DNA from: Pseudomonas phage HPP-Temi
Length of the DNA stretch: 64,000 bases
Strand: one strand, 5' to 3'
Sequence record: PP968062.1
Shown piece after piece: positions 1 to 64,000 of the stretch. The translations under genes were made by a program, and so were the position numbers. The notes under the pieces are model-generated. The model had not been told where the DNA came from. It did not search any database and saw only the letters and a list, made by a program, of their open reading frames with translations. Each line of letters opens with the position of its first letter. Positions within the stretch are counted from its first letter, which is position 1.

Positions 1-993
1 GTCGAATATTTTGCGACGGGTATTAGCGTCTTCCAGCTTGCCATACAGAGCGTTAGCAGTTTCTTTCATAGTCGAAGCGGAAACTACAGCAATGTTGGAT
101 GCATCAGCCATGGATACACGGCCAGTCTGAACAGACTTGCTCAGGTTGTTACGACGGCGATCAGTGATTTCCTTGTAGACACCAGACTTGTCACTTACCA
201 GAGCAGCGAAGTGAGCATCGATCATATCCTGACCGAGAACGAAGTCGCGCCAGAAACGAATCTGACCAGTCTTAACCAGGAAGAGGCGATGACCCCAAGT
301 ATCACGTCCGCCGGCACTAAAGATATGAGTAAGAGTCTGCGACGGAACTGCTGCCGGAATCAGACGAATGAGCACAGGTAGTTTTGCCTTGGCGTCACCA
401 TCGGTGATTTCAACGTTCAGCAGCTTACCAACAGCGAGGTTCTCAGTTTCGTATACTTTCTGGGTATCGCCCGAAGACATACGAGGAGAAGCTTCTTTCT
501 TATCACCTTTCTTACGATCATCGTCTTTCGATTGTTCGAATGCTTCTTGCGAGTATTCGGCAATCAGTTCAGGACGGATCTTTTGGTTGAACGATTCCAG
601 AGACGGGAAACCGTTCTGGTAGTTCTCTTTGGAGAACACAGCGCCACTAACATCAGCACCGATCGAACGGTACGGGTTCAGGCTGTCGAATACTTTGAGA
701 GTATCGATCTTACCAACACCAAGTACCATGTTAACAGCTTGCAGATAATATCCAGCGAACTGGCTCAGTGCCATCTTCAGGATATCTTGCATGTACGGTT
801 GGTCGACCAGAACGCTATCAATGATAGCGAGAGGCTCAACCCGACACGGGCGAGTCAAATCGGCAAGAGAGTTGATCTCCATGCTATTTTTGGTCGCATT
901 AAGGACTGTGGTCATAAGACCTTTAAAAGCTTGGCTACCGGCAGCAGCACCCGCTGCGCCAGCCATAGCACCAGCTACGATTGGTAGTGGCAT
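1..993 (-). CDS. hypothetical protein, N-terminal portion (gene continues beyond window start); Gly/Ala-rich N-terminus MPLPIVAGAMAGAAGAAAGS
   Basis: Minus-strand frame open from ATG at 991-993 to window edge; SD-like AAGGAAG about 8 nt upstream; plus-strand ORFs here are short and overlapping. Confidence 0.55.
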   Translation of the reverse strand, partial: MPLPIVAGAMAGAAGAAAGSQAFKGLMTTVLNATKNSMEINSLADLTRPCRVEPLAIIDSVLVDQPYMQDILKMALSQFAGYYLQAVNMVLGVGKIDTLKVFDSLNPYRSIGADVSGAVFSKENYQNGFPSLESFNQKIRPELIAEYSQEAFEQSKDDDRKKGDKKEASPRMSSGDTQKVYETENLAVGKLLNVEITDGDAKAKLPVLIRLIPAAVPSQTLTHIFSAGGRDTWGHRLFLVKTGQIRFWRDFVLGQDMIDAHFAALVSDKSGVYKEITDRRRNNLSKSVQTGRVSMADASNIAVVSASTMKETANALYGKLEDANTRRKIFD

Positions 994-1031
994 CGTTCTC
1001 TTCCTTCATTGGTTCGCAGAGATTTGAAAAA

Positions 1032-2075
1032 ATGGCATTAAGTGATTATCTAACGCAAATTACACAGAACATTGGGATGTCGCCGCGCGATCGTTCCATT
1101 GAAGATTCCTTCAAAGGCCTGAACATCACAGGTCGTAACAATGCGATTTCGTTAAATACAGAAAACCATGGTTATACTTTCTTTACCCGCCCATTGCTGA
1201 ACTTGGCTGAGGATAACTGCATGGTGGACAGACGTCTGTCCATGATCCTGAATCCTAACCCACAAAGTATCGAGCGTATGGTTAGGGCATATTTGGATCC
1301 ACGAGCTCATAGTGAGGGTGGCACAACATGGTGCGCTGGAGTAGATCCTCTTAACCCTTTCATCCCTTTGCTCAGTAACAACTTGATTAGTCTTACTGGC
1401 TGGGAAGATTTCACTATCAACTTGGGAACCACAACTCCCGGTGTGTACCGTGACGTAATGTCCTACGTGGACGACGTGCCATATCAGTACAACACCTACG
1501 ATTTACAGGCGACGTTCCGCAATATTGCTGGAGATCCTATAACATGGATGTTCAAGATCTGGCTAGTCTATATGGGTCTCAATCGTGAGGGTCGTATCCT
1601 ACCTTATCCAGATTTGCTGATGTTAAACGAATACGATGCGAACACTCGTATCTATCGCTTAGTGATGGACTCTACTAAGACGTTTGTTACCCGAATTGCA
1701 GCTTGTGGTGCAGCGCTTCCAATGAACGCTCCTACAGGTCAGATCATCAACTTTACAGGCGATGGCGCAGAGACTCCGTTCCAAACTGCTAGTGATCAAC
1801 TCAACTTTAGTTTCCGTTGTATGGGAATGACAATTTACGATCATATCTTGATCTATGAGTTTAATGATCTTGTTGAAACATTTAACCCGCTAATGCGTGA
1901 CAACAATAGGGGTCGTCTGACTCAGAAGTTGAAACAGCATGAAAAGAAATGGTTTAACTTCCAAGCCTATCCATATATCAACGGTACTACCATGGAACTC
2001 GAATGGCATGTACCGAAATCTATCTACGAACAGTTGGCTGGTGGGAACCTGACCCGCGGATTCAATCCAAGTTGA
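1032..2075 (+). CDS. hypothetical protein
   Basis: ORF track 981..2075 (TTG); first ATG at 1032 (MALSDYLTQ...) in same frame; followed 10 nt later by next gene. Confidence 0.6.
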   Translation: MALSDYLTQITQNIGMSPRDRSIEDSFKGLNITGRNNAISLNTENHGYTFFTRPLLNLAEDNCMVDRRLSMILNPNPQSIERMVRAYLDPRAHSEGGTTWCAGVDPLNPFIPLLSNNLISLTGWEDFTINLGTTTPGVYRDVMSYVDDVPYQYNTYDLQATFRNIAGDPITWMFKIWLVYMGLNREGRILPYPDLLMLNEYDANTRIYRLVMDSTKTFVTRIAACGAALPMNAPTGQIINFTGDGAETPFQTASDQLNFSFRCMGMTIYDHILIYEFNDLVETFNPLMRDNNRGRLTQKLKQHEKKWFNFQAYPYINGTTMELEWHVPKSIYEQLAGGNLTRGFNPS

Positions 2076-2085
2076 GGAAATTTTA

Positions 2086-5001
2086 ATGAGTCAGTTTAAA
2101 GAACGGATGTATAGTGCACGACGCAACCCCGCGTTGATGCAGACCATCGCTCTTAATGAACTGGATGCGCAAATAAACGGCTCTGGTAACGGAGCCGTTG
2201 TTGCAGATATTCCAGATGCTTCCATTCCGTTCGTATTCTCTCTTGAATGCGGATCGATGGAAACCGCCATGGCTATCAGCGAGATGGAAGCTCTTGGTCG
2301 TCAGCTATATCCTCGTCTGTCCCTGAACAACGAAGAAATCTACAAGCACATGTCCGATGACGATTACATTGGACGTTTCGCTTCTCCGGCTAAGACACCG
2401 TTTAACTTCTTGATCGCTTATGATGAAATTATCGCTAAAGCCGTCCCCGTCGGTAACACCGGTATCCGTAAACTTATTATCCCTCGTCTGACCGAGTTCG
2501 ATGCTGCTGGTATTAAGTTCACTATGCAGTACCCGATTGAAATTCGTGTAATGCGTCATGGTGGCATCACGATTGAATATGTACTCGATAAGACTTCTCC
2601 CGTTGAGACCCTTTCTACTAACATTGTCCCTTGGACCATGTTGGTTATCGATCGTCGTAAAGTCGTGTCACTCCAGATTCCGGTTTATCAGTTTGCAGTT
2701 AAGACCCATACTGAATCCCTGAACCCATCGAGCTTGTTCCAACAGTCTTATCCATTCACTGATAAGTTCTTCTATGCTCGGGCTTATATTAGCCGTGCAG
2801 AGAATGATCAATGGGAGGAAGTTAAGACTACCCACTCCGATCTCGTTTATGACCCGATGAATCTGACCGTAGTGTTTAAGGTAGTGGGTAATAAACTCCA
2901 GGTGAGTATCCCGACTATCTACACCAATACACGGATGGCTCAAGGCGATATTCGAATCGACATCTATACCACTCAAGGTAAGATGGATCGTGATCTGGGT
3001 TCGTACAAAGCTAACCAGTTTAAATTCTGGCTGAATGACATCGATGATGATCGCACCTTTGTATCCCCTCTTACTACCTTTAACTTGATTCAAGCTTTGG
3101 CTCGTGGTCGTGTAGAGGGTGGCGCAGATTCGGTAGACTTCAACGTACTCCGTAACCAAGTTATCAATAACACCCTGGGTGCTAACCAGGTACCAATCAC
3201 TAACGTACAGATCGAAGATGCTGTTCAACGTCGTGGTTATACCTTAGTATCCAACATCGATAACATTACCAATCGTCAGTTCCTCGCCTCAAGACGTCTA
3301 GGAGAGCCTAGAGCGCTCGATGTTATTTCTGGTGCTGGCGTTGCTATGTCTCAGCTAAAGGTTGATATGGAGTCCCTAGCGGGCTCTGTACACGTGTTTG
3401 ACAATGGTGATCGTCTCACTATCAAACCGAGCATGCTTTATACGTTCAACAAAGGACGTGTGAACACTGTAGCCGATGCTGAGATTACTCGACTGACTGG
3501 CAGCACTGCCGAACAGATCGCTCGTGAAGTAAACAACGGTCGTTACGTATATTCTCCTTTCCACAACGTACTCGATGCATCGCGTGAGAACTTTGAGGTT
3601 CGTCCTTATTACTTGGATAACCCGACTATCACTGAGAAGATCTTCGTTGGCGAGAACGATACAGCTAACCTACAAGCAGCTATCGATGTATTCAATATCG
3701 AGAAGACTGAAGATGGTTATCGGATTACTGTTCGTTTGGAATCCGGAGAGCAGTTCAAGAAACTGGCCGATGAGCAGATCGTATTGCAAATTGGTTATCA
3801 ACCTCCAGGTGAGAATCGTTGGGCTTCCGTTAACGGTAAGTTCATCGGCATTGAAGATGAAGAACGCGTATTCGCTTTCGATATCAAGACAAGGCATGAC
3901 ATCAACTCGAAGAATGAACTGTATACGACTAACATGTCGATGTTCTCTGACGTACAGAACAACTTCGCTACTCCGTTGAACACTCTGCTTGACGTTACCA
4001 TCATGGTAGTCAATACTACAACTCCAGGTTATCAACCTAACGTGATCGATGAGATGGTTCAGGTTCACCTGCTCCCTCAGCAATTCATGGTTGTAAACCG
4101 TGAACGCCTCGTAACTGTATTGGGTTACGACATGACCAAGATGTGGCGGCGTAGCCGTACTGTTCTGGGTGATGAATCGTATCAACATTGGGACCACGAT
4201 GTAATGTGGTTCTATGAGGAGAATGAGTATCAGCGTGACGAACAAGGTAACATTATTGTTGAGATTCTTCCTAACGGTCAACTCGACTACAAGATCCTCC
4301 ACAAGAAAGGAGATCCTGTTCTGGATGCCAATGACGTTCAAGTTAAGAAGCATCAACGTGGTGATGTTATTCTAGACACTAATGGTCGACCTGTATTGGT
4401 TGCTCCTCGTAAGCGTCTTCGTGAAATCACTCTGATGATGGTCGATGGTTTGTTCTACTTCGCTAACGAGAAATCCGCTCTTGACTACAAAATCGAGATT
4501 CCGATGGAGTTCGTTACTTGGCTGGCAAACGACATCTCTATTCTTGATGCACAACTTCTTGAGATGTGCGAGATGTATCTCTATCCGACTACTACTTACG
4601 GTGACACTACTGTTACTGTTCGTGAAGGTCAGAAGGCTACCATCTCCGTAGACCAAGCGTTCACTCTTAGCTTCTATTTGAAGCCTGCTGAATACACCAA
4701 CACTACAATCCGTCCGAGCCTGATGTCTAATGGTAAGTCGGTATTAAACGAGTATATCAGTCGTAAGACTGTGTCGATGTCCGAGACAGTTGCACAACTG
4801 GAAGCTACCTCGGGTGATGGCGTACAAGCACTTGAAGTGTTCGGTCTGGGTGGCACTGACAACTACGCAATCCTTACAGTAGAAGACGATGCAGTTCGTT
4901 TGGCTATTCGTAAGAAGCTGGTTGTACTGGCTAACCAAGAACTGACTGTGGAGGATGACGTGCAGTTCAACTTCCTCAAACATGAAGTGCTTTCGAACTA
5001 A
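2086..5001 (+). CDS. large hypothetical protein (971 aa), possibly virion/structural
   Basis: Long uninterrupted ORF, SD GAGGAAA 7 nt upstream of ATG, ends at hairpin terminator 5012-5031. Confidence 0.75.
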   Translation: MSQFKERMYSARRNPALMQTIALNELDAQINGSGNGAVVADIPDASIPFVFSLECGSMETAMAISEMEALGRQLYPRLSLNNEEIYKHMSDDDYIGRFASPAKTPFNFLIAYDEIIAKAVPVGNTGIRKLIIPRLTEFDAAGIKFTMQYPIEIRVMRHGGITIEYVLDKTSPVETLSTNIVPWTMLVIDRRKVVSLQIPVYQFAVKTHTESLNPSSLFQQSYPFTDKFFYARAYISRAENDQWEEVKTTHSDLVYDPMNLTVVFKVVGNKLQVSIPTIYTNTRMAQGDIRIDIYTTQGKMDRDLGSYKANQFKFWLNDIDDDRTFVSPLTTFNLIQALARGRVEGGADSVDFNVLRNQVINNTLGANQVPITNVQIEDAVQRRGYTLVSNIDNITNRQFLASRRLGEPRALDVISGAGVAMSQLKVDMESLAGSVHVFDNGDRLTIKPSMLYTFNKGRVNTVADAEITRLTGSTAEQIAREVNNGRYVYSPFHNVLDASRENFEVRPYYLDNPTITEKIFVGENDTANLQAAIDVFNIEKTEDGYRITVRLESGEQFKKLADEQIVLQIGYQPPGENRWASVNGKFIGIEDEERVFAFDIKTRHDINSKNELYTTNMSMFSDVQNNFATPLNTLLDVTIMVVNTTTPGYQPNVIDEMVQVHLLPQQFMVVNRERLVTVLGYDMTKMWRRSRTVLGDESYQHWDHDVMWFYEENEYQRDEQGNIIVEILPNGQLDYKILHKKGDPVLDANDVQVKKHQRGDVILDTNGRPVLVAPRKRLREITLMMVDGLFYFANEKSALDYKIEIPMEFVTWLANDISILDAQLLEMCEMYLYPTTTYGDTTVTVREGQKATISVDQAFTLSFYLKPAEYTNTTIRPSLMSNGKSVLNEYISRKTVSMSETVAQLEATSGDGVQALEVFGLGGTDNYAILTVEDDAVRLAIRKKLVVLANQELTVEDDVQFNFLKHEVLSN

Positions 5002-5007
5002 GCGGCA

Positions 5008-5040
5008 TAAAGCCCGGCCTTGAGCCGGGCAATATGTCGT
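5008..5040. terminator. bidirectional hairpin (GCCCGGC-cttga-GCCGGGC) followed by AATATGTCG motif
   Basis: 7-bp GC stem between convergent genes 2086..5001(+) and 5040..6314(-); member of the hairpin+TATGTCG family. Confidence 0.7.
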
Positions 5041-6284
5041 TAAACACCGAGTTCGCGTTTGATCTCTTCAAACTTCTTATTCAGTGCTTCCCAGCCCGCG
5101 TCAGCTACATCGCTAACAACGTGTGCGTAGAAGTCTTCACGAACGATATCGTGAGCCTTGATGAAGAAGTTAGCGTAGGTCGCACCGGCTTTGTACTGAT
5201 ACAACGGCAGCTTATGGAAGATGTTAACCATGTCATTCAATGCTTCGATGCCAGTATTGATACTCTCAACAGTGGCTTGTAGCTGTGACATAGGTACAAC
5301 CGATTCTTCGAAATCATAACGACGGATCTTGCGAAGTTCATCTGCACACTGACCGTAGATATCGTAGATGAAACGGTACGAGAAAGCTTCACGCTTCAGC
5401 ATACGCTTAGAATCTTCGAAGAAACGAACACCAACACGTTTGTGCTTGATGTAGAAGTTAGGATCGTCAGATTGAGTATCCATGTTCTTCAGAGTTTCAG
5501 CCAAAGACTTAAGACGCGGACCAACGTGAGAATCGAAACCAAGTTCCAGACGGGAACGGTCCATTACCTGACGTACTTGACGGACTTGTTCAAGTAGCTG
5601 AGCGCCATACTTCTGAGCTTCTTGTTGGAGGTTACGTACACGACGAAGATCGTCATCTACACCAAAAGCCAGAAGACCCAGATCAGAACGAGGGAGCTTA
5701 GGATCAAGCAGAACAACTTCAGCAGCTTCGTAGTACTTACGATCTAGATTACGAGTACCAAGCTTGTTCATGGCTTGCATCGCTTTCCAGTTCGATTCCA
5801 GTTTGACGATCTGGCCGTTGATGCTATCAATACGACCTTGGATGAGTTCATCAGTCATCGTGAGAGACTTAACCCAACGCCAGGCTTTAGCTACGAAGTC
5901 AATCAGAGCACGGAACCATTCCTTGATAGTAGCAAGGATAGCTGCACCGATAGCTTCATTAGAAACTTTCATGTTAAGGCTGGTACGCGTCGGAGTGAAC
6001 AGTGAGTTATAGTTCTCAAGGGAAGGATATACCGGAACATTCAGACCGATCGATTCCATGGAACTATGGATGTTACGAAGAGCAGTGATGTCGTGCGAGG
6101 ATACACCTTCTGCTTTGATAGTAGCACGCAGCTCAGTCAGAGTAGTTAGATGCTCCAGTGCAGCGTGTACTTTGGTTTGCAGTTCGGGGTCAAGTTGAAC
6201 ACCGGCTACGGGTTCTGCTTCAACCTCTCGATCAAGCAGTCGTTGTTCTTCAAAAAGAACATCTTCATGTTCATGCATTTTCAT
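5040..6284 (-). CDS. hypothetical protein
   Basis: ORF track 5040..6314 (GTG); likely ATG start at 6282-6284 (MKMHEHED) with AAAGG SD. Confidence 0.65.
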   Translation of the reverse strand: MKMHEHEDVLFEEQRLLDREVEAEPVAGVQLDPELQTKVHAALEHLTTLTELRATIKAEGVSSHDITALRNIHSSMESIGLNVPVYPSLENYNSLFTPTRTSLNMKVSNEAIGAAILATIKEWFRALIDFVAKAWRWVKSLTMTDELIQGRIDSINGQIVKLESNWKAMQAMNKLGTRNLDRKYYEAAEVVLLDPKLPRSDLGLLAFGVDDDLRRVRNLQQEAQKYGAQLLEQVRQVRQVMDRSRLELGFDSHVGPRLKSLAETLKNMDTQSDDPNFYIKHKRVGVRFFEDSKRMLKREAFSYRFIYDIYGQCADELRKIRRYDFEESVVPMSQLQATVESINTGIEALNDMVNIFHKLPLYQYKAGATYANFFIKAHDIVREDFYAHVVSDVADAGWEALNKKFEEIKRELGV

Positions 6285-6573
6285 TACCTTTAGAATGCTC
6301 GTGGAGCTTGTCACGTAGGAGGTACAACTCTAAACGAATAATCTCCTCAATCGCCTTACGTCGTGCAACAATAACACCACGCTTAGAATCGAAGGCAGTT
6401 TTATTCGCAACAATTGCATCGGTGACTATCCGATGTCCATTACTTAGTTTAGTAATGCAGACAGTCACCAACATTTCAGGGTCAGAGATGATCTTCTCTT
6501 TAACAATTAACGACTTGGCGTATGCTTTAGTAATCCTAGGATGCACCAAATCGTCATGGGTATGGTCGACCAT
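6271..6573 (-). CDS. hypothetical small protein (100 aa)
   Basis: ORF track; short overlap with downstream gene. Confidence 0.45.
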   Translation of the reverse strand: MVDHTHDDLVHPRITKAYAKSLIVKEKIISDPEMLVTVCITKLSNGHRIVTDAIVANKTAFDSKRGVIVARRKAIEEIIRLELYLLRDKLHEHSKGNENA

Positions 6574-6590
6574 GACGACCCCTCCCTGAC

Positions 6591-7031
6591 TTAGCCTTCT
6601 ACTTCAAGCTGGCGCAGAACGTTAGTCACTTCGTTTTGGCACTTGGCGAATTCGTAGCGGCTAGCGAGCATTTGTGCGGTAGCGGTTTCATCGCTGGTCT
6701 GATATTCTTCAGCGGTAACAGATTTCATCGCAGCTTCAACGATAGCCGGATCAGTTACACAGTTAATCAGTTCCAGACGAATACGGACGATCTGCTTGAA
6801 CAGTTCAGTAGCAAGTTTCAGATCGAGAGCAATGTTCTCGTTAACCTGACCAGCTACTTTACGGAGCATGGGCATATGCGCATCGATCAGCTCTTCACAG
6901 GAAAGGCTCGGATCGAGTTGAACATAGAAACCAACAGCGTTAGCTACGAACATAGCGCGAGCTTGACGATCATTGTTGGTCGGAGATTTGATTTCTTTCA
7001 GGATGCGGGCAATTTCAAAACCAGTACGCAT
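6591..7031 (-). CDS. hypothetical protein (146 aa)
   Basis: ORF track; tight spacing in minus-strand gene string. Confidence 0.6.
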   Translation of the reverse strand: MRTGFEIARILKEIKSPTNNDRQARAMFVANAVGFYVQLDPSLSCEELIDAHMPMLRKVAGQVNENIALDLKLATELFKQIVRIRLELINCVTDPAIVEAAMKSVTAEEYQTSDETATAQMLASRYEFAKCQNEVTNVLRQLEVEG

Positions 7032-7046
7032 TTCGGTCTACCTTGT

Positions 7047-8294
7047 TTATTGAGTTAAGCGGAAAGCTTGTAAGAACAAATCATTGTTCAGCAATGTCTC
7101 TAGATTCTCTTCTGCTTGCTTGTGATGTAACTCACGCCGGCGTGCAGGGCGGAAGAATTCTAAGACAGAATCAAACATACCACGATTGTTCGAGAAATCT
7201 TTAATGATGTCATCAATAGCTTTTATGTCGTCACTCATAGCAGCTTTATCTTTAGCTGTATCAGAACGGCGAAGCTGAGCGATAAGATCACGACGCACTT
7301 TCATAATGCGTTCACGGGGATCATCGTAACGGGCAGAGAAGTTAAACTCGTCTACTTCGGCATTTATTATGATCACAAGCATAACTAGTGGGGAGAACCA
7401 CAACATAGCTAGTGCGTGGATAATCATCATGAAGTAACCGGTTTCCCGATGTTCGAGTCCGTAGTACTTATCAAACTTATGCAAACATGTGGCGAGGTCA
7501 CGACTATAACCCAAACGACTGGCAAACATATCTGCCATTTGTTCTTCACGACGCATTGCCGTAACGGGGTTATTCATCAGGTGGTGTCGTGGGGCTTTCT
7601 TATAAGCAGAAAGGATGGCACGACGCACATTGCCAACATCTGAACGATCGTTGATATAGGCTTCGTATTCTTCTGGCTTCAGGTTATCTTTGAGCCATTT
7701 GTCGGTGAAGATCTCCAACTTGAATACGTTCTGTTTCTTACCTTGCAGGATCTCGATCCCGTCAGTCAGGTAATAGTTGAGCCAAACGTAATCACCCATG
7801 TACATGAAGACGTTGAAGGTGTGACCGATTTCGTGAATCAGTGCAGCTGCTACTTCACGAATTGTAAAGCCCAGTTTCTCACTAATGAATCCCAGGGAGA
7901 TATAGACTTTAAATTTGAGTTCGTCAGCAAGACCACCTTTAACATGGACGTTCTTTACATCGATAACTGTTTCCAGTTTACGAGGGTCGTTATAGCTGTT
8001 CTCAGCGCGAAGCCGTTTGTGAGCATTATACCAAGTACCGCTGTGACCCAAGGCCATCATTTCAATACTGACGCCAGCATCCAGACCAGTATCGCCAGAA
8101 ATGGTGAAGTCGTAATTGATACCAGTTTCAGCTTTCAGTTCCGCTGTAAAATCTGTAAGGAGTTTGACCGGAATGATTTTGTCTTTTGCGTATGCTTCCC
8201 GAATCAGAGTAATGTATTTCTCCGTGATCGGGCCAATGTTGGACTTAGCTCCAACAGCTAGCATCTCTTGAGAGATAGTGAATCGGTTATACAT
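7047..8294 (-). CDS. zinc metallopeptidase (HExxH, membrane-anchored; M48/M56-like)
   Basis: AALIHEIGHTFN motif (HExxH) plus hydrophobic segment YFMMIIHALAMLWFSPLVMLVIII. Confidence 0.65.
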   Translation of the reverse strand: MYNRFTISQEMLAVGAKSNIGPITEKYITLIREAYAKDKIIPVKLLTDFTAELKAETGINYDFTISGDTGLDAGVSIEMMALGHSGTWYNAHKRLRAENSYNDPRKLETVIDVKNVHVKGGLADELKFKVYISLGFISEKLGFTIREVAAALIHEIGHTFNVFMYMGDYVWLNYYLTDGIEILQGKKQNVFKLEIFTDKWLKDNLKPEEYEAYINDRSDVGNVRRAILSAYKKAPRHHLMNNPVTAMRREEQMADMFASRLGYSRDLATCLHKFDKYYGLEHRETGYFMMIIHALAMLWFSPLVMLVIIINAEVDEFNFSARYDDPRERIMKVRRDLIAQLRRSDTAKDKAAMSDDIKAIDDIIKDFSNNRGMFDSVLEFFRPARRRELHHKQAEENLETLLNNDLFLQAFRLTQ

Positions 8295-8400
8295 GAGAGT
8301 GGCCTACTCGTCAGTTTTATTAATCATAAAGTAAAGCTCGAATGAGAGATTACTGGGGTGATTAATACTACGTGTTTTAAGATTTAAAAAGGAACTCGAA

Positions 8401-10113
8401 ATGAGTGATGATATTTCTTTTAGTAAAGAAGATGTAGTTGGTATCGAAGCTAAACATATTACTTACGTTACCGACCGTAACCATCGCAAGCATGACTTGC
8501 ACGTTGTTAAAGAGGTCATCCATCTTAAGGACAAGCGTCGGATTCCTCGTCTCCGTTTTATTGAGGATTATGAACGTCCTTGGTGGTTGGACCCTGAGGC
8601 CAACAAGAAAGAAGGGCAACGTTCTTACACTGAGAAGAAAGACTACGAATATGAGAAGAAACTCCTCAAACGTAAGTCTACTCAAATTAACATGCCGCAC
8701 GCTATCGCTAAAGCTCTTGGTGATTACAGCATGGGTCCTAACCCACGGATGCGTCAACTGAGTCGTAGTCCTTATCTGTACGGTTCTGACGTTAGCTCTG
8801 TTTGCTATCTGAAGAACGACTATCGAATGGCTGCTCCTGATCTGATCTCTCGTAACACTGTCGCTGGTGGCGACATTGAGACCAACGTTTACGAAGATGG
8901 TAAAGATGGTGAGATCATCTGCATGTCCGTATCGTTTAAAGATAAAGTCTATCTGGCTTATCTGAAACGTTGGGTAAGTGACCTCAAAGATCCTATACAA
9001 GAAACCTTTGATGAACTGGAACGTATCCCTGAGTTGGTTGCTCTTCGTAAGGGACGTAATCTGAACATCGAGATCGAAGTAGTTGATCAACCGGTTCACA
9101 TCGTAATTAACTGCATAAAGCGTCTCCACAAATGGAAGCCTGACTTCTTCTCCTTCTGGAACATCAGCTTCGACATGAGTCGAATCCTGAAAACTCTGGA
9201 AGACGCTGGTGTTGATCCGGCGGTTGTATTTAGTGATCCGTCTGTACCGGCTAACTACAAGTACTTCCACTTCCGTCAAGATCAAGCGATGACCACTACG
9301 GCATCGGGTGTAACCAAGTCTAAAGGTCCAGAAGACCAATGGCACTGGATTACTTGCCCTGCATCTTTCCAACCGATCGATGCGATGTCTACTTACCGTG
9401 TAACTCGTCTGGCTAAAGGTAAGGAACCGTCTTACGCGCTTGATTACATTCTGAAGAAAGAACTCAACGTCGATGAAGATGCTGAGATTCTGGGTGAAGG
9501 TGATCTGGTTAAGTTCCAGAAAGGTCTCGACAAACTGTTAGCTGAACGTCCGGGTAGTTATCCTTATCTGTTCGTTAACTACAGCGGTAAAGAAGATGAC
9601 TGGACTCCGGTTGAACACTTCACTTGGGGTGACACTGTAAACCTGGGTAACCATGTTCGTTACACCATGAACTTTGGTAAGCTTAAGTTCCCTGAAACTG
9701 ATCACCTCGGAGGGATCGAATGGCACATTGAGATGCAGAAGAACCACAAGGTTCGTTATGGTCTTTACAACATCATCGACTCCATTCGTCTGGAGCAACT
9801 CGATGAGAAGATCAATGACCTTGCCAGTTCTATTACTCTGTTCTCGAAGTCTTCCGACTATAAGAACTTTAGCTCTAACCCGAAGCGTCTTTGTGACGAC
9901 ATGCACTTCTGGTATCTGAACCGTCCTGAGCCGTGTGTCATTGGTACTAGCTCTGACCAAATGGTTCACGAGCTCGATCAGTACGTAGTGGGTCACGATA
10001 GCTGGATTGTTACACTGCCTTCTTACATGGCTGGTCCGAACGGATTGAAGTGTGTTAAGGACTTACCTGATTACAAGACTTTGATCTTTAGCCACGTAGC
10101 TGATTTGGATTAA
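8401..10113 (+). CDS. family B DNA polymerase, N-terminal 3'-5' exonuclease part (split polymerase)
   Basis: Exo I GGDIETN, Exo II FWNISFDMSRIL, Exo III SYALDYILKKEL with typical spacing; SD AAAGGAA upstream of ATG. Confidence 0.65.
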   Translation: MSDDISFSKEDVVGIEAKHITYVTDRNHRKHDLHVVKEVIHLKDKRRIPRLRFIEDYERPWWLDPEANKKEGQRSYTEKKDYEYEKKLLKRKSTQINMPHAIAKALGDYSMGPNPRMRQLSRSPYLYGSDVSSVCYLKNDYRMAAPDLISRNTVAGGDIETNVYEDGKDGEIICMSVSFKDKVYLAYLKRWVSDLKDPIQETFDELERIPELVALRKGRNLNIEIEVVDQPVHIVINCIKRLHKWKPDFFSFWNISFDMSRILKTLEDAGVDPAVVFSDPSVPANYKYFHFRQDQAMTTTASGVTKSKGPEDQWHWITCPASFQPIDAMSTYRVTRLAKGKEPSYALDYILKKELNVDEDAEILGEGDLVKFQKGLDKLLAERPGSYPYLFVNYSGKEDDWTPVEHFTWGDTVNLGNHVRYTMNFGKLKFPETDHLGGIEWHIEMQKNHKVRYGLYNIIDSIRLEQLDEKINDLASSITLFSKSSDYKNFSSNPKRLCDDMHFWYLNRPEPCVIGTSSDQMVHELDQYVVGHDSWIVTLPSYMAGPNGLKCVKDLPDYKTLIFSHVADLD

Positions 10114-10162
10114 ATATACGTAAAGATGATATTTCCTGTTATTGTATACAGGAGATATTAAC

Positions 10163-11497
10163 ATGATAAATAATGACATGCGTTACTTACCTCACTCTGG
10201 TCGACGGTATATGGTCAGTCGTTGTGGTAAGGTGTATGATACGAGTGGTATTGAGATAAAGCCTAATGGTGGTAACGTCAGATTAACTTGGTTAAATGGC
10301 GACGATAGTTATTCGGTGGGCATGTTAGTAATTGTAACATACCAGCCTATATACCTACCTGATCACCTTTGGATAAAAATCGAACCTCTTCATCTAGATT
10401 GTGACCCTAACAATAATCATGTCGATAATTTGCGGTATCGTTTCGTAAATGGTAAATTGGAGTATGAAGCAATTCCAGGCTTCTACTATATTCCACATTA
10501 CACCAAATATGTAATCGATATTTACGGAAATATGCTCACTGCTGAAAATGGCAGAGATAAGACTTGGGGTTATGTAAAGTCAGATCTAGAACGTAATTCG
10601 AAAGGTGGATACAGATTTACACGAGTCGTTAATGAACCCGGTGTTAATTCTGTGCTACTTAGACATAGAGCGTTGTGTTTTGTGTTTAAACCAGTTGAGC
10701 GTGCAAGTGATTATGACTTGCTCGTAAACCACATTGATGGCGTACCAGGTAACGATAACTTAGACAATTTGGAATGGGCGACGTATGCAGAGAATAACAA
10801 GCATGCTCACGCCAACGGTCTAAGTGGTGGTAAAGCTAAAGGTGTACTGATGCGTAATATTGAAACCGGTGAACTGAGTAAATTCGCAACCACTAAAGAG
10901 GCGGCGAAAAGTCTTGGGCATGGTTCCAATGCACAAATACGACATCGCTTAAGACATGGTCAAACCATCCACTATCTCGATAATTTACAATTCAAATGGG
11001 ATGATGGTACCGACTGGCTGGATGTGGATATAACCACACCTGCTATTGAATGTAAAATCGGTACAATGATGGCTTCTCGAAATGTCTTAACTGGTGAAGT
11101 CAGAACTTTCGGATCATTTGAAGAAGGTGAGAAATTAACTGGTATTGACAAACAGACGATTGCAATTCATATTCGTGATAATCAGATTGTTCCTTTCCAA
11201 GGTTTTAATTTTGGTTGGTACAAAGAAGGCATGGAATGGCCTATTCATTCTGATATTAACATGAAGGCCTACAAGAAATATCCGACACGTACGCCTGACC
11301 CAATTATTGTGGAAGACATGATACTTGGGGATAAAGTAATCGTGGAAAGTAGGAATGAATTAGCTACTCTTCTTAAGATCAGTCCCAGTTATGCTACTCA
11401 ACTTGTGTCAAACGCAATGATTTATCAGGATAGGTACAAAATGACCTATCATCGTTTACGTGACAACATTTTAGTCCCATCAAGTTGGAATACTTGA
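10163..11497 (+). CDS. HNH homing endonuclease (HNH + AP2/NUMOD-like DNA-binding region)
   Basis: Motif NHIDGVPGNDNLDNLEWATYAENNKHA (H-N-H); SD AGGAGAT before ATG 10163; markedly AT-rich compared with flanks. Confidence 0.8.
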   Translation: MINNDMRYLPHSGRRYMVSRCGKVYDTSGIEIKPNGGNVRLTWLNGDDSYSVGMLVIVTYQPIYLPDHLWIKIEPLHLDCDPNNNHVDNLRYRFVNGKLEYEAIPGFYYIPHYTKYVIDIYGNMLTAENGRDKTWGYVKSDLERNSKGGYRFTRVVNEPGVNSVLLRHRALCFVFKPVERASDYDLLVNHIDGVPGNDNLDNLEWATYAENNKHAHANGLSGGKAKGVLMRNIETGELSKFATTKEAAKSLGHGSNAQIRHRLRHGQTIHYLDNLQFKWDDGTDWLDVDITTPAIECKIGTMMASRNVLTGEVRTFGSFEEGEKLTGIDKQTIAIHIRDNQIVPFQGFNFGWYKEGMEWPIHSDINMKAYKKYPTRTPDPIIVEDMILGDKVIVESRNELATLLKISPSYATQLVSNAMIYQDRYKMTYHRLRDNILVPSSWNT

Positions 11498-11835
11498 TGC
11501 AAACTTCTTTAATTGCCGGGGAAATCCTTAGAGACATGTACACCAAATCCATGTAGTGATACATGGACGGCCAGATTAACTACCTGGGTATGGTAAAAGA
11601 GACATGTATTGGGTGATCCGCAGCGAAGCTTCTCTCTGAGAAGAACGTTCAACGACTATCGAAACCACTGCGCAAGCAGACAAGGGAGTAGAGTAGGATC
11701 AAGTGATCCGAAATGGGAAGCATCCGATCCTCGCAAGAGAAGGATGGTGATATAGTCTCCACATCCAGGGAAAGCCTGGAGCAGCACGTTATAGTGCGGA
11801 TAGAGCGTAACGAACTCTATCGAAGATACTGGATT
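11498..11835 (+). ncRNA. group I self-splicing intron catalytic core (P3-P9)
   Basis: P element AATTGCCGGGGAAATCC 11511-11527; Q GATCCGCAGCG 11615-11625; R GTTCAACGACTATCG 11646-11660; S GATGGTGATATAGTCTCC 11744-11760; P7 GACTA/TAGTC; P9 hairpin CCAGGGAAAGCCTGG 11765-11779; close matches to Tetrahymena/T4 consensus elements. Confidence 0.8.
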
Positions 11836-12063
11836 GTCAGTACTTATCCGAACGTTAGCCAGATTCTCAACATTGCTCGGGAAACAACTGTCATGGAATT
11901 CTCCATGATGAAAGATATCTCTGAGCATCATCGTCGAGAAGTAGGGGTGAACTTAACTGGTGGTCGTGTCAACGCTATTGAGATCTGCCAGAAGATCATG
12001 AAAGCTCCGAAGTTGGATGAGATGTTGAAGCTCTACATGGAGAAGAAGGCTAACTCCCCAAAG
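11797..12063 (+). CDS. putative downstream exon or displaced 3' gene segment (frame of ORF 11713..12066)
   Basis: Only open frame after intron core; candidate 3' splice sites after G at 11781/11796/11832; start coordinate uncertain. Confidence 0.3.
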
Positions 12064-12094
12064 TAACATATCGATGGAAACGCCGCGGAGGATA

Positions 12095-12121
12095 CGAATG
12101 TTCCTCCGTTGGTGATAAGCG
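12095..12121 (+). other. hairpin CGGAGGA-tacgaatg-TCCTCCG containing SD-like GGAGG
   Basis: 7-bp inverted repeat 23 nt upstream of ORF 12144. Confidence 0.3.
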
Positions 12122-12143
12122 GTTCTCTGCTCTTAATGCTCAA

Positions 12144-12431
12144 ATGCCAGATGGTCGTACAATCGAGATGCACTATCAATGTGACATCAAAGGTTATGAA
12201 CCAGGTGGTACTAATTGGAAGCTTGGTAAAGGTAAACCTCCATTAGCTTCTATAAACTCCTGGGAGGCCTATTACGGGCTTTGGGAGACTTGGGCTAAGG
12301 CAAACCCTGACTTGATGAAAGAACTTCGTATAGGAGCCGATAAGAACGAAGGATATCTTTCTGATGTCTTTGCATCGACTAGTATTTCACAGGCTCGTGC
12401 TCTAGCAGAACTTTTGAACAAAGGCTATTGA
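12144..12431 (+). CDS. hypothetical small protein (95 aa)
   Basis: ORF track; weak SD; ends at hairpin 12441-12459. Confidence 0.35.
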   Translation: MPDGRTIEMHYQCDIKGYEPGGTNWKLGKGKPPLASINSWEAYYGLWETWAKANPDLMKELRIGADKNEGYLSDVFASTSISQARALAELLNKGY

Positions 12432-12436
12432 CAACA

Positions 12437-12468
12437 TATTGCCCGGCTTAAGGCCGGGCTTTATGTCG
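12437..12468. terminator. bidirectional hairpin (GCCCGGC-ttaag-GCCGGGC) + CTTTATGTCG
   Basis: Near-identical, inverted copy of element at 5008-5040; between convergent genes. Confidence 0.7.
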
Positions 12469-13122
12469 TTAAGCTTTACCAATCAAATCTAGAACAGGTC
12501 GCCAACCATAGTTAGCCATACCTGAATCAGCTATTTCGGTCGTGGTACCGATTAGCTGGTTATACCCGCGTGCGCGGTGAAACTGTGGATCAGCAGCGGA
12601 TTCTTCTTGGACCCAGCAAGCACTTCCTACTACAGAGGGAGCACACCCCAATTCAACATTCGTGAAACTAGCTAATACTGGATTATAGTTAGCTGACCTA
12701 CCCACGCCTAGTGGATACATCCAACGCTCCCACTCGCCACCCCAACTTATCGTGTTAGATACAACATTCTTAGTTGTACCGGTCATAACTCGAACACGAA
12801 ACTGATGTCTACCGATTTGGATGATCTTACCAAAGATAAGATCTTTCGCATTTAGTTCAGTCCATCGAATGTTGTTTCTCAATTGCTGTTTAGCAATGTA
12901 GATAAGTTTCCCGTTTTCCACCATTTTTAACCAACCGCCCGCGGTTGCAATAGGCGTACCTTCGGTGATACCAACGAGGTTAGCAAAAGCCAAAGGTCCA
13001 GGTAAGCCTTCTACAAACTCACCATAAAAGCCATGGAGAGAACTACCAGAGATAAGTTCTTGCGGGCCAGGTGGTAATGTGTCATCGTACATCTTAAGTA
13101 CGGAAAGCAATGACTCGAACAT
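12469..13122 (-). CDS. hypothetical protein with MFESLL N-terminus (possible fiber/receptor-binding C-domain)
   Basis: ORF track; N-terminal MFESLLSVL shared with 54409..55326. Confidence 0.65.
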   Translation of the reverse strand: MFESLLSVLKMYDDTLPPGPQELISGSSLHGFYGEFVEGLPGPLAFANLVGITEGTPIATAGGWLKMVENGKLIYIAKQQLRNNIRWTELNAKDLIFGKIIQIGRHQFRVRVMTGTTKNVVSNTISWGGEWERWMYPLGVGRSANYNPVLASFTNVELGCAPSVVGSACWVQEESAADPQFHRARGYNQLIGTTTEIADSGMANYGWRPVLDLIGKA

Positions 13123-13162
13123 ATGTAATCCTGCTCTTCTAAAAACCTATACCGTTGACGGC

Positions 13163-13190
13163 ATAAGCCCTCCCCGAAGGGAGGGCGTTA
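13163..13190 (-). terminator. hairpin GCCCTCCC-cgaa-GGGAGGGC
   Basis: 8-bp GC stem immediately 3' of minus gene 13194..14639. Confidence 0.65.
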
Positions 13191-13193
13191 TGT

Positions 13194-14639
13194 TTATTGT
13201 ACTTGTTGGAAGTACTGGAGCAGCAGAGGCTGGCGCTTGGTCGGGAATAGGGATACCAGACTCGGAACGTCGTACTGGGTACGAGCTTCTTTGTTCTCAT
13301 CAGCGAAGATGAAGAACAGAGTCAGAATCTGGATATGGGATTCCTGCACACCACCTTGTACGCTAAGGCCGTCGGTGAAACGGAAAGCGTGGCTGTCATC
13401 AAACAGACCAGGAGATTGGCGGTTCTCGGTAATGAACTTACGAACGATCTCCATGCCATTCTTGAAGCCAATCGGATCTTCAAGGTTGATAACATAACGA
13501 ATAACGTTGTCGAGTTGCTTCTGGGCCATGACACCAGTTTGGGGAGTCAAGGGTTTGCCAGGAGCACAGATCTCTTTGTATTTCTTGAGAGTTTCTTCGA
13601 TGTAGGATTGGTTCACTTCGGTAAGTCCTTCGTAGGAGAGTTGGATACGAACAGCTTCGACGTCTACTTTCGGAGCAGCCGCAGTCGGAATAGCACCGGT
13701 CAGATGAATGGTTTCAGTGGTTTGACCAGTTTGAGCTTTGTAAGCCAGGATAACGTCTTCAGGAGCATTGCTCTTGCTAACCAGAATCAGACGCTCTTTC
13801 AGTTCAACTGCAAGAGACGGTTCACTGGTAGCACCTTCAGGCCGGATCTCACCAAGAGCCCAGCTTTCGAGTTCTTGAGTAGTCCACTGAGTTGCCTTAC
13901 GAGCAAAACGAGTGATGTCAGATTTCCAAGCACCTTTAGAAGTTTTGTCGGGAACAATACCGCTAACAAGGAACTCTTTGCACTGCTGTGGATTCCAAGC
14001 GAGGTCGAGAGTAGCTTCACGGCGTTGATGTTCAACAATAACTTCTTTCAGAACATTGTAACGAACATCTTCAACAAGCTCACCTTTGATATACTGTTCG
14101 AGTTCTTCTTTAGTCCAACCCGATACCGGAGTATCAACTAGAGGTTTGACTTCCTCAACTACCTCTGGTTCAGAAATAGCTGTGGTAGCTTCTTCTCGAA
14201 GAAGATCGACTAGAGCAGGAGTAGGTTCTGGATCAGCCAGCTCTTCTTCTGTTTCACCTTCGGGAGGAAAATCAGTAGTCTCTTCGAGATCACTTTCTTC
14301 TTCGCCTTTGGGATCATCGCCATCTTCGGCTTCAAGACGAGCTAGCTCCATCTCGGATTCCGTGTCGGTATCGAACTTATCAACAACTTCACTGCAAGTC
14401 AACATCCGACCGTCGTCATCATAGAACGCCTCACGGTGGAGTGCAGCTAGAACAGGAGCTACGACCGCTGCTACTTCGTTGTCATCATGATCTTCGAAGG
14501 CAGCTTGTAGATCTTCAAAAGAAAGGGGACCGTATTCAGCCGGAGGCTCTTGGGGAGTTTCCGGAATAACGGAGGTAACAGGCTCTACAGGTTTAGTAAC
14601 GGTAGGGATAGAGAAACCACGATTGCGATTTTTAGCCAT
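13194..14639 (-). CDS. hypothetical acidic protein (481 aa)
   Basis: Long ORF, Glu/Asp-rich central region. Confidence 0.75.
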   Translation of the reverse strand: MAKNRNRGFSIPTVTKPVEPVTSVIPETPQEPPAEYGPLSFEDLQAAFEDHDDNEVAAVVAPVLAALHREAFYDDDGRMLTCSEVVDKFDTDTESEMELARLEAEDGDDPKGEEESDLEETTDFPPEGETEEELADPEPTPALVDLLREEATTAISEPEVVEEVKPLVDTPVSGWTKEELEQYIKGELVEDVRYNVLKEVIVEHQRREATLDLAWNPQQCKEFLVSGIVPDKTSKGAWKSDITRFARKATQWTTQELESWALGEIRPEGATSEPSLAVELKERLILVSKSNAPEDVILAYKAQTGQTTETIHLTGAIPTAAAPKVDVEAVRIQLSYEGLTEVNQSYIEETLKKYKEICAPGKPLTPQTGVMAQKQLDNVIRYVINLEDPIGFKNGMEIVRKFITENRQSPGLFDDSHAFRFTDGLSVQGGVQESHIQILTLFFIFADENKEARTQYDVPSLVSLFPTKRQPLLLQYFQQVQ

Positions 14640-14673
14640 GGGTATTTCCTAGTTTGTGAATAGTCAAAGAATT

Positions 14674-14696
14674 AGGGGAATTGGTAAGATTCCCCT
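14674..14696 (-). terminator. hairpin AGGGGAAT-loop-ATTCCCCT
   Basis: 8-bp stem 3' of minus gene 14702..16045. Confidence 0.6.
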
Positions 14697-14701
14697 TAGT
14701 C

Positions 14702-16045
14702 TTAAGAGAGTCGGCGGACAGGGTCCCATTTAACAGTCTTCAGGGTAGCACTGTGCATCTTCTTCAGAAAGATACTCAGGAAGCGACCACCCACCCCAGC
14801 GGCAGCTGCGGGAATACCGTTTGGGTTCTCAGCAAGAGCTTTACCTGCACAAGTAGCACAGATGTTTTTGTCTCGACCAAGAATACCTTTCTCAACGTCG
14901 CGACCGGTCTTACAAGTCATTGGCCCACGAACATCGATAATATCCCCCATCAGTCCATCAATGTTTTCAGATGTAATCAGAATGGATTCCCCATTCTTAA
15001 CCATCGTGTAACCGACAAGTTCTTTTGCATTGAACTTATCAACACGGGTCGGAACACCGATATGAGTTTTGCAGTCCGGTTCGATAATCCGTACAGTACC
15101 AACCATTCGATAAATCGTCTTAGTCGATTCACCACCCAGAGCAGTCTGAGCACCACGGCTATAGGAACCATAACGCAGAGAGTTGTTCATTACAGGCATG
15201 TGGTCTGTATCGATACCTTCTTCGAGAGATTTAGAGATCAACTCAACAGAAGTACCATCAGAGAACGGAGATTCACCACCAAATAAATAGTGAACTTTCT
15301 TACGGACACCACCGAAGAGCTTAGCGTGTTTAGCATCGTAGAATTCATACGACTCGTCATCAGCCAAATACCCTTCATCCAGCTTGATCAGTTCGTTACC
15401 GATCTTAGCCACGATGGCTGGATCAGTAAGCTGGTCTTTATACTGTTCCAGAAGAGCAGCACGGACCTTATCGCGATCAGGGTGGGCAGTCATCGACTTA
15501 CGAGTTACCGACGTCACAAGGCTGTCTGCATACGCAGGAATAGCCAAGCAATGGTCAGCGAACATTAGATACTGCCAAACATAGATCTTACCGTCAGGAG
15601 CACGTTCAGTAACGTTACCATCCTCACGGTCATCGATCATTCGGTCCAGGAGTTCGTTCTCAATCTTGGACGGACTGAAATAGCCAGTCTGGAATGGGAA
15701 GATATCTCCGAAAGGAATTACCAAGCAAAGGTAGTTAACGAATACGTTACCATAGGTAGTGCGTACAGGCTCGGTACCTTTATAGTTCTCGATTTCACCC
15801 GGTTGAAGGATGAATTCATCGCGGAAGTGCAGAGGTGCACGTCCTTCAATGTAATCTTCGATGTAGATCTTTTCATCGCCATTAGGCATGTAGAACCACA
15901 TCCGCCCTTCACCGAAGTGGGGCTTGTACGGCATGTCGGGAACGTCGTCATTATTAAGAACAACGTTGAACAAACTGTTCATCCAAGCACGCTTCTTACA
16001 GAGACCAGCTTTGATCCCTAAAAGGAAATAGTCACGCAGTTTCAT
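14702..16045 (-). CDS. multisubunit RNAP beta' subunit, C-terminal segment (paralog 1, likely virion RNAP)
   Basis: VRGPMTCKTG...CATCAGKALAENPNGIPAAAAGVGGRFLSIFLKKMH aligns to bacterial beta' VRSVVSC...CAHCYGRDLA...[23 protein letters not shown] region. Confidence 0.65.
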   Translation of the reverse strand: MKLRDYFLLGIKAGLCKKRAWMNSLFNVVLNNDDVPDMPYKPHFGEGRMWFYMPNGDEKIYIEDYIEGRAPLHFRDEFILQPGEIENYKGTEPVRTTYGNVFVNYLCLVIPFGDIFPFQTGYFSPSKIENELLDRMIDDREDGNVTERAPDGKIYVWQYLMFADHCLAIPAYADSLVTSVTRKSMTAHPDRDKVRAALLEQYKDQLTDPAIVAKIGNELIKLDEGYLADDESYEFYDAKHAKLFGGVRKKVHYLFGGESPFSDGTSVELISKSLEEGIDTDHMPVMNNSLRYGSYSRGAQTALGGESTKTIYRMVGTVRIIEPDCKTHIGVPTRVDKFNAKELVGYTMVKNGESILITSENIDGLMGDIIDVRGPMTCKTGRDVEKGILGRDKNICATCAGKALAENPNGIPAAAAGVGGRFLSIFLKKMHSATLKTVKWDPVRRLS

Positions 16046-16916
16046 TTAGCTGCCCCATTTTGATTTCGATCTCACGGATCTCACGTTCCATAATCATTCG
16101 TTCCATGTCGTTCTCAGTGTATTCATCGAGAGACATCTTGACAGTACGGAAGATACCATCCAGGGGAAGATCGGAGAAGAATGCCAGGCCAACCATTTCA
16201 TAGGCTGCTGCTTGAGCACCTTTATTATCGAGTGAGTCCATGCTACTGGTCAGGAGTTCTAGCCAAGGACGACCGATACGCATACCTGCATTAGAGAGTT
16301 CCAGAACCATACTGAACTTATCACGACCCAGAGTAGATAGGAGACGGTTCAGTACACGGATACGAGATACAGGTGCGGTATATTCATCGACATGACCACG
16401 AGTCATCATTGTATCCTGAACGAGTCCTTTCAAAGCCTCAACAAACGATACAGATACTTCTTGAATCAATGGCCACATCTCATCAAAAGATTGACGTTCA
16501 AACATTGGTACAAGATGAGCAAGGATCTCTTCATTATCGAAGTCTCCTTGTAGGATCAATTCAATCTGATCCGGAAGAATATAGTGAGGTATGCCCAAGA
16601 TGGTACGAACTACAGCAAGACGTTGTTCTTGAGTAGCTTCATCCGATACCTTAATTTCATGGGCAGCCAGGACTTGATCATGTGCCACACGAATGATGTC
16701 GTCGATACGACCGAGTAACATCATTGTGTCAGCATAGTCATCCGCAATCGAACAGACTGTATGCAGTTCATCCAGAGCTGCCGAGTAATCCATTTCCTCT
16801 AGGGAAGCTACACAGTCGAGCATGATTTCTTTACGTTCTTCCATCACCAGAGGAGTGAGGATACTATCAAGCATTTCTTTCATTGGAATTATCCTGTATA
16901 AATGAATATCTAACAT
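16032..16916 (-). CDS. hypothetical protein (294 aa)
   Basis: ORF track; 14-nt overlap with downstream gene. Confidence 0.6.
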   Translation of the reverse strand: MLDIHLYRIIPMKEMLDSILTPLVMEERKEIMLDCVASLEEMDYSAALDELHTVCSIADDYADTMMLLGRIDDIIRVAHDQVLAAHEIKVSDEATQEQRLAVVRTILGIPHYILPDQIELILQGDFDNEEILAHLVPMFERQSFDEMWPLIQEVSVSFVEALKGLVQDTMMTRGHVDEYTAPVSRIRVLNRLLSTLGRDKFSMVLELSNAGMRIGRPWLELLTSSMDSLDNKGAQAAAYEMVGLAFFSDLPLDGIFRTVKMSLDEYTENDMERMIMEREIREIEIKMGQLNETA

Positions 16917-17007
16917 ACGGTTAGGTTGCTGGTATTCTTTATAAACCGTGAAAAGTTACGTTTCCTGTTACATCTATGTTACTACACTATTTCCCAATGG
17001 AGCTTCA

Positions 17008-17604
17008 ATGACTAAGTTTAGTGAAATGCCGTTTAATCTGATGGACACTGCACATCATCCAAAGCCTACTCCTGAAGATGAAGCGAGACTCTCTGAAGCC
17101 CTTGATAAAATCTTTTCCCGTAATCCGCAAATGGAGCACAATCAAATGACCGCACTAACCCCGAAAGAACAACTGGACCAAGCAGTAGAAGCCTCCGCAG
17201 TTGCTGCTCAACAACTGATAAAAGAAGATGGCTGGGCTATCCTTCGTGAACTGTATCGCGAGACGGCTATTGCCCTCAACGCTACCTCTATTGTTGTTCT
17301 CCCGGCTTTGGACCGTCGTGAAGAAATCCTGGGCAAACTCAGTGATCCTGAAGGCTTCTCGAAAGACCTGCAAAACTGCATGGCTGACGTTGAGCAGATG
17401 ATCAACGCCCTGGGAGCTCTTCGTGTTCTTCATGTAGACAAAACTGGTATTCCGGAACTGGCTGATCTCGATCTGATCGGTAAGCTAACTCTGGGCTATG
17501 CAAATCTCCAACACAAGATCGAAACAGGTGTTCAGCCTCTGCTGCTGGCTCTGGTCGCCAAAATGCAAGAAGCTGGTGTAGACACTGTTTCCTTCGTGAA
17601 ATAA
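17008..17604 (+). CDS. hypothetical protein
   Basis: ORF track 16948..17604; ATG 17008 preceded by GGAG. Confidence 0.6.
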   Translation: MTKFSEMPFNLMDTAHHPKPTPEDEARLSEALDKIFSRNPQMEHNQMTALTPKEQLDQAVEASAVAAQQLIKEDGWAILRELYRETAIALNATSIVVLPALDRREEILGKLSDPEGFSKDLQNCMADVEQMINALGALRVLHVDKTGIPELADLDLIGKLTLGYANLQHKIETGVQPLLLALVAKMQEAGVDTVSFVK

Positions 17605-17615
17605 GGTAATACAAA

Positions 17616-19217
17616 ATGCAAGAGCTTGATATGGATAAAGAAGACAATTACCCAGCTGAGGGTAATTGGGAACAACAAGCTGGTGCAGCAGAACAGGGAC
17701 CTACGGGTCCCACTCTGCCAGATGCCCCTGCTTCGGAAGAAGTAGCCTCTACTCCTCCTCCGGAACTTCCTCCTCTGGATATCGATCAGAAGGAAGTAAG
17801 TTTTACTGAATCTCGTAAGTGCTTCAGTGAGGCAATTCCTGGTTCCGCCTCTCTGATGAGTTTCATCCTTGAAAATCCCATCACCTTCAACAAAGTTCTG
17901 GAACGCCACAGTGCTCTCCTGAACGGAATGCAACAAGGTGATCTTACCACTACTAATAGCGATCGCGATTGGCTGATCTCTCTGGTGTCTGGTATGAACC
18001 ACACCAACCTTGACCCGACTCCTATCGGCGGCACTGAACGTCAAGGTTCTCACTGGCAACAAGGTATCTCGGCTCACGATGGTGACAATCTGATTCGTCC
18101 GGGTCGTCCTTCTCAGAAGATCGATCGTAATAAACGTCACAGCAAAGAAGAGCTCCTGGCTTACCTAGCTAAGAAGTCTGGTCTGGGTGCTACCTACGAA
18201 GCATTTATGCCTCGTTCTGGTATCTGGCTGCGCCTGCGTGCTCCGACTCTCTCTGAAGTCGTAGCTCTGCAAACCGAGATGCAACAAGTTAAACTGCGTC
18301 TGGGTATGCAAACCAAAGGCATGTCGTTCTCGAACGCTGGTTCCGTAATGATGGACGCAATGACTAACCTGGCTCTGTCCTGTGTTATTGCTTCTAACAA
18401 GTCTTACGTAACTCCGTCTGACCTGGAACACGAACTGTCGATCTTCGACGAAGCACTGTTGCACCACGCACTAGCTTCTACCATGTACATCGATGGTTTC
18501 AACTACGACGTACCGTGTATCGCTGATCCGGATAACTGTACCGCTCGCATCACTGCTAAGCTGAACATGTCTTCGATCGTTTGGTTCGATAACACTGTAT
18601 TCAGTACTGAACAACGTAAGTTCATCGCTAAGAAATTTGCACCTGCTACTGATGAAGACTTCAAAGCTTATCGTGAAGGCTTTGGTATCGGTGGTAAGCG
18701 AGTGTTCTGGTTCGGTGACATCGGTGTTCGTCTGGCTATCCCGACCATCGCTCAACGTAAGATGGCTGCTTCCCAGTGGTCTCAGACTCTGATCGAAATG
18801 TCTCAAGGTACTTTCAACGAGCCACCTCATGGCATACAGCGTTCTGCTTACATTGATAAGCTGAGCAAAGCTACCATCGCTATGCAATACGCTCACTGGG
18901 TCGATGCTATCTACGAGAAAGACGATGAAGTAGAAGACTTTGACGACCAACTGATTTCCGATGATGAAGAGATCATTAGTGACTATCTGGCGAATACCTT
19001 GAGTGACCCTCAGTACTCCGATGACTTCTTTGAATCGGTTCATGAATACACTAACTCCTGTGTACTCGCAATCGTTGCTCTGCCTTCGCATAACTGCAAG
19101 CAGTGCAAAGGTCCTCAAGGCCAGGCATTCAACGAACGATTCCCGCACCTTGTACCGCTCGATCTGATGGCAATATTTTTCACGTTGGCGGGCCAGAAAG
19201 CCAAGCACCTGGAGTAA
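17616..19217 (+). CDS. hypothetical protein (533 aa)
   Basis: ORF with SD TAAGGTAA; acidic/Pro-rich N-terminus. Confidence 0.75.
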   Translation: MQELDMDKEDNYPAEGNWEQQAGAAEQGPTGPTLPDAPASEEVASTPPPELPPLDIDQKEVSFTESRKCFSEAIPGSASLMSFILENPITFNKVLERHSALLNGMQQGDLTTTNSDRDWLISLVSGMNHTNLDPTPIGGTERQGSHWQQGISAHDGDNLIRPGRPSQKIDRNKRHSKEELLAYLAKKSGLGATYEAFMPRSGIWLRLRAPTLSEVVALQTEMQQVKLRLGMQTKGMSFSNAGSVMMDAMTNLALSCVIASNKSYVTPSDLEHELSIFDEALLHHALASTMYIDGFNYDVPCIADPDNCTARITAKLNMSSIVWFDNTVFSTEQRKFIAKKFAPATDEDFKAYREGFGIGGKRVFWFGDIGVRLAIPTIAQRKMAASQWSQTLIEMSQGTFNEPPHGIQRSAYIDKLSKATIAMQYAHWVDAIYEKDDEVEDFDDQLISDDEEIISDYLANTLSDPQYSDDFFESVHEYTNSCVLAIVALPSHNCKQCKGPQGQAFNERFPHLVPLDLMAIFFTLAGQKAKHLE

Positions 19218-19282
19218 TCAACGAGGACCCCCGTCATAGTCGTCTGACAATTAACTTGGATGACTATAACGGGCACGTCACA

Positions 19283-19678
19283 ATGAACTCTTTCGGTCGT
19301 AGGACATCTAACGGTAAGAGTGCATTCGATGAACTCGTGCGGACGCTAGGAGCCGTAAGGCCAGTTATCGCTGAGATGATGACGCGCAAGGCTTATCATA
19401 AAGACTATGGTATTTTCGATCACGATTCAGATGAAGCAGATCCTTTGGACTTGGTTCGCCTGCATCCTAAAGAAAACATCATTGAAGGTGGACCTGAGCG
19501 TACTTGGATTCGTAAATTCGTTAACTACAAGATCAATGAGATCTACGGAGTGTCGTTATTAGACTTCTTCGAGATTCCATTTAACCATTGCCTGTTTATG
19601 GTTGAACTCGCTGAGTCAAAAGCTCTGCAAGGTAGTATTCAGGCTAGACAGCTTGAGAAAGATCTTGGACTGAAATAA
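19283..19678 (+). CDS. hypothetical protein (start uncertain)
   Basis: ORF track 19103..19678 begins with GTG overlapping previous gene; first ATG at 19283. Confidence 0.4.
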   Translation: MNSFGRRTSNGKSAFDELVRTLGAVRPVIAEMMTRKAYHKDYGIFDHDSDEADPLDLVRLHPKENIIEGGPERTWIRKFVNYKINEIYGVSLLDFFEIPFNHCLFMVELAESKALQGSIQARQLEKDLGLK

Positions 19679-19689
19679 AAAAAAAATAA

Positions 19690-19727
19690 GGCATACGCCC
19701 TCTCCCGAAGGAGAGGGCTATATGTCG
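19690..19727. terminator. hairpin GCCCTCTCC-cgaa-GGAGAGGGC + CTATATGTCG; A10 tract upstream
   Basis: 9-bp stem; minus RNA gets U10 tail; same stem sequence recurs at 61332. Confidence 0.75.
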
Positions 19728-19729
19728 TC

Positions 19730-19969
19730 TTACACTTGCGCTTCGATCATCATGAAAAGACCACCCAAGAAGAGGGTTAACAACGCAACGATTGCAGCGC
19801 CCCACATGAGGACAGTGCAGATTGTGTTGATACGGTCCAACATGATTCGATCTTTCTTGGGTAGACGAGTACGACGGATATCGTCATCGTCTTTCACCAG
19901 TTTGGCTACAAACAAAGAGCCTGCAATAACTGCAAGCGCGATCCACCAGACGAGCATGATGGCTTCCAT
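19730..19969 (-). CDS. small membrane protein (2 TM)
   Basis: Hydrophobic helices; part of 6-gene AT-rich cluster. Confidence 0.55.
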   Translation of the reverse strand: MEAIMLVWWIALAVIAGSLFVAKLVKDDDDIRRTRLPKKDRIMLDRINTICTVLMWGAAIVALLTLFLGGLFMMIEAQV

Positions 19970-19982
19970 GATGAACTCCTTG

Positions 19983-20243
19983 TTACTTCATAAACATCCA
20001 GGGTGGCATCTGTAGCGTCGTGTAGACACTAACCAAAGCCGTGAGGAGAAGCACTAGGTAAATAGCAAAGCTAATAGCCCAGCTAACACAGAGGAACATA
20101 CAGAAGTACTTCCAATTGGGAAGCCACTTGCATACGCCCATTACGAACAGCCATGACACGATATAACCAATCAGGAACATCAGTCCTGGGAAGCTAATCG
20201 TAGCGTAGATAAAGGCAATTGGGTTGGTGAACATCAGATCCAT
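19983..20243 (-). CDS. small membrane protein (3 TM)
   Basis: Hydrophobic helices; cluster member. Confidence 0.55.
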   Translation of the reverse strand: MDLMFTNPIAFIYATISFPGLMFLIGYIVSWLFVMGVCKWLPNWKYFCMFLCVSWAISFAIYLVLLLTALVSVYTTLQMPPWMFMK

Positions 20244-20251
20244 GTTGGTCC

Positions 20252-20440
20252 CTATTTAGGAAGCATGTCAAAGAGATGGTATCCTGCGTAGCCTGTAACA
20301 GCGATTATGACCATTCCAATAAGAACCGTTACGATTCTATCCGACGGGGTCTTACCGCTTGCTACAAGCCCGTAGAACGTCGTTAAGCCTCCTATCAACA
20401 ACAGGGTGAAGAAGGCAAAGACTATTACGGTCCAACTCAT
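20252..20440 (-). CDS. small membrane protein (2 TM)
   Basis: Hydrophobic helices; cluster member. Confidence 0.55.
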   Translation of the reverse strand: MSWTVIVFAFFTLLLIGGLTTFYGLVASGKTPSDRIVTVLIGMVIIAVTGYAGYHLFDMLPK

Positions 20441-20443
20441 AGG

Positions 20444-20644
20444 TCAACTCAGGAAGATGATGTAGAAGGCAGCGATCACCAGCAAGATTACCGCCAGGAT
20501 TGCCGCCAGTGGACCGGAGATATTGAAAGCTTTCGCCAACTCGATCGGCATGTGGGATGTTTTAACACCCAATGCGTGCTTCAGGCAATACACGGCGAAC
20601 AGGATAATGATCAGAAAGCAGAAAACGTTAGACAGAAATGCCAT
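20444..20644 (-). CDS. small membrane protein (2 TM)
   Basis: Hydrophobic helices; cluster member. Confidence 0.55.
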   Translation of the reverse strand: MAFLSNVFCFLIIILFAVYCLKHALGVKTSHMPIELAKAFNISGPLAAILAVILLVIAAFYIIFLS

Positions 20645-20691
20645 GGTATTACTCCTTTAGAGGGGCTATATTCATTGTTGTAATATAGGCT

Positions 20692-21051
20692 TTAAACCAG
20701 TTTAAGTACATACGACAGGTTAGCCATAGCAAACAGGGCTACTGTAAAGAACCCAAACCAACCGATGAAGTAGTAACGATAATCACGCCACCACTTGGGA
20801 GTATCATAACCATTCGGATTGATTACAGCATTACCGATACCCAATACACAGGTCCAGATAGCTGCAACACCAGTAAGGATACTCAGCGTAGTGAACGGTA
20901 GATAAATATACGCTGCGATAGGGATAGCAATAACCGCAACAAGAATGCAGAACATCAGGTTGGGGAAAGGAAGAGCACCGTGGGGAGCGTTTTCATAAGC
21001 GTGTTGAGAGAAAGTAGTCATTTCATTTTCCTTAGATGTTGGTAACAGCAA
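20692..21051 (-). CDS. membrane protein (3-4 TM)
   Basis: Hydrophobic helices; cluster member. Confidence 0.55.
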   Translation of the reverse strand: MLLPTSKENEMTTFSQHAYENAPHGALPFPNLMFCILVAVIAIPIAAYIYLPFTTLSILTGVAAIWTCVLGIGNAVINPNGYDTPKWWRDYRYYFIGWFGFFTVALFAMANLSYVLKLV

Positions 21052-21328
21052 TTACAAACAGGATCAGCGTAAAGTAAGTTAATACCAGGTAACATTTCTT
21101 TACGAACGTATGGATCAATCGGGTCAACGCAATCTCAGAATACTCTATAGACTGCTTTATTAACGTCGGTTTGATGTTCTGTCCGGCTAAACGTAACATG
21201 TGTTTATAGTGCGCGGTTCTGTACTCCTCGCGGAGCTTCAGTTCCAATACATACATCATGACGGCTAATATCGGTGAAACAATAAGCAGGATCACAGGTG
21301 ACATTTCTCTATTTCCTCTTCGTGGCAT
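21032..21328 (-). CDS. small membrane protein (2 TM)
   Basis: ORF track 21032..21337 (GTG); ATG at 21326-21328. Confidence 0.5.
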   Translation of the reverse strand: MPRRGNREMSPVILLIVSPILAVMMYVLELKLREEYRTAHYKHMLRLAGQNIKPTLIKQSIEYSEIALTRLIHTFVKKCYLVLTYFTLILFVIAVTNI

Positions 21329-21353
21329 AAAGCCCACCCGGAGGTGGGCTATG
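21328..21353 (-). terminator. hairpin GCCCACC-cgga-GGTGGGC + CTATG
   Basis: 7-bp stem 3' of helicase gene; CATAAAG 5' flank. Confidence 0.6.
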
Positions 21354-21354
21354 T

Positions 21355-22890
21355 TTAGTGCATGGATATACGCCGTAGCACCATCGACAATGTCTTCCCA
21401 GCGAAATGTTCTCCTTTATTACGTGCATATCTCACGTGATGCGGTATGTTCTCGCAGACCATGTAGGTCAAACGTGGGACTACGTCAAGGAAATCTTTCA
21501 GCTTACGGAGACGACCCAGAATTTGGATGTTGTCTTTCTTCGAGTCAGTTGCTTGGAGAAGCACTACCTCACGAAGGTTAGGAATGTCTACACCTGTACC
21601 GGATGACTTAATAGTAGACACCGTAATGTCGTTATTAAGTAGCTGATCGTAACTACACCCAGAGACATGTCCGTTAACAGTCAAGTCAGGGAACTTAGTC
21701 TTCAGGTATTTAACCAGCTTTTCAATGAAGGCTACAGTTGCACACAGGAGGAGTAGCTTCTGACCAGGTAAGCGGTCTTTCACATACACGCCTTCTGCAA
21801 TACGACCAACCATCTTGAAGTATTCATCCATCCGCTTAGGATCTTTCATCATTACTGTTTCGTAACGCGCATGGTTATACGTGTTCTTAAACGGAGTCAG
21901 ATAATCCTTAGGCTTGATCTTAGGTTCGGTGTAGAGTAACCCCATGCAGTTGATGTAGACGTCGTAGTTAGGCAACCGACACATCGTCTCGGCAGGCAAC
22001 ATCTTGTCAATCATCTTCGTCACGTAGGCATTCCCTGTGTAGGGAGTAGCCGACAGATATATCTGCTTATTAATGTTCGAGTAAATATCGATCCGGAAGG
22101 TTAGACCTGGATCCTCTTGAATCTCGTCATTGATTTGGCAGCCTGCTTGGATTGCTTCGTGGAACCGGGGCGGTGGTACATTATACCCGAGCTCATGGAG
22201 TCGGTTTCCGTACTTCTCGAAGTTATCAAGATATGCCCGGTAGGTAGTAGAAGAGATTACAATAACGTCAATCCCTTCAAGATCGTTTTCAACGCCACGA
22301 TCAATCAGTTTCTGAAGCTCGGCGGAACCAGAGATTGTGATGTATCTCTGAGCAATGTCTTTGTACGTGTTCTGGAGAGCCTCAATCCAAATACCGAAGT
22401 ACTTGGGAGGAACCATCACAACGCAACGACACATCATCGAGGCAAGGGATGCTAGACTTGTTAGGGTCTTTCCTTTACCTGTTTGTAGGTCAACTCGTGC
22501 AGAGTGTAACCAGTCCCGCAAAATGTCTTCACGGATGATTTCCTGATAATCCCGCAGTACGTATTTTTCGTACATCTCGTAGGTAGCTGCTGCTGCCTTT
22601 GGGACAGGGATATCCTCAATCTCGACTCGTTCTCTTGGGATACCTTTGTTCTCCAGATAACCGATCAGGTCTTCTAGTGAATTTCGGTGGATATAAGTCT
22701 CTGATAGATCTTCGAAACAACCATAGTACTTTTTCTTGAGTTCCATGATGATTCGATTACCAGGGATCTTCTTAGGTTCTTTCAAAGAAAGCCCTTCAAG
22801 AAACCCCTGCATTTTAGCGAACGTTTCCCGAGTATACCCAGATAGTCGGACACCATGCGTATAGCGCTCAGCCTTGAGTATCGGTACCAT
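21355..22890 (-). CDS. SF2 helicase (DExH/D-box-like)
   Basis: Walker A TGKGKT, DEIQ box, SAT (LSATP), motif VI QILGRLRK. Confidence 0.8.
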   Translation of the reverse strand: MVPILKAERYTHGVRLSGYTRETFAKMQGFLEGLSLKEPKKIPGNRIIMELKKKYYGCFEDLSETYIHRNSLEDLIGYLENKGIPRERVEIEDIPVPKAAAATYEMYEKYVLRDYQEIIREDILRDWLHSARVDLQTGKGKTLTSLASLASMMCRCVVMVPPKYFGIWIEALQNTYKDIAQRYITISGSAELQKLIDRGVENDLEGIDVIVISSTTYRAYLDNFEKYGNRLHELGYNVPPPRFHEAIQAGCQINDEIQEDPGLTFRIDIYSNINKQIYLSATPYTGNAYVTKMIDKMLPAETMCRLPNYDVYINCMGLLYTEPKIKPKDYLTPFKNTYNHARYETVMMKDPKRMDEYFKMVGRIAEGVYVKDRLPGQKLLLLCATVAFIEKLVKYLKTKFPDLTVNGHVSGCSYDQLLNNDITVSTIKSSGTGVDIPNLREVVLLQATDSKKDNIQILGRLRKLKDFLDVVPRLTYMVCENIPHHVRYARNKGEHFAGKTLSMVLRRISMH

Positions 22891-22904
22891 AAAAAATCAA
22901 CGAG

Positions 22905-22930
22905 GGGAATGGGAGAGCCGAAGCTCTCCC
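22905..22930 (-). terminator. hairpin GGGAGAGC-cgaa-GCTCTCCC followed on minus RNA by UUGAUUUUUUAUG (start codon of helicase)
   Basis: 8-bp stem between beta' C gene stop and helicase start. Confidence 0.65.
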
Positions 22931-22946
22931 AACCTCGGCCTCCAGC

Positions 22947-24920
22947 TTAGAGCAGTTTGCCTCCCATGACCGCGAGATCGTAGGGATGGTCGTTCCTCAG
23001 TGTGTAGAGGAAACTGCCAGGATTGTTCAACGGCTCATGTTGCTTCTCGAACGACATCGCACCTGCCAACGAACGGGACATCATCAGTTTGTTGTATTTC
23101 TCAAACTGACCCGTTATACCCGGCTTAGGCAGACGGTAATCGCGATCAGCGATAGAGCGCACCATCATAGCATAAACCAGAACCTCACAGTGAATTGCGT
23201 TCAGAGAGAACTTCTCGTTCAGCAGAGCCACAGTAGCCGCCAATGCATCAACGGGGTCTTTGTAGTTCTTAAGATAAGTCTTGCTAGTAAAACCTACCTT
23301 ATCTGAACTCAGTTTCGAACCTTCGGTATCACTACCGGAGTGCAGGAACGACTGGATACGCTTCATCACTTCGTACATGTTTACGTGCTTGTTCGGCAGC
23401 GTCAGGAACGGCAGAGTAAAGTCAAACCCAGCCATATCGATCACGATGTTATCGCGAGCATCCAGTTCCCAACGTACACGTTTGATGTGTTGTAGCATTT
23501 CAGTCGACAGACTAGCTCGACGGTTATACAGCGATACCGTCAGAACGTCACCTTCATCCACCCCTTCCACAGTACGAACCAAACCGATGCGTGTCAGTTC
23601 AGAAGCACTAGGCGCTGGATATGCACTCAGGTCATCAATCATCAGAATGTCGGCGAGGTTTTGTGCCTCGTTACGACCAATCATCAGACGGAAGCCTTTA
23701 CCCGATAGTTCTTTCTTCAGGTACAGCGTTTCAGCAGCAGAGCCTGTACGCAGATACTTCGCTTCGATACCACCGATCTGATACTGTTCAACCGCGGAGG
23801 TTGCGTCAGTGTGTTTAGTCGACAATACCGCAGAGGTGATCTTGTCACCCATGGATACAGCAGACACCTGACCAATGACAGTTCCTTTCGGAATGGAGAA
23901 GCTCAGTCGACCATAGCAACGGGAACATACGCCCTGAGGATCCGGATGCATACAACCCAGGATGGAACGCATCTTGATCTTCTTACCGATCAGATGTTTC
24001 TCATCACCTTTCAGCCAATCCAGTTGCCCAGTCTGTTCATTCAGATAGTACTTACCACGCAGTGCTTTCAACGTACCCTGCATTACAGGGAAGTCGATCA
24101 GATGACCATTACAGTCACCAGTGTGCAGGTTCTGTACGTACTGAGCAATCAGCTGAGATTTCCGGTTGAAGTACTCGGTTACTCGCAGAAGCTCTTTGTT
24201 ATACAGCAGAGCTTTTGTACCGGAGCGGGATTCGATCATGTTTTCATACAGACCCCAGATACCGTCAATGTAACCAGTGGTACACGGTTCACTGAAGATG
24301 TCAGAGTTAATGTCTGTCGGAAAACCACGAGGACCATATGCCTGGAGCAGCTGTTCCATTTTCTGCGTACCCGAACGCAGGCCTTCGATGATGCTGTTAC
24401 CACGGAACTGAGTTTCGTCGTTGAATGCCTCCTTAATCATGCCATAGGAAATATTCTCGATACCATGGGTAGTAGGCTGAACGTTTTCGTTTGCCTTTCG
24501 TACGGCCGGGTGGTTGTACACTTCCATGATATCGAAGATCGACAGAGTTGCGATGTAGGCACTCAGTCGAGTAGTGGTTTCGTTATACAGCCAGTTTTTA
24601 CCTTCGATGGCCAGCTTAGCCAGAATCTCAGGATCAATCTGTTCACCACTCCAACCGTGAATACCCCAGATCACTTTGTTCAGATACTTCACCAGGGACT
24701 TAGAGGTAACCCGAGTGGACGCCAGGTGATAGTCTTTCAGAACTGGTGCATCGGGGAAAGCTTTCAGTGGATACCAGAGCAGAACCGATAGCTTGGTGAT
24801 CCGATCTTTTGCATAGAGTTTCTCTCCGTCATCAAAGACGATCTCATGCCATTCACTCGGAATGGACCACAGTTCGTCATAGCTCATGTTGAGAAGATCG
24901 CGTGCTTTATACTGCTTCAT
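22947..24920 (-). CDS. multisubunit RNAP beta' subunit, C-terminal segment (paralog 2, likely non-virion RNAP)
   Basis: RCYGRLSFSIPKGTVIGQVSAVSMGDKITSAVLSTKH aligns to beta' CAHCYGRDL...[23 protein letters not shown]. Confidence 0.7.
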   Translation of the reverse strand: MKQYKARDLLNMSYDELWSIPSEWHEIVFDDGEKLYAKDRITKLSVLLWYPLKAFPDAPVLKDYHLASTRVTSKSLVKYLNKVIWGIHGWSGEQIDPEILAKLAIEGKNWLYNETTTRLSAYIATLSIFDIMEVYNHPAVRKANENVQPTTHGIENISYGMIKEAFNDETQFRGNSIIEGLRSGTQKMEQLLQAYGPRGFPTDINSDIFSEPCTTGYIDGIWGLYENMIESRSGTKALLYNKELLRVTEYFNRKSQLIAQYVQNLHTGDCNGHLIDFPVMQGTLKALRGKYYLNEQTGQLDWLKGDEKHLIGKKIKMRSILGCMHPDPQGVCSRCYGRLSFSIPKGTVIGQVSAVSMGDKITSAVLSTKHTDATSAVEQYQIGGIEAKYLRTGSAAETLYLKKELSGKGFRLMIGRNEAQNLADILMIDDLSAYPAPSASELTRIGLVRTVEGVDEGDVLTVSLYNRRASLSTEMLQHIKRVRWELDARDNIVIDMAGFDFTLPFLTLPNKHVNMYEVMKRIQSFLHSGSDTEGSKLSSDKVGFTSKTYLKNYKDPVDALAATVALLNEKFSLNAIHCEVLVYAMMVRSIADRDYRLPKPGITGQFEKYNKLMMSRSLAGAMSFEKQHEPLNNPGSFLYTLRNDHPYDLAVMGGKLL

Positions 24921-24946
24921 TATTTACCTCTTGGCCTACGGCCTGG

Positions 24947-27058
24947 TTAAACACCAGGCGCGTACTTGAACTGCAACCCACGGCATTCCAGCAAGTGAGA
25001 CAGGAGTCCCACCGGACGGGAGTTACCGAACGGGATCTTAGAACGATCAACTGCCTTCTCGATGTTGGACGGCTGGTCCGCAGTCAGGATGGAGTTGATC
25101 ACAGCAACGTGAGCTTCTGGGTTGTTGGTTTGGTCCAGCAACTCTACGGTAGGCAATGCACCCACAGTACAGTTATAAGAACGAGTCTCGGATTCACCGA
25201 ACGAACGAATCGCGCTCTCACGACCAGGAGTACTGGAACGATCAGAGTTATTCAGCTTCGACGGTAGACCGAACTGTTGAGTCTTCACAGATGCTACAGC
25301 CGACCAGTCTTCACCGATCTTTTCCAGAAGCATCATGTAAAGCGGACCGAGCAACATTGGATCTTTGGTAGTCACCTCTTTGCCAGTCTGGTCACGATAC
25401 GTAACCGGAGCATATGTCGGACAGAACCGGGATTCCAGGATCTTGTTACTTGCAGTCGGCAGATGGACCGGATCGTCTACCGGAGAATACAAATAAGCAA
25501 ACCCGTCACGCAGAACGTGTGCTACGTGTTGAATAGGGTTCGGATGATCCTTAACCATTCCATGCATAGTCGGAGTGACGATTGCATAGAAGTCCAGCAG
25601 TTCATTGAATGCGTACTTAACGAAGTCAGCGTTGTTACGGATGTGGTTAACCACTGCATCCAGTTCATACGAACCATGACGCTCTAGCCCACATTCAATT
25701 CGGAGACGTTGAGCCAGATCGCGAGATGCTGCACCGAAACCATGTTCATAGATACGACCATAGTTAGAACGACGCATAGTCGAGCCGCCAAAGATAACAA
25801 CATCTGCAACGTTACCATTCACGTCACGAGGCATATCTGCTCGCTTCATGATCTTACAAACGACACCTTTTCCGCCATGAAAATCAGTAGCTTTATATGC
25901 ACCGCCCGGTTCTTTAATCGATTCATAGGTGATTTCAACACGCCATTCATCAAGTTGATCCAGTCGATACATACGTGTCAGCTTACGTTGACCTTCGGCT
26001 TGAGGCAGATAGATCATCGCTTCTACTACAAGTTGACGAAACTCCTCGGTCATATGGAGGCGATCTTTACGGCGGGCAGACAGACCTTTATATACCTTGA
26101 TGATCTCACGGTAATACGAAGCCAGGGCATCGTAGTACTTACGCAGTTGACCATCCATACCACTTGGAGTGAATGAAGGATTCTGGCGATCATCCCAATA
26201 CACTTTGATGTCTTTAATGATCGCACCTGGATCGCCAATTACAGCACGATCGAAAGTGCGGTCCAAAGTACGCAGTGCACGAGGAGTCATTTCAGCTGGA
26301 GACAGATCGTCATCAAGATCACGTACTGCGAAGATCACACCATCATCACGAATACGTTCACCAATATCCGGGAACAGTTTGATGTTGTTGTCATCACCGT
26401 ACATATTCAGGAAGAACGCTTTCTTACCAGCGCCACCAGTTGCAGTTGTGTAAGTGCGAGGAGCCATCTTCTCACGAAGGAACTCATCGCAGAAGACGAA
26501 ACCGTCCTCAATAGTACCAGGCATAGAACCGAACATTACAGTTGCGTTCACACCCATGCCCAGCAGACCGTTTTCTTTAACAGTAGTAGATTGAGCGATC
26601 ACAGTGTCCTTGGCGAACATCTCACCTACAGACAGATTATTCCATACGTCTTTCTGCTTCTCCAGTTTGAATCCGAAGTCCTGGTGGAAGCTGAGGTACT
26701 CAGGTACATGAATCACACCGATCCGTTTGAACTCGTCGTAGTACTCCTCGTACACGATCGTAGTCACGGGGTTATGACGAATGGAACCGTTACCTACACC
26801 AGTGGGATATTTACGGATTACGTTCAGTACCACACAGTCAGTTGGGAACCGAATGTCGAACGTATGTTCAGCGTAACGCATTTCAATGCCCGCCATTACC
26901 CGGCGAGGCTCGTTCCCTTCCACTACAGGCGATTGACCAATGTGGGACAACAGCATCGCGCCACGAGCAGCGGATGTGGTTCCGTAATACGGGTCAATTG
27001 CTGCGTGACCGAGCAACCTCAGGTTGATTTCACGGACAGCGTTTGCGAGACTTTGCAT
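24947..27058 (-). CDS. multisubunit RNAP beta subunit (C-terminal portion)
   Basis: RSNYGRIYEHGFGAASRDLAQRL resembles beta [25 protein letters not shown]; adjacent to beta' C gene as in phiKZ non-virion RNAP locus. Confidence 0.7.
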   Translation of the reverse strand: MQSLANAVREINLRLLGHAAIDPYYGTTSAARGAMLLSHIGQSPVVEGNEPRRVMAGIEMRYAEHTFDIRFPTDCVVLNVIRKYPTGVGNGSIRHNPVTTIVYEEYYDEFKRIGVIHVPEYLSFHQDFGFKLEKQKDVWNNLSVGEMFAKDTVIAQSTTVKENGLLGMGVNATVMFGSMPGTIEDGFVFCDEFLREKMAPRTYTTATGGAGKKAFFLNMYGDDNNIKLFPDIGERIRDDGVIFAVRDLDDDLSPAEMTPRALRTLDRTFDRAVIGDPGAIIKDIKVYWDDRQNPSFTPSGMDGQLRKYYDALASYYREIIKVYKGLSARRKDRLHMTEEFRQLVVEAMIYLPQAEGQRKLTRMYRLDQLDEWRVEITYESIKEPGGAYKATDFHGGKGVVCKIMKRADMPRDVNGNVADVVIFGGSTMRRSNYGRIYEHGFGAASRDLAQRLRIECGLERHGSYELDAVVNHIRNNADFVKYAFNELLDFYAIVTPTMHGMVKDHPNPIQHVAHVLRDGFAYLYSPVDDPVHLPTASNKILESRFCPTYAPVTYRDQTGKEVTTKDPMLLGPLYMMLLEKIGEDWSAVASVKTQQFGLPSKLNNSDRSSTPGRESAIRSFGESETRSYNCTVGALPTVELLDQTNNPEAHVAVINSILTADQPSNIEKAVDRSKIPFGNSRPVGLLSHLLECRGLQFKYAPGV

Positions 27059-27087
27059 CTATAACTCCTGTTGATTCGTTGGTGCAG

Positions 27088-27122
27088 AATGATTATATAG
27101 ATGTGAAAATTATTTTTTTGTA
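27088..27122 (-). promoter_or_regulatory. early-type promoter motif (minus: AAAAAAATAATTTTCACATCTATATAATCAT)
   Basis: Member of 7-copy motif family; 33 nt upstream of beta gene ATG with AGGAG SD. Confidence 0.6.
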
Positions 27123-27132
27123 GGATTCCTCT

Positions 27133-27495
27133 ATGGCATTTACAATTATGGAACAGACTGACAATGGCGGAGCATCGATGTTTTATGATCCTGCCTTCCG
27201 TTTGATTGTCGAAACCCACATTAACATTCTTAGGAATATCAATGCCGTTAGAGTTGAGATCCCTAATGAACTGTACTGGCAGTACGAAGGGAACTTTTAC
27301 GGTTATCTAACTGAAATCGGCGTTGAGCCTGAACTCCATTGGATCTATTTGCGTGTTAATGGAATGGAGAATCCGAATCAGTTCGCTGCTGATGTACGTG
27401 ATCCTCTGGATAAAGCTTACAACAACGTTCTGATAAAACCGTCGAATAATGAGATTGGTGCGCTGCAACAGTTCTACACTAGTCGAAAATTTTAA
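27133..27495 (+). CDS. hypothetical protein (120 aa)
   Basis: ORF track; ends at hairpin 27503-27526. Confidence 0.5.
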   Translation: MAFTIMEQTDNGGASMFYDPAFRLIVETHINILRNINAVRVEIPNELYWQYEGNFYGYLTEIGVEPELHWIYLRVNGMENPNQFAADVRDPLDKAYNNVLIKPSNNEIGALQQFYTSRKF

Positions 27496-27502
27496 AGCTA
27501 AG

Positions 27503-27532
27503 GCAGGGGACCCGAAGGCCCCCTGCTTTATG
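27503..27532. terminator. hairpin GCAGGGG...CCCCTGC + CTTTATG
   Basis: 7-bp stem with CCGAAGG centre between convergent genes. Confidence 0.6.
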
Positions 27533-27537
27533 CCGTC

Positions 27538-28878
27538 TTACACCAGACCCAGACCGTTAGTCTGGCGCATGCCAGCTACAGCTTGCAGGTACGGGTTAGC
27601 CGGTTGGCCATTGCCCATCATCATACCCTGAGGCTGACCACCCATCCATGAAGGGATAGGAGCTGCGGCCTGGATACCACCTTGGTTCATGTTGCCCATG
27701 CCGTTGTTCATCATCATGGGTTGCATCATGGTACCACCCATGTTGTTCATGGGCATCATGCCATTACCTTGCATCATCATGCCGTTGCCCATGGGCATCT
27801 GCATCATCATTCCGGGTTGCTGCATCATCTGCGGTTGCGGATTCTGAGCTGCCATGAATTCACTCATGGAGACAGTATCTTTCTCTACAGGTTTGCTAAC
27901 AGTAGCGGTCGGACGAGTCATCTGCGGGGTAGCAGTTTGAGCAGGAGTAACGGTTGCTACTTGTTTCGATTGTTGAGCTTGACCAACTTCAGCAGTCTCC
28001 GGAGTATCTTCATCACGACCACCCAGGTTGCCATTCAGCGGGGGAATCAGGTTGTAGATCTTCGGGAACTCGTCGATCAGATCCAGATCAAAGACCGGGA
28101 TCGGACTAACAGGAATCTGAAGCGGGATTGCGTAACGATGAATCAGCTGGTTCAGCATCACGATTACTTTGTGATACGCGGTCAGCAGACTGGTGTAATA
28201 CGGAGCTACACGGCTGGTAGTACCAAACGCGTATTCTTCCGGATTGTCACCAAACGGAACGACCAGTTTGAACAACGCGGTCAGAACCTTACGCTGCTTC
28301 TTGGCCATCTTGACACCGAGCACATCATCACTTTCGGCTTGCAGATCTTCCAGGATCGGGAAACGCACAATTGCCATGCGGTTCACTTTCTTACCGTCGT
28401 AGGTACCACCGTTCTTCAGGTATACGGCAACCAGACGATTTTTCTTGGTAGCTGCGGGCATCAGCTTCTCGAACAGACCGACAGTTGCTTTGTCAGCATC
28501 TGCCAGTTTCTTCAGGAAGTCAGTTGCATCCGGCGGAAGGTCCTTGTGGGACGACTTATCCGCTGCGATGGTCAGCAGTTGTTCGGCCATTTTGTGGACG
28601 ACGAAACTGATGTGTGCTTTTGCTGCACGTTGCAGGTACTGGATCACCGGGGAAGTACCCCGGCGACTCAGCGCTTCACTCAGCGGGTGGAACGGCTGGA
28701 AGTCTTCACCGAAGCCCTTACGTAGGAACTTGTCGGTCGGGATAACCAGACGCTTACCGTCTACGGTCGAAGGAGAAGCAGTGCCTACCGGATTGCGGAG
28801 GCTGATGTAACCTTCTTCATCGAACTCGCAGGCGAACGAGGGGAGTACAGATTTATACGAGTCCAAGATCAACGACAT
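27538..28878 (-). CDS. hypothetical protein with Met/Gln/Gly-rich low-complexity C-terminal tail
   Basis: C-terminal ~110 aa: QPQMMQQPGMMMQMPMGNGMMMQGNGMMPMNNMGG... Confidence 0.75.
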   Translation of the reverse strand: MSLILDSYKSVLPSFACEFDEEGYISLRNPVGTASPSTVDGKRLVIPTDKFLRKGFGEDFQPFHPLSEALSRRGTSPVIQYLQRAAKAHISFVVHKMAEQLLTIAADKSSHKDLPPDATDFLKKLADADKATVGLFEKLMPAATKKNRLVAVYLKNGGTYDGKKVNRMAIVRFPILEDLQAESDDVLGVKMAKKQRKVLTALFKLVVPFGDNPEEYAFGTTSRVAPYYTSLLTAYHKVIVMLNQLIHRYAIPLQIPVSPIPVFDLDLIDEFPKIYNLIPPLNGNLGGRDEDTPETAEVGQAQQSKQVATVTPAQTATPQMTRPTATVSKPVEKDTVSMSEFMAAQNPQPQMMQQPGMMMQMPMGNGMMMQGNGMMPMNNMGGTMMQPMMMNNGMGNMNQGGIQAAAPIPSWMGGQPQGMMMGNGQPANPYLQAVAGMRQTNGLGLV

Positions 28879-30487
28879 TGCTAGCTCCTTGGTTAATAGC
28901 GTTAGGCATCATGATGGGTGCAGCTACCGGGTGTTGGTAACCGACAGATTGCAGGGCTTGGTGCTGGGTCGGGTTCGGGATTACTTCTTGAACCAGCCAC
29001 AGCATGTCACCCGAGAGGTTGGTTGGATGTTCAGCGTTACGAGTAATCATCGGAGAGAACAAGCTATCCGTGAAAGTCGGTGCAACGAAGCGAGACAGAG
29101 CTTGACCACCGATAGCGATATCGATGATAGAGTCCCCTGCCAGGTCCGAGTGCATCGAGATGCGGAACGGTAGTTGGTTACCACGAGTGATGTTGTTCAG
29201 GATATCGATCGACAGACGGCGCTCGAATTCCAGAATGTACTGACGCATGTCCAGGTTATCGATGATAGCCTTGGAGTTCTGAGGATGGAACTCGAACGAA
29301 TAGTTATTCGGACCAGTACCGTTGGTTACAGCGAACGAGCAAGTACGAAGGAAGGTATCCATCATGATCGACGGAATGGTTTGCGCCAGCAAGCTTGCAC
29401 CGATAGAGGTGTAGTCTGCACCACTCCAAACTTCAGAGTCTTCAGCTTGCGCTACTTTACGCATGGCACGACCATCGTTCATCGAGAACTGAGTTACTTG
29501 AGAAGTACCGGTCTCAGGGAACAGACGACGCAGGTCACGGAAAGTGATGTAACCGTTTTCCATGTAGCCAGCATGTTCTTTCAGAAAAGCCAGGAACGTG
29601 TTGGTGTGGATCTGTTGGTTACGGCATTGTGCAGCAGCCTCACCGAACATCACGTCCTTATCAGGAGCACCGAAGAGATCATCTCCTTGGTTTTCCATCG
29701 CGTTCTCTTTAACAGCGTGCTGGTAAGCACTTAGAGTATTCGACAGATAACGAGTCGGAGAAGTATCACGACGTTGACTGTACTTGTAAGCACCGCCTTC
29801 GCCTACCATGGTGCGATGATCGATAGAACGGTTGATCATGCCATCGAACAGACCCGAGCTTTGCAGCTTTTGAGCAACGTGTGCAGTCTGACCAATACTG
29901 AAGATATCTTCAGGCCGGATCAGGTGAGCAGTTGCACGAGAGAACATACCGTTCATACCGCCCATCATGTCTACCGGAGAAACGATCTGATTGGAGCCTA
30001 CGATCGATGCTACGTGTTGCGGACCATGGATGGTTTGCTGGATCGCCTGAGCGATGATGGTTTCGGAGTTGAAGTAAATCCGCATGTCATCCGGCAGATA
30101 ATTCTGCGACGCATCTGCATGGTCGCTATAGCCGAAGAAAATACGTTGGGTCAGCGTACCTGCGATGAACGGATGTTGCTCGTTCACTTTCATCAGGAAG
30201 CGGAACCGGCGAGAACGCCAGCCATGTGCAATACCGACACTACCTTCTACCGACGCCTGGGGCGTGATAACGGAAGAAGCTACTTCTTGCACTGCACCAA
30301 CCCGAAGGTTCATACCGCCATTGGTGGCTTGTTCCAGTTGACGAGCTACTTCCTGGTTCGCGTTGATCGAGAACGGACGGATGTGTTGCTCTTGATAAGT
30401 GCCAGTTTCCACCAGAATAAAATTCTGTACGTTCAGCTTAGAGTTCACAGCTGCACCAGCGGAAATGCCCATGTTGATTCCGTGCAT
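28853..30487 (-). CDS. hypothetical protein (544 aa)
   Basis: Long GC-rich ORF in early gene block. Confidence 0.75.
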   Translation of the reverse strand: MHGINMGISAGAAVNSKLNVQNFILVETGTYQEQHIRPFSINANQEVARQLEQATNGGMNLRVGAVQEVASSVITPQASVEGSVGIAHGWRSRRFRFLMKVNEQHPFIAGTLTQRIFFGYSDHADASQNYLPDDMRIYFNSETIIAQAIQQTIHGPQHVASIVGSNQIVSPVDMMGGMNGMFSRATAHLIRPEDIFSIGQTAHVAQKLQSSGLFDGMINRSIDHRTMVGEGGAYKYSQRRDTSPTRYLSNTLSAYQHAVKENAMENQGDDLFGAPDKDVMFGEAAAQCRNQQIHTNTFLAFLKEHAGYMENGYITFRDLRRLFPETGTSQVTQFSMNDGRAMRKVAQAEDSEVWSGADYTSIGASLLAQTIPSIMMDTFLRTCSFAVTNGTGPNNYSFEFHPQNSKAIIDNLDMRQYILEFERRLSIDILNNITRGNQLPFRISMHSDLAGDSIIDIAIGGQALSRFVAPTFTDSLFSPMITRNAEHPTNLSGDMLWLVQEVIPNPTQHQALQSVGYQHPVAAPIMMPNAINQGASNVVDLGLV

Positions 30488-30507
30488 GTATTTTACCTCT
30501 TGAATTT

Positions 30508-32085
30508 TTACTGGTTGATCTGAGCGAGGTGGAGAACCACTTCGGTGATCGTATGCTTGATGTTCGGAGGCGGAATCAGAACGTTGTTCTGTGCGATCTG
30601 ACCAGAGAGTTTAAACAGCTCACTCGGGCCATGATAGATCCACGTGGAAGAACGGATAGACTGGTTGCAGTTGTTAACCGCAATACCGGCCATGTTGTCA
30701 GGCTTCGGAATCTCCCCGGATTGAGGAACCTTAGCAAGCTTCATGTGCGGGTACAGTTCATCCAGTTGCGCCTTGTACTTCTGTGCGATCCGCGATCCGC
30801 TTCGAGTATTGCTAAGTTGATTCGTCGAGCCATGTTCACCATGGTAAACAGGTTCAACTTGCATGAAGACTGCTACATCCAGGTAACCCCAGTGCCACAG
30901 CAAAGCCTGTGTGGTTGCCAGCAAGGTGTTCACCGGCAGCTTGGAGATATGGTAGAATGCACGTGCAGGGAAAGCCTTAGCCATTACCCATTGAGCAAGC
31001 AATACCTGGTGAGGACGGATCTCGTAGTTCGCGACCTGATTCACGCAGCTAATGCACTTCCGCAGTTTCTCCAGATCAATGGTCGGATCTACTGTAGTTG
31101 CCAGCAGTTCGTAATCCATTGCATCGATGTTGTAAGCTTCGATATCACCAGGGCTCACTCGACCTTTAGTCTTGTGGGCCTCGATGAACGAGGTCTTATC
31201 TTCATCATCACCACCACCGCCTTCCGGGCGCTTTTCGTTAACCCGATCAGTTGGGCTACGTTCAGCAGGGTTCAGGTTGCTACGCACGTAACGGAACGTG
31301 TTAGCTACGATGGAGTGGGACATTGGATCGTTCAATGGAACAATAGTCAGTCGACGTACCAGAACCTTCGAGCGAAGGTGTACCGGAATCTCAACCGAAC
31401 TCATACCCCGCCAGAGACTACCCAATGTGGTCGGCTCATCTTCAACGCAGAATTTGACGTACCCTTCCAGTTTGTCGAATGCGACATCTACGTCTTCACC
31501 CACTTCGTCTTTTTCGAGCAACGGCCAGTTAGCAATCTCACAACGGCTGATAAGACCAACGACTTCGTTTTCCTTATGGAGTTCTTGATCCGTACCCGAA
31601 TCAATGTATTCACCCCAGATCGGAACCATCGGACGCAGAGCCAATGCAACTGTTGCCAGGTTGATGTAATCATGTTGCAGGTAAGTCTGCTCCCGCTTGG
31701 TATAGCGGGATTCATCAGTGATCGTTTTCTGGATCTCTGGTGGAATATGCAGGTTACCGATAGTCAGCAACCAACGACGGAGTTTGTTCATCGGCAATGC
31801 CGAGTACAGTTCGTGGATGTAATGAATCAGCGTACTGGAGATGTGCGCAGGTTCGAAGTCCATCTTGAACAGATCGTTGATTTTGACATAGCTGTTCCAA
31901 ATACGATCTTGGTCAGCTTCATCACAACCTTCAAGGTAATCGTTGAATTCCTTGAACACCCGAGTAGGGTCGTTGAGTTTTACTTTGCTATAAGCTCGTG
32001 TACTCCACTTGATTTCGTTTCCTTTATGGCTCGTAGTCACTTCTACGAAACCGTTCCCTTGTACTCCAGTTACGTCAATACGCAT
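30508..32085 (-). CDS. hypothetical protein (525 aa)
   Basis: Long ORF; SD TGAGGTATAA; early-type promoter 32 nt upstream. Confidence 0.75.
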   Translation of the reverse strand: MRIDVTGVQGNGFVEVTTSHKGNEIKWSTRAYSKVKLNDPTRVFKEFNDYLEGCDEADQDRIWNSYVKINDLFKMDFEPAHISSTLIHYIHELYSALPMNKLRRWLLTIGNLHIPPEIQKTITDESRYTKREQTYLQHDYINLATVALALRPMVPIWGEYIDSGTDQELHKENEVVGLISRCEIANWPLLEKDEVGEDVDVAFDKLEGYVKFCVEDEPTTLGSLWRGMSSVEIPVHLRSKVLVRRLTIVPLNDPMSHSIVANTFRYVRSNLNPAERSPTDRVNEKRPEGGGGDDEDKTSFIEAHKTKGRVSPGDIEAYNIDAMDYELLATTVDPTIDLEKLRKCISCVNQVANYEIRPHQVLLAQWVMAKAFPARAFYHISKLPVNTLLATTQALLWHWGYLDVAVFMQVEPVYHGEHGSTNQLSNTRSGSRIAQKYKAQLDELYPHMKLAKVPQSGEIPKPDNMAGIAVNNCNQSIRSSTWIYHGPSELFKLSGQIAQNNVLIPPPNIKHTITEVVLHLAQINQ

Positions 32086-32112
32086 TTATACCTCATTGAT
32101 GCTGGTGATACA

Positions 32113-32148
32113 CAACTGTAATATAGATCTGAGATATTTTTTAATGTC
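32113..32148 (-). promoter_or_regulatory. early-type promoter motif (minus: AAAAATATCTCAGATCTATATTACAGTTG)
   Basis: Contains TATATTAC, the reported phiKZ early promoter core; upstream of 30508..32085. Confidence 0.65.
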
Positions 32149-32209
32149 AGGAAATAGAGGGCATACAGCATCTCTCGGTATTTACCAAAGAGATGCTGTA
32201 GTTTTTTAT

Positions 32210-32962
32210 TTAGAAGTCAGGAATGGAGTCGTCGAAACCATTATCCTGGAAACCACCACTAGATGGACGGCTGTAACCGGAAGGAGCACCACCGCTATTA
32301 CCACCACGGTGGCCGCCATTGTAACCGCCTTGACGTTGGCCACCGCCTTGACCACCACCGAAGTTAGCCGGGTTGGCTACGTTCTTAGCGTTCGGATCAA
32401 AGCTGGATACCATCATTTGGTAAATGATTGCAGTTGCGGGTTCGAGGAAACCAGTAGCGTAGGCTTCGGACATTTCTTTCGGGCTGATCGGAGAACCGTC
32501 GCCATTCAGGATGGTGTGATACTTCGAAGGACCGAAGAAGAAGCGAATACGAGGACGCTGTTGTTGCGAGGAGATCAAAGCGATGTAGATTCGACCGGAG
32601 CTTTGTTCACGACCAATCACCAGAGAAGTAATCGGAATGATCTTGTCGATCTTCTTACCGCCAACGAAGTCATCTTGATGGACGAACTTACGTTCTTGAG
32701 GAACTTCTTTACCATCGACCAGATCACGTGCGTACTTCATAGCAGCAGCGAAAGTAGCGAGGTCAGTTTTGAACTCGATCTTACCGTTGTTCAGATCGCC
32801 GTTGACGTTAGTTTTAACGGTCAGGCGCGGAACGTTACCAAAGACACCGAAGCGAAGGTTAGGACGTTTCTGAGAACCTTCTACCGGATCGGCGTGCAGC
32901 CAGGTGGACATTACAGAGAAGGGAGAAAGTGCCGGGCCGTTACCTTGGGTTTGTTGAGACAT
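32210..32962 (-). CDS. SSB-like protein with Gly/Gln-rich linker and acidic C-terminal tip FDDSIPDF
   Basis: C-terminus GGGQGGGQRQGGYNGG...GFDDSIPDF mirrors bacterial SSB IDL + DDDIPF tip. Confidence 0.6.
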   Translation of the reverse strand: MSQQTQGNGPALSPFSVMSTWLHADPVEGSQKRPNLRFGVFGNVPRLTVKTNVNGDLNNGKIEFKTDLATFAAAMKYARDLVDGKEVPQERKFVHQDDFVGGKKIDKIIPITSLVIGREQSSGRIYIALISSQQQRPRIRFFFGPSKYHTILNGDGSPISPKEMSEAYATGFLEPATAIIYQMMVSSFDPNAKNVANPANFGGGQGGGQRQGGYNGGHRGGNSGGAPSGYSRPSSGGFQDNGFDDSIPDF

Positions 32963-33045
32963 GATGTGTTAGCTCCAATTGGATTAATTTTACACTTCGC
33001 GAAAGTGTTTCTACGTACTATATCGGTGACCAGTATTCTTTCTGA

Positions 33046-33873
33046 TCAGCGCAGAAGTGCATAGGATTCTTTGAGTTCTTTACTGCCATGTGTTGTTATG
33101 TCATGGTAGATTTTGTCTTGTGTTGTAACAGGCGACCAACGTCTTGAAGCAGCTAGTTGCTTTAGTTGAGCCTTGATTGCTTTTGACTGCGCTTCGAAAA
33201 CAACACCATCTCCGAACACTTGTAAAGTGAACTTAGTGAAGGGGATCGGTGTATCCTCTTTTATGCCGTTAAGCTTGGTGTACCACAAGTTGTACGGTTT
33301 AATTTTCCCTGTGTGGGATTCTAGCAGAAGAAGACGATCGAAATATTGTTTCCACAGTAGTTCATGTGGGAAATGCGTAATCAGAGCGATCGTACCCTGG
33401 GTTCGCACTGGAGCTCTATCGATCTCCATTACTTCTATTCCTGCATCTTTCATTTGGTGCAGGAGTTCAATTGCAGCGTAGCGTTCGTACACTTCATATG
33501 CCATTTGCTTTGGCGTCTTGGCTTCTTTATAGATAGCCTTGGGGTATTCCCATTTGACCGAGTCTTTAGATGCGATATACCAACGCACCTTCACCTTCGA
33601 TCCATGTTGCCCCAGTGCAACCGGTATTGTTGCGATCTCCTGCATTAGGATAGTCACTGCATCAGCAGGGTTAACGCCATGGACTTTATCCGTAGCTACC
33701 GCTGAGTTAAGATTACGGGCCAACGTTCTAAGGTTGACCCAGATCTCTTTTACCGATTTAACGTCAATTGGGTGCTTGGTCTGATTTGGGTGAATTCCCA
33801 AGAACCCCTCAAAGGCAAGAGAAGTCCCGATACTAACGGGTATCTGACCGACGTCTCTTTCGATGAGTTCCAT
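33046..33873 (-). CDS. hypothetical protein (275 aa)
   Basis: ORF track. Confidence 0.65.
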   Translation of the reverse strand: MELIERDVGQIPVSIGTSLAFEGFLGIHPNQTKHPIDVKSVKEIWVNLRTLARNLNSAVATDKVHGVNPADAVTILMQEIATIPVALGQHGSKVKVRWYIASKDSVKWEYPKAIYKEAKTPKQMAYEVYERYAAIELLHQMKDAGIEVMEIDRAPVRTQGTIALITHFPHELLWKQYFDRLLLLESHTGKIKPYNLWYTKLNGIKEDTPIPFTKFTLQVFGDGVVFEAQSKAIKAQLKQLAASRRWSPVTTQDKIYHDITTHGSKELKESYALLR

Positions 33874-33875
33874 TA

Positions 33876-35021
33876 TTAAGTCCTAACGAACGGGATAAGC
33901 CTTTCAAGGCACCGTATTTGCACTGTTGGATCACTGGTCACTTTCTCAATTTCATCTTTGAGTAGACCCGTGATTGTTTCGGGAGTAATAGCGATAAACT
34001 TCGACATGTCAAATTCTTTCAGACTTGTCGCTACACTATTCTTTTTCTTAGTAGCTTTTTCCACCAAGACCGACCATTCGTAGTTAGGATACTCAATACG
34101 GAATGTCTCGATGTCACCATTAGCTACGTCCATCGGATCACATCGTAGACGAATAGCTGAGTACTTCGGAAGATCCGCTAAGGTTTCTTTAACTTTGTTC
34201 AAGAGTTGCTTGGTATCGAAACCATGCACTTCAAGAGTTACGTACTTCTTAGCATTTTTGTTCTGTATAAAGGTAGCAGTGAAATCACCGTTATCACGAA
34301 CCACAAAGTGGAACAAACCTTTGTCGATCTCATCTCCATGGCAGATTCGATCGAAAGAACCAGCAGCGTAGATCCGTTCATGGATAGTCATGTTGTGTAC
34401 ATGACCAATCAGGATCTGATGTTTTACCAGTTTGAGATATTCTGCTTCATCGTGAGTTGGTTCTTCCACGATAGAAGGAAGCTGATAGCTAAATGCCCCG
34501 TGCATAATAGCAAAGTCAACTTGATCAATTCCTAGTGCAGCCATCTGTTCTTTCACTTGAGAAAGCGTTACAGCGGTAGACGGATGCCACTTGTCTGGGA
34601 CATAAAGGAAATGAGCATCGAGCTTCTCATTGTACTCAATCGACAGAGTCTTCGAGTAATGGAGGTCGACTGGAATATCTACGTTGATTTTCTGTTCAAC
34701 GAAAAACTGGGTTTGTTCACGGTCATGGCTTGGTGTACCTTCAACAATTCGTAACATCACATTGTTAGCAGCGCAACGCATCATGAACGTAGTGGCCCAG
34801 CGGTTGATCTGGTGCACTGACTCGTCGCCATAGTTCAACTGGCGATCAAACAGGTCACCAGTAATGATGACCATGTCAAGATCCTTTAACATCTTATCTG
34901 TGATTACCTTATCGAGGTTCAACAGAATGTGAGATGTAGGAGTTGTCCGATGGCCTAGGTGTACGTCACCTAGGCTTATATAACGGAAGGTGCCGGGGAA
35001 CTTAGTCTTATCAGTCTTCAT
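33876..35021 (-). CDS. calcineurin-like metallophosphoesterase (SbcD/Mre11-like nuclease or phosphatase)
   Basis: Motifs LGDVHLG, ITGDLFDR, GTPSHD, GHVHN; ORF track 33876..35126, likely start at MKTDKTKF. Confidence 0.65.
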   Translation of the reverse strand: MKTDKTKFPGTFRYISLGDVHLGHRTTPTSHILLNLDKVITDKMLKDLDMVIITGDLFDRQLNYGDESVHQINRWATTFMMRCAANNVMLRIVEGTPSHDREQTQFFVEQKINVDIPVDLHYSKTLSIEYNEKLDAHFLYVPDKWHPSTAVTLSQVKEQMAALGIDQVDFAIMHGAFSYQLPSIVEEPTHDEAEYLKLVKHQILIGHVHNMTIHERIYAAGSFDRICHGDEIDKGLFHFVVRDNGDFTATFIQNKNAKKYVTLEVHGFDTKQLLNKVKETLADLPKYSAIRLRCDPMDVANGDIETFRIEYPNYEWSVLVEKATKKKNSVATSLKEFDMSKFIAITPETITGLLKDEIEKVTSDPTVQIRCLERLIPFVRT

Positions 35022-35622
35022 AGTCGTCGTCAAATGAGCTGCTTTCAGCCTGTTGACGTACAGCACCATTAGATCCTTTAACAGGAACACCCCCAGCGAG
35101 GGCGTACAATGGTTCCCCACTTTCATTTTCGAAAGTGCGGTTGTACATCGCCAGGATATTGGCTAAAGGAATGAGAACACTTTTGTCCACGGAAGAAGTG
35201 ATGGATACGCTACTCAGGAATTCAGTGATGTACGGTTCGAGATCTTCAAGAGACCGCTCACGTTCCAGGGCAATGTAATCTACAACATGCGAGATCGATG
35301 CTGTAGTTGCATCCGCTGCCCACGACGTACTAGGTCGAGGATAAAGCGCTGGTACTACAAACAAGATCTTCGGTTCAGCTTCATTTGAAGCGACACGTAA
35401 AGGATTAGTTAGCTCCAGTACATATCGACGATAACGAATTAGATTATCTGGATCCCAAGGACGAGTGAGCAGAGGGAGAACCTCTTTAATGAAGCGATCC
35501 TCCAGAATGATCGGAAGCTGCATCTCATCATTTGCGATGATCGTATCAAGGCAATCATCGATTGCACGTGTCACGTGGCGACGCCGAATTTCGTCAGCCG
35601 TATCAGTTTGCGGGTTGCTCAT
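35011..35622 (-). CDS. hypothetical protein (203 aa)
   Basis: ORF track. Confidence 0.55.
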   Translation of the reverse strand: MSNPQTDTADEIRRRHVTRAIDDCLDTIIANDEMQLPIILEDRFIKEVLPLLTRPWDPDNLIRYRRYVLELTNPLRVASNEAEPKILFVVPALYPRPSTSWAADATTASISHVVDYIALERERSLEDLEPYITEFLSSVSITSSVDKSVLIPLANILAMYNRTFENESGEPLYALAGGVPVKGSNGAVRQQAESSSFDDDYED

Positions 35623-36199
35623 TTAGGTCACCTTGAACTTTTTCCAGAGCATCTTTCGAAGTCAGGATGTTAATGACGATAGCTTGTTGACCATCGAAGT
35701 ATTCATCGTGTTGCTTCAAATAGGCTACGAAAGGAGCAGTACCTTCGTTCTGGATTACATCGGGGGTAGAGGCCAGTGCGAAGTCAATACCACCATCTGC
35801 ACGTTTGGTTGCGATGACACTGTGTTCGTGCGGCATTACGTTAACGCCATCAACTACTTCAATGGTGAAACCGTACCGGCGGGCGGCAACTTCCTGAGTC
35901 ATATGCTCCAGGCTTTCACGAAGAGAAGAATTCAGACCACCGAAGAAACCAGCAAGGATCTTAACTACACGAAGTTCATGGAGATCTTCAGATTGAGTAA
36001 GGGCTTCCAGAATTTGTTTGATGGCATTCTCGCTAACACGTAGACGAGATTCCAGCTTCTCTACGGTACGAACCAGAGCTTCTACACGTTGAACCAGAAT
36101 ATCATGATCATCCAGATGCTCTGTTTCAGTAGCAGTATCCGAATTTTCATCCACCAGAGCATTTGCTGCTTCGAGTTGTACGTCTTCGATGTGTTGCAT
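35603..36199 (-). CDS. hypothetical acidic coiled-coil protein
   Basis: ORF track. Confidence 0.6.
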   Translation of the reverse strand: MQHIEDVQLEAANALVDENSDTATETEHLDDHDILVQRVEALVRTVEKLESRLRVSENAIKQILEALTQSEDLHELRVVKILAGFFGGLNSSLRESLEHMTQEVAARRYGFTIEVVDGVNVMPHEHSVIATKRADGGIDFALASTPDVIQNEGTAPFVAYLKQHDEYFDGQQAIVINILTSKDALEKVQGDLNEQPAN

Positions 36200-36204
36200 T
36201 TTAT

Positions 36205-36609
36205 TTACCCGTTGTTGATATTTGCGATACTCACGAGATGTGAGTTTTGGAATTGAACCAGCTTACCTACGGTATATTCTTTAACGCCATCTGTGACGAT
36301 ACCAGTAAACTGGATGGAGAATGCATCAGGATTATCCGGACTAGCCGGAATGATGTTAACGATAGCTTGCGCTGATTCACCAAACACTGTTTGCAGTTTG
36401 GTAGTTAGAACATCACGTAGGGCGAGTTCCAAATTCAGCATGTCGTTGGCATGTTCCTTCAGTAGATATTGGAGCGAAGTATTTTGTGTCCGATGTAGAG
36501 TGGACATCGACCTGTTGGTAGTTAAGAATGTGGAAAGAATGTAGTCAGCTTTAGATTCCAAAGAAGAAATCCAGCCATCAGTACCTAGTGTTGGAAGAGA
36601 GATTGTCAT
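36205..36609 (-). CDS. hypothetical protein (134 aa)
   Basis: ORF track; GGAG SD. Confidence 0.6.
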   Translation of the reverse strand: MTISLPTLGTDGWISSLESKADYILSTFLTTNRSMSTLHRTQNTSLQYLLKEHANDMLNLELALRDVLTTKLQTVFGESAQAIVNIIPASPDNPDAFSIQFTGIVTDGVKEYTVGKLVQFQNSHLVSIANINNG

Positions 36610-36640
36610 GGTAACTCCGAAAAAAATAATGGAAAAGTAT

Positions 36641-36660
36641 GCGGAGTCCTAAGACTCCGC
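36641..36660 (-). terminator. hairpin GCGGAGTC-ctaa-GACTCCGC + U-rich tail on minus RNA
   Basis: 8-bp stem 3' of 36678..37100. Confidence 0.65.
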
Positions 36661-36677
36661 TAACTACATCATTGGAC

Positions 36678-37100
36678 TTAATCGGACTCGACGAACAGGA
36701 AGTCAATGAAAGGATGACCGAAAGGTAATTCAATACGTTTACGGCTATATCCGTGACCAGCCATGTTCAACGCTTGCCAAATGCGTCCTTCGTGGATATC
36801 CACGAAGTGTACTTTATCATGAGGGTCTTGGGAGATCTGAAGTTGAATCGAAGAAGGGAATCCAGGTGGCCCCATAACAGCGATCTCTTTCTTATCGATT
36901 ACCTCTACACCTTCTCGTTCGAATACGCAATACCACTTATCTTGATCACGATGGATTTTGATTTCACGATCAGGATTAGTTGCACAATAAACAGCTAGGT
37001 TAGTGAATCCTTTTGGAGCCTGCATTTTGTGCGAGTAGCTATCCAAAGTAGGACGGCGCGCCTTATTGGGATCGGCCTTAAAGTTTACAGGTTCGATCAT
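36678..37100 (-). CDS. hypothetical protein (140 aa)
   Basis: ORF track. Confidence 0.6.
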   Translation of the reverse strand: MIEPVNFKADPNKARRPTLDSYSHKMQAPKGFTNLAVYCATNPDREIKIHRDQDKWYCVFEREGVEVIDKKEIAVMGPPGFPSSIQLQISQDPHDKVHFVDIHEGRIWQALNMAGHGYSRKRIELPFGHPFIDFLFVESD

Positions 37101-37128
37101 GTGAACTTCCTTACTGCCTCATTATAAA

Positions 37129-37155
37129 GGAGTCCCCGAAGGGACTCCATTTATG
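37129..37155 (-). terminator. hairpin GGAGTCCC-cgaa-GGGACTCC + CATTTATG
   Basis: 8-bp stem 3' of 37159..37773; CATTATAAAG 5' flank. Confidence 0.65.
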
Positions 37156-37158
37156 TTG

Positions 37159-37773
37159 TTAACCCAGCAAGTTCCCTACGGGACTAGTCGGGTCCATTTC
37201 GTTTGCATCTAGAGCCACGTTTACAAGGTTCCACGAACGGAGAACGTCAACCTTCTCATACAGAGACAGTTCTTTATCGCCTTCCGGGATTTCCTCGTAA
37301 TACTGTTTAACCAAGGTGTGGTCATCATTGACAACCATTACTTCGTCCATCACTCGACGATAATCGTAGTGGCGTTCACCAACACGATCACCATGATGGT
37401 TAACGTACGACTCAGCGTAACCCTCTACCATGTTGTTCAGATACATCCCACGCAGACGTTCCTGTGCCATGATGTACCGTTGCATGATCGGGTTTGCGGT
37501 CTGAAGCTGTTCGATCGTGTACAGTCCATGGATGCTGTTAGACATCCAACTGTTATCCGTCTTAGCAACAATGTTCCGCATTGCCTGCACCGCTGTACTG
37601 GTGCTGATCATTTGGTAAAGGTTTTGTGCTTGGTCAAAGAACGAAGTTGCCATCGAACTCAGGTTACTACGAAGTGTCTGAGAACGTTCACCCAACCAGT
37701 TCGTGGTATTTTGATCCAGATGGCCACCAGCGACGATGTCCATCAAGTCGACGCCGTATGCCTGTTGTAACAT
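37159..37773 (-). CDS. hypothetical protein (204 aa)
   Basis: ORF track. Confidence 0.6.
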   Translation of the reverse strand: MLQQAYGVDLMDIVAGGHLDQNTTNWLGERSQTLRSNLSSMATSFFDQAQNLYQMISTSTAVQAMRNIVAKTDNSWMSNSIHGLYTIEQLQTANPIMQRYIMAQERLRGMYLNNMVEGYAESYVNHHGDRVGERHYDYRRVMDEVMVVNDDHTLVKQYYEEIPEGDKELSLYEKVDVLRSWNLVNVALDANEMDPTSPVGNLLG

Positions 37774-37793
37774 GGATTACTCCTCTTGGATCG

Positions 37794-39260
37794 TTAAGCT
37801 GCTTTCGCCAACCATTCCTCCAAAGACGGAAGATAGTCTTCGTGAGCATAGTTGATGATCGTTTCTACAACCGGACCTTGGAGTTCCAGGTTACCAGAGA
37901 TCTCGTGTGGATCATCCGGACTCAGTACCCAAGTATGCGGTGCGATTCGTTCAGTTGCATCAGCCAGATAGTTATCGGGCATCAGCGTCAAGTTCAGCTG
38001 GTCACCATCGAAGTCGGCGTTAGGTGCTTTCAGGCACAGTACCGACATGCTGATGGAGTTATCTCGAATGTCATTCTTAATAACGGTGATGAAGAACTGC
38101 TGTGTCGAACCACGTTGCAGAGTCGGGTTACGGTGGAACACACACGGAAGACCTTTGTACTTCGATTCTGCAATGATCTCTTTAAACAGCTGATCCAGGA
38201 CTTCGTTGTACTTCAGGACGTTCTCGTAGATGAACGAGTTCGCTTGGCGAGTCGTCATACGGAACTTGCGTTTCAGTTTGTTGATCAGGTGATACTTCAA
38301 CAACTGACAGCCGACGCCCCACGGAATGTGAAGTTCATCGTAATCATGCGGGTCACTAATGGAAGTAATTACCGCACGAGCAGTCAGGTTAAGACGACCA
38401 CCCAATACGTGCCTACGAACCAGACCAGGCTTTTGCGCGATCCGTTGTTTGTCGTAGTTCTCATGGAAGATAGCCAGAAGCTTCAGTGCACGAGCTACAC
38501 GGTTTTGTACAGTGATTGGTTTCAGCGGGATTGCCGAACTGCCGATACTACTAATAGTCAGTACCGCATCGATTGCTGCGCCGATCGGCTTATCGATGTA
38601 AACACCCGAGGTCGTAGACTCTACAACGAAACAGAGTTTAGTTGGGATCGGAATGTTCTTCGGGAACAGGTGTTCTTTGTTTTGGTTAACGAATGCAGCC
38701 ATCTCACCTTTGTTGGTGTTGATGATACTGCTATCGAGCAAGAACTGGAAGATCGTATCGAAGTTCTGAACGAAGTTGTTCAATCCACGTGGGAACTGGC
38801 GAGCCAGCAACTTGTCGAGTTTCCGTTTGGTTTCTTTCGAACTGATCGTATCGTAATCAAACTGATACTGCGTGTTGGTCAGATACTCCAGGAAGTCGAA
38901 CTCTTTCATCGACATGTATCCTGAAAGCATAATCCACAACTCGGGACTCACCAGACGATCCACCCCTTCCGGTGCCCGAATCCACATCGAAGGAACGATG
39001 GGTCGGTTGCTCGTGCTTACTACTGGTGTACCACAGTTATCACAGATTACCCCGAGCTTGTATGCTTCCGTGATATGTTCACAGTCACACGATGCCGAGT
39101 TCTCGATCGCATCTGCATCCTGATAATGGGAGAACAGATAACGTTGGAATTCCTCCTTTTGTTCAGCATTGCTGGTATTGAAGTCGTTTGCGAATACTAC
39201 TTTACCTCTTTGGTTAGCGAGCATTTCGTCATGATTGACAACCTGAGCATATAGACCCAT
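37794..39260 (-). CDS. multisubunit RNAP beta' subunit, N-terminal segment
   Basis: Catalytic motif CLKAPNADFDGDQLNLTLMP (NADFDGD) near C-terminus; Zn-finger-like Cys cluster near N-terminus. Confidence 0.85.
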   Translation of the reverse strand: MGLYAQVVNHDEMLANQRGKVVFANDFNTSNAEQKEEFQRYLFSHYQDADAIENSASCDCEHITEAYKLGVICDNCGTPVVSTSNRPIVPSMWIRAPEGVDRLVSPELWIMLSGYMSMKEFDFLEYLTNTQYQFDYDTISSKETKRKLDKLLARQFPRGLNNFVQNFDTIFQFLLDSSIINTNKGEMAAFVNQNKEHLFPKNIPIPTKLCFVVESTTSGVYIDKPIGAAIDAVLTISSIGSSAIPLKPITVQNRVARALKLLAIFHENYDKQRIAQKPGLVRRHVLGGRLNLTARAVITSISDPHDYDELHIPWGVGCQLLKYHLINKLKRKFRMTTRQANSFIYENVLKYNEVLDQLFKEIIAESKYKGLPCVFHRNPTLQRGSTQQFFITVIKNDIRDNSISMSVLCLKAPNADFDGDQLNLTLMPDNYLADATERIAPHTWVLSPDDPHEISGNLELQGPVVETIINYAHEDYLPSLEEWLAKAA

Positions 39261-39282
39261 ACCTACTTCCTATTGTGTTGCG

Positions 39283-39321
39283 ACAAAAAAAGGAGATAGA
39301 AGCGGCTCCCGAAGGAGCCGC
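39283..39321 (-). terminator. intrinsic terminator: hairpin GCGGCTCC-cgaa-GGAGCCGC followed on minus RNA by UCUAUCUCCUUUUUUUG
   Basis: 8-bp stem + T7 tract, downstream of the 621-aa gene, upstream of beta' N gene. Confidence 0.75.
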
Positions 39322-39653
39322 CTTATCTACTATCGATGGACCACCAACGGAGCCTGGCACGATCCTAGCATCGTCTACAAAGCTTAACCTCCGCTCTTCT
39401 CTGTAGCACTTTGACACTAGAACCTTTTACCATCCATCGTTGTTTTGATCACACGTTGCCTTTTGAGCAACTCCTTTCGGTTAAGTGATCGATCACGCCC
39501 GTGTAGCGAGAGGTCGACCTAGACTTTACGTCCACTAGACGATTACTTCGCGGAACCTACTCCTAACCGTTATCACCGAAGTGAACCAGGGTCGCAGTAT
39601 TTGAATCGGGATGCCAGCCTTCTGACACCCCTATCAACCGGGGGAGTTGTTTC

Positions 39654-41519
39654 TTAGTACAGAGTACCAACCGAACCAGCCATGTTCAGCTGGTAGCCAC
39701 CACCAACGCCCATGCCGTTGACAACCTGAGCGGTAGAACCGACAGCGAAGTCTTGAATCATGGTGTTGCCGGTGAAGCGCTGAGCACCGAATACCTGAGC
39801 AACGTTGTCCATTGCTACGGTCAGACCGGCAGCAGCGATCGCCTTATCCAGACCCTCGATGAATTTCGGGTTGAAGATACCGCGATGTGCACGGGTGGTG
39901 TAAGTTACAGCGCCCAGGAACGCACGGTCGTAGTTCTTGGATTGCTTGTTGCGCAGTTCCGGATGAATGTTCGGGTTGCACTGAGTACCGTACCAGGACA
40001 TCCACTCTTGCTGGTTGCCTTCTGCGGCGTTCAGAGCACCGAGAGCGTCGAGGTCACGACGGTCACGTTTCTCATCGCCATCCCAGTAGTAGCCCTTGTT
40101 GATTTCGGTACCAGTCGATGCAATGATCGGCTGGGTGTTGAAATCGAAGAAGCGCTCGAAGCCGCCACCAACCAGGTTCTGTACAGCGCGAATGATCGCG
40201 GCAGTAGCTTTCTGTTGGTTCGGGCCACCCATGGCATCCAGGAAGATCACGTCCAGAGCCGCGTTGTCGCCCATGCGGTCCAGGTCGATCAGGAAGGACG
40301 GGTTCGGACGAACCATGCTCAGCATCAGATCAGCGAAGTTCTGATCGGTGAAGGTGTCGGACTTGGTATCGATCTTCTTGTTCAGGTTGGACAGCCAACC
40401 CAGAGCACCGATGTCACCGAGGTCCTTCACTTTACCTACCTGAGGCAGGAACTTACGAGCCCAAGCCTGACCAGCAGTTACGCGGAAGGCGTTCGACAGA
40501 GCGAAGAGATACAGTTCCAGAGTGTTTGCCTTGATCCAGTTCGCCTGACGAACGTCAGTGATCAGGATCGCCGGGGAGAACGGCGGCAGCGGTTGGGTCT
40601 GTTGACCGAACATCTGGGCTTGCGGAGTCGGAGTGTACTCCAGGGTTACCTGTACCGACACCTGGTTCAGCATGGTGTCTGCTTCGTAGAACTCGTTCTC
40701 TTGCTGACCTTGCTTCTTGGTGCGGTTCAGGCTAACGAGGATGTCCGACTTGATCGGGTTACCAACGCTGTCCATTACCGGACGACCGGAGAAGTCCATC
40801 TTGGCAGCCAGGGTTTCGTCTTGGCCACGCAGCATGGCGATCTGGAACGGAGTCTCGCCAGCTTTCTTCGCCAGAACGTCATCACACAGGTTGACGGAGC
40901 GAATCAGGATGTCTTTCAGCAGGACTTCATCTTTCAGATCGAATTCAGCCGGGATCGGCAGCGGACCGGCCGGGTGTACTTCAGCCTTCGGACGACCGGT
41001 GGTCTGACGAACGAAGTCGCAGATGCGGTTCCAGTACTGAACGGTGAAGACGTCTTGCACTTCAACGTCAACGTCGAAGCGATCGTGGCTCATGCCGTTT
41101 TGAATGGTCACTTGGCGAGGAGCCAGGGTGATTGCCGAGTTCGGCATGATCAGCGGACGAACAACGATGATGCCGTTGCCACCAGCTGCATGCTTGACGA
41201 TCAGCAGAGCGGAGTAGCCAACGCGGTTAGCGTCGCGGTCGAAACGCAGGATCTGGAAATCGTTTTCCAGGTCTTGATGGTCGATGGCATCTTTGCCAAC
41301 GCGGGTCATTACTTGCAGAGCTTCGCTCGCACGGGCGTCGCCGCCATCAGTACGACCGGAGCGTTTGAACATGTTCGGCAGGCCGGAGATACCGCCTTGC
41401 AGAGTTTGAGGAGCGGATTGTTGCATGCGAGGAGCTTCCTGTTGTGCGCGCGGAGCAGCTTGAGCCGGACCGTTGTTGGCTTGAGCTTGGGTGTTTTGAG
41501 CGTCGGTATCACGAATCAT
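39654..41519 (-). CDS. candidate chimallin (phage nucleus shell protein) / major early protein
   Basis: 621 aa; disordered Gln/Ala-rich N-terminus; immediately upstream of nvRNAP beta' N gene as phiKZ gp54-gp55; early-type promoter; host-like GC-rich codon usage. Identity not confirmed by motif. Confidence 0.5.
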   Translation of the reverse strand: MIRDTDAQNTQAQANNGPAQAAPRAQQEAPRMQQSAPQTLQGGISGLPNMFKRSGRTDGGDARASEALQVMTRVGKDAIDHQDLENDFQILRFDRDANRVGYSALLIVKHAAGGNGIIVVRPLIMPNSAITLAPRQVTIQNGMSHDRFDVDVEVQDVFTVQYWNRICDFVRQTTGRPKAEVHPAGPLPIPAEFDLKDEVLLKDILIRSVNLCDDVLAKKAGETPFQIAMLRGQDETLAAKMDFSGRPVMDSVGNPIKSDILVSLNRTKKQGQQENEFYEADTMLNQVSVQVTLEYTPTPQAQMFGQQTQPLPPFSPAILITDVRQANWIKANTLELYLFALSNAFRVTAGQAWARKFLPQVGKVKDLGDIGALGWLSNLNKKIDTKSDTFTDQNFADLMLSMVRPNPSFLIDLDRMGDNAALDVIFLDAMGGPNQQKATAAIIRAVQNLVGGGFERFFDFNTQPIIASTGTEINKGYYWDGDEKRDRRDLDALGALNAAEGNQQEWMSWYGTQCNPNIHPELRNKQSKNYDRAFLGAVTYTTRAHRGIFNPKFIEGLDKAIAAAGLTVAMDNVAQVFGAQRFTGNTMIQDFAVGSTAQVVNGMGVGGGYQLNMAGSVGTLY

Positions 41520-41586
41520 GATTTGTTCCTATGTTTGTAACGTTTCTTGATCAAGAATGAGATCCAACAGTGTATTGGATTCAAAA

Positions 41587-41617
41587 CTGTTATATAGATC
41601 TCAGATTTTTTTTAATG
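41587..41617 (-). promoter_or_regulatory. early-type promoter motif (minus: CATTAAAAAAAATCTGAGATCTATATAACAG)
   Basis: 68 nt upstream of ATG 41519. Confidence 0.6.
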
Positions 41618-41808
41618 CATTATAGACCGGAGGACCCGCTATAAAAGCAAGGTCATTTGAGGACAGTCAGTCTTCACATACTGTATTACATATTTGTTTC
41701 CTTAAGATTCAAACTCAGTATGCTGAGTACTGGGGCATAGCTCAAATAGCAGGTCAGGACCTCACGGTCATTTCCTGTATTAAATAACTAGCCCCAGTAT
41801 TTCTTTTC

Positions 41809-43368
41809 TTACTCTTCGGTTGGAAGGTCAAAGAAGTCGTCTACGTTACCTCGGATACCGTGAACGATTGCGGCTGCTTCTTTACGAGAAGTTGCTTTAG
41901 CCAGTTGAGTAGCGTGCCGAATGAACACGTCCGAATACTCCTTCATCAGGGTGAGTTCCTGAGAACTGAGCTTGTCAGACTTCTTACCCAGTTGCTCTGC
42001 GATCTCACGGAGACCCGAAAGCCCATGACGAGCTTCCAACTTACCATTGACCACGCTATCGCGAACGAAAGCTTTAATGATGTCGAATGCCCAGAGGCGT
42101 TCTACGTCATCAGTGATCTTGGTGAAGTCAATCGACATCGGGTCACGGAAAAATTCCCCGCGACGAATGCTATCAGCAGAAAGAGCGGAAATTCGCATAG
42201 AGCGAGTGTTACCACCTTCCTTATTGATCGCATGCGCTTCTTTGGTAATGCGAGCCGATTCATCGATCAGGAGTTGAGCGATAGACGGACCAGCGAACTC
42301 TTCACGCAGTGCTTTGCGGTCAAGTTCATCTTGAGTCGGTTCAAGACTGGTAGTAAGGCGTTGTGCAATAGAAGGACGAGCCAGATCTTCCGGGCGAAGG
42401 ACCAGCTTGTCTTCTGCTTCTGCGTAGTACATGTCAGTCAAACCAGGGTTCTGGAGCTGATTATTGATATTGGTGCTGTGTTCAACACCATTAACAACTT
42501 GGTCATAGCTCCGGAAAATAGAGGGAACAGAACGCAAACGGGTGTTGAAATCCTTGCTATTAGCAATTGGTTCAAACGGAACATTGGGAGGGGAGTTACG
42601 TTGAGTACACTCGATAGCTTTGTTTTCCATACGACCGCTACTAACAAGCCACTCTTCGAACATGACTCCATTGATCTGACCTTCGGCACAGCACTTCTTA
42701 TAGAAGCTGATGTACTTTTGGTAGGTATGTACACGGAGTCGGAATGCTTCTCCGTAATGTTCCATCAAATGGTTAACAAGGGGTTTGATGGTAAACAGAG
42801 GTTGAGGGGCATTGCTCTGGTTTTTGATGTCACCTTTCAAGGCCTTCGCCAACTCACGCAAGAACTTGACGTTGTAAGTGCAGAAGTCAGCGCAGGATTC
42901 CGGAGGCAACAGCATACCACAGATTTCGGTAATGGCTTCAGCGATCAGTTCTTCATCGGTGTTACCGATGTTCAGGTATTCGTCCCGTTGATCTACACCT
43001 TCAACCAGTTCAGTATAACGCCCAGATTCCAGAAGCTCGATACCTTTAGTGCGATTGCACCACCAGTCTTCGAACAGAGAATCACGAGTACCGGGAGCCT
43101 TCAGGAAAGAATCGTAATGCTCAATCATTGCTTGGACGCGATCCATGGTAGTCTTGGCGAACTGGGCACGGATGTGGCGATCAAGGGTATACGGAGAGAC
43201 AGAGATGTCCGGAATGTTTTCCATCAGTTCGTTGAACATCGCTGTAACGAACTTCGGATTCTGGGTAGCAAAGAGCTGGTGATTCTGGGCACCCATAGTT
43301 TGATGGAAGAAGCGATCCATTGCGGCGGTAACGATAGCGCGCCGATGGGGAGTATAACGGTTATCCAT
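41809..43368 (-). CDS. hypothetical protein (519 aa)
   Basis: Long ORF; early-type promoter upstream. Confidence 0.75.
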   Translation of the reverse strand: MDNRYTPHRRAIVTAAMDRFFHQTMGAQNHQLFATQNPKFVTAMFNELMENIPDISVSPYTLDRHIRAQFAKTTMDRVQAMIEHYDSFLKAPGTRDSLFEDWWCNRTKGIELLESGRYTELVEGVDQRDEYLNIGNTDEELIAEAITEICGMLLPPESCADFCTYNVKFLRELAKALKGDIKNQSNAPQPLFTIKPLVNHLMEHYGEAFRLRVHTYQKYISFYKKCCAEGQINGVMFEEWLVSSGRMENKAIECTQRNSPPNVPFEPIANSKDFNTRLRSVPSIFRSYDQVVNGVEHSTNINNQLQNPGLTDMYYAEAEDKLVLRPEDLARPSIAQRLTTSLEPTQDELDRKALREEFAGPSIAQLLIDESARITKEAHAINKEGGNTRSMRISALSADSIRRGEFFRDPMSIDFTKITDDVERLWAFDIIKAFVRDSVVNGKLEARHGLSGLREIAEQLGKKSDKLSSQELTLMKEYSDVFIRHATQLAKATSRKEAAAIVHGIRGNVDDFFDLPTEE

Positions 43369-43402
43369 TTCATTTTCCTCTTTTGGTATTAGGGTGGATA
43401 TA

Positions 43403-43436
43403 TCAAAACTATGATATAGATTTGAAATTATTTCTA
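43403..43436 (-). promoter_or_regulatory. early-type promoter motif (minus: ...AAATAATTTCAAATCTATATCATAGTTTTG)
   Basis: 41 nt upstream of ATG 43368; also 14 nt upstream of plus gene 43450. Confidence 0.55.
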
Positions 43437-43449
43437 ATGGACGAAAACC

Positions 43450-44535
43450 ATGTACATGCTATTCCGGGACGCCCCAGCGCGGCGCTTAGGGCAAGCAGTT
43501 GACCCAAAGATCGTCTATATCCGTAGGACGTATCGGGAACTGATCAACGATGTAAAGAACTATTACCGTAAGGCTCCAAAGGCTGTCGGCGCGGCAAACA
43601 TTTTCGCTAACATGATCCAACACTTTATCATTGATTGGAAGATCGATGATGCTGCTTGGGCAAAGAAAGTAGAAGATCAAGCAAAAGGCTTGTCACGTGT
43701 ATTTGGTCTAACCTCTGCTATTAATAGAGGAAAGATCCATGAGAAGGGAATCACGCTAGGTCCAAACTGCGAAGAGATCGCAATCGCCAGCTATGAGAAG
43801 TTCGAGAAGGAGGGTCTCGGAAAGCGCTGGAGAGATCTTACTCCTGTTAAGTATCTTTACCATACCCGGACCGATGTGAATCTCCCGATGATGAACAATA
43901 CAACTGCTGGTAAAGGTTACGGTATCATTACCGTTAACATTCCCATGTTGTTGATTCAGTATCGTTACTGGCTACGTTGGCAACAACAGCGTGGTGTAGA
44001 ACAGTTAGAGAACGCTTATCGCTTTGTTGGGAGTATCGTCCTCCCCAACATGGTAGAGAGCTATTTGGATATTGCTTATTTCAATAGGTTATCTCGTCAA
44101 GCACAAGGTATCAAGTGTTTGAGTTTCCCTGTGTCTCATCCGTTCTATCTTACGGATATGACTCCTCGGATTGATAAGCTTGTTGAGAACGTGAACTTCG
44201 AGAACTCTATTAAAGGTATCGAACTAGAAGGGCTGGCTTGGATTACTCCAGCAATCGTTAAGACTAACTTGTTCGAAGTCATGGAGATTCCTCGGGAACC
44301 CATCACGTATCAAAACGAATGGGCTTACACTTTAGCTCGGTTACCTTACGTTAAGTATCTGGTAACTATGCTTAAGAAGAATCCAGGTTACGATCGTTCT
44401 CAGATGAACGAAGTGTTAATCGATTTGATTGATGCTACAAACGACCAAGTCTTTAAGACTGCTGGTAACACTGAGATGGTTAAAGCATTGCGTCGTGACG
44501 TTGCTATCCTCATTGAAGAAATGAAAAAAACATAA
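43450..44535 (+). CDS. hypothetical protein (361 aa)
   Basis: ORF track; ends at hairpin 44542. Confidence 0.7.
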   Translation: MYMLFRDAPARRLGQAVDPKIVYIRRTYRELINDVKNYYRKAPKAVGAANIFANMIQHFIIDWKIDDAAWAKKVEDQAKGLSRVFGLTSAINRGKIHEKGITLGPNCEEIAIASYEKFEKEGLGKRWRDLTPVKYLYHTRTDVNLPMMNNTTAGKGYGIITVNIPMLLIQYRYWLRWQQQRGVEQLENAYRFVGSIVLPNMVESYLDIAYFNRLSRQAQGIKCLSFPVSHPFYLTDMTPRIDKLVENVNFENSIKGIELEGLAWITPAIVKTNLFEVMEIPREPITYQNEWAYTLARLPYVKYLVTMLKKNPGYDRSQMNEVLIDLIDATNDQVFKTAGNTEMVKALRRDVAILIEEMKKT

Positions 44536-44541
44536 TAAACA

Positions 44542-44572
44542 GCCCCTACCCGAAGGTAGGGGCTTTATGTCG
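44542..44572. terminator. hairpin GCCCCTACC-cgaa-GGTAGGGGC + CTTTATGTCG
   Basis: 9-bp stem; identical stem-loop recurs at 55342-55363. Confidence 0.75.
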
Positions 44573-44995
44573 TTACTTAGAATACTCAAGCCACTTGTCA
44601 TAGAGTTCTTTATCTTTCTCTCTGACAGCTTCTGCCCGAAGACTCTTCAATTCAGCACGAACAACCTTCTGTTTCACGAACTTATAACCGCTAACCCAAA
44701 TACTGTCTTTGTCTGGAATGTTTTCGCATTCAGCGAATACGTTGTCAAACAAGCGAATGTATTTTTGTTTGCGAAGACTATTGCGAACAACCTGCGATTT
44801 CAGTAACGGATACTTGGTTACCAGTTGATCCCATGCTACTTTGTTGATGGATATACTGATGTGCGATATGTCGATACCGCGGTTAACGCTAACTGCCAAC
44901 GCGGCCATACCTGTTACAGTGAAGTCGTTTGCAGAAAGATTGTAATGGCTTTTAACTCGACGTAATGGACCATGAATATGCGACGTATGATACAT
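44573..44995 (-). CDS. hypothetical protein (140 aa)
   Basis: ORF track; GGAG SD; preceded on minus strand by hairpin+TTTATGTCG. Confidence 0.6.
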   Translation of the reverse strand: MYHTSHIHGPLRRVKSHYNLSANDFTVTGMAALAVSVNRGIDISHISISINKVAWDQLVTKYPLLKSQVVRNSLRKQKYIRLFDNVFAECENIPDKDSIWVSGYKFVKQKVVRAELKSLRAEAVREKDKELYDKWLEYSK

Positions 44996-45003
44996 GTTAA
45001 CTC

Positions 45004-45030
45004 CGACATAAAGCCCAGCCGAAGCTGGGC
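45004..45030 (-). terminator. hairpin GCCCAGC-cgaa-GCTGGGC; minus strand reads hairpin-CTTTATGTCGGAGTTAACATG
   Basis: Terminator of 45038..46207 fused to TATGTCG motif and SD of next gene. Confidence 0.7.
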
Positions 45031-45037
45031 GTTTAAG

Positions 45038-46207
45038 TTAAGCCTGTTCACCTTCCGGTACAGAGACTTCTTCAACCGGCTTCAGGGGTTGACCATCAGC
45101 ACGTTCTTGGAACTTGTCCAGAAGACGCTTTTGGTAATCCGGGATAGCCTGACCAGATACAGTCTCAACGAAAGAGCTCAGAGTGTGGTTCTTGAGGATC
45201 TCGCGTTTAATACCGTCTTGGGTCTGAGTTTGAATCTGACCCAGCTTAGCCAAGATAGAACCACCCATCAGAGCTTTCACCATACCAGACTTACAGTTGG
45301 TGATATGCTTAGAACGCTTGGCACCTTTCTTTTTCTTACGGCGGGTACGCATGCGGGATTCGATCGAATCGATTTCGGTCGGCTCAGCTTCAACAGTTTC
45401 CATTTTGCTCAGGTGTTGTTCCAGAAGGTCAGTAGACATTGCAGATTCAGTATCAGTAGATTCCAACATGATGTTGTTATGTCCTAGTTCACGAAGTTTA
45501 TTGTACATGTAGAGACGGCTATTCGTTTTGGGAATGTCGTCCAATACAGGAGAGGAAATGATTTGGAGTTCGCCCGGTTTGAAGCCCTTGGTGAAAACGT
45601 CGTTAATACTCAACCATTCAGGAGGAGTAACGATACCATCGAACTTTGGCATTTCATTACATTCGGTATCGTAGGTGGGTATCTTTTTCATAAGTACCTC
45701 ATGTCGTGTACCAGGTAGTTCACCGTTTTTGCTGATCAGGTTATTGTACTGGGTCCATAGTCTTTGGCTTTGCGAAGTTGTCGATCTTGTACCATGCAAT
45801 ACCCAGCTACGACGAACCAGGGTCATACCAGCCCAAAGAGTTTCTAGTTGATCCTTAGAGAGTTCTTCATGTTCTTTCATGAAGTTAGCGATAAGATCAT
45901 CTAATTCTTGGAGTTCATCCGGTAGATATCCTGCAAGTGTATAACCTGAGTAAGAATCTGTAATCAGTTTGCCTTCCGGAGCGAATGCCTGACGTAGAGC
46001 AACATCAAAATGGCAGTACATGTTGTAATCCAACAGTAATGCTTGTTCCATATAGGGGTAGTCTAAGCCAAGTGTACAGATCTTTGCGAAACGGCTAGCT
46101 CCAGGTTGAGCAATCTCACCACATAGATTACCATCCAGTACATTGTAAGTACCGAAAGGAAAAGATACAACTTCTTTATTTTGCGTTGGATTGGAATTAT
46201 ACATCAT
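45038..46207 (-). CDS. hypothetical protein (389 aa; basic KRKKKGAKRSK segment)
   Basis: ORF track; preceded on minus strand by hairpin+TTTATGTCG about 30 nt before ATG. Confidence 0.7.
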   Translation of the reverse strand: MMYNSNPTQNKEVVSFPFGTYNVLDGNLCGEIAQPGASRFAKICTLGLDYPYMEQALLLDYNMYCHFDVALRQAFAPEGKLITDSYSGYTLAGYLPDELQELDDLIANFMKEHEELSKDQLETLWAGMTLVRRSWVLHGTRSTTSQSQRLWTQYNNLISKNGELPGTRHEVLMKKIPTYDTECNEMPKFDGIVTPPEWLSINDVFTKGFKPGELQIISSPVLDDIPKTNSRLYMYNKLRELGHNNIMLESTDTESAMSTDLLEQHLSKMETVEAEPTEIDSIESRMRTRRKKKKGAKRSKHITNCKSGMVKALMGGSILAKLGQIQTQTQDGIKREILKNHTLSSFVETVSGQAIPDYQKRLLDKFQERADGQPLKPVEEVSVPEGEQA

Positions 46208-46228
46208 ATTTTCTCATCTGTGGATTTA

Positions 46229-46255
46229 CGACATAAAGGAGTCCCGAAGGACTCC
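46229..46255 (-). terminator. hairpin GGAGTCC-cgaa-GGACTCC + (minus) CTTTATGTCG
   Basis: 7-bp stem. Confidence 0.65.
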
Positions 46256-46261
46256 TCTGGT

Positions 46262-46426
46262 TTAAAGTTTTCCGATGTAATCAATAATGATCGGTCCCTT
46301 GAACTCAATACCACTACGGACTATGCGGTCGTTGCATGGTTGCTTGGCTGTAACGATAACCACATCTTTATTAAACGTGAATTTACGCATACGCTCATAC
46401 AACGCTTTCATTTCGGGGTCAACCAT
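46262..46426 (-). CDS. possible small protein (54 aa, MVDPEMKALYERMRKF...)
   Basis: Short ORF below ORF-track cutoff; fills gap between hairpin and pol gene. Confidence 0.3.
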   Translation of the reverse strand: MVDPEMKALYERMRKFTFNKDVVIVTAKQPCNDRIVRSGIEFKGPIIIDYIGKL

Positions 46427-46436
46427 AGGTCACCTA

Positions 46437-48617
46437 TTAGTAGAAGTCGGAGATCAAACGGGTGTTACCTTTATCGATCAAGAAGATACCCAGGGATTCA
46501 AAAATCAAGTAGAACACACCCATGGTGTTGGAGATGATCGTGCGAACATCAGCTACACGGGTAATCTCATCGGGAATACCGCGGTTTTCCACAACTGTCA
46601 TCGGAACGTGGAAGTTGGCGATACCAGTCTTGTTGTTTTCCATTGCCCAACGTTTAAGGCGCATGGCAAGACCTTTATCTTCGATAGTCTCAACCCACTC
46701 ATTAAAGCGAGTCTTGTTATCGGTTGTTACAGAGATCTTGACGAAGCTGTACGGAGGTTCTTCGATTTCACCAAACGACGGGCTGCAAACTTCTTTCCAG
46801 AAAGTGTGCTTAGCATAGGTGGCGTTATCTTCAGACTTGTACGCATCGATCTTCTTGCACTTACCGGTGGTGAGGTATTCAGCTTTACCAGAACGAACCG
46901 AAGCGATGATGTCACGTTCCAGGTCTGCTACTTCTTTCAGCATTGCGGGAAGATCAAGTGGCTCTTCTGCTTTAATGGACTTAATGATGTCATCCATCAT
47001 CCGCTTAGCAGTCTTGTTGATCTTCGGTGGAACTTTAGAATCTCGCAGACCTACACCTTTAACTTCCATACGAGCTTTAGCGAACATTACGCCCTCCTGC
47101 GCGTCCTGAGACGCGTAATAGTGTTTTGAACGTGTGGTCAAGGAAAGTACAGCGAAGTAGTATTCGTTCTTCATAGCCAACAAACGGAGCTTCTCTTTCG
47201 ATACGCCCATGTTAGCCGACTGAATGGCGAGGATGTGTGCAACCACACAGGACACCAGGAACACCAATGCAAACACCAGTCGCTTAGCTTCAGCGGTAAA
47301 GGTGATCTTACCAAAGAACTCTTCTACCCAGTACTGCATGGTAAACATCGTGGAGTCAGTGTCGGAGATGACAGCTGCGCGGCGGTAAGCAGTTGGGAAA
47401 GCATGAATGCTAGAAGGTACGTTCTTGGTCAGAAGGAGAGCATCAATCAAACGCTTGTATTTCCACAGCGTATCAGAGATGTTCTTACCTGTTGCATAAA
47501 TCGTGTCGAATACTTCAGGGGATTCTTTGCTCAGCTTATCATAGTTCCGACCTTTAACCAGATCGAAGCAAATGAAGTTAGCCAGGAGTTGCAAGTCACC
47601 ATCGTAAGTGTTGTAAACTTCTTTGGTAACCTTCTGTTCGTCAGTACCTAGTTGAGCAAGCTCTGTCAGGAAACTACGAATCAAAACTTTGTTGTGTTTG
47701 TAGACATGATACAGATCGCCAACATACATAACAGCCGCACGCTGCAATGGAGTGAAACCAGTAACCAACATCCGAATCTGTTCAGTGTAGTCACGATTCT
47801 GCCAGTAGTGCGCTGTGGAATACAGAACCATTTCAATTACTTCATCCGGAGTCGGGTAATGCATATTGAAATGATCAATGCAATCTTTCAACTTCTTCAT
47901 GTCGGTGTTGTTAGCAATCGACAGAAGGTTGGCTTTGGTAATCTCCGGACTATAGTAGTGGCGATTACCAGTGATGAACTTCTCGTTATTCGCGTTAGCA
48001 TACGAGGTTGCAGTACGACAAGTAGACGTCAAGCTGGAGTGAGTCGACTTGTAATACAGAATCGTTGCCGCGCTTACGGTTGCTCCACTGTAGGAGTTAT
48101 TGTTAATTTTGAAGTTTTCTTGTTCGCCTTTGCGAACCTGTGCGAGTTCAGCTGCTTCCGGGGTACCTTCACCCTCAAGACGCATTTGTTCTTTCTTAAC
48201 ACGTTTACGGTTTGCTACACCTTCAGCGATATACTGAGAGTGGGTAGACTGGCGCTGAGATTCCGGAAGATACACGGTCATACTCGGCGACAGCAAAAGA
48301 TTCTGTTTTTCTACACGGCCTAAGAAACCCATGAAGGTGGTTTCTTTCAAACTACGATCGCCTTGAGGATTCTTGTCTAATATCAAGGTCTTTGGATTGT
48401 TCAGGGCAAACTGACCCTGAGGGCGAGACTGTTCCTTCACAAACTCCAAGCAGGTTTCAAATGGATCCCCCGTCATCGCGGAGATGTACAGAGCTTGATC
48501 GTTAAGATAACCTTCGATGATGTTCAGGTCACGGGTGTAATCTTCAACCGGCAACAAGAACGGGTTAGGAGTGCTGATCTGGTCCATATTTCCTCTCTTA
48601 AAATTTAATCTTTTCAA
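46437..48617 (-). CDS. family B DNA polymerase, C-terminal polymerase part (split polymerase)
   Basis: Motif B-like KINNNSYSG and motif C AVISDTDSTMF (DTDS); 726 aa. Confidence 0.65.
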   Translation of the reverse strand: MKRLNFKRGNMDQISTPNPFLLPVEDYTRDLNIIEGYLNDQALYISAMTGDPFETCLEFVKEQSRPQGQFALNNPKTLILDKNPQGDRSLKETTFMGFLGRVEKQNLLLSPSMTVYLPESQRQSTHSQYIAEGVANRKRVKKEQMRLEGEGTPEAAELAQVRKGEQENFKINNNSYSGATVSAATILYYKSTHSSLTSTCRTATSYANANNEKFITGNRHYYSPEITKANLLSIANNTDMKKLKDCIDHFNMHYPTPDEVIEMVLYSTAHYWQNRDYTEQIRMLVTGFTPLQRAAVMYVGDLYHVYKHNKVLIRSFLTELAQLGTDEQKVTKEVYNTYDGDLQLLANFICFDLVKGRNYDKLSKESPEVFDTIYATGKNISDTLWKYKRLIDALLLTKNVPSSIHAFPTAYRRAAVISDTDSTMFTMQYWVEEFFGKITFTAEAKRLVFALVFLVSCVVAHILAIQSANMGVSKEKLRLLAMKNEYYFAVLSLTTRSKHYYASQDAQEGVMFAKARMEVKGVGLRDSKVPPKINKTAKRMMDDIIKSIKAEEPLDLPAMLKEVADLERDIIASVRSGKAEYLTTGKCKKIDAYKSEDNATYAKHTFWKEVCSPSFGEIEEPPYSFVKISVTTDNKTRFNEWVETIEDKGLAMRLKRWAMENNKTGIANFHVPMTVVENRGIPDEITRVADVRTIISNTMGVFYLIFESLGIFLIDKGNTRLISDFY

Positions 48618-48682
48618 GAGATGGCTACGCTAAAACGGGAAAAAAATTAGGACACCCAATGGATGTCCAAAATTGAGCGGTA

Positions 48683-48714
48683 GCACATCAAATTACTTTC
48701 ACATATTGATGTGC
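48683..48714 (-). promoter_or_regulatory. perfect 9-bp inverted repeat GCACATCAA-14nt-TTGATGTGC in 5' leader of polymerase gene
   Basis: Lies 66-97 nt upstream of pol ATG; possible operator/translational control hairpin. Confidence 0.4.
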
Positions 48715-48734
48715 CTTAGGGTAAAACTTCGCAA

Positions 48735-48767
48735 CGACATAATGCCCTCCCGAAGGAGGGCGATATG
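48735..48767 (-). terminator. hairpin GCCCTCC-cgaa-GGAGGGC; minus strand reads hairpin-ATTATGTCGTTG
   Basis: 7-bp stem 3' of 48768..49175. Confidence 0.7.
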
Positions 48768-49175
48768 TTATTCCAAGACTACCGAGTCCGGAACTTCGTT
48801 GTTCATCTTGCAAGCATCAACAATGCGTTGCAGGCGACGTTCATCGATGTTCTGGAATACGAGGGTAGCTTTCTTGCCATTGTTAATGACAACGCTACCT
48901 TCACGAATCCAAGGGATACCGAGGTACTGATGCTGACCACCTTCAAACTCAACACGGATGTAGCTGTATTGGGAAGGGTCATTCGGTGTACCCGCTGGGA
49001 GAGTCGGGTAAACGTTTTGGTGAGCAGCGATCAGATCGAAGCCCAGGATACGTACAAGGTTTGCGTCAAGGAAAGCGGCCAGGGTTACGTTCTTGAAGTT
49101 GTTACCGTACTGTGCGGACGGGTGAACTTCAAAACTGATCTTCTGGCCAATTGCTACGTCGCGAATGGATGGCAT
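48768..49175 (-). CDS. hypothetical protein (135 aa)
   Basis: ORF track. Confidence 0.6.
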   Translation of the reverse strand: MPSIRDVAIGQKISFEVHPSAQYGNNFKNVTLAAFLDANLVRILGFDLIAAHQNVYPTLPAGTPNDPSQYSYIRVEFEGGQHQYLGIPWIREGSVVINNGKKATLVFQNIDERRLQRIVDACKMNNEVPDSVVLE

Positions 49176-49199
49176 GATTGACTCCGTTGGAACTGACTG

Positions 49200-49643
49200 T
49201 TAAGCACTCATAGGTTTGCGCGAAACCACAAATGCAAATGAACCGTTCATATCGATCGGCCACATTGACAGTACATCCAGCAAGGGATTATTCAAGCTGA
49301 ATTCCTTGAAGACTTTATACATCTCCACCACATTGATGTTTTCATCGTCAAGCAGATCATCAGTAGCACCTGCTGATTCGAGGATGTGTTCTCCGAAGTT
49401 GTTCATGACTTCACGCTGGAAGTAGAACAGGATACGCTTCCGAATTTGTTCTACCGGAAGCTTAATATCCTTACCCACGGTACCCGCCAGTTCATCTTCT
49501 AGCGAGTCATCCACTTCTTTCTTATCGCGCTCCACGATCCAACGATCCTGGTAAAAGCGCAAGCCGAACCGCTCTGCATACAGAGCTCCAGCTATGGTTC
49601 CTGCAATGACGAGATCATGCATCATCTTCCGGGCCCAACCCAA
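49200..49643 (-). CDS. hypothetical protein (147 aa)
   Basis: ORF track. Confidence 0.55.
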   Translation of the reverse strand: MGWARKMMHDLVIAGTIAGALYAERFGLRFYQDRWIVERDKKEVDDSLEDELAGTVGKDIKLPVEQIRKRILFYFQREVMNNFGEHILESAGATDDLLDDENINVVEMYKVFKEFSLNNPLLDVLSMWPIDMNGSFAFVVSRKPMSA

Positions 49644-50397
49644 TCTGTTCTTTGGTTACGTATAACGGAGAGTTGATCTGCCGTTGATAAGCAGCTCGAT
49701 CTTCCGGTGGCAACATTGCCAGTTGGAGTTCCTGTTCTCGTTCAAGTCGGGCTTGTTCACGGAAAGGATTGTCTTCAGGTCTATACGGTTCACGTACATG
49801 AGGGCCATCAGCTACATCGCCAACATAAGGTGTGTCGGGGTTATCTCCCACTAGAACATAATAGCTGTCATACTGACCAACTGCAAAGTTCTCAATCTTA
49901 TCGATCAGACACCCGTTGTTTTCGAGGTCGTCGATTGCTGGTTTTAGACACTCTCCTAACATACCGGTAGTCTCAGCAAACTTAGCTTCCAGATAAACCA
50001 TCGTCGTAGGATCTTGTACCAATTGTGCTTTTACACTAGGGAAGTACTCATCGACGTAGTGAGCGAAACCCACGTTATCTTTGGCTGGAGCTGTGAGAAT
50101 GTACTCAACGTGTTTGTTAACGCAATCCTGCATCAAGGCAATGACCGAGTCTTCTTCAGCAACGTGATCGTTTTCGTTCTTCGGAACGTGGGACTGGATC
50201 ATTTTGTTTCGAACAACATCGGTCATCTGAACAATCTGCCGATCAATCACTTTCGAGTTGATCATGATCCCGCAAGTACGGGGACCAGCAGATTCTTGGA
50301 TCTGGGTTTGAGCGATGTGATGGGCTCTATTAGCCACACCAATTAGATCAATGGTGCCGTCCGAATTGAAGACACCGTGCATTGCTTGAACGTTCAT
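49615..50397 (-). CDS. hypothetical protein (260 aa)
   Basis: ORF track. Confidence 0.65.
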   Translation of the reverse strand: MNVQAMHGVFNSDGTIDLIGVANRAHHIAQTQIQESAGPRTCGIMINSKVIDRQIVQMTDVVRNKMIQSHVPKNENDHVAEEDSVIALMQDCVNKHVEYILTAPAKDNVGFAHYVDEYFPSVKAQLVQDPTTMVYLEAKFAETTGMLGECLKPAIDDLENNGCLIDKIENFAVGQYDSYYVLVGDNPDTPYVGDVADGPHVREPYRPEDNPFREQARLEREQELQLAMLPPEDRAAYQRQINSPLYVTKEQIGLGPEDDA

Positions 50398-50906
50398 TTG
50401 GGAGCCTCCACTGAAAGCACCATTATTGAGAGTTTGTATTTGTCATAACCTACTACGTTCACAGTAGAAATTATCTCTGATTTCTCCAGGAACGAACGGA
50501 GGGTTGAAACCATATCGTCTTTGTAGGTGCTTACGCAGACATCCATCAATTCTCGAAAACGGAGCCGCCAGTCGACTGCTTCACCATCGTCGTTAATCGT
50601 CTTTATGATGTCCTGACCATCGAAATCTTCGCTAATGAGGGAAAGATATGCATCCTCCAAATAAATCTCGTAGAAGCTCTCCCAGACGGGTAAGTGGAAG
50701 TGTCCGACGTACTGCCGAACACAGTCGGCAAAATAAGTCAGAACTCGCTTAACTAGAAGCGCGTTTTCTTCCTTTACCAACTGGTCGACTAAAGTCTTCG
50801 ATTCGAAAACTAGTAACGATCGCATGCTGTTGCCACTTACTCCCATAGTACTCCAACAGGAACCGAGCAGCTGTACCCTTGAACATAATCGGGAAGATCG
50901 TCGCAA
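50394..50906 (-). CDS. hypothetical protein (start uncertain)
   Basis: ORF track; overlaps next ORF by up to 158 nt, internal Met candidates. Confidence 0.45.
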   Translation of the reverse strand: MRRSSRLCSRVQLLGSCWSTMGVSGNSMRSLLVFESKTLVDQLVKEENALLVKRVLTYFADCVRQYVGHFHLPVWESFYEIYLEDAYLSLISEDFDGQDIIKTINDDGEAVDWRLRFRELMDVCVSTYKDDMVSTLRSFLEKSEIISTVNVVGYDKYKLSIMVLSVEAPK

Positions 50907-51234
50907 TCCCTCTTGGCAATGAGCGCAGGAAGGTTATCGCGTGTTCTAGGAACAACTCTTGGTATCTCTCTGCCAGTTTACCATTATAGCTAAATTGTGG
51001 GATATCTACATCCGTCGGTATTACCTCTGGGTTCTGGTTAAGCTTCCTAGAAACCTCTAAGACCCAAACAATCACATCATCCCAAACACCACCGGGGCCG
51101 TAACCTTTGAACTCCTTCTTTTTAAAGATGGTTCTATGAAGACGTTCTAGCTCCTCGTAGTTAGGGAAGAATATCCCCAAGTCCATCGAGAAGACTAGGG
51201 ACGCGGGTAGCGATGACATACACTGCATCTCCAT
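50749..51234 (-). CDS. hypothetical protein (start uncertain)
   Basis: ORF track; overlaps both neighbours. Confidence 0.45.
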   Translation of the reverse strand: MEMQCMSSLPASLVFSMDLGIFFPNYEELERLHRTIFKKKEFKGYGPGGVWDDVIVWVLEVSRKLNQNPEVIPTDVDIPQFSYNGKLAERYQELFLEHAITFLRSLPRGIATIFPIMFKGTAARFLLEYYGSKWQQHAIVTSFRIEDFSRPVGKGRKRASS

Positions 51235-51541
51235 AGGTTCTTAGGTAACGGAGTTCGATGACATGATCTGGGAGGACTGAAAGGATCTCACTCATCTGCT
51301 TGCGGATTGTTCGGACAAGATGCTTACCAGTATCTGCGTCCATGAAGACTTCAGTAATAATAGCATCGTCGTCCAGGTCAGTTCCGTGTCCTATCTCCGC
51401 TTCAGCCATTAGGATAGCTAAAGCGTTGATATCGGATACCGTGAAACCAGCCAGATCAGCCCATGATTCAACTTGCCTTGAGCGAGGACCATAGAGTACG
51501 TCCATGGATAGCCTCACGAATATCGTTTCACGCAACTTCAT
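51161..51541 (-). CDS. hypothetical protein (126 aa)
   Basis: ORF track. Confidence 0.5.
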   Translation of the reverse strand: MKLRETIFVRLSMDVLYGPRSRQVESWADLAGFTVSDINALAILMAEAEIGHGTDLDDDAIITEVFMDADTGKHLVRTIRKQMSEILSVLPDHVIELRYLRTYGDAVYVIATRVPSLLDGLGDILP

Positions 51542-51962
51542 ACTCCACTATTAAGTAGACTGTATCGGATTTCTCATCAAAGTAAACTTTTCTATTCCGA
51601 TAGTCCAGAACCAACGCATCCGGAATCATGTAACCAATTGCCTTTACCCGGTTCATCACGAACTGTACGATCTTGTCATCGAGCTCAACTCTTCTCTCTT
51701 CCGGTACCTCTTGCAGTGTACGATAACCGAATATCAGTAGAATCGAGTCTTCCAGATTGCTTACTTTGTAACGTCCAGTTTCAGGATCAAACCCGATACC
51801 ATGATCTACTTGCCAACAGATCGTACTGGCAATAAGATCCACGATACCATCAGTACCGATATAGTCCCGGATCTCATAGAAGCTCTCGTCGATGAGCCCA
51901 ATGAAGTCCGAACCTTTGAAAGTTAATAATAGCTGTTCTTTCACGATTTGACACTCCGGCAT
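51528..51962 (-). CDS. hypothetical protein (144 aa)
   Basis: ORF track. Confidence 0.6.
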   Translation of the reverse strand: MPECQIVKEQLLLTFKGSDFIGLIDESFYEIRDYIGTDGIVDLIASTICWQVDHGIGFDPETGRYKVSNLEDSILLIFGYRTLQEVPEERRVELDDKIVQFVMNRVKAIGYMIPDALVLDYRNRKVYFDEKSDTVYLIVEYEVA

Positions 51963-51965
51963 AAA

Positions 51966-51989
51966 GCCTCCAATAAAGGAGGCCCTATG
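51966..51989 (-). terminator. hairpin GCCTCC-aataaa-GGAGGC + CCTATG
   Basis: 6-bp stem with CATAAAG 5' flank; 3' of 51990..53009. Confidence 0.55.
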
Positions 51990-53009
51990 TTAGTTGTTTT
52001 CCAAATACCAGCGTTCTGCGATAGCACGTTGTTCCGGAGGCAGGTAATCGTTACGGAGGAAAGATGCAACGAGATCCATCATTTCTTTTTCAGTGCGATC
52101 AGTGACTTTGGTTTCATACAAAGCCAAGATGTTACTGGAGCTGTATTCCAAGCTGTACTTCTTATCACGTTTAACGTAAGTAGAGAAGTAGCTCAGGCCA
52201 AATGCTGCAATGACCTTACGCACGTAGTTCTGTTTGAAGTCCTCCATGTTGGCAATACCAACCAGAGCAAACATGTCATCGTTCAGTTGGGGACAGATCG
52301 GGTCCAGATGAATCATCGGATACATCGTGGTCAGGGTATCCAGGAAGACCGCAGCCATTGCACGGTTAGGATTCTGTAGGAAGTCGATTACTCGTTGAAC
52401 ACGAGCAGGTGTACGTTGTTTACCCATCATTGCAACTGCGCGAGTCAGGGTGTTCGGATCACGCATCACTGCGCCAAATGTACGCATGAACTCGCTATGC
52501 AGATACGATACCAACGAGGTACAGTTCAGAGCGATCTCAGCATGACTATCATCGTTGTGTTGATCAGTCAGTCGATAGTATTCTTGAATACGATGGTCTT
52601 CACCTTCAGCCAGGCCGATCAAGCCACCAACGCTAACCGGTTTCCACTCAATGTAGGTACGACGATCGATGTGATGTTCGAGTTGTTTATCAATCTCGAT
52701 ATTCACGCCTTCCCAGATTGCGTCACTAGCGAAAGCCTTATAGACTTCCAATTGTTTCTCATCTAGGGTTCCAGGTTGAACACCAAACAGTGCTCCTGCT
52801 TTATAAGCTTCATAGTCGATCTCGGTTTCGAATGCACTCCGGCTAGTAAGGATCTCTTTAACAGTCAGGAATACCAACTGAGTTGCGGTACTACGAGTAG
52901 GCCGCGGGAGAACCAGTTGTGGATTGCTTTTAGTAAAGTGTTCGAGATACGCAAACAGGACATCTACCTGTGGTTGAATCTCTAGCACTACAAACCGTTT
53001 GGACGACAT
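51990..53009 (-). CDS. hypothetical protein (339 aa)
   Basis: ORF track. Confidence 0.7.
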   Translation of the reverse strand: MSSKRFVVLEIQPQVDVLFAYLEHFTKSNPQLVLPRPTRSTATQLVFLTVKEILTSRSAFETEIDYEAYKAGALFGVQPGTLDEKQLEVYKAFASDAIWEGVNIEIDKQLEHHIDRRTYIEWKPVSVGGLIGLAEGEDHRIQEYYRLTDQHNDDSHAEIALNCTSLVSYLHSEFMRTFGAVMRDPNTLTRAVAMMGKQRTPARVQRVIDFLQNPNRAMAAVFLDTLTTMYPMIHLDPICPQLNDDMFALVGIANMEDFKQNYVRKVIAAFGLSYFSTYVKRDKKYSLEYSSSNILALYETKVTDRTEKEMMDLVASFLRNDYLPPEQRAIAERWYLENN

Positions 53010-53025
53010 TGTATTGCTCCGTTTG

Positions 53026-53430
53026 TTAATTGATAGGTATTGACAAGTAGATTACAGAACCGATTCGTTTGTAACCAACATGCATCCCAGAAGCTTCCAC
53101 TGGAAGATTGAGTATGTTGTACAGTAATGATCGTGCATCGGTCTGGGCATTCATCCATTCGATTTCACGTTGGGTGTTCCTATAAGGAGCATACCCCATC
53201 ACGTAACAACATTGGAAAGAGTTTATGGAGTTCTGAATGAAATCATCGATCAACCGATTCTTTGCTTCGACTAATAGCCCAGCAATTTCCACAGTATCTA
53301 GTCCGACCATCTCACAAGCTTTGACTCTAGCTAAAGCCATGAAGGGCGGTCTAGTGATCTCATTAATGACTCCGATCAGATCGAAGGCATGTAACTGAAC
53401 TTGCCGTTGTACTTGAAAGTTTTGTAACAT
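53026..53430 (-). CDS. hypothetical protein (134 aa)
   Basis: ORF track; early-type promoter 28 nt upstream. Confidence 0.6.
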   Translation of the reverse strand: MLQNFQVQRQVQLHAFDLIGVINEITRPPFMALARVKACEMVGLDTVEIAGLLVEAKNRLIDDFIQNSINSFQCCYVMGYAPYRNTQREIEWMNAQTDARSLLYNILNLPVEASGMHVGYKRIGSVIYLSIPIN

Positions 53431-53451
53431 TTTAGTATTCCGGAAATCACT

Positions 53452-53486
53452 CAGAACTATGATATAGATTTGAAATCTTTTAAAAT
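53452..53486 (-). promoter_or_regulatory. early-type promoter motif (minus: ...AAGATTTCAAATCTATATCATAGTTCTG)
   Basis: Near-identical to copy at 43403-43436. Confidence 0.55.
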
Positions 53487-53577
53487 CGCCACAGAACCCC
53501 GTTGTATATGATACCCCTCCTGGGTATTATCTCCATTAGGGTTTATTCACTGGTGAGCTTCCTAGGGGCGTTAAAAC

Positions 53578-54390
53578 ATGAATGCTATTCAATACGCACT
53601 TCGCGATTTGCCTTTCCGGATCCCCCGTCAGATTCTAGAGTCTGTTTTCATTGGTAAAGAAGCAGCAGAGAATGCTGCTGTTTGCGGTGAAGTAATTTCT
53701 CTAGAAACCCGGATTCGTGAGGCGGTATTAGAACCACGTGTCTTTGCAGACATGAACTTGATTGGCGGTAGTAAGACTTACATTCCGCTGGACTTCCCTG
53801 TTAAGTCCGAGTACGTCGATCCGTACACAGTTATTTACTACATCCCCGATGAGTATACCCAACAACGTCCCATTGTTCAGGTATTTAGTATCCACTTCGG
53901 TATCCTGGGTTACCAGAACTCTGGGTATGCCATGCATTACAACGAATCCACAATCGGTGCTGAATCTCGTAAGGTACTGGACTCTGCTCGTCGTTTGCCT
54001 GTAGCTCAGACTGCTTACATCAACTTGATCAACCATAACACCGTAATGGTTCGCTTCATCTATTTACCTTCGCACGCTGCCTATCTAGCATGCCGTTTGG
54101 GTAACGATGACGAGCTGTTGAATATTCGTCCTCAAGCAATTCCCGTTTTCTCTAAGCTCGTTGAGTATGCTGTTAAGGCTTACTGCTATAATGAGCTATA
54201 CATCAGCATGGGCGAGGCTCAGTTGTCTGGTGGTCAAGAGCTCGGTGTATTCCGTGATAAGGTTTACGAATGGTCTGAAGCAAATGATCTCTATGACGAG
54301 CAGCTGAAGAAGTGGAGGAAGGTATCCCGGAACTTCAATGATCCTGAAGGTAACCGACACCATATCCGTACAATCATGGCGGCGCCTTAA
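53578..54390 (+). CDS. hypothetical protein (270 aa)
   Basis: ORF track. Confidence 0.7.
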
Positions 54391-54408
54391 GAGCGAAGGT
54401 GTTTTTAT

Positions 54409-55326
54409 ATGTTCGAGTCTCTACTCGCTACATTAGTTAAAGCTAATCTTGGGTGGCAGGGGATTCCCGTACAGGGTCCTAACATGCCTGTTACTCGGGT
54501 AGGTGCGCCTGCAACTCTACTTAATGGTAAAGTGTATATTGCAGGTGGTGGCACGCAAGGTGGGACAAACGGCATATCCACCACGACATTAATGACGTAT
54601 GATCTCGCCACTGGTACGTATGATCAAAACTTCAGTACTGTTCCATCGTCTGTATATTTCTCTGGTATCGTTAATGACGGAACTTATCTATATCACCTAG
54701 GTGGGGCTACATTCCCTGGTAATGCTGTTAATAGCACCTTTGTTAGAATTGATCCAGTTACAAAAGAAAAGCTGGTTTTGAAATCGCCACCGGTGGCACG
54801 GTATGATTTCCATATGTTCTATGAGTCAGGCTTTATTTACACGTATGGCGGTACCCCGTCAAACGACGTGCTAATGAAATATAATATCGCTACTGACACA
54901 TGGGAAACTGTAACCCAGCCAACTCTTCGTCCGCCAGCTAGAACTTCTTCTGCTAGTGTTTATTTGAATGGTAAATTCTATCTAATTGGTGGCGTTAGTA
55001 ATCGTAGCGATTTCTGGGAATATACGTTGTCCACAAATACGTGGGTACAACTAAGTAACTTCCCGATCACTACCTGGGTTGGTAGTGGTTTCACTATGGA
55101 AGGTCGGATATTCCTGATGCCTGGTGCACCATTAATCAATAACAGCGCTAATAAAAATATCTACGAATATTTGCCCAATGAGAATAAATGGGTATTGTTC
55201 AAGAACGTAGCTAACATTGTATTCAATTCGAGTATAGTGTCAGATGGAAAGCGTTTGTATTGTTTCGGTGGATCTGGTAACAGTTCTGTTAACGCAGCCA
55301 GTAACGCAATGTATTATCTAAAGTAA
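54409..55326 (+). CDS. Kelch-repeat beta-propeller protein with MFESLL N-terminus (possible fiber/adhesin)
   Basis: Repeated ...Y.AGG..., GG...Y.YD..T..W units; N-terminal MFESLLATL shared with 12469..13122. Confidence 0.65.
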   Translation: MFESLLATLVKANLGWQGIPVQGPNMPVTRVGAPATLLNGKVYIAGGGTQGGTNGISTTTLMTYDLATGTYDQNFSTVPSSVYFSGIVNDGTYLYHLGGATFPGNAVNSTFVRIDPVTKEKLVLKSPPVARYDFHMFYESGFIYTYGGTPSNDVLMKYNIATDTWETVTQPTLRPPARTSSASVYLNGKFYLIGGVSNRSDFWEYTLSTNTWVQLSNFPITTWVGSGFTMEGRIFLMPGAPLINNSANKNIYEYLPNENKWVLFKNVANIVFNSSIVSDGKRLYCFGGSGNSSVNAASNAMYYLK

Positions 55327-55341
55327 AAAAAATAAAGCATA

Positions 55342-55369
55342 GCCCCTACCCGAAGGTAGGGGCTTTATG
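55342..55369. terminator. hairpin GCCCCTACC-cgaa-GGTAGGGGC + CTTTATG; A8 tract upstream
   Basis: Exact copy of stem-loop at 44542; between convergent genes. Confidence 0.75.
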
Positions 55370-55372
55370 CCA

Positions 55373-55603
55373 TTACGATAAACGTTCCAAACAATCCAGA
55401 ACATCGACCGGATCACACTTCATGCAGAGGAGATCAGAAACCGAAGCAGAAGACTCGGCTACGAGTTCCAGATTCCCGTCGTTGATGATGACCTTATCAC
55501 CCTGAACAAAGACATCCCAATCACCATAGGTCCAACGACCTTGAGGATTGGCTTCAACAACACGTTTGGTTTCAGCTTGAACTTTATCGAAGAAAGCTTG
55601 CAT
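55373..55603 (-). CDS. hypothetical small protein
   Basis: ORF track 55373..55696; internal ATG at 55603 with AAGGAAT SD avoids overlap. Confidence 0.5.
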   Translation of the reverse strand: MQAFFDKVQAETKRVVEANPQGRWTYGDWDVFVQGDKVIINDGNLELVAESSASVSDLLCMKCDPVDVLDCLERLS

Positions 55604-55614
55604 GTTGATATTCC

Positions 55615-55839
55615 TTATACGTTTTTCAGGATGGTTACGATCATCTGTTTCGGAGTTACACCCAGACCCAAGCAATAACGACGGAACGTATCGCAAGGTT
55701 GAGTGGCTTTCCGGTCAATGACGTTAAGATGGAAGCACATGTTACCACGGGCATCCAAGATGGTTACGAACTTACTATTACTGGTTACTCGGTAATCACG
55801 ACCGAGAACCTTTACGGTTTTGTACGCATGGCTATTCAT
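55615..55839 (-). CDS. hypothetical small protein (74 aa)
   Basis: ORF track. Confidence 0.4.
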   Translation of the reverse strand: MNSHAYKTVKVLGRDYRVTSNSKFVTILDARGNMCFHLNVIDRKATQPCDTFRRYCLGLGVTPKQMIVTILKNV

Positions 55840-55922
55840 GTCGTGATACCTTTAGGGTTTATTATCACGTTTGTAATATAGCCTTTAAATTGGTTTGAAT
55901 GTAAAAAGAAAAACGGAATAAA

Positions 55923-55942
55923 GCCCACCCCGAAGGGTGGGC
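55923..55942 (-). terminator. hairpin GCCCACCC-cgaa-GGGTGGGC
   Basis: 8-bp stem, ATAAAG 5' flank, 3' of 55962..56468. Confidence 0.65.
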
Positions 55943-55961
55943 TATTCTTTAGCAAGTCTAA

Positions 55962-56390
55962 TCACCAGTAGCGGCGAAGGAAGACATCGAGATCTTGTAC
56001 AGCGCGATGGTCTTTAGCACGGATTTTGGGGTCACGTGTTTCCACCTTCTCCAGAGCCTCAAAAGATTCTTTCAGATGGGTCGGATGGAGTACTTGAATC
56101 TCGTAGCTGTTAACTACTTGTTTCTGTTGCTCCGGTGTCATTTTCCGCAAACGGGTGAAATCGTAGAAGATGATGAACTTACCTTGATCATCTTCAGTCT
56201 CCTCGTTCCCTGCTTCAATCCAACGATTGTACTGAGCGGGGGTCAAGAAGATGTCGATGGTATTGACTTCCTTACGCAGGTTGTAAATAACCATTGCACT
56301 GAGGTGACCTAGAGCCATCTCTTCCGGTGGACACTTGTTGGTAGTTGCCCAGGTTTTCATGATTTCGACAATGTGTTCACGTTGGGACAT
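55962..56390 (-). CDS. hypothetical protein
   Basis: ORF track 55962..56468; internal Met MSQREHIV would avoid overlap. Confidence 0.5.
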   Translation of the reverse strand: MSQREHIVEIMKTWATTNKCPPEEMALGHLSAMVIYNLRKEVNTIDIFLTPAQYNRWIEAGNEETEDDQGKFIIFYDFTRLRKMTPEQQKQVVNSYEIQVLHPTHLKESFEALEKVETRDPKIRAKDHRAVQDLDVFLRRYW

Positions 56391-56416
56391 GTGGGTTACT
56401 CGATAGTGATTACATA

Positions 56417-56665
56417 TCAGTAGTTTTGGAGTGTCTTTCCAATACAGAACTGAGCCGTGCTGATCCACTGCCGAACCTCACCCTGCGTAGAGGTGAGCTC
56501 GATCTCATCTCCTTTCAATGTAGCGGTGAGGTACTCTTTAGTATGTCCACGCGACCGACTGGTCAGAGTGATAACGTCACCTTTCTTCTTTACAGCCAGG
56601 CGAGTATAGCTGTCACCCGCAACACAGGTTTCATCCAGCCCGAGATCGAGCCACTCGCGAATCAT
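56417..56665 (-). CDS. hypothetical small protein
   Basis: ORF track 56417..56770; internal Met MIREWLDL avoids 92-nt overlap. Confidence 0.45.
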   Translation of the reverse strand: MIREWLDLGLDETCVAGDSYTRLAVKKKGDVITLTSRSRGHTKEYLTATLKGDEIELTSTQGEVRQWISTAQFCIGKTLQNY

Positions 56666-56678
56666 TTCTTTAAGCTGT

Positions 56679-57245
56679 TCATGTGGGCTTTGCACAAGAC
56701 TTCTCCATTTCTTTAATTGCCAGTAGAATACCAGCACGTGATGGAACGGGTTCATCACCAGAGTAATCAAACGTCACTACCTTATTGGTGAGGTCGACCT
56801 CTACGGGCCATTGTCTCAGACGCGACGCGGTATGACGGATCCACAGAATATCCTTATCGATAGGAGAGCTGTAGAACTCCAGGTTATTATGCACACTGTC
56901 CTTCCACGATTCACGGGGAAGTTTGGACACCCAATCGACTACAGTCTTTTCGAACGAACGATTGACGATGAACTGTAGCGCGTTGTAGATTTCCTCTTGA
57001 ACACTTTCCTGATCTTCCGCCCAAAGGCAGTTGATGCGATCAAGACGTTTCGAAAGGGGATCAAGTTCAAACACAACGTCCGGGCACAGGCGTTTACTAG
57101 GATCAGTACCCTGCATCAAAATAGAACGTTGGTCCGGGGAATACCAGAGTTGGAGATGGCGTTTGGTCCGAGTATCGATACATGCAGAACGCTGACGGCC
57201 GAGAAGTCTCCAGATCTGGATCAGGGTAGCAATATCGTTAAACAT
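56679..57245 (-). CDS. hypothetical protein (188 aa)
   Basis: ORF track. Confidence 0.55.
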   Translation of the reverse strand: MFNDIATLIQIWRLLGRQRSACIDTRTKRHLQLWYSPDQRSILMQGTDPSKRLCPDVVFELDPLSKRLDRINCLWAEDQESVQEEIYNALQFIVNRSFEKTVVDWVSKLPRESWKDSVHNNLEFYSSPIDKDILWIRHTASRLRQWPVEVDLTNKVVTFDYSGDEPVPSRAGILLAIKEMEKSCAKPT

Positions 57246-57266
57246 TTCTGTCTCCTAAGGACATAT

Positions 57267-57296
57267 GCTCTCCCTTTCACGGGAGAGCATTTATGC
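57267..57296 (-). terminator. hairpin GCTCTCCC-tttcac-GGGAGAGC + CATTTATG
   Basis: 8-bp stem; stop codon of 57291..57788 embedded in TTTATG. Confidence 0.65.
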
Positions 57297-57788
57297 CGCT
57301 TTTTCTTTTGATGTTTCGGTTAGTAACACACCCCATCCGGGATGACTCTTTCGGTTGAACAGTAACGGCTTACTTCGTATATACGGAGCATCCTCTGTTA
57401 GAACGGTGAATGTACAATGACCGGGGTTGTCATCAATCTTGAAATAGAAGTTATCTTTCAGGTCATCTACCTTAGTAATGTTCAGTGGAATCAACATCCC
57501 ACCCCCATGAACATACCAACGTTTGTAAATCCTTTTAGCAAGCCTATCCTCGACCACGGGATTAGACTGGAACCGAGCTATCCTCAAACGCATTCCATTG
57601 ACTTCAGACCACGCATCAACTTTGTCGTAACATGTAACTCCGTCCTTCTGGAATACAAATACAAAGCCTTCAAGAACGCCGACTAGTGTGACGGCATGGT
57701 GTAACATCGCTGTGTAACTGGAGAGTTCGAGGTCAAGCTCAGCTGCCATTAGCTCATCGAGCTTTTTCGCTGCTGACTTAGCCATCAT
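57291..57788 (-). CDS. hypothetical protein (165 aa)
   Basis: ORF track. Confidence 0.6.
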   Translation of the reverse strand: MMAKSAAKKLDELMAAELDLELSSYTAMLHHAVTLVGVLEGFVFVFQKDGVTCYDKVDAWSEVNGMRLRIARFQSNPVVEDRLAKRIYKRWYVHGGGMLIPLNITKVDDLKDNFYFKIDDNPGHCTFTVLTEDAPYIRSKPLLFNRKSHPGWGVLLTETSKEKAA

Positions 57789-57865
57789 TCCTCCTTAGAG
57801 GTTCAATCAGGTTTCATTGGTGATTCCTTACTTCTGTGGGTTAGTACAAAGGATTGTGGTATCAG

Positions 57866-58303
57866 TTAAAGCTTCGCATAACGCTCATAGCGAGCGATAC
57901 CACGTTCACTGACGTCCTTACGCCACTTAACCATTTCAACGGCGTTCTGACGCGCTACAGTGGCCCAGCCGCGTGCATCATCCATACGGGTACGTTGTTG
58001 GATAGGGCTGCCCGACAATGCTTCGACGAACTCATCGTCAGGAAGATCTTCTTCTTTGTAGAAGGAATCGTCAGCCTGGATGAAATACACCAGATGCTGG
58101 AGAGCTGCTCGGGTTTCTGAATCGCTAACCAATGCCTTCATTGCAGAACGCATGGTGTTGTTATCGACATCACAGTAGATAGCCAGTTCGCCAATGGTAA
58201 TACGATCACCTTGGGAAACCGTACGCATCAGAGCTTCAGTACTATCAACAGCGATCTTTGTAAAACGTTCAGCGGTAAGCTTGATCATTTTTGTTCCCTG
58301 CAA
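57866..58303 (-). CDS. hypothetical protein (145 aa)
   Basis: ORF track. Confidence 0.6.
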   Translation of the reverse strand: MQGTKMIKLTAERFTKIAVDSTEALMRTVSQGDRITIGELAIYCDVDNNTMRSAMKALVSDSETRAALQHLVYFIQADDSFYKEEDLPDDEFVEALSGSPIQQRTRMDDARGWATVARQNAVEMVKWRKDVSERGIARYERYAKL

Positions 58304-58527
58304 ATGAAAACGATTTTGGTGGAACGGTTCACGTTACTCACATGGAGTTCGTTATTGTCTCCACGATGATAATCCGCGATCCAGTTATTACTGTTATACA
58401 AACTGCGGTGTTGCTGAACTACCGCTTTACATACATCAAGAGAAGACACAGGTACAGTTGATTCCTTTACCGATGGAAGTTCGCCAACCACGGCAGTAGA
58501 AATAACAGTAGCTAGAACCCAAGACAT
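58285..58527 (-). CDS. hypothetical small protein with hydrophobic N-terminus (signal/TM)
   Basis: ORF track; MSWVLATVISTAVVGELP. Confidence 0.45.
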   Translation of the reverse strand: MSWVLATVISTAVVGELPSVKESTVPVSSLDVCKAVVQQHRSLYNSNNWIADYHRGDNNELHVSNVNRSTKIVFICREQK

Positions 58528-58552
58528 AATTAATCTCCAAGACGGAATAAAA

Positions 58553-58570
58553 GGGGAGCCGAAGCTCCCC
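58553..58570 (-). terminator. hairpin GGGGAGC-cgaa-GCTCCCC
   Basis: 7-bp stem 3' of PhuZ gene. Confidence 0.6.
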
Positions 58571-58576
58571 AGTTAT

Positions 58577-59524
58577 TTACAGAACGAAACCGTCATCAGA
58601 ACGGTTGTCATCGATATCAACGATTGCTGCACGCTGGGTATAGCGAACCTGCTGACGATGGTGTTCTTGTTTCTGATCCAGCAGCGATTTGATGCGTTCC
58701 TGAATACCTACCGAATTGATTACGAAGTGCAGCTGTTCAGACAGAGCATCTTCATCTTCCGGAGAGGCGATACCAACAGTGCGAACGAACGGGTTACCAT
58801 AGGCAACTTCTTTCGCGGCATCGGTGTACAGGGAAGCAACAGAGATCATCTCGGGAACTGCGGCAGCTTCCTGACGAGAAGTGTGGATGTGCAGTTCACA
58901 CAGTTGCGGCTGGATGTAGCTGTGCTTGTTGGTGAAACGAGCCCAGTGATCCAGGTCCAGAACATCCAGACGAGCGTGCTTCTGGTTGGACAGGTAGATC
59001 AGCGAGTGTACAGCGAACACTGCATCTTTGTCGATCTCGGAGTATGCGACGCCATTGACGTTCTCGATCGGACAGATGCTGATCGGAGTATTGGTTGCAG
59101 CAGCGATACCTTCCAGGGTCTTCATGGTGTCGATGTCGTTCTGAAGAACTTCAGTCGATTCAATACCACTGATGACCACAGCTACAACAGTCTCACCAGC
59201 TTTTGCCAGAGCCGATACCAGCAGCGGACCGAGAACCGAACCAGAACCACCACCCATGGAGAACAGAACAACGTTGAAGTCGCCTGCCGGGTAGCGTTCG
59301 AGGAAAGGAGCGATCTGATGACGAACCTTCGGCATGATGAATGCACGATTCTTACCTGCACCACGGGTACCCTCTGTCAGGTAGACGCGTTCAAGATCGT
59401 GATCAGCAGTCACGTTCTTATCGCAGGTATCGATGTACACCAGATCCGGATGCCATTGAAGGTTGACGCCAACGTTCAGACCAGCACCACCACAGCAGTA
59501 TACACGAGTTTTAACTTTAGTCAT
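58577..59524 (-). CDS. phuZ: PhuZ phage tubulin (TubZ/FtsZ superfamily)
   Basis: GGAGLNVG (tubulin GGGTGxG-like), DTCDKNV, GTRGAG, GGGSGSVLGPL, NDIDTMKTLE, CELHI, HFVINSVG and acidic C-terminal tail IDDNRSDDGFVL match PhuZ of 201phi2-1/phiKZ. Confidence 0.9.
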   Translation of the reverse strand: MTKVKTRVYCCGGAGLNVGVNLQWHPDLVYIDTCDKNVTADHDLERVYLTEGTRGAGKNRAFIMPKVRHQIAPFLERYPAGDFNVVLFSMGGGSGSVLGPLLVSALAKAGETVVAVVISGIESTEVLQNDIDTMKTLEGIAAATNTPISICPIENVNGVAYSEIDKDAVFAVHSLIYLSNQKHARLDVLDLDHWARFTNKHSYIQPQLCELHIHTSRQEAAAVPEMISVASLYTDAAKEVAYGNPFVRTVGIASPEDEDALSEQLHFVINSVGIQERIKSLLDQKQEHHRQQVRYTQRAAIVDIDDNRSDDGFVL

Positions 59525-59542
59525 TTCGATGTTTCCTCTTGA

Positions 59543-59845
59543 TTAACCTTCTACGATTGAAATCAGTTCGCCACGCTCAGCTTCGTTGAGCTGGGCAAAC
59601 AGGTATTCACCTACTTCAGCAGAGAGGGCTCCGAGTTGCCATTGAGCTTTCTCTTCATCGGTAGCTTGAGCAAACACTTCCGGATGGATTTCTTCCAAGA
59701 ATACCAGAGCGAGTTTATTGAACTGGCTCAGGGTATTGATGTTGAACTGGATAATGAACTTGTCGACTGCGCGCTTATCATCAAAGCAAACAGTCTTCGT
59801 GGTCATTCCAAAGTGAATGCTACCAAACTCTTCAATTTCACACAT
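59543..59845 (-). CDS. hypothetical protein (100 aa)
   Basis: ORF track. Confidence 0.55.
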   Translation of the reverse strand: MCEIEEFGSIHFGMTTKTVCFDDKRAVDKFIIQFNINTLSQFNKLALVFLEEIHPEVFAQATDEEKAQWQLGALSAEVGEYLFAQLNEAERGELISIVEG

Positions 59846-59868
59846 AGTAACCGTAACTCCGGTATTTG

Positions 59869-60633
59869 TTAGCTAAGAACTAACTCTTGGTCTTTGAACG
59901 AATTGAGATAGACTTTAACCTGAACATCGACTCCAAGATAGTAACCTACCATCAAGGTTACCGTACAGTTATCGTGAACCATGGTGTTAACAATGGATAC
60001 ATTGTCCAGATTAGCAAAATTCTTGATTGTCGGCGTTATCCGATAAATCTTCGGAATCGACTCGAAGTCAAACTCGTGTCTTTCGCTAACCTTCAGCGTA
60101 TTCAGATCCACGAACGTGATTGTCTTTGGACGACAATATTCATCAACTTCGACATGTTTAATCGCAGATGGCGTATTCTCAGGAACTAGAAGCTGATATA
60201 CACGATCATTACTGTAGAAAGTAATACGACCCATCTCTTGGTTCAGCCATTCAGTCGGCTTATAGAAACTAACTGAGTGCACCGCGGTATCAAAGCTCAT
60301 GGAGCTCTGTACATCGAAGAATACGTAGCCATCGGAGATCATGTGCTCTACCAGTTTCTGATAGTGCTCACCCAGACGGTGTAAAGTTTGGCGAGTAGCA
60401 ATAGAACCGAAGAACGCACCCAAGTTCTGGCGGGTATGCTCCAGGTTAGATTCACTCGGAGCGTAAGTCTCCTCGAACTCTTTCTTGGTAACGTTCCATT
60501 CGGAGATCTTCAGGAAGATGTCATTGGTAACAGGATGAACTGCACCAAAGGTGATTTCATCTACGTTTTCAATAACTAGGAAGTTTTTAAAGATCTCTTT
60601 GATCTTGGGGAACTCGGTTCCAATGGACTTCAT
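59869..60633 (-). CDS. hypothetical protein (254 aa)
   Basis: ORF track; GAGGAAAAGAA SD. Confidence 0.65.
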   Translation of the reverse strand: MKSIGTEFPKIKEIFKNFLVIENVDEITFGAVHPVTNDIFLKISEWNVTKKEFEETYAPSESNLEHTRQNLGAFFGSIATRQTLHRLGEHYQKLVEHMISDGYVFFDVQSSMSFDTAVHSVSFYKPTEWLNQEMGRITFYSNDRVYQLLVPENTPSAIKHVEVDEYCRPKTITFVDLNTLKVSERHEFDFESIPKIYRITPTIKNFANLDNVSIVNTMVHDNCTVTLMVGYYLGVDVQVKVYLNSFKDQELVLS

Positions 60634-60768
60634 TTCTTTTCCTCTTTGGGGTGTACCAGGAAGGTAAAGCCCGATCCATCATTGTGGATCACCAGTTCCA
60701 GAGTACCACCCGTGTTGATGGCATGTTGCATGAGACGGTTGTAATTGATTGCGCTCATTTGTATTTCC

Positions 60769-60990
60769 TCAGATGATGATTTCTGAAACGGGTACCACGC
60801 GAATATTCAATACAGTCGGAGATTGATGCTCGCGACTAACCGTTGCCATTATCACAGCGGGATAAGAGCAACGAATTGTGTTGGGGGAGATCATGTCCAC
60901 TTTGAATTTCTGGTACATGTGTTTGATAAGTTCATGGACATCGTCATCGTTTTTTACAAGGAACAAAGAATCGGGGATCAATGTTTTCAT
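60769..60990 (-). CDS. hypothetical small protein (73 aa)
   Basis: ORF track; early-type promoter 37 nt upstream. Confidence 0.45.
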   Translation of the reverse strand: MKTLIPDSLFLVKNDDDVHELIKHMYQKFKVDMISPNTIRCSYPAVIMATVSREHQSPTVLNIRVVPVSEIII

Positions 60991-61023
60991 TTTTGGTTTT
61001 CCAAGTTTTGGGATAGTATTCCT

Positions 61024-61054
61024 CTAGGTAATATAGATCTAAGATTATTTTTAC
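61024..61054 (-). promoter_or_regulatory. early-type promoter motif (minus: CCAATAGTAAAAATAATCTTAGATCTATATTACCTAG)
   Basis: Contains TATATTAC core. Confidence 0.6.
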
Positions 61055-61059
61055 TATTG

Positions 61060-61320
61060 GGTGGATGGGGCTTTGTAGCCCCACGACACCCTCTTCCAAG
61101 TTTTGCGACATAGTCGTTTTTTGTTTCCCTACCCCTGACTAAAGAATAAGGAAATTATATATGGGACCCCCCCAAAGGGTCCCCCCCACATATAATTACT
61201 ATTTATATAAAAATTCTTTTAGAAGAAAAAGCTTTGAATAATGAAAATACTCTTTATTAAAGAATTCTATTCTTCTACTACAAATTACTTATGCGCGGCC
61301 CGGCCCCGCGAAAAAGAAAA
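61060..61320. other. AT-rich, structured non-coding segment with C7 tracts and GC-clamp hairpins
   Basis: No ORF; two-tier hairpin GGGTG-GGGGCT-ttgt-AGCCCC-CACCC, GGGACCCCCCC-aaa-GGGTCCCCCCC, GCGCGGCCCGGCCCCGCG, about 80 percent AT between. Confidence 0.5.
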
Positions 61321-61331
61321 AAAGAAAGCAA

Positions 61332-61358
61332 CCCTCTCCCGAAGGAGAGGGCTTTATG
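61332..61358 (-). terminator. hairpin CCCTCTCC-cgaa-GGAGAGGG + CTTTATG; U-rich tail on minus RNA
   Basis: Same stem as 19697-19718. Confidence 0.75.
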
Positions 61359-61360
61359 CC

Positions 61361-62146
61361 TTAACGGTTACTTAGCTTGACCATGGAAACAAATTTATCA
61401 TCCCAGGTCAGTTTGTCCATGTCGAAGTAACGTTGAGGGTACATGGTGAAACCAACAGCCGTACCATGGTAGATGCTATCTGGATCATTCACAGCAATCA
61501 CAGTAGAACGAGTGTACTCACCTGCATAATTTTTCATTATGTGGACGAAGGACTTAATGTTCTTATTGCCTGTCAACCAAGTCATGCGACGCTGAGCTAC
61601 TTCAGCGAAACGAAGAACTTCAGAACGTACCCACTGAGGATAATGGGTAACGTTGTTGTTCTCTAGAGGAACGACACGATCGACATCTTCCTCAAGATCA
61701 CCGAAACTAAAACCGCTTACCAAACCAACGATCTGGAAAAAGACTGGCTTCTCTGCCATATCGGTGATGGTTTGATACATGCCGTTACTAGTACAGGCGA
61801 AGCCACGATCTGCAAACTCATCCATTATGTCGGTGTAAGCTCGCTGAATACGAGGTTCGATCCAGCAGCAACGGTCGACGTAATGTTTAATGAGAAGACC
61901 CTTGACGTGCTCTTTGTAACTTTCTTCATCGAACGAAGAGTTCAGGCCACGCACGTTCAGATAAGAACGATCACGTCCTTCAAACGTAAATGTAGGCTTA
62001 CTCCAGCCACTGTGGCTTTCAACGAACACACGGATGGTGTAGCTGTCCAGCGCGCCATTTCCGGTCACGTTGTACCAAATTGTGTCGAGGTGGTTCTTGG
62101 TTAAGCCGAGGTCGAGAGCATTGAAACTGAAATCGATGTCAGACAT
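61361..62146 (-). CDS. hypothetical protein (261 aa)
   Basis: ORF track; early-type promoter 34 nt upstream. Confidence 0.7.
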   Translation of the reverse strand: MSDIDFSFNALDLGLTKNHLDTIWYNVTGNGALDSYTIRVFVESHSGWSKPTFTFEGRDRSYLNVRGLNSSFDEESYKEHVKGLLIKHYVDRCCWIEPRIQRAYTDIMDEFADRGFACTSNGMYQTITDMAEKPVFFQIVGLVSGFSFGDLEEDVDRVVPLENNNVTHYPQWVRSEVLRFAEVAQRRMTWLTGNKNIKSFVHIMKNYAGEYTRSTVIAVNDPDSIYHGTAVGFTMYPQRYFDMDKLTWDDKFVSMVKLSNR

Positions 62147-62177
62147 TGTAGACTCCTGTTAGGGGATGGAATATCAC

Positions 62178-62205
62178 TACTGTAATGTAGATCTAAAAAC
62201 AAATA
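62178..62205 (-). promoter_or_regulatory. early-type promoter motif (minus: GTTTTTAGATCTACATTACAGTAGTG)
   Basis: Variant TACATTAC core. Confidence 0.5.
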
Positions 62206-62214
62206 CAACATAAA

Positions 62215-62232
62215 GCCTCCCCGAAGGGAGGC
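62215..62232 (-). terminator. hairpin GCCTCCC-cgaa-GGGAGGC
   Basis: 7-bp stem with CATAAAG 5' flank, 3' of 62240..62545. Confidence 0.6.
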
Positions 62233-62239
62233 GTTTATA

Positions 62240-62545
62240 TTACTCGATTTCAACCCAAGGGCGAAGATCCATTACGGTCGGAGCAGCTTTCTTGATGTAA
62301 GCCAGAATAGCAGCTTTATCAACAGTAGGCTTCAAAGCAATACCAATTACGATACTGTCTTTGTTACGAACTAGTTTACGGACCTGGTTGCTCTCCAGAC
62401 GCTGTTCTTCGAAGAACAGTTTACTGGGGAAGGGTAAGTCATAGGGAAGCTGGAAAAGCTTATGTAGGACCATTGGAACGGTTTCCAGAGGGGTACCTAG
62501 TTCAGCTTTGATTTCTTCCAGAGTAACTTCAAATTGCGTAGCCAT
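62240..62545 (-). CDS. hypothetical protein (101 aa)
   Basis: ORF track. Confidence 0.6.
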   Translation of the reverse strand: MATQFEVTLEEIKAELGTPLETVPMVLHKLFQLPYDLPFPSKLFFEEQRLESNQVRKLVRNKDSIVIGIALKPTVDKAAILAYIKKAAPTVMDLRPWVEIE

Positions 62546-62554
62546 ATCAAATCC

Positions 62555-63316
62555 TTAGATTGTGTAGTATTCGTGATAACGACGAAGCTTATCGTCATCC
62601 AGAGCGATCTCTTGATAACTGATAGTGATCTTCATGTGGTTCCACGGAGAACGGAATGCACGACCCGTTAGGGATACTTCACGATAGTCATTTACTTTTT
62701 CATCGACCACGGATTCCTCGAATACAACACCGAGCTTACCGAAACGTTTAATGAGCAGTTCAATGGACCGACCCAGTTCACCAGGAACATCAGGGAACTC
62801 AGTAGCAGATGCAATACGGGGCATTACTACCGGACCGTCTTCAACTTCGTAATTAACTTTGAATACAACTACGCCGAGATCGGTTTTGATGGGACGGAAA
62901 ATCCGATAGCCGTCTTTATTTAGACGCAGAGTGTAACCGTCATCAGGATATGCTTCTTGTAAAGCCTCTAGATGATCCTCCAGTGCACGAACGATACTCC
63001 GGTTGTACCGTAGCTCCCTTTCTCGGTAATCGCGTTCAAACGCTTCTTGGGGGCCTTCTTTTGTGAATTCTTTTACGACCGTATATTCGATTGTCTCACC
63101 AGTCAAGTGATCAGTGATAATAAACAAATAGGTCATCGCATCGACCAGAGAGTGTTGGACACTGTACCGTTTTACGTCACACGGGACTGCGTCTGCACGC
63201 TCTTCTTTGAGATAGTCAAACATGTCTTTGAGATGAGCCCATACGTCACAATTCGTACCGAGCCCATCGATGTCAATAGACGTATCTGGAACTTCTCTTT
63301 TAGCGCAGCAACTCAT
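62555..63316 (-). CDS. hypothetical protein
   Basis: ORF track 62555..63322 (GTG); ATG 63316 preceded by GAGGTG; hairpin+TATATGTCG about 50 nt upstream. Confidence 0.65.
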   Translation of the reverse strand: MSCCAKREVPDTSIDIDGLGTNCDVWAHLKDMFDYLKEERADAVPCDVKRYSVQHSLVDAMTYLFIITDHLTGETIEYTVVKEFTKEGPQEAFERDYRERELRYNRSIVRALEDHLEALQEAYPDDGYTLRLNKDGYRIFRPIKTDLGVVVFKVNYEVEDGPVVMPRIASATEFPDVPGELGRSIELLIKRFGKLGVVFEESVVDEKVNDYREVSLTGRAFRSPWNHMKITISYQEIALDDDKLRRYHEYYTI

Positions 63317-63364
63317 ACGCACCTCTATAATGGTATTTAGCTTTCACATGATAAAAGAAAAAGG

Positions 63365-63393
63365 CGACATATAGCCTCTCCCGAAGGAGAGGC
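63365..63393 (-). terminator. hairpin GCCTCTCC-cgaa-GGAGAGGC; minus strand reads hairpin-TATATGTCG
   Basis: 8-bp stem 3' of 63404..63829. Confidence 0.7.
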
Positions 63394-63403
63394 CAATGCC
63401 AGG

Positions 63404-63829
63404 TTAGGACTTCACCTGTTCATCCAGGGAAGCAAGAAACTTCTCCCAAGCGGGGTAAACCCCATCAAGGTAGTAGCTATTCTGAGTAGTCTTTTTCAGG
63501 GACTCTACGGAACATTCTTCAGGATCCCATTGATTATCGCCACCGCTACCAGGACTGAGTCCATAGCAGCTGCAATGTGAACCGTGGACTTCGTAGTACT
63601 TACCATCGCGCTCAAAGAGCACGAAGGCATGACCCGTGTAATCCTCGTATTCATACCACGCAAAAAGAATGGTAGCGTTATCAAGTTCACCGTTAATCAG
63701 GCCAAACTCAGAAATTACATCTTGCTCACTTTCAAAAATACCGAAGTACATGATTTCACCTTTATGTTGTCTTTGCGGAATGCAAACGCTTTGCATCGTT
63801 CGTGCAAGATAGACAACAGGGAAATCCAA
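63404..63829 (-). CDS. hypothetical protein (141 aa, Cys/His-containing)
   Basis: ORF track. Confidence 0.6.
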   Translation of the reverse strand: MDFPVVYLARTMQSVCIPQRQHKGEIMYFGIFESEQDVISEFGLINGELDNATILFAWYEYEDYTGHAFVLFERDGKYYEVHGSHCSCYGLSPGSGGDNQWDPEECSVESLKKTTQNSYYLDGVYPAWEKFLASLDEQVKS

Positions 63830-63856
63830 CCTGTATTAAATACTAGACATCAGTAT

Positions 63857-64000
63857 TTATTCATCATCAAATTCGATGACTAAACCAATTTTCTCGTAGA
63901 GTGAGATCGCTGCCTCATTCTCTTTGTGGACAACTACTTTCTTAGCTTGGGTGTACCGTACCAGCTGTTCGCCATATCCCATGCCTTGAGCTGACTCTGC
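63857..64000 (-). CDS. C-terminal fragment of a gene starting beyond window end; GNAT acetyltransferase-like tail
   Basis: Open minus frame to window edge ending ...ISLYEKIGLVIEFDDE-stop. Confidence 0.3.
   Translation of the reverse strand, partial: AESAQGMGYGEQLVRYTQAKKVVVHKENEAAISLYEKIGLVIEFDDE

Follow-up and report, generated by a model that had tools for sequence, protein, structure and literature searches.

The intergenic hairpins of the window, the whole 64,000-nucleotide stretch of Pseudomonas phage HPP-Temi (PP968062.1) analyzed here, are most probably conserved, often two-way intrinsic terminators of phiKZ-like jumbo phages, and the TATG adjoining them would be the terminator tail. 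The hairpins showed a sequence anatomy, a non-random occurrence, a position behind genes, a structural conservation with compensatory changes, and an identity with a motif defined by RNA 3' ends in relatives; that 3' ends also form at them in HPP-Temi is suggested by homology. Sequence comparison assigned the window to a phiKZ-like jumbo Pseudomonas phage (Chimalliviridae; PA1C/PS119XW group), with about 87.6% identity to its relative PA1C/HHBS36_1. RNAP beta-like subunits, the nuclear shell protein, and PhuZ are encoded in the window, and the host genome of the hairpins is that of a phiKZ-like phage with vRNAP and nvRNAP.

A perfect-stem scan of the window detected 15 tetraloop hairpins with a CGAA loop on the plus strand and stems of at least 7 bp, compared with 0.6 expected from dinucleotide shuffles, and only one weak hairpin, with a 5-bp stem, in the TTCG orientation. 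Loop-4 hairpins of any loop sequence and the same minimum stem length numbered 25, versus 5.0 in shuffles. The curated census of the window gave 24 intergenic GC hairpins, all (24/24) outside credible genes, and the family of at least 20 hairpins proposed in an earlier, sequence-only reading of this DNA is therefore real. The plus-strand loop was CGAA in 16 hairpins, CGGA in one, and another sequence in seven, and 16/24 form C(UUCG)G on minus-strand RNA. The hairpin at 27503, counted among the CGAA hairpins, has one mismatch on the plus strand that is a G.U pair when read on the minus strand. The mean folding energy of the 24 hairpins was -14.7 kcal/mol as plus RNA and -15.7 kcal/mol as minus RNA, compared with a mean of -1.6 kcal/mol for random same-length windows, 0.8% of which reached -10. 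In the stems the 5' arm is rich in C and the 3' arm in G, as in GCCCTCCC/GGGAGGGC and GCCCTCTCC/GGAGAGGGC, and the stem sequences are diverse, with identical copies only at 44541 and 55341.

TATG started at -1 to +4 nt from the stem end on 26/48 stem sides, compared with 0.77 expected (binomial p = 4e-34). The left CATA and the right TATG had been described as conserved flanks, but each was seen in no more than about half of the window hairpins. The eight TATGTCG copies cited by the sequence-only reading were confirmed, each of them directly beside a hairpin, although the first is at 5033 and not at 5034. The bare 7-mer was not significantly enriched in the window (13 vs 8.5 expected), and the copies at 7224, 25413, 44867, 61106, and 61826 were unconnected with hairpins; the signal is its placement beside stems. 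Sense-direction tails in the window were TATG in 19/29 cases and TATT in 3 more. A family hairpin was found within 100 nt of 29/75 complete gene 3' ends, so the statement that almost every gene is followed by one was overstated. A sigma-70 promoter scan of the window gave fewer sites than shuffles, and a generic terminator scan of the window detected just two family hairpins, missing most because the tail is no T-run. No Rfam family matched the hairpins in a search of the window. The sole Rfam match in the window was a group I intron.

Six window hairpins lie in convergent gaps of the curated gene map, or seven with the tiny ORF 61161-61241 included. The candidate bidirectional terminator at 5003..5039 (CGGCATAAA-GCCCGGC-cttga-GCCGGGC-AATATGTCG) has TATG tails on both strands and lies in a 38-nt convergent gap between the plus gene 2086-5001 and the minus gene 5040-6284; its loop is flipped relative to that in the related phage, and the stem is kept. 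Convergent gaps also hold the putative bidirectional terminators at 12432..12468 (CAACATATT-GCCCGGC-ttaag-GCCGGGC-TTTATGTCG), with two stem pairs changed in compensatory fashion compared with HHBS36_1, and at 19692..19727 (CATAC-GCCCTCTCC-cgaa-GGAGAGGGC-TATATGTCG), with a minus tail of GTATGCC followed by a U-run and, in the relative, a different stem in place that is still paired. The same location was found for 44541..44572 (AGCCCCTACC-cgaa-GGTAGGGGCT-TTATGTCG) and 55338..55371 (CATAGCCCCTACC-cgaa-GGTAGGGGCT-TTATGCCA); the hairpins at 44541 and 55341 are one identical 24-nt sequence, and in the relative the latter has its loop flipped to TTCG. The element at 27503..27535, also probably bidirectional, has the plus tail TTTATGCCG and in the minus direction ends an early operon without TATG; its folding energy was -21.1 kcal/mol as minus RNA versus -15.7 as plus RNA (G.U versus A.C). 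The putative terminator at 61332..61360, assigned to both strands, has a UUCG loop, a U-rich run as minus tail behind an early operon, and CTTTATGCC on the plus side.

All other elements were assigned to the minus strand. Candidate terminators with a UUCG loop on the minus RNA were found at 13157..13193 (C(UUCG)G loop; tail TTATGCCGTC), 37120..37158 (minus tail TTTATAATG; plus side ATTTATGTTG), 45004..45030 (tail TTTATGTCGGAG; next ATG 12 nt on), 46229..46256 (tail TTATGTCGTAA), 48735..48767 (tail ATTATGTCGTTG; palindromic plus arm GATATGTT), 55914..55943 (tail TTATTCCGT, in which G is replaced by T), and 63365..63393 (tail TATATGTCGCC). The UUCG loop was likewise present at 22910..22931, 3' of the nvRNAP genes (an early operon), where the tail TTCCCCTCGTTGATTTTTT is without TATG; at 39302..39321, 3' of the nuclear-shell operon (tail TTCTATCTCCTTTTTTTGT); at 58543..58570, 3' of the PhuZ-containing early operon (tail TTTTATTCCGTC); and at 62206..62232, where an early-promoter motif directly follows the tail TTTATGTTG. 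The putative terminator at 21321..21354 has the loop UCCG on the minus RNA (CGGA on plus) and the tail TTTATGCCACG, and that at 51957..51989 has a 6-bp stem, the loop UUUAUU, and the tail TTTATGCCGGAG. The variant hairpin at 14674..14696 (AGGGGAAT-(7-nt loop)-ATTCCCCT) is without a TATG tail and is conserved in the relative, and the TATG tail is also absent from the hairpin at 36641..36660 (GCGGAGTC-uuag-GACTCCGC). The variant long hairpin at 32160..32199 has an 11-bp stem, a 13-nt loop, and the tail (T)ATGCCC, with an early promoter behind it; although scored as 'other' in the window tail tabulation, this tail is properly TATG, the T being the stem base and ATGCC following it. The hairpin at 57259..57299 (ATGCTCTCCC-(6-nt loop)-GGGAGAGCAT) lies at the junction of two genes and has TATG on either side.

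The pattern was also examined in the whole genome of the relative, in which hairpin density was 14-fold higher in intergenic than in coding DNA and 66 unidirectional and 19 bidirectional hairpins were found. The tail logo was TAT[G.79/T.21][Y][Y][G.67][T.72], the tail started 2 nt after the stem in 58/75 cases, and the window tails showed the same pattern. Orthologous positions are retained between the two phages, about half of the loops have changed, and the stems at 12450 and 19707 have been preserved through compensatory changes. The sense-strand loop of the 66 unidirectional hairpins was UUCG in 31 and CGAA in 3, and the extended tail was strand-specific, present on 44% of sense sides versus 15% of non-sense sides. 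Full mirror arms accompanied 18/24 bidirectional tails versus 11/34 unidirectional tails, and the mirrored arm position co-varied, C being found opposite G in 29/51 cases and opposite T in 0/7. Pairing of the arms (CAUAA with UUAUG) as an obligatory extension of the stem was rejected, given that so few unidirectional tails have the full mirror. About one third of unidirectional terminators bear a CATAA arm on the side without a gene end, for which bidirectionality alone is no explanation.

The consensus of 61 phiKZ terminators is BCCYCCCC-HWWD-GGGRRGGB-YTTATKYYGT (Putzeys et al. 2024, microLife). Motif A of 201phi2-1 (n=59) is similar, motif B elongates the hairpin, and eight 201phi2-1 terminators were validated in vivo, halting transcription between two reporter genes (Microb Biotechnol 2024). 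A YTTATKYYGT-type tail was found directly 3' of the stem in window hairpins, which are sense-oriented and 3' of genes, convergent genes having a single hairpin in common. The likeness to the phiKZ and 201phi2-1 terminators thus extends over the C-rich and G-rich stem arms, the small loop, the tail, the position after genes, the two-way arrangement at convergent pairs, and the (A)ACrrCATA arm upstream, which lengthens the hairpin. The phiKZ starts and 3' ends were taken from the ONT-cappable-seq tables in the bioRxiv supplement of Putzeys 2024 (parts 7, 8, 12, and 13); rows P001-P007, P127-P149, and T077 onward lay outside the comparison, and the start rows P040/P041, whose sequences are apparently shifted in the PDF-derived table, were set aside. 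In the rows compared, phiKZ RNA 3' ends fall 7-10 nt past the stem, within or after TTATGT(CG), and three single hairpins have 3' ends on both strands (T051/T052, T059/T060, and T070/T071) (Putzeys 2024). Within the same rows, the 39302 hairpin is the near-identical ortholog of the mapped terminator T025, and the 22910 hairpin is the counterpart of T033. The terminator claim of the earlier reading is supported by these orthologs and by the match to a consensus derived from mapped 3' ends. The terminator type is already known from phiKZ and 201phi2-1, and the window adds a further phage, a different species in which the elements are predicted from sequence. The UUCG loop is present in about two thirds of window hairpins, compared with about one third of phiKZ hairpin terminators in a hand count of the tabulated part (phiKZ consensus loop HWWD). 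In ONT-cappable-seq data, termination and processing are not fully separable at 3' ends.

Like canonical bacterial intrinsic terminators, the elements have a GC hairpin followed by a U/A-rich release segment; as in bidirectional bacterial terminators with an A-tract/U-tract pair, tail and upstream arm are complementary, which allows two-way use, and the 201phi2-1 versions function with the host polymerase in vivo. In contrast, the window elements have only a short U-tract (UUUAU), after which comes a conserved G/U-Y-Y-G-U that is no feature of bacterial terminators, and long U runs, compared with the canonical 7-9 U or so, were found only at 19697 (minus), 55341 (minus), 61332 (minus), and 39302. 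In phage T4, C(UUCG)G hairpins were reportedly described in intercistronic regions by Tuerk and colleagues in 1988. These share the hyperstable, C-G-closed UUCG tetraloop and the location between phage genes, but they belong to another phage family, and a conserved TATKYYGT tail is not known from them.

An element would thus comprise a GC stem of 6-11 bp, a small loop (mostly UUCG on the terminated transcript), a 2-nt spacer, and the tail TAT[G/T]YYGT. Once the stem has been transcribed, the RNA hairpin would fold, and release of the transcript would follow after another 7-10 nt, within the U/A-rich tail TTATG(Y)CG, which would fill the role of the bacterial U-tract. Because the stem is a perfect palindrome, a single element between convergent genes could work both ways, and a separate tail for each direction would account for the CATA...TATG symmetry seen in the sequence-only reading.

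That reading had regarded the stem-adjacent TATG as a TATG-type late promoter, so that each module would terminate one transcript, start the next from nvRNAP, and yield antisense RNA from the plus-strand copies. The late promoter of phiKZ is 5'-TATG-3' with G as +1 (Yakunina 2015; nvRNAP-p119L structures), as reportedly also described by Ceyssens and colleagues in 2014. TATG with G at +1 is the essential core of late promoters, this tetramer is present at the window tails, and in the tandem gaps at 21331, 45013, 46237, and 63374 the tail TATG is the sole TATG upstream of the next gene. However, neither the late-promoter nor the antisense part of that reading is supported, and such a dual role is unlikely. 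None of the 57 late starts in the phiKZ rows compared coincides with a TATG abutting a stem; P049 and P075 start at a second TATG, some 10 nt past a terminator stem. In the stretch covered by both tables, 0/10 phiKZ motif terminators had a same-strand start within 10 nt. The tail is equally common where there is no gene to drive (25/33 non-early tails in convergent gaps of the relative, and every plus tail at the convergent gaps of the window), and these tails lack a co-directional downstream gene. The next start codon was 12-151 nt from TATG, and not 20-50 nt as had been given. Late promoters, which share the tetranucleotide and the phage family with the tails, show no sequence conservation beyond TATG (Yakunina 2015), whereas conservation of the tails runs on to YYGT (positions +5 to +8) and T replaces G in 21% of tails in the relative. 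Late promoters also have no GC hairpin directly before them and no YYGT conserved behind them, and a GC stem between about -5 and -25 would be unlike the AT-rich DNA upstream of the late promoters mapped in the phiKZ rows compared. In phiKZ, the antisense RNAs found to have a defined start numbered just 4 (Putzeys 2024). The plus-strand TATGTCG copies at 5033, 12462, 19721, and 44566, from which antisense transcripts had been predicted, each lie directly downstream of a plus gene that the earlier reading had not recognized; these four copies, at convergent junctions, are sense-direction tails, the second arm of bidirectional terminators, as in the phiKZ pairs T051/T052, T059/T060, and T070/T071 of the tabulated part. 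A separate early promoter follows several window modules. In several tandem gaps the tail TATG, as the sole TATG before the next gene, may have a secondary, weak promoter role.

Protection or processing of 3' ends, in which transcripts would read through and UUCG hairpins would block 3'-5' exonucleases so that ends arise by trimming, is very unlikely. It would fit the exceptional stability of C(UUCG)G hairpins and the selection for UUCG in the sense RNA, and ONT 3' ends cannot tell trimming from termination. Trimmed RNA ends, however, usually abut the stem, whereas the phiKZ ends in the rows compared lie beyond it, in the conserved tail, for which protection would have no need, and the eight 201phi2-1 terminators blocked transcription between reporter genes in vivo. 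DNA-level palindromes (dimeric-protein sites, cruciform signals, or mobile REP/MITE-like repeats) would fit the extended dyad symmetry CGrCATA-NN-stem-loop-stem-NN-TATGyCG and the two identical copies at 44541 and 55341, but can be dismissed almost entirely, as the elements are always at gene 3' ends, the diverse stems evolve by compensatory change, loop orientation tracks gene direction (31:3), an RNA-level property, and the extended tail is strand-specific. REP/MITE-like mobility in particular was rejected, because stems differ between copies and orthologous positions are retained with compensatory changes.

With the hairpins read as terminators, we compared the tails behind early and other operons. 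In the relative's genome, TATG tails were rarer among the first terminators after early operons (6/22) than among other terminators (53/82; p=0.003), and the contrast was also seen outside the window-orthologous part of that genome (4/13 vs 40/62; p=0.03), in the window (1/5 vs 18/24; p=0.036), and in a hand tabulation of the phiKZ maps in the rows compared (1/5 vs 13/19); in the convergent gaps of the relative alone it was not significant (2/5 vs 25/33, p=0.13). Terminators ending early (virion-polymerase) operons are thus usually without the G of TATG, a detail that is possibly new. A late promoter in the tail would likewise predict this deficit. At promoters, nvRNAP binds TATG in the non-template strand, which is single-stranded there, through a pocket of GP123, its beta-like subunit. 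It is conceivable, if doubtful, that the tail G is a polymerase-specific signal: nvRNAP would re-recognize TATG in the elongation bubble after the hairpin, pause, and release, and early terminators would use TATT, U-rich, or other tails; the support for this is statistical.

In the annotation of PA1C-like phages, the modules can serve as end marks of transcription units, and a TATG beside a GC stem should not be called a late promoter. As parts for synthetic biology, the modules are compact and often work both ways, and their type of terminator is already known to function in Pseudomonas. If the link between G and polymerase holds, it would provide a testable handle on termination by two unusual multisubunit phage polymerases, and it touches the question of why most TATGs are passed over by nvRNAP, with context leading to a start, a stop, or nothing. 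If true, one 4-nt word would mark both starts and stops, with context deciding between them.

By Megablast, the window belongs to a jumbo Pseudomonas phage of the phiKZ-like, nucleus-forming type (Chimalliviridae). Its identity to PA1C, PS119XW, BRkr, phiLBG22, phiHQ, and HHBS36_1 is about 87.6%, and 201phi2-1 and PhiPA3 are farther away than this PA1C group. Gene annotation was carried over from HHBS36_1 by tblastn. The genes, which lie mostly on the minus strand with short plus-strand islands that each close at a convergent junction, include those for beta-like subunits of the non-virion (nvRNAP) and virion (vRNAP) RNA polymerases, nuclear shell protein, PhuZ tubulin, DNA polymerases, and virion proteins. 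One DNA polymerase gene is interrupted by a 1.7-kb insert (10111-11832, plus strand) that is absent from the HHBS36_1 gene; exon 1 (8401-10110) and exon 2 (11833-12063) correspond to amino acids 1-570 and 571-647 of the HHBS36_1 protein. The insert is low in GC (0.41 over 10-12 kb), encodes an HNH_3/NUMOD1 homing-endonuclease ORF (10142-11497), and contains a group I intron core (11446-11781; 59 bits, Rfam). Two minus-strand genes, 12469-13122 and 41809-43374, were much more divergent from HHBS36_1 than their neighbours (85-98% identical). One of them encodes a virion structural protein of 217 aa in the window versus 422 aa in HHBS36_1, with 43% identity across the N-terminal half, and the divergent gene adjoining the shell gene showed 41.5% identity. 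The DNA helicase gene (21355-22890, minus strand) is a single 511-aa ORF, versus two annotated CDS (360 aa and 145 aa) in HHBS36_1, a difference that could reflect a frameshift, the annotation, or a genuine split.

A perfect-stem scan of the window found 15 plus-strand hairpins that combine a CGAA tetraloop with a stem of 7 bp or longer, where dinucleotide shuffles gave an expectation of 0.6, and essentially none with the loop in the opposite orientation. When one mismatch and non-CGAA loops were permitted and the gaps were inspected one by one, 24 intergenic GC hairpins were counted (16 with a CGAA and 1 with a CGGA loop). These folded at about -15 kcal/mol, in comparison with -1.6 for random windows of equal length. 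Of the 48 stem sides, 26 had a TATG starting no more than a few bases from the end of the stem (0.77 expected, p = 4e-34), and the bare 7-mer TATGTCG was not enriched by itself in the window. The GC-hairpin family with CGAA loops described in the sequence-only reading was therefore confirmed. The eight TATGTCG sites that it cited are all present and all adjoin hairpins, with the first at 5033 rather than 5034. However, its statement that a hairpin follows almost every gene was too strong, since a family hairpin follows 29 of the 75 gene ends, and the start codon that follows a TATG lay 12-151 nt away, in place of the 20-50 nt given there.

The stems are perfect palindromes and thus read identically on both strands, so that the direction of an element is set only by its loop and flanks. 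Where minus-strand genes lie in tandem, the minus-strand sequence after the hairpin reads NN-TATG(T/C)CG(T). Convergent gaps number six by the curated gene map, or seven with the tiny ORF 61161-61241 included; their hairpins are those at 5012, 12441, 19697, 27503, 44541, and 55341, and possibly 61332. Each such gap is almost wholly occupied by one hairpin, and the plus-strand tail there is the same tail, directly adjoining the stop codon of the minus-strand gene that converges on it. Because a single hairpin here bears a tail on each strand, the CATA...TATG symmetry is mainly that of two tails, one per direction. The hairpin at 27503-27526 has a G.U pair on minus-strand RNA and an A.C mismatch on plus-strand RNA; folding gave -21.1 and -15.7 kcal/mol, respectively, so that the common stem suits the minus-strand direction (early operon) better. 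Two putative bidirectional terminators, 44541-44564 and 55341-55364, share an identical 24-nt hairpin, AGCCCCTACC-CGAA-GGTAGGGGCT-TTATG including the plus-strand tail, and form the sole exact duplicate within the family.

This module corresponds to the published terminator module of phiKZ and 201phi2-1. Transcript ends of phiKZ were mapped by ONT-cappable-seq, which gave 61 intrinsic terminators with the common motif 5'-BCCYCCCCHWWDGGGRRGGBYTTATKYYGT-3', in which a TTAT region comes after a stem-loop, and six bidirectional terminator regions between convergent genes (Putzeys et al., 2024). In 201phi2-1, 15 of the 132 termination sites are bidirectional; motif A (n = 59) is similar to the phiKZ motif, and motif B lengthens the hairpin. 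Eight of the 201phi2-1 terminators were functional in vivo. In the phiKZ termination table, the mapped 3' end is position 60 of every listed sequence. Among the entries considered, T036, T051, T057, T059, and T071 end 7-10 nt past the stem, in or just after TTATGT(CG), and the pairs T051/T052, T059/T060, and T070/T071 are single hairpins with 3' ends mapped on both strands, flanked by CGACATAA...TTATGTCG. UUCG/CGAA loops were common among these phiKZ entries, as in the window. Two window hairpins were recognisable orthologs of listed phiKZ terminators: that at 39302 (GCGGCTCC-UUCG-GGAGCCGC-UUCUAUCUCCUUUUUUUGU) of T025, downstream of the shell gene, and that at 22910 of T033, downstream of the nvRNAP genes. 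As regards termination, the earlier interpretation is upheld. A 145-nt non-coding stretch (39418-39562), possibly an extended 3' UTR or a small RNA, separates the shell-gene operon from the 39302 terminator, and the small annotated ORF overlapping this terminator (39229-39417) is probably spurious.

The 302-kb genome of HHBS36_1 was assembled and scanned for GC hairpins. It contained 92 intergenic hairpins, at 4.9 per kb of intergenic versus 0.36 per kb of coding DNA; 66 were unidirectional and 19 bidirectional. The sense-strand loop of unidirectional elements was UUCG in 31 and CGAA in 3, which indicates that the tetraloop is selected on the RNA undergoing termination. Anchored on TAT, the tail logo continued with G (.79) or T (.21), T/C, C/T, G (.67), and T (.72), and TAT started 2 nt past the stem in 58 of 75 tails; by logo and spacing, the tails reproduce the phiKZ consensus. 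The extended TAT[GT]YYG was sense-specific (44% versus 15%), and the bare TATG/CATA palindrome was present on both sides of the hairpins. Full mirror arms accompanied 18/24 bidirectional and 11/34 unidirectional tails, and the mirrored arm base co-varied with the G/T of the tail. Among aligned window and HHBS36_1 hairpins, 18 of 21 had identical stems; the 12450 and 19707 stems had changed through compensatory double substitutions and the 22920 stem on a single side. About half of the loops differed, and in two otherwise identical hairpins the loop was flipped between the window and HHBS36_1 (CGAA to TTCG at 55341-55364; CTTGA to TCAAT at 5012-5030). To judge from these alignments, selection acts on pairing rather than on the exact loop, and the flips suggest intra-palindrome inversion or template switching at bidirectional terminators.

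The adjoining TATG had also been read as an nvRNAP late promoter. These promoters require a TATG core whose G is +1, but the tetramer does not suffice alone, and non-template TATG is bound by GP123. In several window gaps the tail TATG is the sole TATG ahead of the next gene, and some tandem copies may therefore act as minor promoters. As a general reading, however, the late promoter is not supported. None of the 57 late starts examined in the phiKZ start table lay at a TATG 2 nt past a GC stem: P049 and P075 start at a second TATG about 10 nt past the stem, and P016, P054, P078, and P104 start 20-45 nt past a module. Listed early promoters P001, P017, and P028 were also preceded by modules. 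Between 70 and 118 kb of phiKZ, where mapped starts and ends were compared, 0 of 10 motif terminators had a same-strand start within 10 nt. In addition, tail conservation runs beyond TATG (YYGT), whereas late promoters lack downstream conservation, and T replaces G in a fifth of HHBS36_1 tails. The tail is at least equally frequent where there is nothing to transcribe, as in every plus tail at the window convergent gaps and in 25 of 33 non-early directional tails at those of HHBS36_1. A separate early promoter directly follows some modules (62215 and 32165 in the window), and a module precedes 5 of 14 strict early-promoter matches in HHBS36_1. The proposal that plus-reading TATGTCG copies drive antisense RNA is not supported, since each of the four follows a plus-strand gene (2086-5001, 12144-12431, 19283-19678, or 43450-44535) and is an ordinary sense-direction tail. 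Just four antisense RNAs with a defined start were found in phiKZ (Putzeys et al., 2024).

Tails were then compared between early and other operons. The early-promoter motif, of the virion-RNAP type, consists of an AT-rich stretch and then ATCTATATTAC, as in the listed phiKZ early promoters. The window has seven copies, all on the minus strand (27092, 32118, 41589, 43411, 53459, 61028, and 62182), upstream of genes for nvRNAP subunits, the shell gene, the PhuZ operon, and others; HHBS36_1 has 26, all on one strand and in two sub-types. The first terminator after an early promoter in HHBS36_1 had TATG in 6/22 cases, in comparison with 53/82 other sense-direction tails (Fisher p = 0.003); without the window-orthologous region, the values were 4/13 and 40/62 (p = 0.03). 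The window gave 1/5 early and 18/24 other tails (p = 0.036), a count in which the 32165 tail, which actually reads TATG, was scored as 'other' and 39302 was not counted as early, since there is no credible gene end less than 150 nt from it; regrouping 39302 and rescoring 32165 would strengthen the contrast. A hand tabulation of part of the phiKZ maps, using the closest mapped plus-strand start upstream, gave TATG tails in 1/5 early versus 13/19 middle or late operons. Early-operon terminators end instead in TATT, U-runs, or other sequences. These small samples, with early operons predicted from the motif, fit a polymerase-specific tail, TATG for nvRNAP and others for vRNAP, although terminators of 201phi2-1 also function with the host polymerase. 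On this reading, nvRNAP could recognise the tetramer of its promoters a second time, as a cue to pause or release. Our literature search found no paper tying terminator-tail TATG to polymerase class.

Taken by their sequence features, the window hairpins belong to the conserved intrinsic terminators of phiKZ-like phages, which are often bidirectional. What is new is the presence of phiKZ-like terminators in a phage species for which such terminators had no earlier description, and the class-specific tail has a modest chance of revealing a new aspect of how the two phage polymerases terminate.

Follow-up and report, generated by a model that had tools for sequence, protein, structure and literature searches.

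The family B DNA polymerase of the phage analyzed here is, very probably, a two-subunit enzyme encoded in three segments of DNA, given a catalytic motif A that straddles the junction of two exons of the gene for the N-terminal subunit. These exons are predicted to be joined by splicing of an apparently mobile and self-splicing group I intron that carries a gene for an HNH homing endonuclease; the resulting chain would form a heterodimer with the product of a distant gene on the opposite strand, and the endonuclease would drive homing of the intron. The window, that is, the entire stretch of 64,000 nucleotides under analysis, shows ~85% nucleotide identity to PA1C and PS119XW and 78% to PhiPA3, which identifies its source, by sequence, as a phiKZ-like Pseudomonas jumbo phage. 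A family B polymerase encoded by two genes is an already known arrangement in such phages, and the intron, with splicing predicted, belongs to the known class of mobile group I elements. What is new is an unannotated intron, complete with an endonuclease gene, that cuts motif A of this known split polymerase.

An earlier note on this DNA had proposed that two separate open reading frames (ORFs) on opposite strands, about 36 kb apart, encode the exonuclease and polymerase parts of such a split enzyme, and this proposal holds. Both ORFs, 8401-10113 (plus strand, 570 aa) and 46437-48617 (minus strand, 726 aa counted from TTG), were found in convergent orientation at a distance of 36.3 kb, and the minus-strand gene lies 34 kb from the complete plus-strand gene, with the same convergent pair present in PA1C, PS119XW, HHBS36_1, and PhiPA3 at a spacing of 35-41 kb. 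All three exonuclease motifs assigned to the plus-strand ORF are present (DIE, NISFD, and YNIID; Table 1) and conserved: among 52 N-subunit homologues, D158, E160, N254, Y456, and D460 are invariant, and F257/D258 are nearly so. The polymerase motifs assigned to the minus-strand ORF are KINNNSYSG (motif B) and SDTDS (motif C), which are invariant or nearly so across 55 C-subunit homologues; this subunit also holds the fingers, the rest of the palm, and the thumb. The minus-strand ORF itself is real, but translation likely starts at ATG 48587 rather than at TTG 48617, the former being preceded by a ribosome-binding site (GAGAGGA) and yielding a product of 716 aa, the length of the orthologues.

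Table 1. Predicted features of the split DNA polymerase genes and of the insert in the N-terminal subunit gene (positions in the window).
Feature	Position	Strand	Remarks
Exon 1, N-terminal subunit gene	8401-10110	+	last base T 10110
Exo I, DIE	8872-8880	+	
Exo II, NISFD	9160-9174	+	
Exo III, YNIID	9766-9780	+	
Motif A, first half, D568-L-D570	10102-10110	+	end of exon 1
Group I intron	10111-11832	+	1,722 nt; limits from alignment to intron-less HHBS36_1
HNH homing endonuclease gene	10163-11497	+	444 aa from ATG 10163; wholly inside the intron
Ribozyme core (RF00028 match)	11446-11781	+	
Internal guide, AGUCC	11473-11477	+	pairs with exon 1 end GGAU and first intron U
Exon 2	11833-12066	+	77 codons and stop
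Motif A, second half, IVSTYPN	11833-11853	+	start of exon 2, followed by palm helices
C-terminal subunit gene	46437-48587	-	716 aa from ATG 48587 (likely start); ORF open to TTG 48617
Motif B, KINNNSYSG	48084-48110	-	
Motif C, SDTDS	47352-47366	-	aspartates D409/D411

Neither half is assigned to an unrelated family by Pfam or other HMM searches, the check that the earlier note had suggested. The C-half matches PF20286, the divergent family B DNA polymerase family of Pfam (E = 0, 1041.5 bits against a cut-off of 25.7 bits, profile positions 3-705 of 705), as well as PHROG 2927. The N-half found no family in the Pfam search and is assigned through PHROG 3011 (‘DNA polymerase’), which is matched by exon 1 alone with 3e-200 and 668 bits (profile positions 3-496 of 576) and by the predicted spliced product with 783 bits (positions 3-570). 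Searches against the PDB came back nearly empty, so that a comparison of folds was needed: with either ORF as a single query, PDB sequences yielded no meaningful match, and profile searches gave a marginal match to RB69 for the N-half (E = 0.016) and no match for the C-half. For the AlphaFold2 (AF2) models of the single chains (pLDDT 83 for the N-subunit and 84 for the C-subunit), the best Foldseek matches are in both cases RB69/T4 gp43, with E ~5e-12 over roughly 530 columns for the N-subunit and E ~1e-4 and a probability of 1.0 for the C-subunit, the low TM-score of the latter (0.23) meaning that the domain arrangement is not reproduced. As judged by sequence, this clade is very divergent among family B polymerases. 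A ‘split subunit DNA polymerase’ has been described for phiKZ (PMC5105663), and the divergent phiKZ PolB clade has been placed as a sister to the T4-like PolB (PMC7544198, PMC4889955, PMC7824862).

Two further points in the earlier note find no support, namely its hint that motif A could be missing and its handling of 8401-10113 as a gene complete in itself. The ORF consists of exon 1 alone, and its TAA ‘stop’ (10111-10113) corresponds to the first three bases of the intron. Exon 1 encodes the N-terminal domain, the 3'-5' exonuclease, and the first half of motif A, whereas exon 2, which lacks both a start codon and a ribosome-binding site, opens with the second half, so that the motif, split at the DNA level, is intact in the predicted spliced product (DLDIVSTYPN), with the junction directly 3' of the codon of the catalytic aspartate D570. 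The homology to the intron-less gene of HHBS36_1 breaks off precisely at the last base of exon 1. The spliced coding sequence of 1,944 nt is in frame and yields 647 aa, the same length as in HHBS36_1, with 94% identity between the two; the predicted junction reads ...GATTTGGAT/ATTGTCAGT... in DNA, and the peptide that spans it is ...TLIFSHVADLDIVSTYPNVSQILNIAR. Exon 2 evolves under purifying selection, as indicated by 21 synonymous codon differences from HHBS36_1 against 2 non-synonymous ones. The sequence NDQALYIS, found early in the C-half ORF, had been considered as a degenerate motif A and was dropped once the motif emerged across the splice junction.

Taken as delimited, the two ORFs (570 and 726 aa) would make up a polymerase in which motif A has been lost or replaced, and such a reading could draw on the lack of a complete DxxSxYP inside either of them and on a divergence so high that neither protein on its own has a sequence-level match in the PDB. 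We consider it very improbable given that motif A is strictly kept (...ADLDIVSTYPNVSQ) in 79 of 120 homologues, that D568, D570, Y575, and P576 are invariant among the 52 N-subunit homologues, that the missing half lies 1.7 kb downstream and falls in frame once the sequence that matches group I introns is removed, and that the intron-less orthologue is contiguous and equal in total length. The remaining 41 of the 120 homologues, many metagenomic gene calls among them, end at one of three intron sites.

The assignment of the insert to the group I class rests on its covariance score, on the P1 pairing with a terminal G, and on the restoration of a single conserved reading frame upon its removal. 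The insert matches the full Rfam model RF00028 (positions 1-253) with 59.2 bits and E = 7e-14, only 9 bits above the gathering score of 50. The last base of exon 1 is U and the last base of the intron, which ends in CUGG, is G (11832); pairing with the internal guide would place a U-G wobble at the 5' splice site. This U/G rule is obeyed at all junctions examined. In the consensus fold of six related introns, 22 of the 39 pairs show compensatory changes, the P1 hairpin is visible in the minimum-energy fold of the PhiPA3 intron, and P1 itself varies in a compensatory manner in the metagenomic locus L005 (exon CGAU, guide GUCG), the contig of which ends inside the intron, before exon 2. A search for a P10 pairing in the window intron produced no convincing one; a 5-bp candidate (GACAA 11462-11466 with UUGUC 11834-11838) was discarded, the segment being absent from the PhiPA3 intron.

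Introns at or near this site are found in several relatives. PhiPA3 contains, at the identical site, an intron of 344 nt without an ORF (NC_028999.1, 74542-74885; 71.7 bits), to which the 3' 360 nt of the window intron are 82.6% identical. The annotation of PhiPA3 gp085 (608 aa) is too short because of this intron, the predicted spliced product having 686 aa. The metagenomic loci L003 (with two introns), L004, and L006 score 54-87 bits against RF00028, and the Goslar element, part of an insert of roughly 1.76 kb, scores 44.7 bits (E = 1e-9), under the RF00028 threshold. Downstream exons restore motif A in PhiPA3, L003, L004, L006, and Goslar. The introns of Goslar and several metagenomic relatives occupy three sites within 35 codons, and matches to the ribozyme core alone occur across phiKZ-like phages. 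PA1C, PS119XW, HHBS36_1, BRkr, phiHQ, and phiLBG22 each give one uninterrupted match over 99% of exon 1, the lack of an intron being directly confirmed in HHBS36_1 only. A free-standing GIY-YIG ORF directly follows exon 2 in L004.

Polymerase motifs are frequent targets of inteins and of free-standing HNH or GIY-YIG genes, and with the ORF of L004 in mind, one could take the insert for an intein or for a free-standing endonuclease cassette between two genes. We give this possibility hardly any credence: an in-frame stop at its very beginning, followed by an HNH ORF with a separate ribosome-binding site, means that the insert cannot be an intein, the match to group I RNA spans the 3' part of the insert, and no ORF is present in the PhiPA3 version.

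A decayed insert that no longer splices deserves somewhat more attention, although we judge it unlikely. Under this scenario, the 570-aa protein and a small C-terminal piece would be translated separately and assemble non-covalently, in the manner of the nrdA and gene 43 products of T4-like phages, where genes split by insertions encode pieces that reassemble (PMC2988022, PMC3061061). An ORF that opens at ATG 11713 does run into exon 2, and long-read transcriptomes revealed no splicing of the introns predicted at other loci of phiKZ (PMC10914365), which means that in this phage group, the prediction of an intron alone is not proof. Against this stand the ribozyme core, whose score exceeds the Rfam threshold and which is conserved in six loci, with compensatory changes, and the U/G rule, which all junctions follow. 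Furthermore, ATG 11713 is internal to the ribozyme core and lacks a Shine-Dalgarno sequence, and a protein begun there would include 40 extra residues of unrelated sequence, on which grounds independent translation of exon 2 was rejected; and a break inside the beta-strand of motif A, one residue past the catalytic aspartate, would make a poor non-covalent joint. The retention in PhiPA3 of a 344-nt ribozyme devoid of any ORF suggests selection for splicing.

The endonuclease gene sits in the loop of P1, with its 3' end overlapping the start of the ribozyme core. Its ORF is open from TTG 10142, with an AGGAG ribosome-binding site at 10150-10154, and its GC content is 39.5%, compared to 46.4% for the window. 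The protein matches Pfam HNH_3 (E = 3.8e-7, 30.1 bits, cut-off 24.8), with the catalytic motif NHIDG...NLDNLEW...NNKHA intact (NHIDGVPGNDNLDNLEW...NNKHA), and a match to the NUMOD1 DNA-binding module is slightly below the cut-off (22.0 against 22.8 bits). The closest phage relative is the protein encoded by the Goslar insert (31% identity), followed at 26% by PhiPA3 gp210, and the search with this protein detected only distant relatives, at no more than 32% identity. An exact-match search of IMG/VR for the exon 1/intron junction found nothing, so that both the source phage and this exact combination of intron and HNH gene are absent from the collections searched. In the open-access literature searched, no chimallivirus DNA polymerase gene is described as containing an intron.

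In the scheme that we favor, the plus-strand gene would encode the N-terminal domain, the proofreading exonuclease, and motif A, with the intron interposed after D570; the pre-mRNA would self-splice, joining 8401-10110 to 11833-12066, and the 647-aa product would contain an intact motif A. The minus-strand gene would contribute the 716-aa subunit with motifs B and C, the fingers, the remaining palm, and the thumb. Since the metal-binding aspartates are divided between the chains, with motif A in the first and motif C in the second, we infer that the two share a single active site. Such a heterodimer would be consistent with the division of motifs, with the published phiKZ enzyme (PMC5105663), and with the low-confidence segments of the single-chain AF2 models (residues 520-588 of the N-subunit, 167-186 and 397-408 of the C-subunit), which are palm elements around motifs A, B, and C. 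By our reading of the secondary structure in the AF2 models, both finger helices would belong to the C-subunit.

The endonuclease would cut or nick intron-less alleles of the N-subunit gene in co-infecting relatives; in this way, the intron would be propagated by homing, and the competing phage might suffer damage. The intron-less insertion site reads ...GCTGACCTTGAC/ATCGTTTCGACT..., and the putative target of the PA1C/HHBS36_1 type is ...CACGTAGCTGACCTTGACATCGTTTCGACTTATCCG.... In the 24 nt around the site, the window differs from the intron-less allele by 9 synonymous substitutions and from PhiPA3 by only 2. This cluster is modest (binomial P = 0.006; 1.3% of the 24-nt windows of the gene are as divergent) and can be explained alike by constraints on P1, by co-conversion, or by escape of the target site. 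Nearly all of the intron sites, of which there are at least three, end in GGAU, matching the shared guide GUCC, which suggests ribozyme-guided hopping between sites, by reverse splicing, beside homing. We tentatively entertain the more far-reaching, and rather doubtful, possibility that the motif A region is a contested battleground, invaded at three or more sites by both reverse splicing and homing, with the HNH protein acting as a weapon similar to gp210. If so, this protein would disable DNA polymerase genes that lack the intron in co-infecting relatives, such as the PA1C-like phages, and phiKZ might be a victim as well should it share the target sequence.

The intron accounts for the missing catalytic motif without recourse to an unusual enzyme, and it implies that the N-subunit is mis-annotated as truncated in PhiPA3 and in many metagenomic gene calls; the N-subunit gene of Goslar is likewise interrupted. 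Next to the system shown to mediate interference competition (PMC11620839), it is also the second candidate for an intron-endonuclease pair in phages that form a nucleus, in this case aimed at the active site of the replicase. The allele states among close relatives comprise intron with endonuclease gene (window), intron only (PhiPA3), and neither (PA1C-like); all textbook states of the homing cycle being thus on display, the system is convenient for co-infection experiments.

The closest known counterpart of the polymerase is the split PolB of phiKZ-like phages (Chimalliviridae), with the same two genes, the same convergent orientation at 35-41 kb, and the same set of motifs. The identity of the window proteins is 94-96% to the orthologues of the PA1C group and 69-84% to those of PhiPA3, gp085 and gp047, the PhiPA3 record naming phiKZ gp082 as the homologue of the N-half. 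Unlike in the nearest phiKZ-like relatives, the N-half gene of the window carries a group I intron with an HNH gene. The closest parallel for this element, in the same phage family, is the intron of PhiPA3 gp210, an HNH endonuclease encoded within a group I intron of the virion RNA polymerase gene, for which a role in competitive interference was demonstrated (Birkholz et al. 2024, PMC11620839). The two ribozyme cores are related, and both introns, each with an HNH gene, interrupt an essential polymerase gene immediately behind codons for catalytic aspartates. The gp210 intron, however, targets the RNA polymerase, whereas that of the window targets the N-subunit of the DNA polymerase, where interference is conjectural. 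At the NADFDGD site of the RNA polymerase, the window has no intron, whereas PS119XW has one.

Group I introns with HNH or nicking endonucleases in phage DNA polymerase genes are represented, as cited in PMC11620839 and PMC12908238, by SPO1/SP82 (I-HmuI), Bastille (I-BasI), and Pf-WMP3 (I-PfoP3I), and splicing has been shown for the ORF-less intron of LUZ24 (PMC10914365). These belong to the same class of elements as the window intron, reside in the conserved catalytic region of a replicase, and carry an HNH gene only optionally. Their host genes encode single-chain family A polymerases. The window intron, by contrast, sits in one of the two subunit genes of a split family B enzyme, at motif A, and by description this sets it apart. 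Split PolB that reassembles from two polypeptides is known elsewhere, with the genes 85 kb apart in M. thermautotrophicus (PMC3061061, PMC2988022). In the T4-like phages 25, 44RR, and 133 (gp43A/B), in Methanothermobacter, and in Rhodothermus phage RM378, PolB is divided at another point, whereas in the window, the split lies after motif A and the helices that follow it, before motif B.

The earlier note placed a family B DNA polymerase on two separate genes, as in phiKZ-like phages, and both ORFs were found, in convergent orientation on opposite strands with 36.3 kb between them, the plus-strand ORF (N-half) carrying Exo I, II and III and the minus-strand ORF (C-half) motifs B and C. In these motifs, the catalytic residues show no or almost no variation across alignments of 52 and 55 homologues. 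The Pfam search assigned the C-half to PF20286 'Divergent Family B DNA polymerase' over its full length (E = 0, 1041 bits), and the N-half was assigned through its match to PHROG 3011 'DNA polymerase'. AlphaFold2 models of both halves, built on homologue alignments (mean pLDDT 83 and 84), have RB69 and T4 gp43 as their top PDB matches in Foldseek, at E ~5e-12 over ~530 columns for the N-half and at E ~1e-4 for the C-half, whose probability is 1.0 but whose TM-score is low. A 'split subunit DNA polymerase' has already been described for phiKZ (PMC5105663), and the divergent phiKZ PolB clade is sister to T4-like PolB (PMC7544198, PMC4889955, PMC7824862). The two-gene reading is correct, and not new. 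Both genes show ~85% nucleotide identity to those of the Pseudomonas jumbo phages PA1C, PS119XW, HHBS36_1, BRkr, phiHQ and phiLBG22, and ~78% to PhiPA3 gp085 and gp047, with the same convergent layout and the genes 35-41 kb apart in these relatives; no relative closer than the PA1C group was present in the phage collection searched.

Features of the two polymerase genes in the window and of inserts in homologous N-half genes (site a, after ...GHDSWI; site b, after ...HVAD; site c, after ...HVADLD)
Feature	Position	Strand	Site	Details
N-half ORF	8401-10113	+		570 aa as delimited
Exo I, DIE	8872-8880	+		N-half ORF, canonical exonuclease motif
Exo II, NISFD	9160-9174	+		N-half ORF, canonical exonuclease motif
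Exo III, YNIID	9766-9780	+		N-half ORF, canonical exonuclease motif
Insert	10111-11832	+		1,722 nt between homology blocks
HNH_3/NUMOD1 endonuclease ORF	ATG at 10163	+		444 aa, AGGAG eight bases upstream
Rfam group I intron match	11446-11781	+		59.2 bits against a gathering score of 50, E = 7e-14
C-half ORF	46437-48617	-		726 aa from TTG
Motif C, SDTDS	47352-47366	-		C-half ORF
Motif B, KINNNSYSG	48084-48110	-		C-half ORF
L003, metagenomic chimallivirus	L003 5698-6230 and 6328-8064		a and b	two group I introns, 53.7 and 64.9 bits
L004, metagenomic			b	intron with HNH_3 ORF, 86.9 bits
L006, metagenomic			a	intron with HNH_3 ORF, 75.8 bits
L005			c	intron begins, then contig end; no Rfam score
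Goslar (Escherichia phage), L008			b	~1.76-kb insert, group I-like core, 44.7 bits, E = 1.2e-9, below the Rfam cut-off of 50

The C-half gene most likely starts not at the TTG but at the ATG at 48587, which is preceded by GAGAGGA and would give a product of 716 aa, as long as the closest orthologues (708-733 aa in most others). Upstream of this gene, at 48640-48765 (-), lie two GC-rich hairpins, CCCTCCTTCGGGAGGG and GGACATCCATTGGGTGTCC, the latter followed by a T-run, which look like intrinsic terminators of the upstream gene 48768-49175 (-), so that the C-half gene probably has its own promoter.

The earlier note had also treated 8401-10113 as a whole gene and, seeing no clear motif A in either part, had implied that the motif might be absent; neither reading was supported. 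For the 570-aa ORF, the PHROG alignment ends at profile position 496 of 576. The intron-less HHBS36_1 orthologue, of 647 aa, reads ...SHVADLD-IVSTYPNVSQ...; homology to it is lost after T 10110, where the following TAA forms the apparent stop, and restarts at 11833 (ATT GTC AGT ACT TAT CCG, encoding IVSTYP), to continue to the stop at 12066. Joining 8401-10110 (exon 1) to 11833-12066 (exon 2) yields an in-frame CDS of 1,944 nt that encodes 647 aa, exactly the length of the HHBS36_1 orthologue, with the PHROG coverage extended to 3-570 of 576 and the score raised from 668 to 783 bits. Motif A is thus present in the joined product as D568-L-D570/I-V-S-T-Y-P-N, interrupted at the DNA level directly after its catalytic aspartate codon; the family shows no variation at D568, D570, Y575 or P576. 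Exon 2 has neither a start codon nor a ribosome-binding site of its own and, with 21 synonymous and 2 non-synonymous codon differences from HHBS36_1, is under purifying selection. A small ORF 3' of exon 2 (12144-12431 (+), 95 aa) resembles PhiPA3 gp084 by eye, with a central PDGRTIE…GKGKPPL in common and a similar C-terminal tail, …YLSDVFASTxISQARALxxLLNxGY. Gene order in this region appears to be kept despite the intron.

The group I intron match is the sole Rfam hit in the entire window, and the junctions of the insert fit group I rules, the last exon base being U and the last intron base G. In P1, the exon end GGAU and the first intron U pair with AGUCC at 11473-11477, with the canonical U-G wobble at the splice site, and a compensatory change is seen in L005 (exon end CGAU, guide GUCG). 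In the consensus fold of six related introns, 22 of the 39 pairs show compensatory changes; a P10 pairing was looked for in the window intron and not identified. From the Rfam match, the junctions, P1 and the consensus fold, together with the selection on exon 2 and the ORF-less copy in PhiPA3 described below, we infer that the insert is probably a functional self-splicing group I intron. Introns predicted at other loci of phiKZ showed no splicing in long-read data (PMC10914365). Comparison with the PhiPA3 intron places the HNH gene, with a GC content of 39.5% against 46.4% for the window, in the P1 loop. About 110-145 nt of the ribozyme core (about 11640-11785) have counterparts of 80-82% identity in many other Pseudomonas phages, among them one lying under the terminase large subunit gene of KIL phages (KIL1 NC_030934.1 20425-20537) and others in unannotated stretches of phiKZ-like genomes (PA7, OMKO1, fnug), pointing to a family of related introns present in several essential genes.

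PhiPA3 carries at the identical site a 344-nt, ORF-less version of the ribozyme (L001 5540-5883; 82.6% identity, 71.7 bits) that is not annotated in its record. The annotated gp085 ('DNA polymerase', 608 aa) terminates at the same GAT/TAA, that is, at the TAA of the intron, and exon 2, with 78 codons (L001 5884-6120), is unannotated as well (L001 5540-6120 corresponds to NC_028999.1 about 74305-74885). The spliced product would be 686 aa long.

In 79 of the 120 N-subunit homologues that ranked best in the databases, ...ADLDIVSTYP... is internal; motif A is missing from the other 41, most of which end at site a, b or c. The protein is restored by downstream exons in every complete locus checked. 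The two introns of L003, an ORF-less one at ...WI/ITLP and one with a NUMOD1 ORF at ...HVCD/LD, bring the number of DNA pieces that encode the polymerase to four. The Goslar gene (L008 1367-4832, record about 79690-83155) breaks after ...FVAD and resumes in exon 2 with LDISSSYPNG, and its insert contains a NUMOD1/HNH-like ORF that is the closest relative of the window HNH protein, at 31% identity. The 5' exon ends are nearly all GGAU, matching the common GUCC guide; L005 and the second L003 intron have CGAU instead. In L004, exon 2 is closely followed by a GIY-YIG/I-TevI-like endonuclease ORF (6892-7695), apparently a second, free-standing homing-endonuclease-type gene.

Close relatives represent three states: the window has an intron with an endonuclease gene, PhiPA3 an intron alone, and the PA1C group none. 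Over a 24-nt segment spanning the insertion site, 9 differences separate the window from HHBS36_1, every one of them synonymous and one being an AGT/TCG serine codon switch; at only 2 of these positions does the window differ from PhiPA3, although HHBS36_1 is much the nearer of the two elsewhere. The signal is modest (binomial P 0.006; 1.3% of the 24-nt windows in the gene are equally divergent), and co-conversion, constraints on P1 or escape of the target site would account for the cluster equally well. PS119XW, with no intron in its DNA polymerase gene, has an unannotated ORF-less group I intron (L016 2326-2631, MN103543.1 about 44591-44896; 75.7 bits) directly behind the NADFDGD catalytic motif in an RNA polymerase beta'-like gene, annotated in the record as two separate 'hypothetical proteins', QEM41784 and QEM41785. 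The same gene is unbroken in the window (37794-39260 (-), 488 aa, ...NADFDGDQLN..., 99.5-100% amino acid identity), so that intron carriage is reciprocal between the two phages.

The polymerase is best read as an obligate heterodimer, in which the first subunit, 647 aa after splicing, would supply the N-terminal domain, the proofreading exonuclease and motif A, and the second, 716 aa, motifs B and C, the fingers, the rest of the palm and the thumb. In each single-chain model, confidence drops in the palm elements that surround motifs A, B and C, which would fit a palm completed only in the two-chain complex. The polymerase split is already known; the open-access literature searched contained no report of an intron in a DNA polymerase gene of a chimallivirus, and the practical value of this finding lies in annotation and competition experiments. 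A role in phage-phage competition has been demonstrated for a group I/HNH intron located in an RNA polymerase gene of a chimallivirus (PMC11620839). Phage DNA polymerase genes with group I introns and HNH endonucleases are of a classical kind, known from SPO1, Bastille and Pf-WMP3, and that of LUZ24 has an ORF-less group I intron (cited in PMC11620839, PMC12908238, PMC10914365). The split point of the window enzyme, which comes behind motif A and the helices next to it but ahead of the finger helices, differs from those of T4-like gp43A/B (finger tip), Methanothermobacter PolB (palm) and RM378 (N/palm) (PMC3061061).

Follow-up and report, generated by a model that had tools for sequence, protein, structure and literature searches.

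What lies between a polymerase reading frame that stops at position 10113 and the short open frame that runs towards position 12063 in the DNA of Pseudomonas phage HPP-Temi, and do the two belong to one gene? From the sequence alone, an initial annotation of this 64-kb window (the whole stretch of DNA analysed here) had proposed a group I self-splicing intron with an HNH homing endonuclease next to the DNA polymerase exonuclease gene, and had assigned it to 10114-12063. The proposal is borne out by a 59.2-bit Rfam match, intron-less homologues and covariation, and an intron does lie in this region. Its borders, however, have to be moved: the intron spans 10111-11832, and 11833-12066 is the second exon of the host gene. 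We thus regard 10111-11832 (1722 nt, or 3 x 574; plus strand, like all features below) as a genuine, well-supported group I intron that divides the gene for the DNA polymerase in a giant Pseudomonas phage of the PhiPA3 type. In the literature, we found no paper on an intron in this DNA polymerase gene.

A DNA polymerase gene split within its putative motif A

The covariance scan suggested in the initial annotation returned Rfam family RF00028 (Intron_gpI) at 59.2 bits, above its gathering score of 50 (E = 1.7e-12), in an alignment that covers the entire model (1-253). This was the sole Rfam match across the 64-kb window, even at E <= 0.01, and a search of the window for other introns or tRNAs found none. 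Both splice sites, which had been called unresolvable by eye, were fixed by alignment with intron-less polymerase homologues, as well as by identical junctions in PhiPA3 and in the metagenomic contigs L006 and L007. Seven close relatives, whose records align with the window as two collinear pieces without ~1.7 kb, carry a single unbroken 647-aa ORF that reads ...HVADLD|IVSTYPN... over the junction; the DNA of one intron-less relative, HHBS36_1, is continuous over the site (...GCTGACCTTGAC|ATCGTTTCG...). Excision of 10111-11832 leaves an ORF collinear with these uninterrupted 647-aa homologues and restores the host frame exactly, with a predicted spliced RNA junction of ...GCUGAUUUGGAU|AUUGUCAGUACU... 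(GGAU|AUUGUC). The intron is thereby inserted directly after the GAU codon of Asp570, inside the sequence D-I-V-S-T-Y-P-N. Its bases 1-3 are UAA, a stop codon (10111-10113) that terminates exon-1 translation and that corresponds to the upstream stop already noted at 10113, and it closes with G11832 (omega-G). In every occupied allele, the exon base at -1 is U and the intron ends in G, whereas the empty alleles have C at -1 (4/4 checked); a G precedes AUUGU in all alleles.

Exon 1 (8401..10110) carries the putative Exo I-III motifs and comprises 570 codons, the last of which is the GAU of Asp570 in motif A; it aligns collinearly with the 647-aa ORF that is unbroken in HHBS36_1. Exon 2 (11833..12066), with 77 codons plus stop, begins with IVSTYPN, the rest of motif A. 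It aligns to the C-terminus of uninterrupted homologues, amino-acid conservation beginning exactly at I571, and accounts for the single open frame previously recognized past the core, which ends at the stop codon 12064-12066. The spliced product matches PHROG 3011 'DNA polymerase' from end to end (E 3e-235). DIET158-161, NxxFD254-258, YNxxD456-460 and D568-L-D570 are invariant in the polymerase alignment (A2). Going by eye and by the annotations of others—RefSeq notes cite DNA_pol_B_exo1—we read D-I-V-S-T-Y-P-N as the family-B motif A (DxxSLYPS). A Pfam search with the polymerase returned nothing, and PDB sequence searches with the spliced polymerase and with a 5-sequence polymerase profile returned nothing meaningful. 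On this reading, the gene encodes an exonuclease domain plus motif A, and the spliced polymerase ends ~70 aa past this motif. Besides, a sigma-70 promoter scan was uninformative (8 sites vs 6.1 expected); such phages transcribe with their own RNA polymerases. For the gene model, this means one 647-aa polymerase rather than a 570-aa 'exonuclease' plus orphan ORFs. PhiPA3 gp085 and Goslar gp068, which both lack an annotated second exon, need the same correction.

The ribozyme core and a predicted P1 helix across 1.36 kb

The catalytic core (11504..11781) was delineated from the Rfam alignment, RNAalifold and pair counts with controls. It contains P3 (11504-09 / 11715-20), P4 (11514-20 / 11617-22), P5 plus an extension, P6/P6a, P7 (GACUA 11654-11658 / UAGUC 11753-11757), P7.2 (11696-11700 / 11705-11709), P8 (11721-25 / 11742-46) and P9 (11764-11769 / 11775-11780). 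The P, Q, R and S elements, the P7 pairing and the P9 hairpin had all been read from the letters before, and all of them are present. The four elements map to covariation-supported helices and co-vary in relatives: P (AATTGCCGGGGAAATCC, 11510-11527) provides the 5' strand of P4 plus P5, Q (GATCCGCAGCG, 11615-11625) P4'/P6, R (GTTCAACGACTATCG, 11647-11661) P6'/P7 and S (GATGGTGATATAGTCTCC, 11743-11760) P8'/P7'. Downstream of the core, at 11784..11832, follow the peripheral hairpins P9.1 (11784-87 / 11794-97; compensatory changes in 2/4 pairs) and P9.2 (11799-805 / 11815-21; 4/7 pairs), and the tail GAAGAUACUGG that ends in omega-G.

Covariation was assessed on a 69-pair structure in five polymerase-gene introns with 64% mean column identity. 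Bearing in mind that these are 5 sequences only and that their alignment had also served in part to derive the structure, 93.2% of the cells pair, as compared to 38-43% with slid partners, and 31 pairs show double, i.e. compensatory, changes against 2-9 in the slid controls, a value reached by 0/500 shuffles. All 5/5 pairs of P7.2 are doubly changed. P7 reads GACUA/UAGUC in all five introns, with a compensatory GACCA/UGGUC in Goslar. Between P7 and P3' there is a 56-nt insertion that holds P7.2 and a poorly aligned, putative P7.1. With these P7.1/P7.2-like insertions, the intron is probably of the phage type (subgroup IA), for which such extra helices are characteristic.

P1 was assigned by position and by homology with PhiPA3. 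Its putative 5' strand, GGAU|UAAA (10107..10114), has the 5' splice site after U10110 and would pair with the internal guide sequence UUUAGUCC at 11470..11477. The resulting 8-bp duplex (-7.8 kcal/mol) would span 1.36 kb, with U10110 forming a wobble with G11474, likewise in PhiPA3, L006-L008 and Goslar. The assignment rests on the PhiPA3 homology because a blind complementarity search found chance helices of 7-10 bp elsewhere in the intron and a pseudoknot-free MFE fold of the whole intron RNA did not recover P1. In the ORF-less PhiPA3 intron, the same P1 strands stand 3 nt apart in a compact hairpin, and a delta-ORF mimic of the window intron folds to the same stacked P1 and P2. The motif A-GUCC-C directly 5' of P2 is conserved in 6/6 polymerase-gene introns, and the guide-strand GUC CCA doubles as Val-Pro codons of the endonuclease. 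The adjoining P2 hairpin (11478..11499), with compensatory changes in 5/9 pairs, holds the endonuclease stop codon UGA (11495-11497). A P10 candidate, UGACAA (11461-11466) with UUGUCA of exon 2 (11834-11839), is not conserved in PhiPA3, L006 and L007 and was dismissed as chance; a conserved P10 was not found among the compared introns.

An HNH endonuclease in the P1 loop, and its relatives

The endonuclease ORF (10163..11497; 444 aa plus stop) is AT-rich, as had been remarked (39.5% GC vs 45% in the exons and 46% in the window). It had also been placed in the P1-P2 periphery, and comparison with the ORF-less PhiPA3 copy narrows this down to the P1 loop. At its 3' end, the ORF overlaps the P1 3' strand and P2 by 8 sense codons and the stop. 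The position had further been called unusual. This is correct with respect to the classic T4/SPO1 introns, in which an ORF in the P1 periphery is atypical, but not for the chimallivirus introns examined here: the layout recurs in the phiKZ gp179-type and PhiPA3 gp210 RNA-polymerase-gene introns and in the polymerase introns of Goslar and the metagenomic contigs. Since the PhiPA3 gp210 and phiKZ-type RNA polymerase introns share it, we read the ORF-in-P1 layout as typical of this phage family.

The protein matches Pfam HNH_3 (30.1 bits, cut-off 24.8) and PHROG 59 (1e-28), and 32 homologues all retain the conserved residues of its HNH (beta-beta-alpha-metal) catalytic motif, N189, H190, N202, N211 and H214. 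Its AlphaFold model has a pLDDT of 91.4 and, in a Foldseek comparison with the PDB, retrieved I-HmuI (1u3e_M; E 3.2e-9, probability 1.00) as the only match below 1e-3, with a TM-score (0.49 on the target) that is low because the domains form an extended chain. The NUMOD1 profile scored 22.0 bits, just below its cut-off of 22.8. In the model, three beta-beta-alpha-alpha repeats (228-265, 303-338 and 381-416) follow the HNH module and may represent NUMOD1-like, putatively DNA-binding units; the N-terminal module is duplicated. The sequence is novel: among 5.8 billion proteins, none exceeds 59% identity to it. A PDB sequence search with it yielded nothing meaningful, and an IMG/VR scan for close copies returned only Goslar-like relatives (31-32% identity). 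As the ORF is full length, the catalytic residues are invariant and the fold is confident, it appears unlikely that the endonuclease is inactive.

A 13-bp hairpin (10127..10160) precedes the ORF, its 3' arm holding the Shine-Dalgarno sequence AGGAG (10150-10154). It is more stable than expected (dG -15.5 kcal/mol, z -4.5; 0/200 shuffles as stable), and hairpins occur at the equivalent position in L006 (z -7.2), L007 (z -3.75) and Goslar (z -4.4), with a weak one in L008. The hairpin likely limits endonuclease translation.

Of 289 phage records with the polymerase gene, 285 are uninterrupted at the site, with PhiPA3 and Goslar as exceptions. PhiPA3 gene 085 (NC_028999), a DNA polymerase gene with an unannotated intron, shares with the window the insertion site, the splice-site sequences, P1, P2 and the core (82.6% identical; 71.7 bits in Rfam). 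It differs in that it lacks the endonuclease ORF (its P1 loop measures 3 nt as opposed to 1355 nt) as well as a 22-nt GNRA hairpin in the P7.1 region, and it appears to be undescribed in the searchable literature. ORF-containing copies were found in Goslar (gp068/gp069) and in three metagenomic phiKZ-like contigs (L006-L008). Again, polymerase exon 1 stops at the region of the motif-A Asp and is followed by a homologous HNH ORF in the P1 loop (31% identical in Goslar and 53-55% identical in the contigs, where P0008, P0009 and P0012 lie at the same polymerase site) and then by a group I core. In all contexts examined for the closest relatives of the endonuclease, homologues lie at this polymerase site, which, along with the patchy distribution, lends indirect support to homing. 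The Goslar insertion point appears to lie 6 nt upstream, and large extra peripheral domains bring the Goslar core below the Rfam cut-off; the L007 core scores below the gathering score, too. None of the Goslar and L006-L008 records describes its copy as an intron.

Within the same phage group, the closest functional precedent is the intron of PhiPA3 that interrupts gp211/gp209, the gene for the beta subunit of the virion RNA polymerase, and whose endonuclease gp210 nicks the virion RNA polymerase gene of phiKZ and confers a competitive advantage (Birkholz et al. 2024, PMC11620839). Its order is likewise exon 1, HNH ORF and ribozyme core (67.8 bits in Rfam), the 3' end of the ORF overlaps the start of the core and contains A-GUCCC-A, and both introns directly follow the codon of a conserved Asp in the catalytic region of an essential polymerase. 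The two endonucleases are homologous (26.5% identity over 73% of the query), yet highly divergent: gp210 has 330 aa, whereas the 444-aa window protein possesses an extra N-terminal module. Moreover, the host gene encodes an RNA polymerase in one case and a DNA polymerase in the other, and activity and competitive effect have been demonstrated for gp210, while the window endonuclease is known from its sequence and model.

The combination of a phage DNA-polymerase gene, a group I intron and an HNH endonuclease also resembles I-HmuI of SPO1/SP82 and I-BasI of Bastille, and homing initiated by nicking is the expected mechanism in systems of that type (cited in PMC11620839). However, the SPO1 host polymerase belongs to family A, unlike the window gene, and the ORF of SPO1/SP82 resides at another position in the ribozyme. 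A phmmer comparison detected no sequence similarity between the window endonuclease and the I-HmuI/I-BasI type, from which it also differs by its three putative NUMOD1-like repeats and duplicated N-terminal module. The element as such belongs to an already known kind of selfish genetic element, of which it is an ordinary example.

Splicing, homing and competition

We consider it highly probable (roughly 87%) that this is a mobile group I intron, spread by its endonuclease, in the polymerase gene of a nucleus-forming Pseudomonas jumbo phage of the PhiPA3/PS119XW type; from the comparisons above we infer its actual splicing, the activity and specificity of the endonuclease and regulation by the hairpin. 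The polymerase gene and the intron would be transcribed as a single pre-mRNA, in which the exon end GGAU would pair with the guide GUCC 1364 nt downstream to form P1 and place a U.G wobble at the splice site. After folding of P3-P9, this core would bind guanosine, cut after U10110 and ligate the exons after G11832, restoring the 647-aa ORF, while the intron's UAA would halt ribosomes on unspliced RNA. From the 1.35-kb P1 loop, the 444-aa I-HmuI-like HNH endonuclease would be translated independently, using its own AGGAG and AUG, which the hairpin would partly mask. By analogy with I-HmuI, I-BasI and PhiPA3 gp210, it might nick or cut, in the vicinity of GAC|ATC, the polymerase gene of a co-infecting relative that lacks the intron, and repair off the intron-bearing copy would spread the intron.

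That the ribozyme has instead become inactive, perhaps through the 1.35-kb insertion in P1, leaving two polypeptides or only the 570-aa exonuclease part, strikes us as very improbable. Such a relic would agree with ONT-cappable-seq of phiKZ, in which the predicted introns gave no spliced reads (PMC10914365), and the literature continues to call in vivo splicing 'putative' for this phage family (PMC11620839); the long-range P1 is weak and missed by MFE folding, and an in-frame ATG at 11713 starts a 117-aa ORF that reaches into exon 2. Yet the 31 compensatory pairs indicate a core under structural selection, no occupied allele has lost the U at -1, the omega-G or the GUCC guide, and the ORF-in-P1 layout is maintained in phages that are only distantly related, as well as in the gp210 intron, whose host is an essential RNA polymerase gene. 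Besides, the sequence 5' of exon 2 is unconserved as protein and holds a stop in PhiPA3, conservation starting at Ile571, and a catalytic motif split over two chains would be unprecedented. Hardly tenable is the notion of a free-standing HNH gene in an intergenic spacer followed by a separate, short intron starting near 11446. The Rfam match, which covers 11446-11781 only, does draw a local P1, and free-standing HNH genes beside introns occur in other phages. However, this local P1 is riddled with non-standard pairs, no exon sequence lies upstream at 11446, exons could not be joined in frame from there, and the intron-less allele shows all of 10111-11832 to be inserted. In PhiPA3, moreover, the 5' splice site is at the exon-1 stop, and the motif GGAU|UAA is kept at 10107-10113 of the window.

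We likewise see only a minimal chance that the intron splices but its endonuclease no longer homes, being inactive or serving mainly as a weapon against the polymerase gene of intron-less competitors—a reading that overlaps with the mobile intron rather than excluding it. The gp210 precedent, in which the phiKZ virion RNA polymerase gene is nicked to competitive advantage (PMC11620839), speaks for it, as do the identity of the window and PhiPA3 introns (82.6%), which is close to that of the exons (about 80%) and agrees with vertical descent rather than with recent homing, and the conservation of the target-site codons in phiKZ-type, PS119XW-type, 201phi2-1 and Psa21 alleles. Against it stand the full-length ORF, the invariant catalytic residues, the confident fold and the patchy presence and absence of the intron among close relatives, the pattern that homing with gains and losses classically leaves.

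If the intron is indeed mobile, motif A of the DNA polymerase would be a second essential-gene target of intron endonucleases in nucleus-forming jumbo phages; the known set of such enzymes is small, and for one of them an effect on the outcome of competition between phages, which it decides, has been demonstrated. The site is available in three allele states—empty (PS119XW, PA1C, HHBS36_1), intron plus endonuclease (HPP-Temi) and intron only (PhiPA3)—that could be used side by side for homing and competition experiments, which may be relevant where such phages share therapeutic cocktails. The endonuclease itself is a new candidate long-target nicking enzyme and a possible tool. More speculative, and rather doubtful, is the idea that the chimallivirus intron design, with its endonuclease in the P1 loop, an ORF end that doubles as guide and P2, and a hairpin-buried ribosome binding site, adapts the element to the phage nucleus. 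In that event, splicing would take place where ribosomes are absent, and the endonuclease would be made only from exported RNA and then re-imported; it could be a gp210-like weapon that nicks the motif-A region in PS119XW-, PA1C- and phiKZ-type competitors.

As to the target itself, HHBS36_1 and PA1C carry the empty site CACGTAGCTGACCTTGACATCGTTTCGACTTATCCG. Across the junction flank (-7 to +8), 9/16 positions of the window differ from HHBS36_1, all of them synonymous, and 7 match PhiPA3; gene-wide, this cluster is only borderline (P about 0.05 by permutation, 1.8e-4 in an a-priori binomial test). We rejected target-site 'resistance recoding' as an explanation: once further alleles are included, position -1 alone differs consistently (C when the site is empty, U when it is occupied), and the differences are compatible with short co-conversion or a constraint imposed by P1, either of which would be the simpler account.

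The polymerase gene and its intron boundaries

The DNA polymerase gene of HPP-Temi, a PhiPA3/PS119XW-like Pseudomonas jumbo phage, is interrupted by a group I intron at 10111-11832, which separates exon 1 (8401-10110) from exon 2 (11833-12066). The initial annotation had proposed a group I intron with an HNH gene at this locus and named a covariance scan as a check; scanning the 64-kb window returned Intron_gpI as the single Rfam match (11446-11781, + strand, 59.2 bits, E = 1.7e-12), covering the full model and exceeding the gathering score of 50, with no other Rfam match even at E ≤ 0.01. The core sequence elements quoted in that annotation were all found where it had placed them. As claimed, the upstream gene, a 570-codon ORF, stops at 10113 (TAA, 10111-10113), and a single frame is open 3' of the core, to a stop at 12064-12066. 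Between them lies the HNH ORF of 444 codons (ATG at 10163, stop at 11495-11497).

Alignment with intron-less homologues, likewise suggested at the outset, fixed both boundaries. Pseudomonas phage HHBS36_1 has one annotated 647-aa 'DNA polymerase' ORF across the corresponding region, reading ...CACGTAGCTGACCTTGAC^ATCGTTTCGACTTATCCG... in DNA and ...SHVADLD^IVSTYPNVSQ... in protein (^, junction), and the inserted block is therefore 10111-11832. Hence, the originally claimed span of 10114-12063 needs a small correction: the intron begins at 10111, and the stretch from 11833 onwards is exon 2. Removal of the block (1722 nt, 3 x 574) yields a 647-aa product collinear with that of HHBS36_1 (84.8% nucleotide and 94% amino-acid identity), whose residues 6-644 match profile positions 3-570 of 576 in PHROG 3011 'DNA polymerase' (E = 3e-235). 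Group I chemistry demands a U at the end of exon 1 and a G at the end of the intron; these are U10110 and G11832.

RNA core, P1 loop and endonuclease

The window, PhiPA3 and three metagenomic phiKZ-like contigs were aligned over the stretch between guide sequence and exon 2 (mean column identity 64%). RNAalifold recovered P2, P3, P4, P5, P6/P6a, P7.2, P8, P9 and P9.2, with compensatory changes in 28 of 60 pairs. With the P7 pseudoknot and P9.1 added by hand, the resulting 69-pair structure had standard pairs in 93.2% of cells, as compared to 38-43% when 3' partners were slid by 1-3 columns, and 31 pairs changed on both sides versus 2-9 in these slid controls, a contrast inflated by the structure deriving partly from the same five sequences. 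None of 500 column shuffles reached the observed covariation. The co-variation of P, Q, R and S that had been put forward as a criterion is borne out in relatives. P7 is invariant in the five introns (GACUA paired with UAGUC) and reads GACCA with UGGUC in Goslar. Besides, a 22-nt insertion in the P7.1 region, absent from the PhiPA3 intron copy, holds a GNRA-capped mini-hairpin (CUGC-GCAA-GCAG, 11668-11679) that could provide a tetraloop for a tertiary contact.

The ORF-less PhiPA3 intron has a compact P1 hairpin, GGAU^UAA-AUA-UUAGUCC (^, splice site), stacked straight on P2. The same strands occur in the window as GGAU^UAAA (10107-10114) and UUUAGUCC (11470-11477), separated by a loop of ~1355 nt that includes the endonuclease gene. 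This comparison confirms the earlier guess of an ORF in the P1-P2 periphery and refines it to the P1 loop. Window P1 comprises only 8 bp (duplex, -7.8 kcal/mol), equally long chance helices are present elsewhere in the intron, and the pseudoknot-free MFE fold of the whole RNA puts GGAU in another pairing; P1 was therefore assigned by positional homology among six introns. The local 'P1' of the Rfam alignment (11450-11481), full of non-standard pairs, was dismissed as an artefact of model expectations, and comparison of the occupied alleles revealed no conserved P10. At its 3' end, the ORF overlaps the P1 3' strand and P2 with its last eight sense codons and stop, the guide base G11474 being the first base of a Val codon, and its conserved C-terminus ...VPS(S/D)W.. 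reflects double duty as protein and P1/P2 RNA.

Such a layout recurs in other genes. In the phiKZ-type vRNAP gene, phage KEN49 carries an ORF-less form of an intron that in OMKO1 has an 893-nt insertion with a gp179-like HNH gene between splice site and guide GUUUC; in the PhiPA3 gp210 intron (core, 67.8 bits), the ORF end overlaps the core start as it does in the window. An ORF in P1 is therefore common to all ORF-containing chimallivirus introns examined; 'unusual', as the position had been called, applies relative to the classic T4/SPO1 introns.

The HNH ORF is AT-rich, as noted initially (39.5% GC versus ~45% in flanking coding sequence), and its HNH identity was upheld by Pfam HNH_3 (30.1 bits; cut-off 24.8), with NUMOD1 slightly under its cut-off (22.0 versus 22.8 bits). 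A PDB sequence search gave no match. An AlphaFold model from 32 homologues (mean pLDDT 91.4) had a single significant solved-structure match, I-HmuI, the HNH nickase encoded in the SPO1 DNA-polymerase intron (1u3e; E = 3.2e-9, probability 1.00). Across the 32 homologues, the catalytic block VNHIDGVPGNDNLDNLEWATYAENNKH keeps the invariant N189, H190, N202, N211 and H214. Residues 1-100 (10163-10462) look like a degenerate duplicate of this catalytic I-HmuI-like module: the N-terminal PLHLDCDPNNNHVDNL can be set against the catalytic VNHIDGVPGNDNLDNL, and the N-terminal His is not conserved among homologues. C-terminal of the HNH domain, the model places three beta-beta-alpha-alpha repeats, suggesting that the DNA target may be long and modular.

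A 13-bp hairpin (10127-10160; -15.5 kcal/mol, z = -4.5) takes up, in its 3' arm, the endonuclease ORF's own Shine-Dalgarno AGGAG (10150-10154), which stands 8 nt 5' of the AUG. By analogy with T4 I-TevI, this hairpin probably restrains translation of the endonuclease. Hairpins of unrelated sequence occur at the same position 5' of the ORF in metagenomic contigs L006 and L007 and in Goslar, with a weak one in contig L008, suggesting that masking of homing-endonuclease translation is conserved.

Occupied, empty and ORF-less alleles

The best phage records (PS119XW, phiLBG22, BRkr, phiHQ, HHBS36_1, PA1C) are ~85% identical to the window and align as two collinear pieces, skipping ~1.7 kb of the query. 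A 177-aa junction-spanning query found the polymerase gene in 289 phage records, 285 of them with an uninterrupted junction; interrupted genes came from PhiPA3 and Goslar only, two records each. In PhiPA3 (NC_028999), the annotation of gene 085 'DNA polymerase' breaks off at the 5' splice site, with the same TAA; a 344-nt group I intron lacking an ORF (3040-3383, 71.7 bits) and a 78-codon exon 2 (3384-3621) come next, neither of them annotated. In Goslar (NC_048170), polymerase ORF gp068 ends ...FVAD and exon 2 starts LDISSSYPN; the unannotated intron (2864-4625) spans the next gene, gp069 (NUMOD1/HNH), and an 820-nt 'spacer'. Among phage proteins, gp069 is the closest homologue of the window HNH protein (31% identity), and the core 3' of it scores 44.7 bits (E = 1e-9), under the Rfam gathering score because of large P5 and P6 insertions. 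The Goslar insertion point appears to lie 6 nt upstream of the window/PhiPA3 site.

In a collection of 5.8 billion proteins, the endonuclease belongs to a family of ~450-aa proteins at 49-59% identity, its nearest relative being 59% identical. Three members looked up are encoded in phiKZ-like contigs with a common gene order: gp86-like, gp85-like, a 416-439-aa gene, polymerase exon 1, HNH ORF, a ~400-nt gap and a short ORF. Two of the three gaps passed the Rfam cut-off (89 and 58.9 bits). In all occupied alleles, exon 1 ends ...GAYYUGGAU, directly followed by UAA or UAG, and A/G-GUCC-C stands right before P2; a G precedes AUUGU in those that extend to exon 2. The four unoccupied alleles checked (HHBS36_1, OMKO1, 201phi2-1, Psa21) read GAC^ATY, without U at -1.

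Of the 16 positions from -7 to +8, nine distinguish the window from HHBS36_1, all by synonymous changes, in surroundings that are nearly identical over 40-50 nt; at seven of these nine the window equals PhiPA3. The a-priori binomial P is 1.8e-4, yet nine is only a joint maximum gene-wide (permutation P ~0.05). Co-conversion over a short tract would account for the cluster, as would selection on P1 pairing. A 'resistance' recoding of the target site is not established, because the empty Psa21 and 201phi2-1 alleles resemble occupied ones except at -1. Window and PhiPA3 share 82.6% identity in the intron and ~80% in the exon, and the endonuclease is 53-55% identical to the metagenomic copies, in parallel to the polymerase (56-58%); the intron thus appears to be long established in this lineage. 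Among close relatives the site is found empty, full or with an ORF-less intron, in line with the gain, ORF decay and loss of a classical homing cycle.

Insertion site and known introns

Aligned spliced products share DIET (158-161), NxxFD (254-258), YNxxD (456-460) and D568-L-D570-I-x-S-x-Y-P-N577. On established motif knowledge and RefSeq notes (Goslar gp068, 201phi2-1 gp144), the first three would correspond to Exo I, II and III, and the last to motif A (DxxSLYPS), in family-B polymerases; Asp570, encoded by the last codon of exon 1, would be the catalytic aspartate. Pfam and PDB sequence searches with the polymerase were negative. Homing elements typically insert at a catalytic codon. Similarly, PhiPA3 gp210 follows directly on two conserved Asp codons in the RNAP gene (PMC11620839). 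The spliced polymerase stops ~70 residues past motif A, at the end of exon 2 (11833-12066), and has no recognisable motifs B or C, so that the remaining part must be encoded by a separate gene; PhiPA3 gp47 has been called a putative DNAP (10.1101/2023.09.22.559000).

Phage DNA-polymerase genes are a classical setting for group I introns that encode HNH endonucleases (SPO1/I-HmuI, Bastille/I-BasI, LUZ24). Among chimalliviruses, reported introns are those of the PhiPA3 vRNAP gene (gp210, studied experimentally; PMC11620839) and of the nvRNAP gene, gp65-66 (10.1101/2023.09.22.559000); those of phiKZ gp56, gp72 and gp179 are predicted, with no spliced phiKZ reads in ONT-cappable-seq (PMC10914365). 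Full-text searches turned up no account of an intron within the gp085/gp82-type polymerase gene, and none is annotated there in the PhiPA3 and Goslar records. Thus, the kind of element is already known and unsurprising to a specialist; new is the endonuclease sequence, and as by-products the analysis corrects annotations and provides a natural series of three allele states.

Related cores occur elsewhere. The phiKZ-type vRNAP beta-gene region holds three Rfam-positive group I introns within ~2.2 kb in KEN49 (1501-3630) and two in OMKO1 (2872-3630); the OMKO1 intron whose P1 loop carries the gp179-like HNH gene has its ORF-less counterpart at KEN49 1501-1800, and a 75-nt stretch of another core in this region is 93-97% identical to window 11640-11714. 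Further segments (80-87% identity over 70-145 nt) lie in PS119XW (NC_070882, 44766-44899), a phage type intron-less at the polymerase gene, and in the unrelated Pseudomonas phages KIL1 (NC_030934, 20425-20537) and PaGz-1 (NC_073603, 60845-60913), where terminase and 'endonuclease VII' genes contain or flank them, a spread indicating that Pseudomonas phages draw on a common pool of introns. Downstream of exon 2, a perfect GC-rich hairpin (GCCCGGC..GCCGGGC, 12441-12459) with T-runs on both strands sits between the convergent ORFs 12144-12431 (+) and 12469-13122 (-) and looks like a bidirectional terminator.
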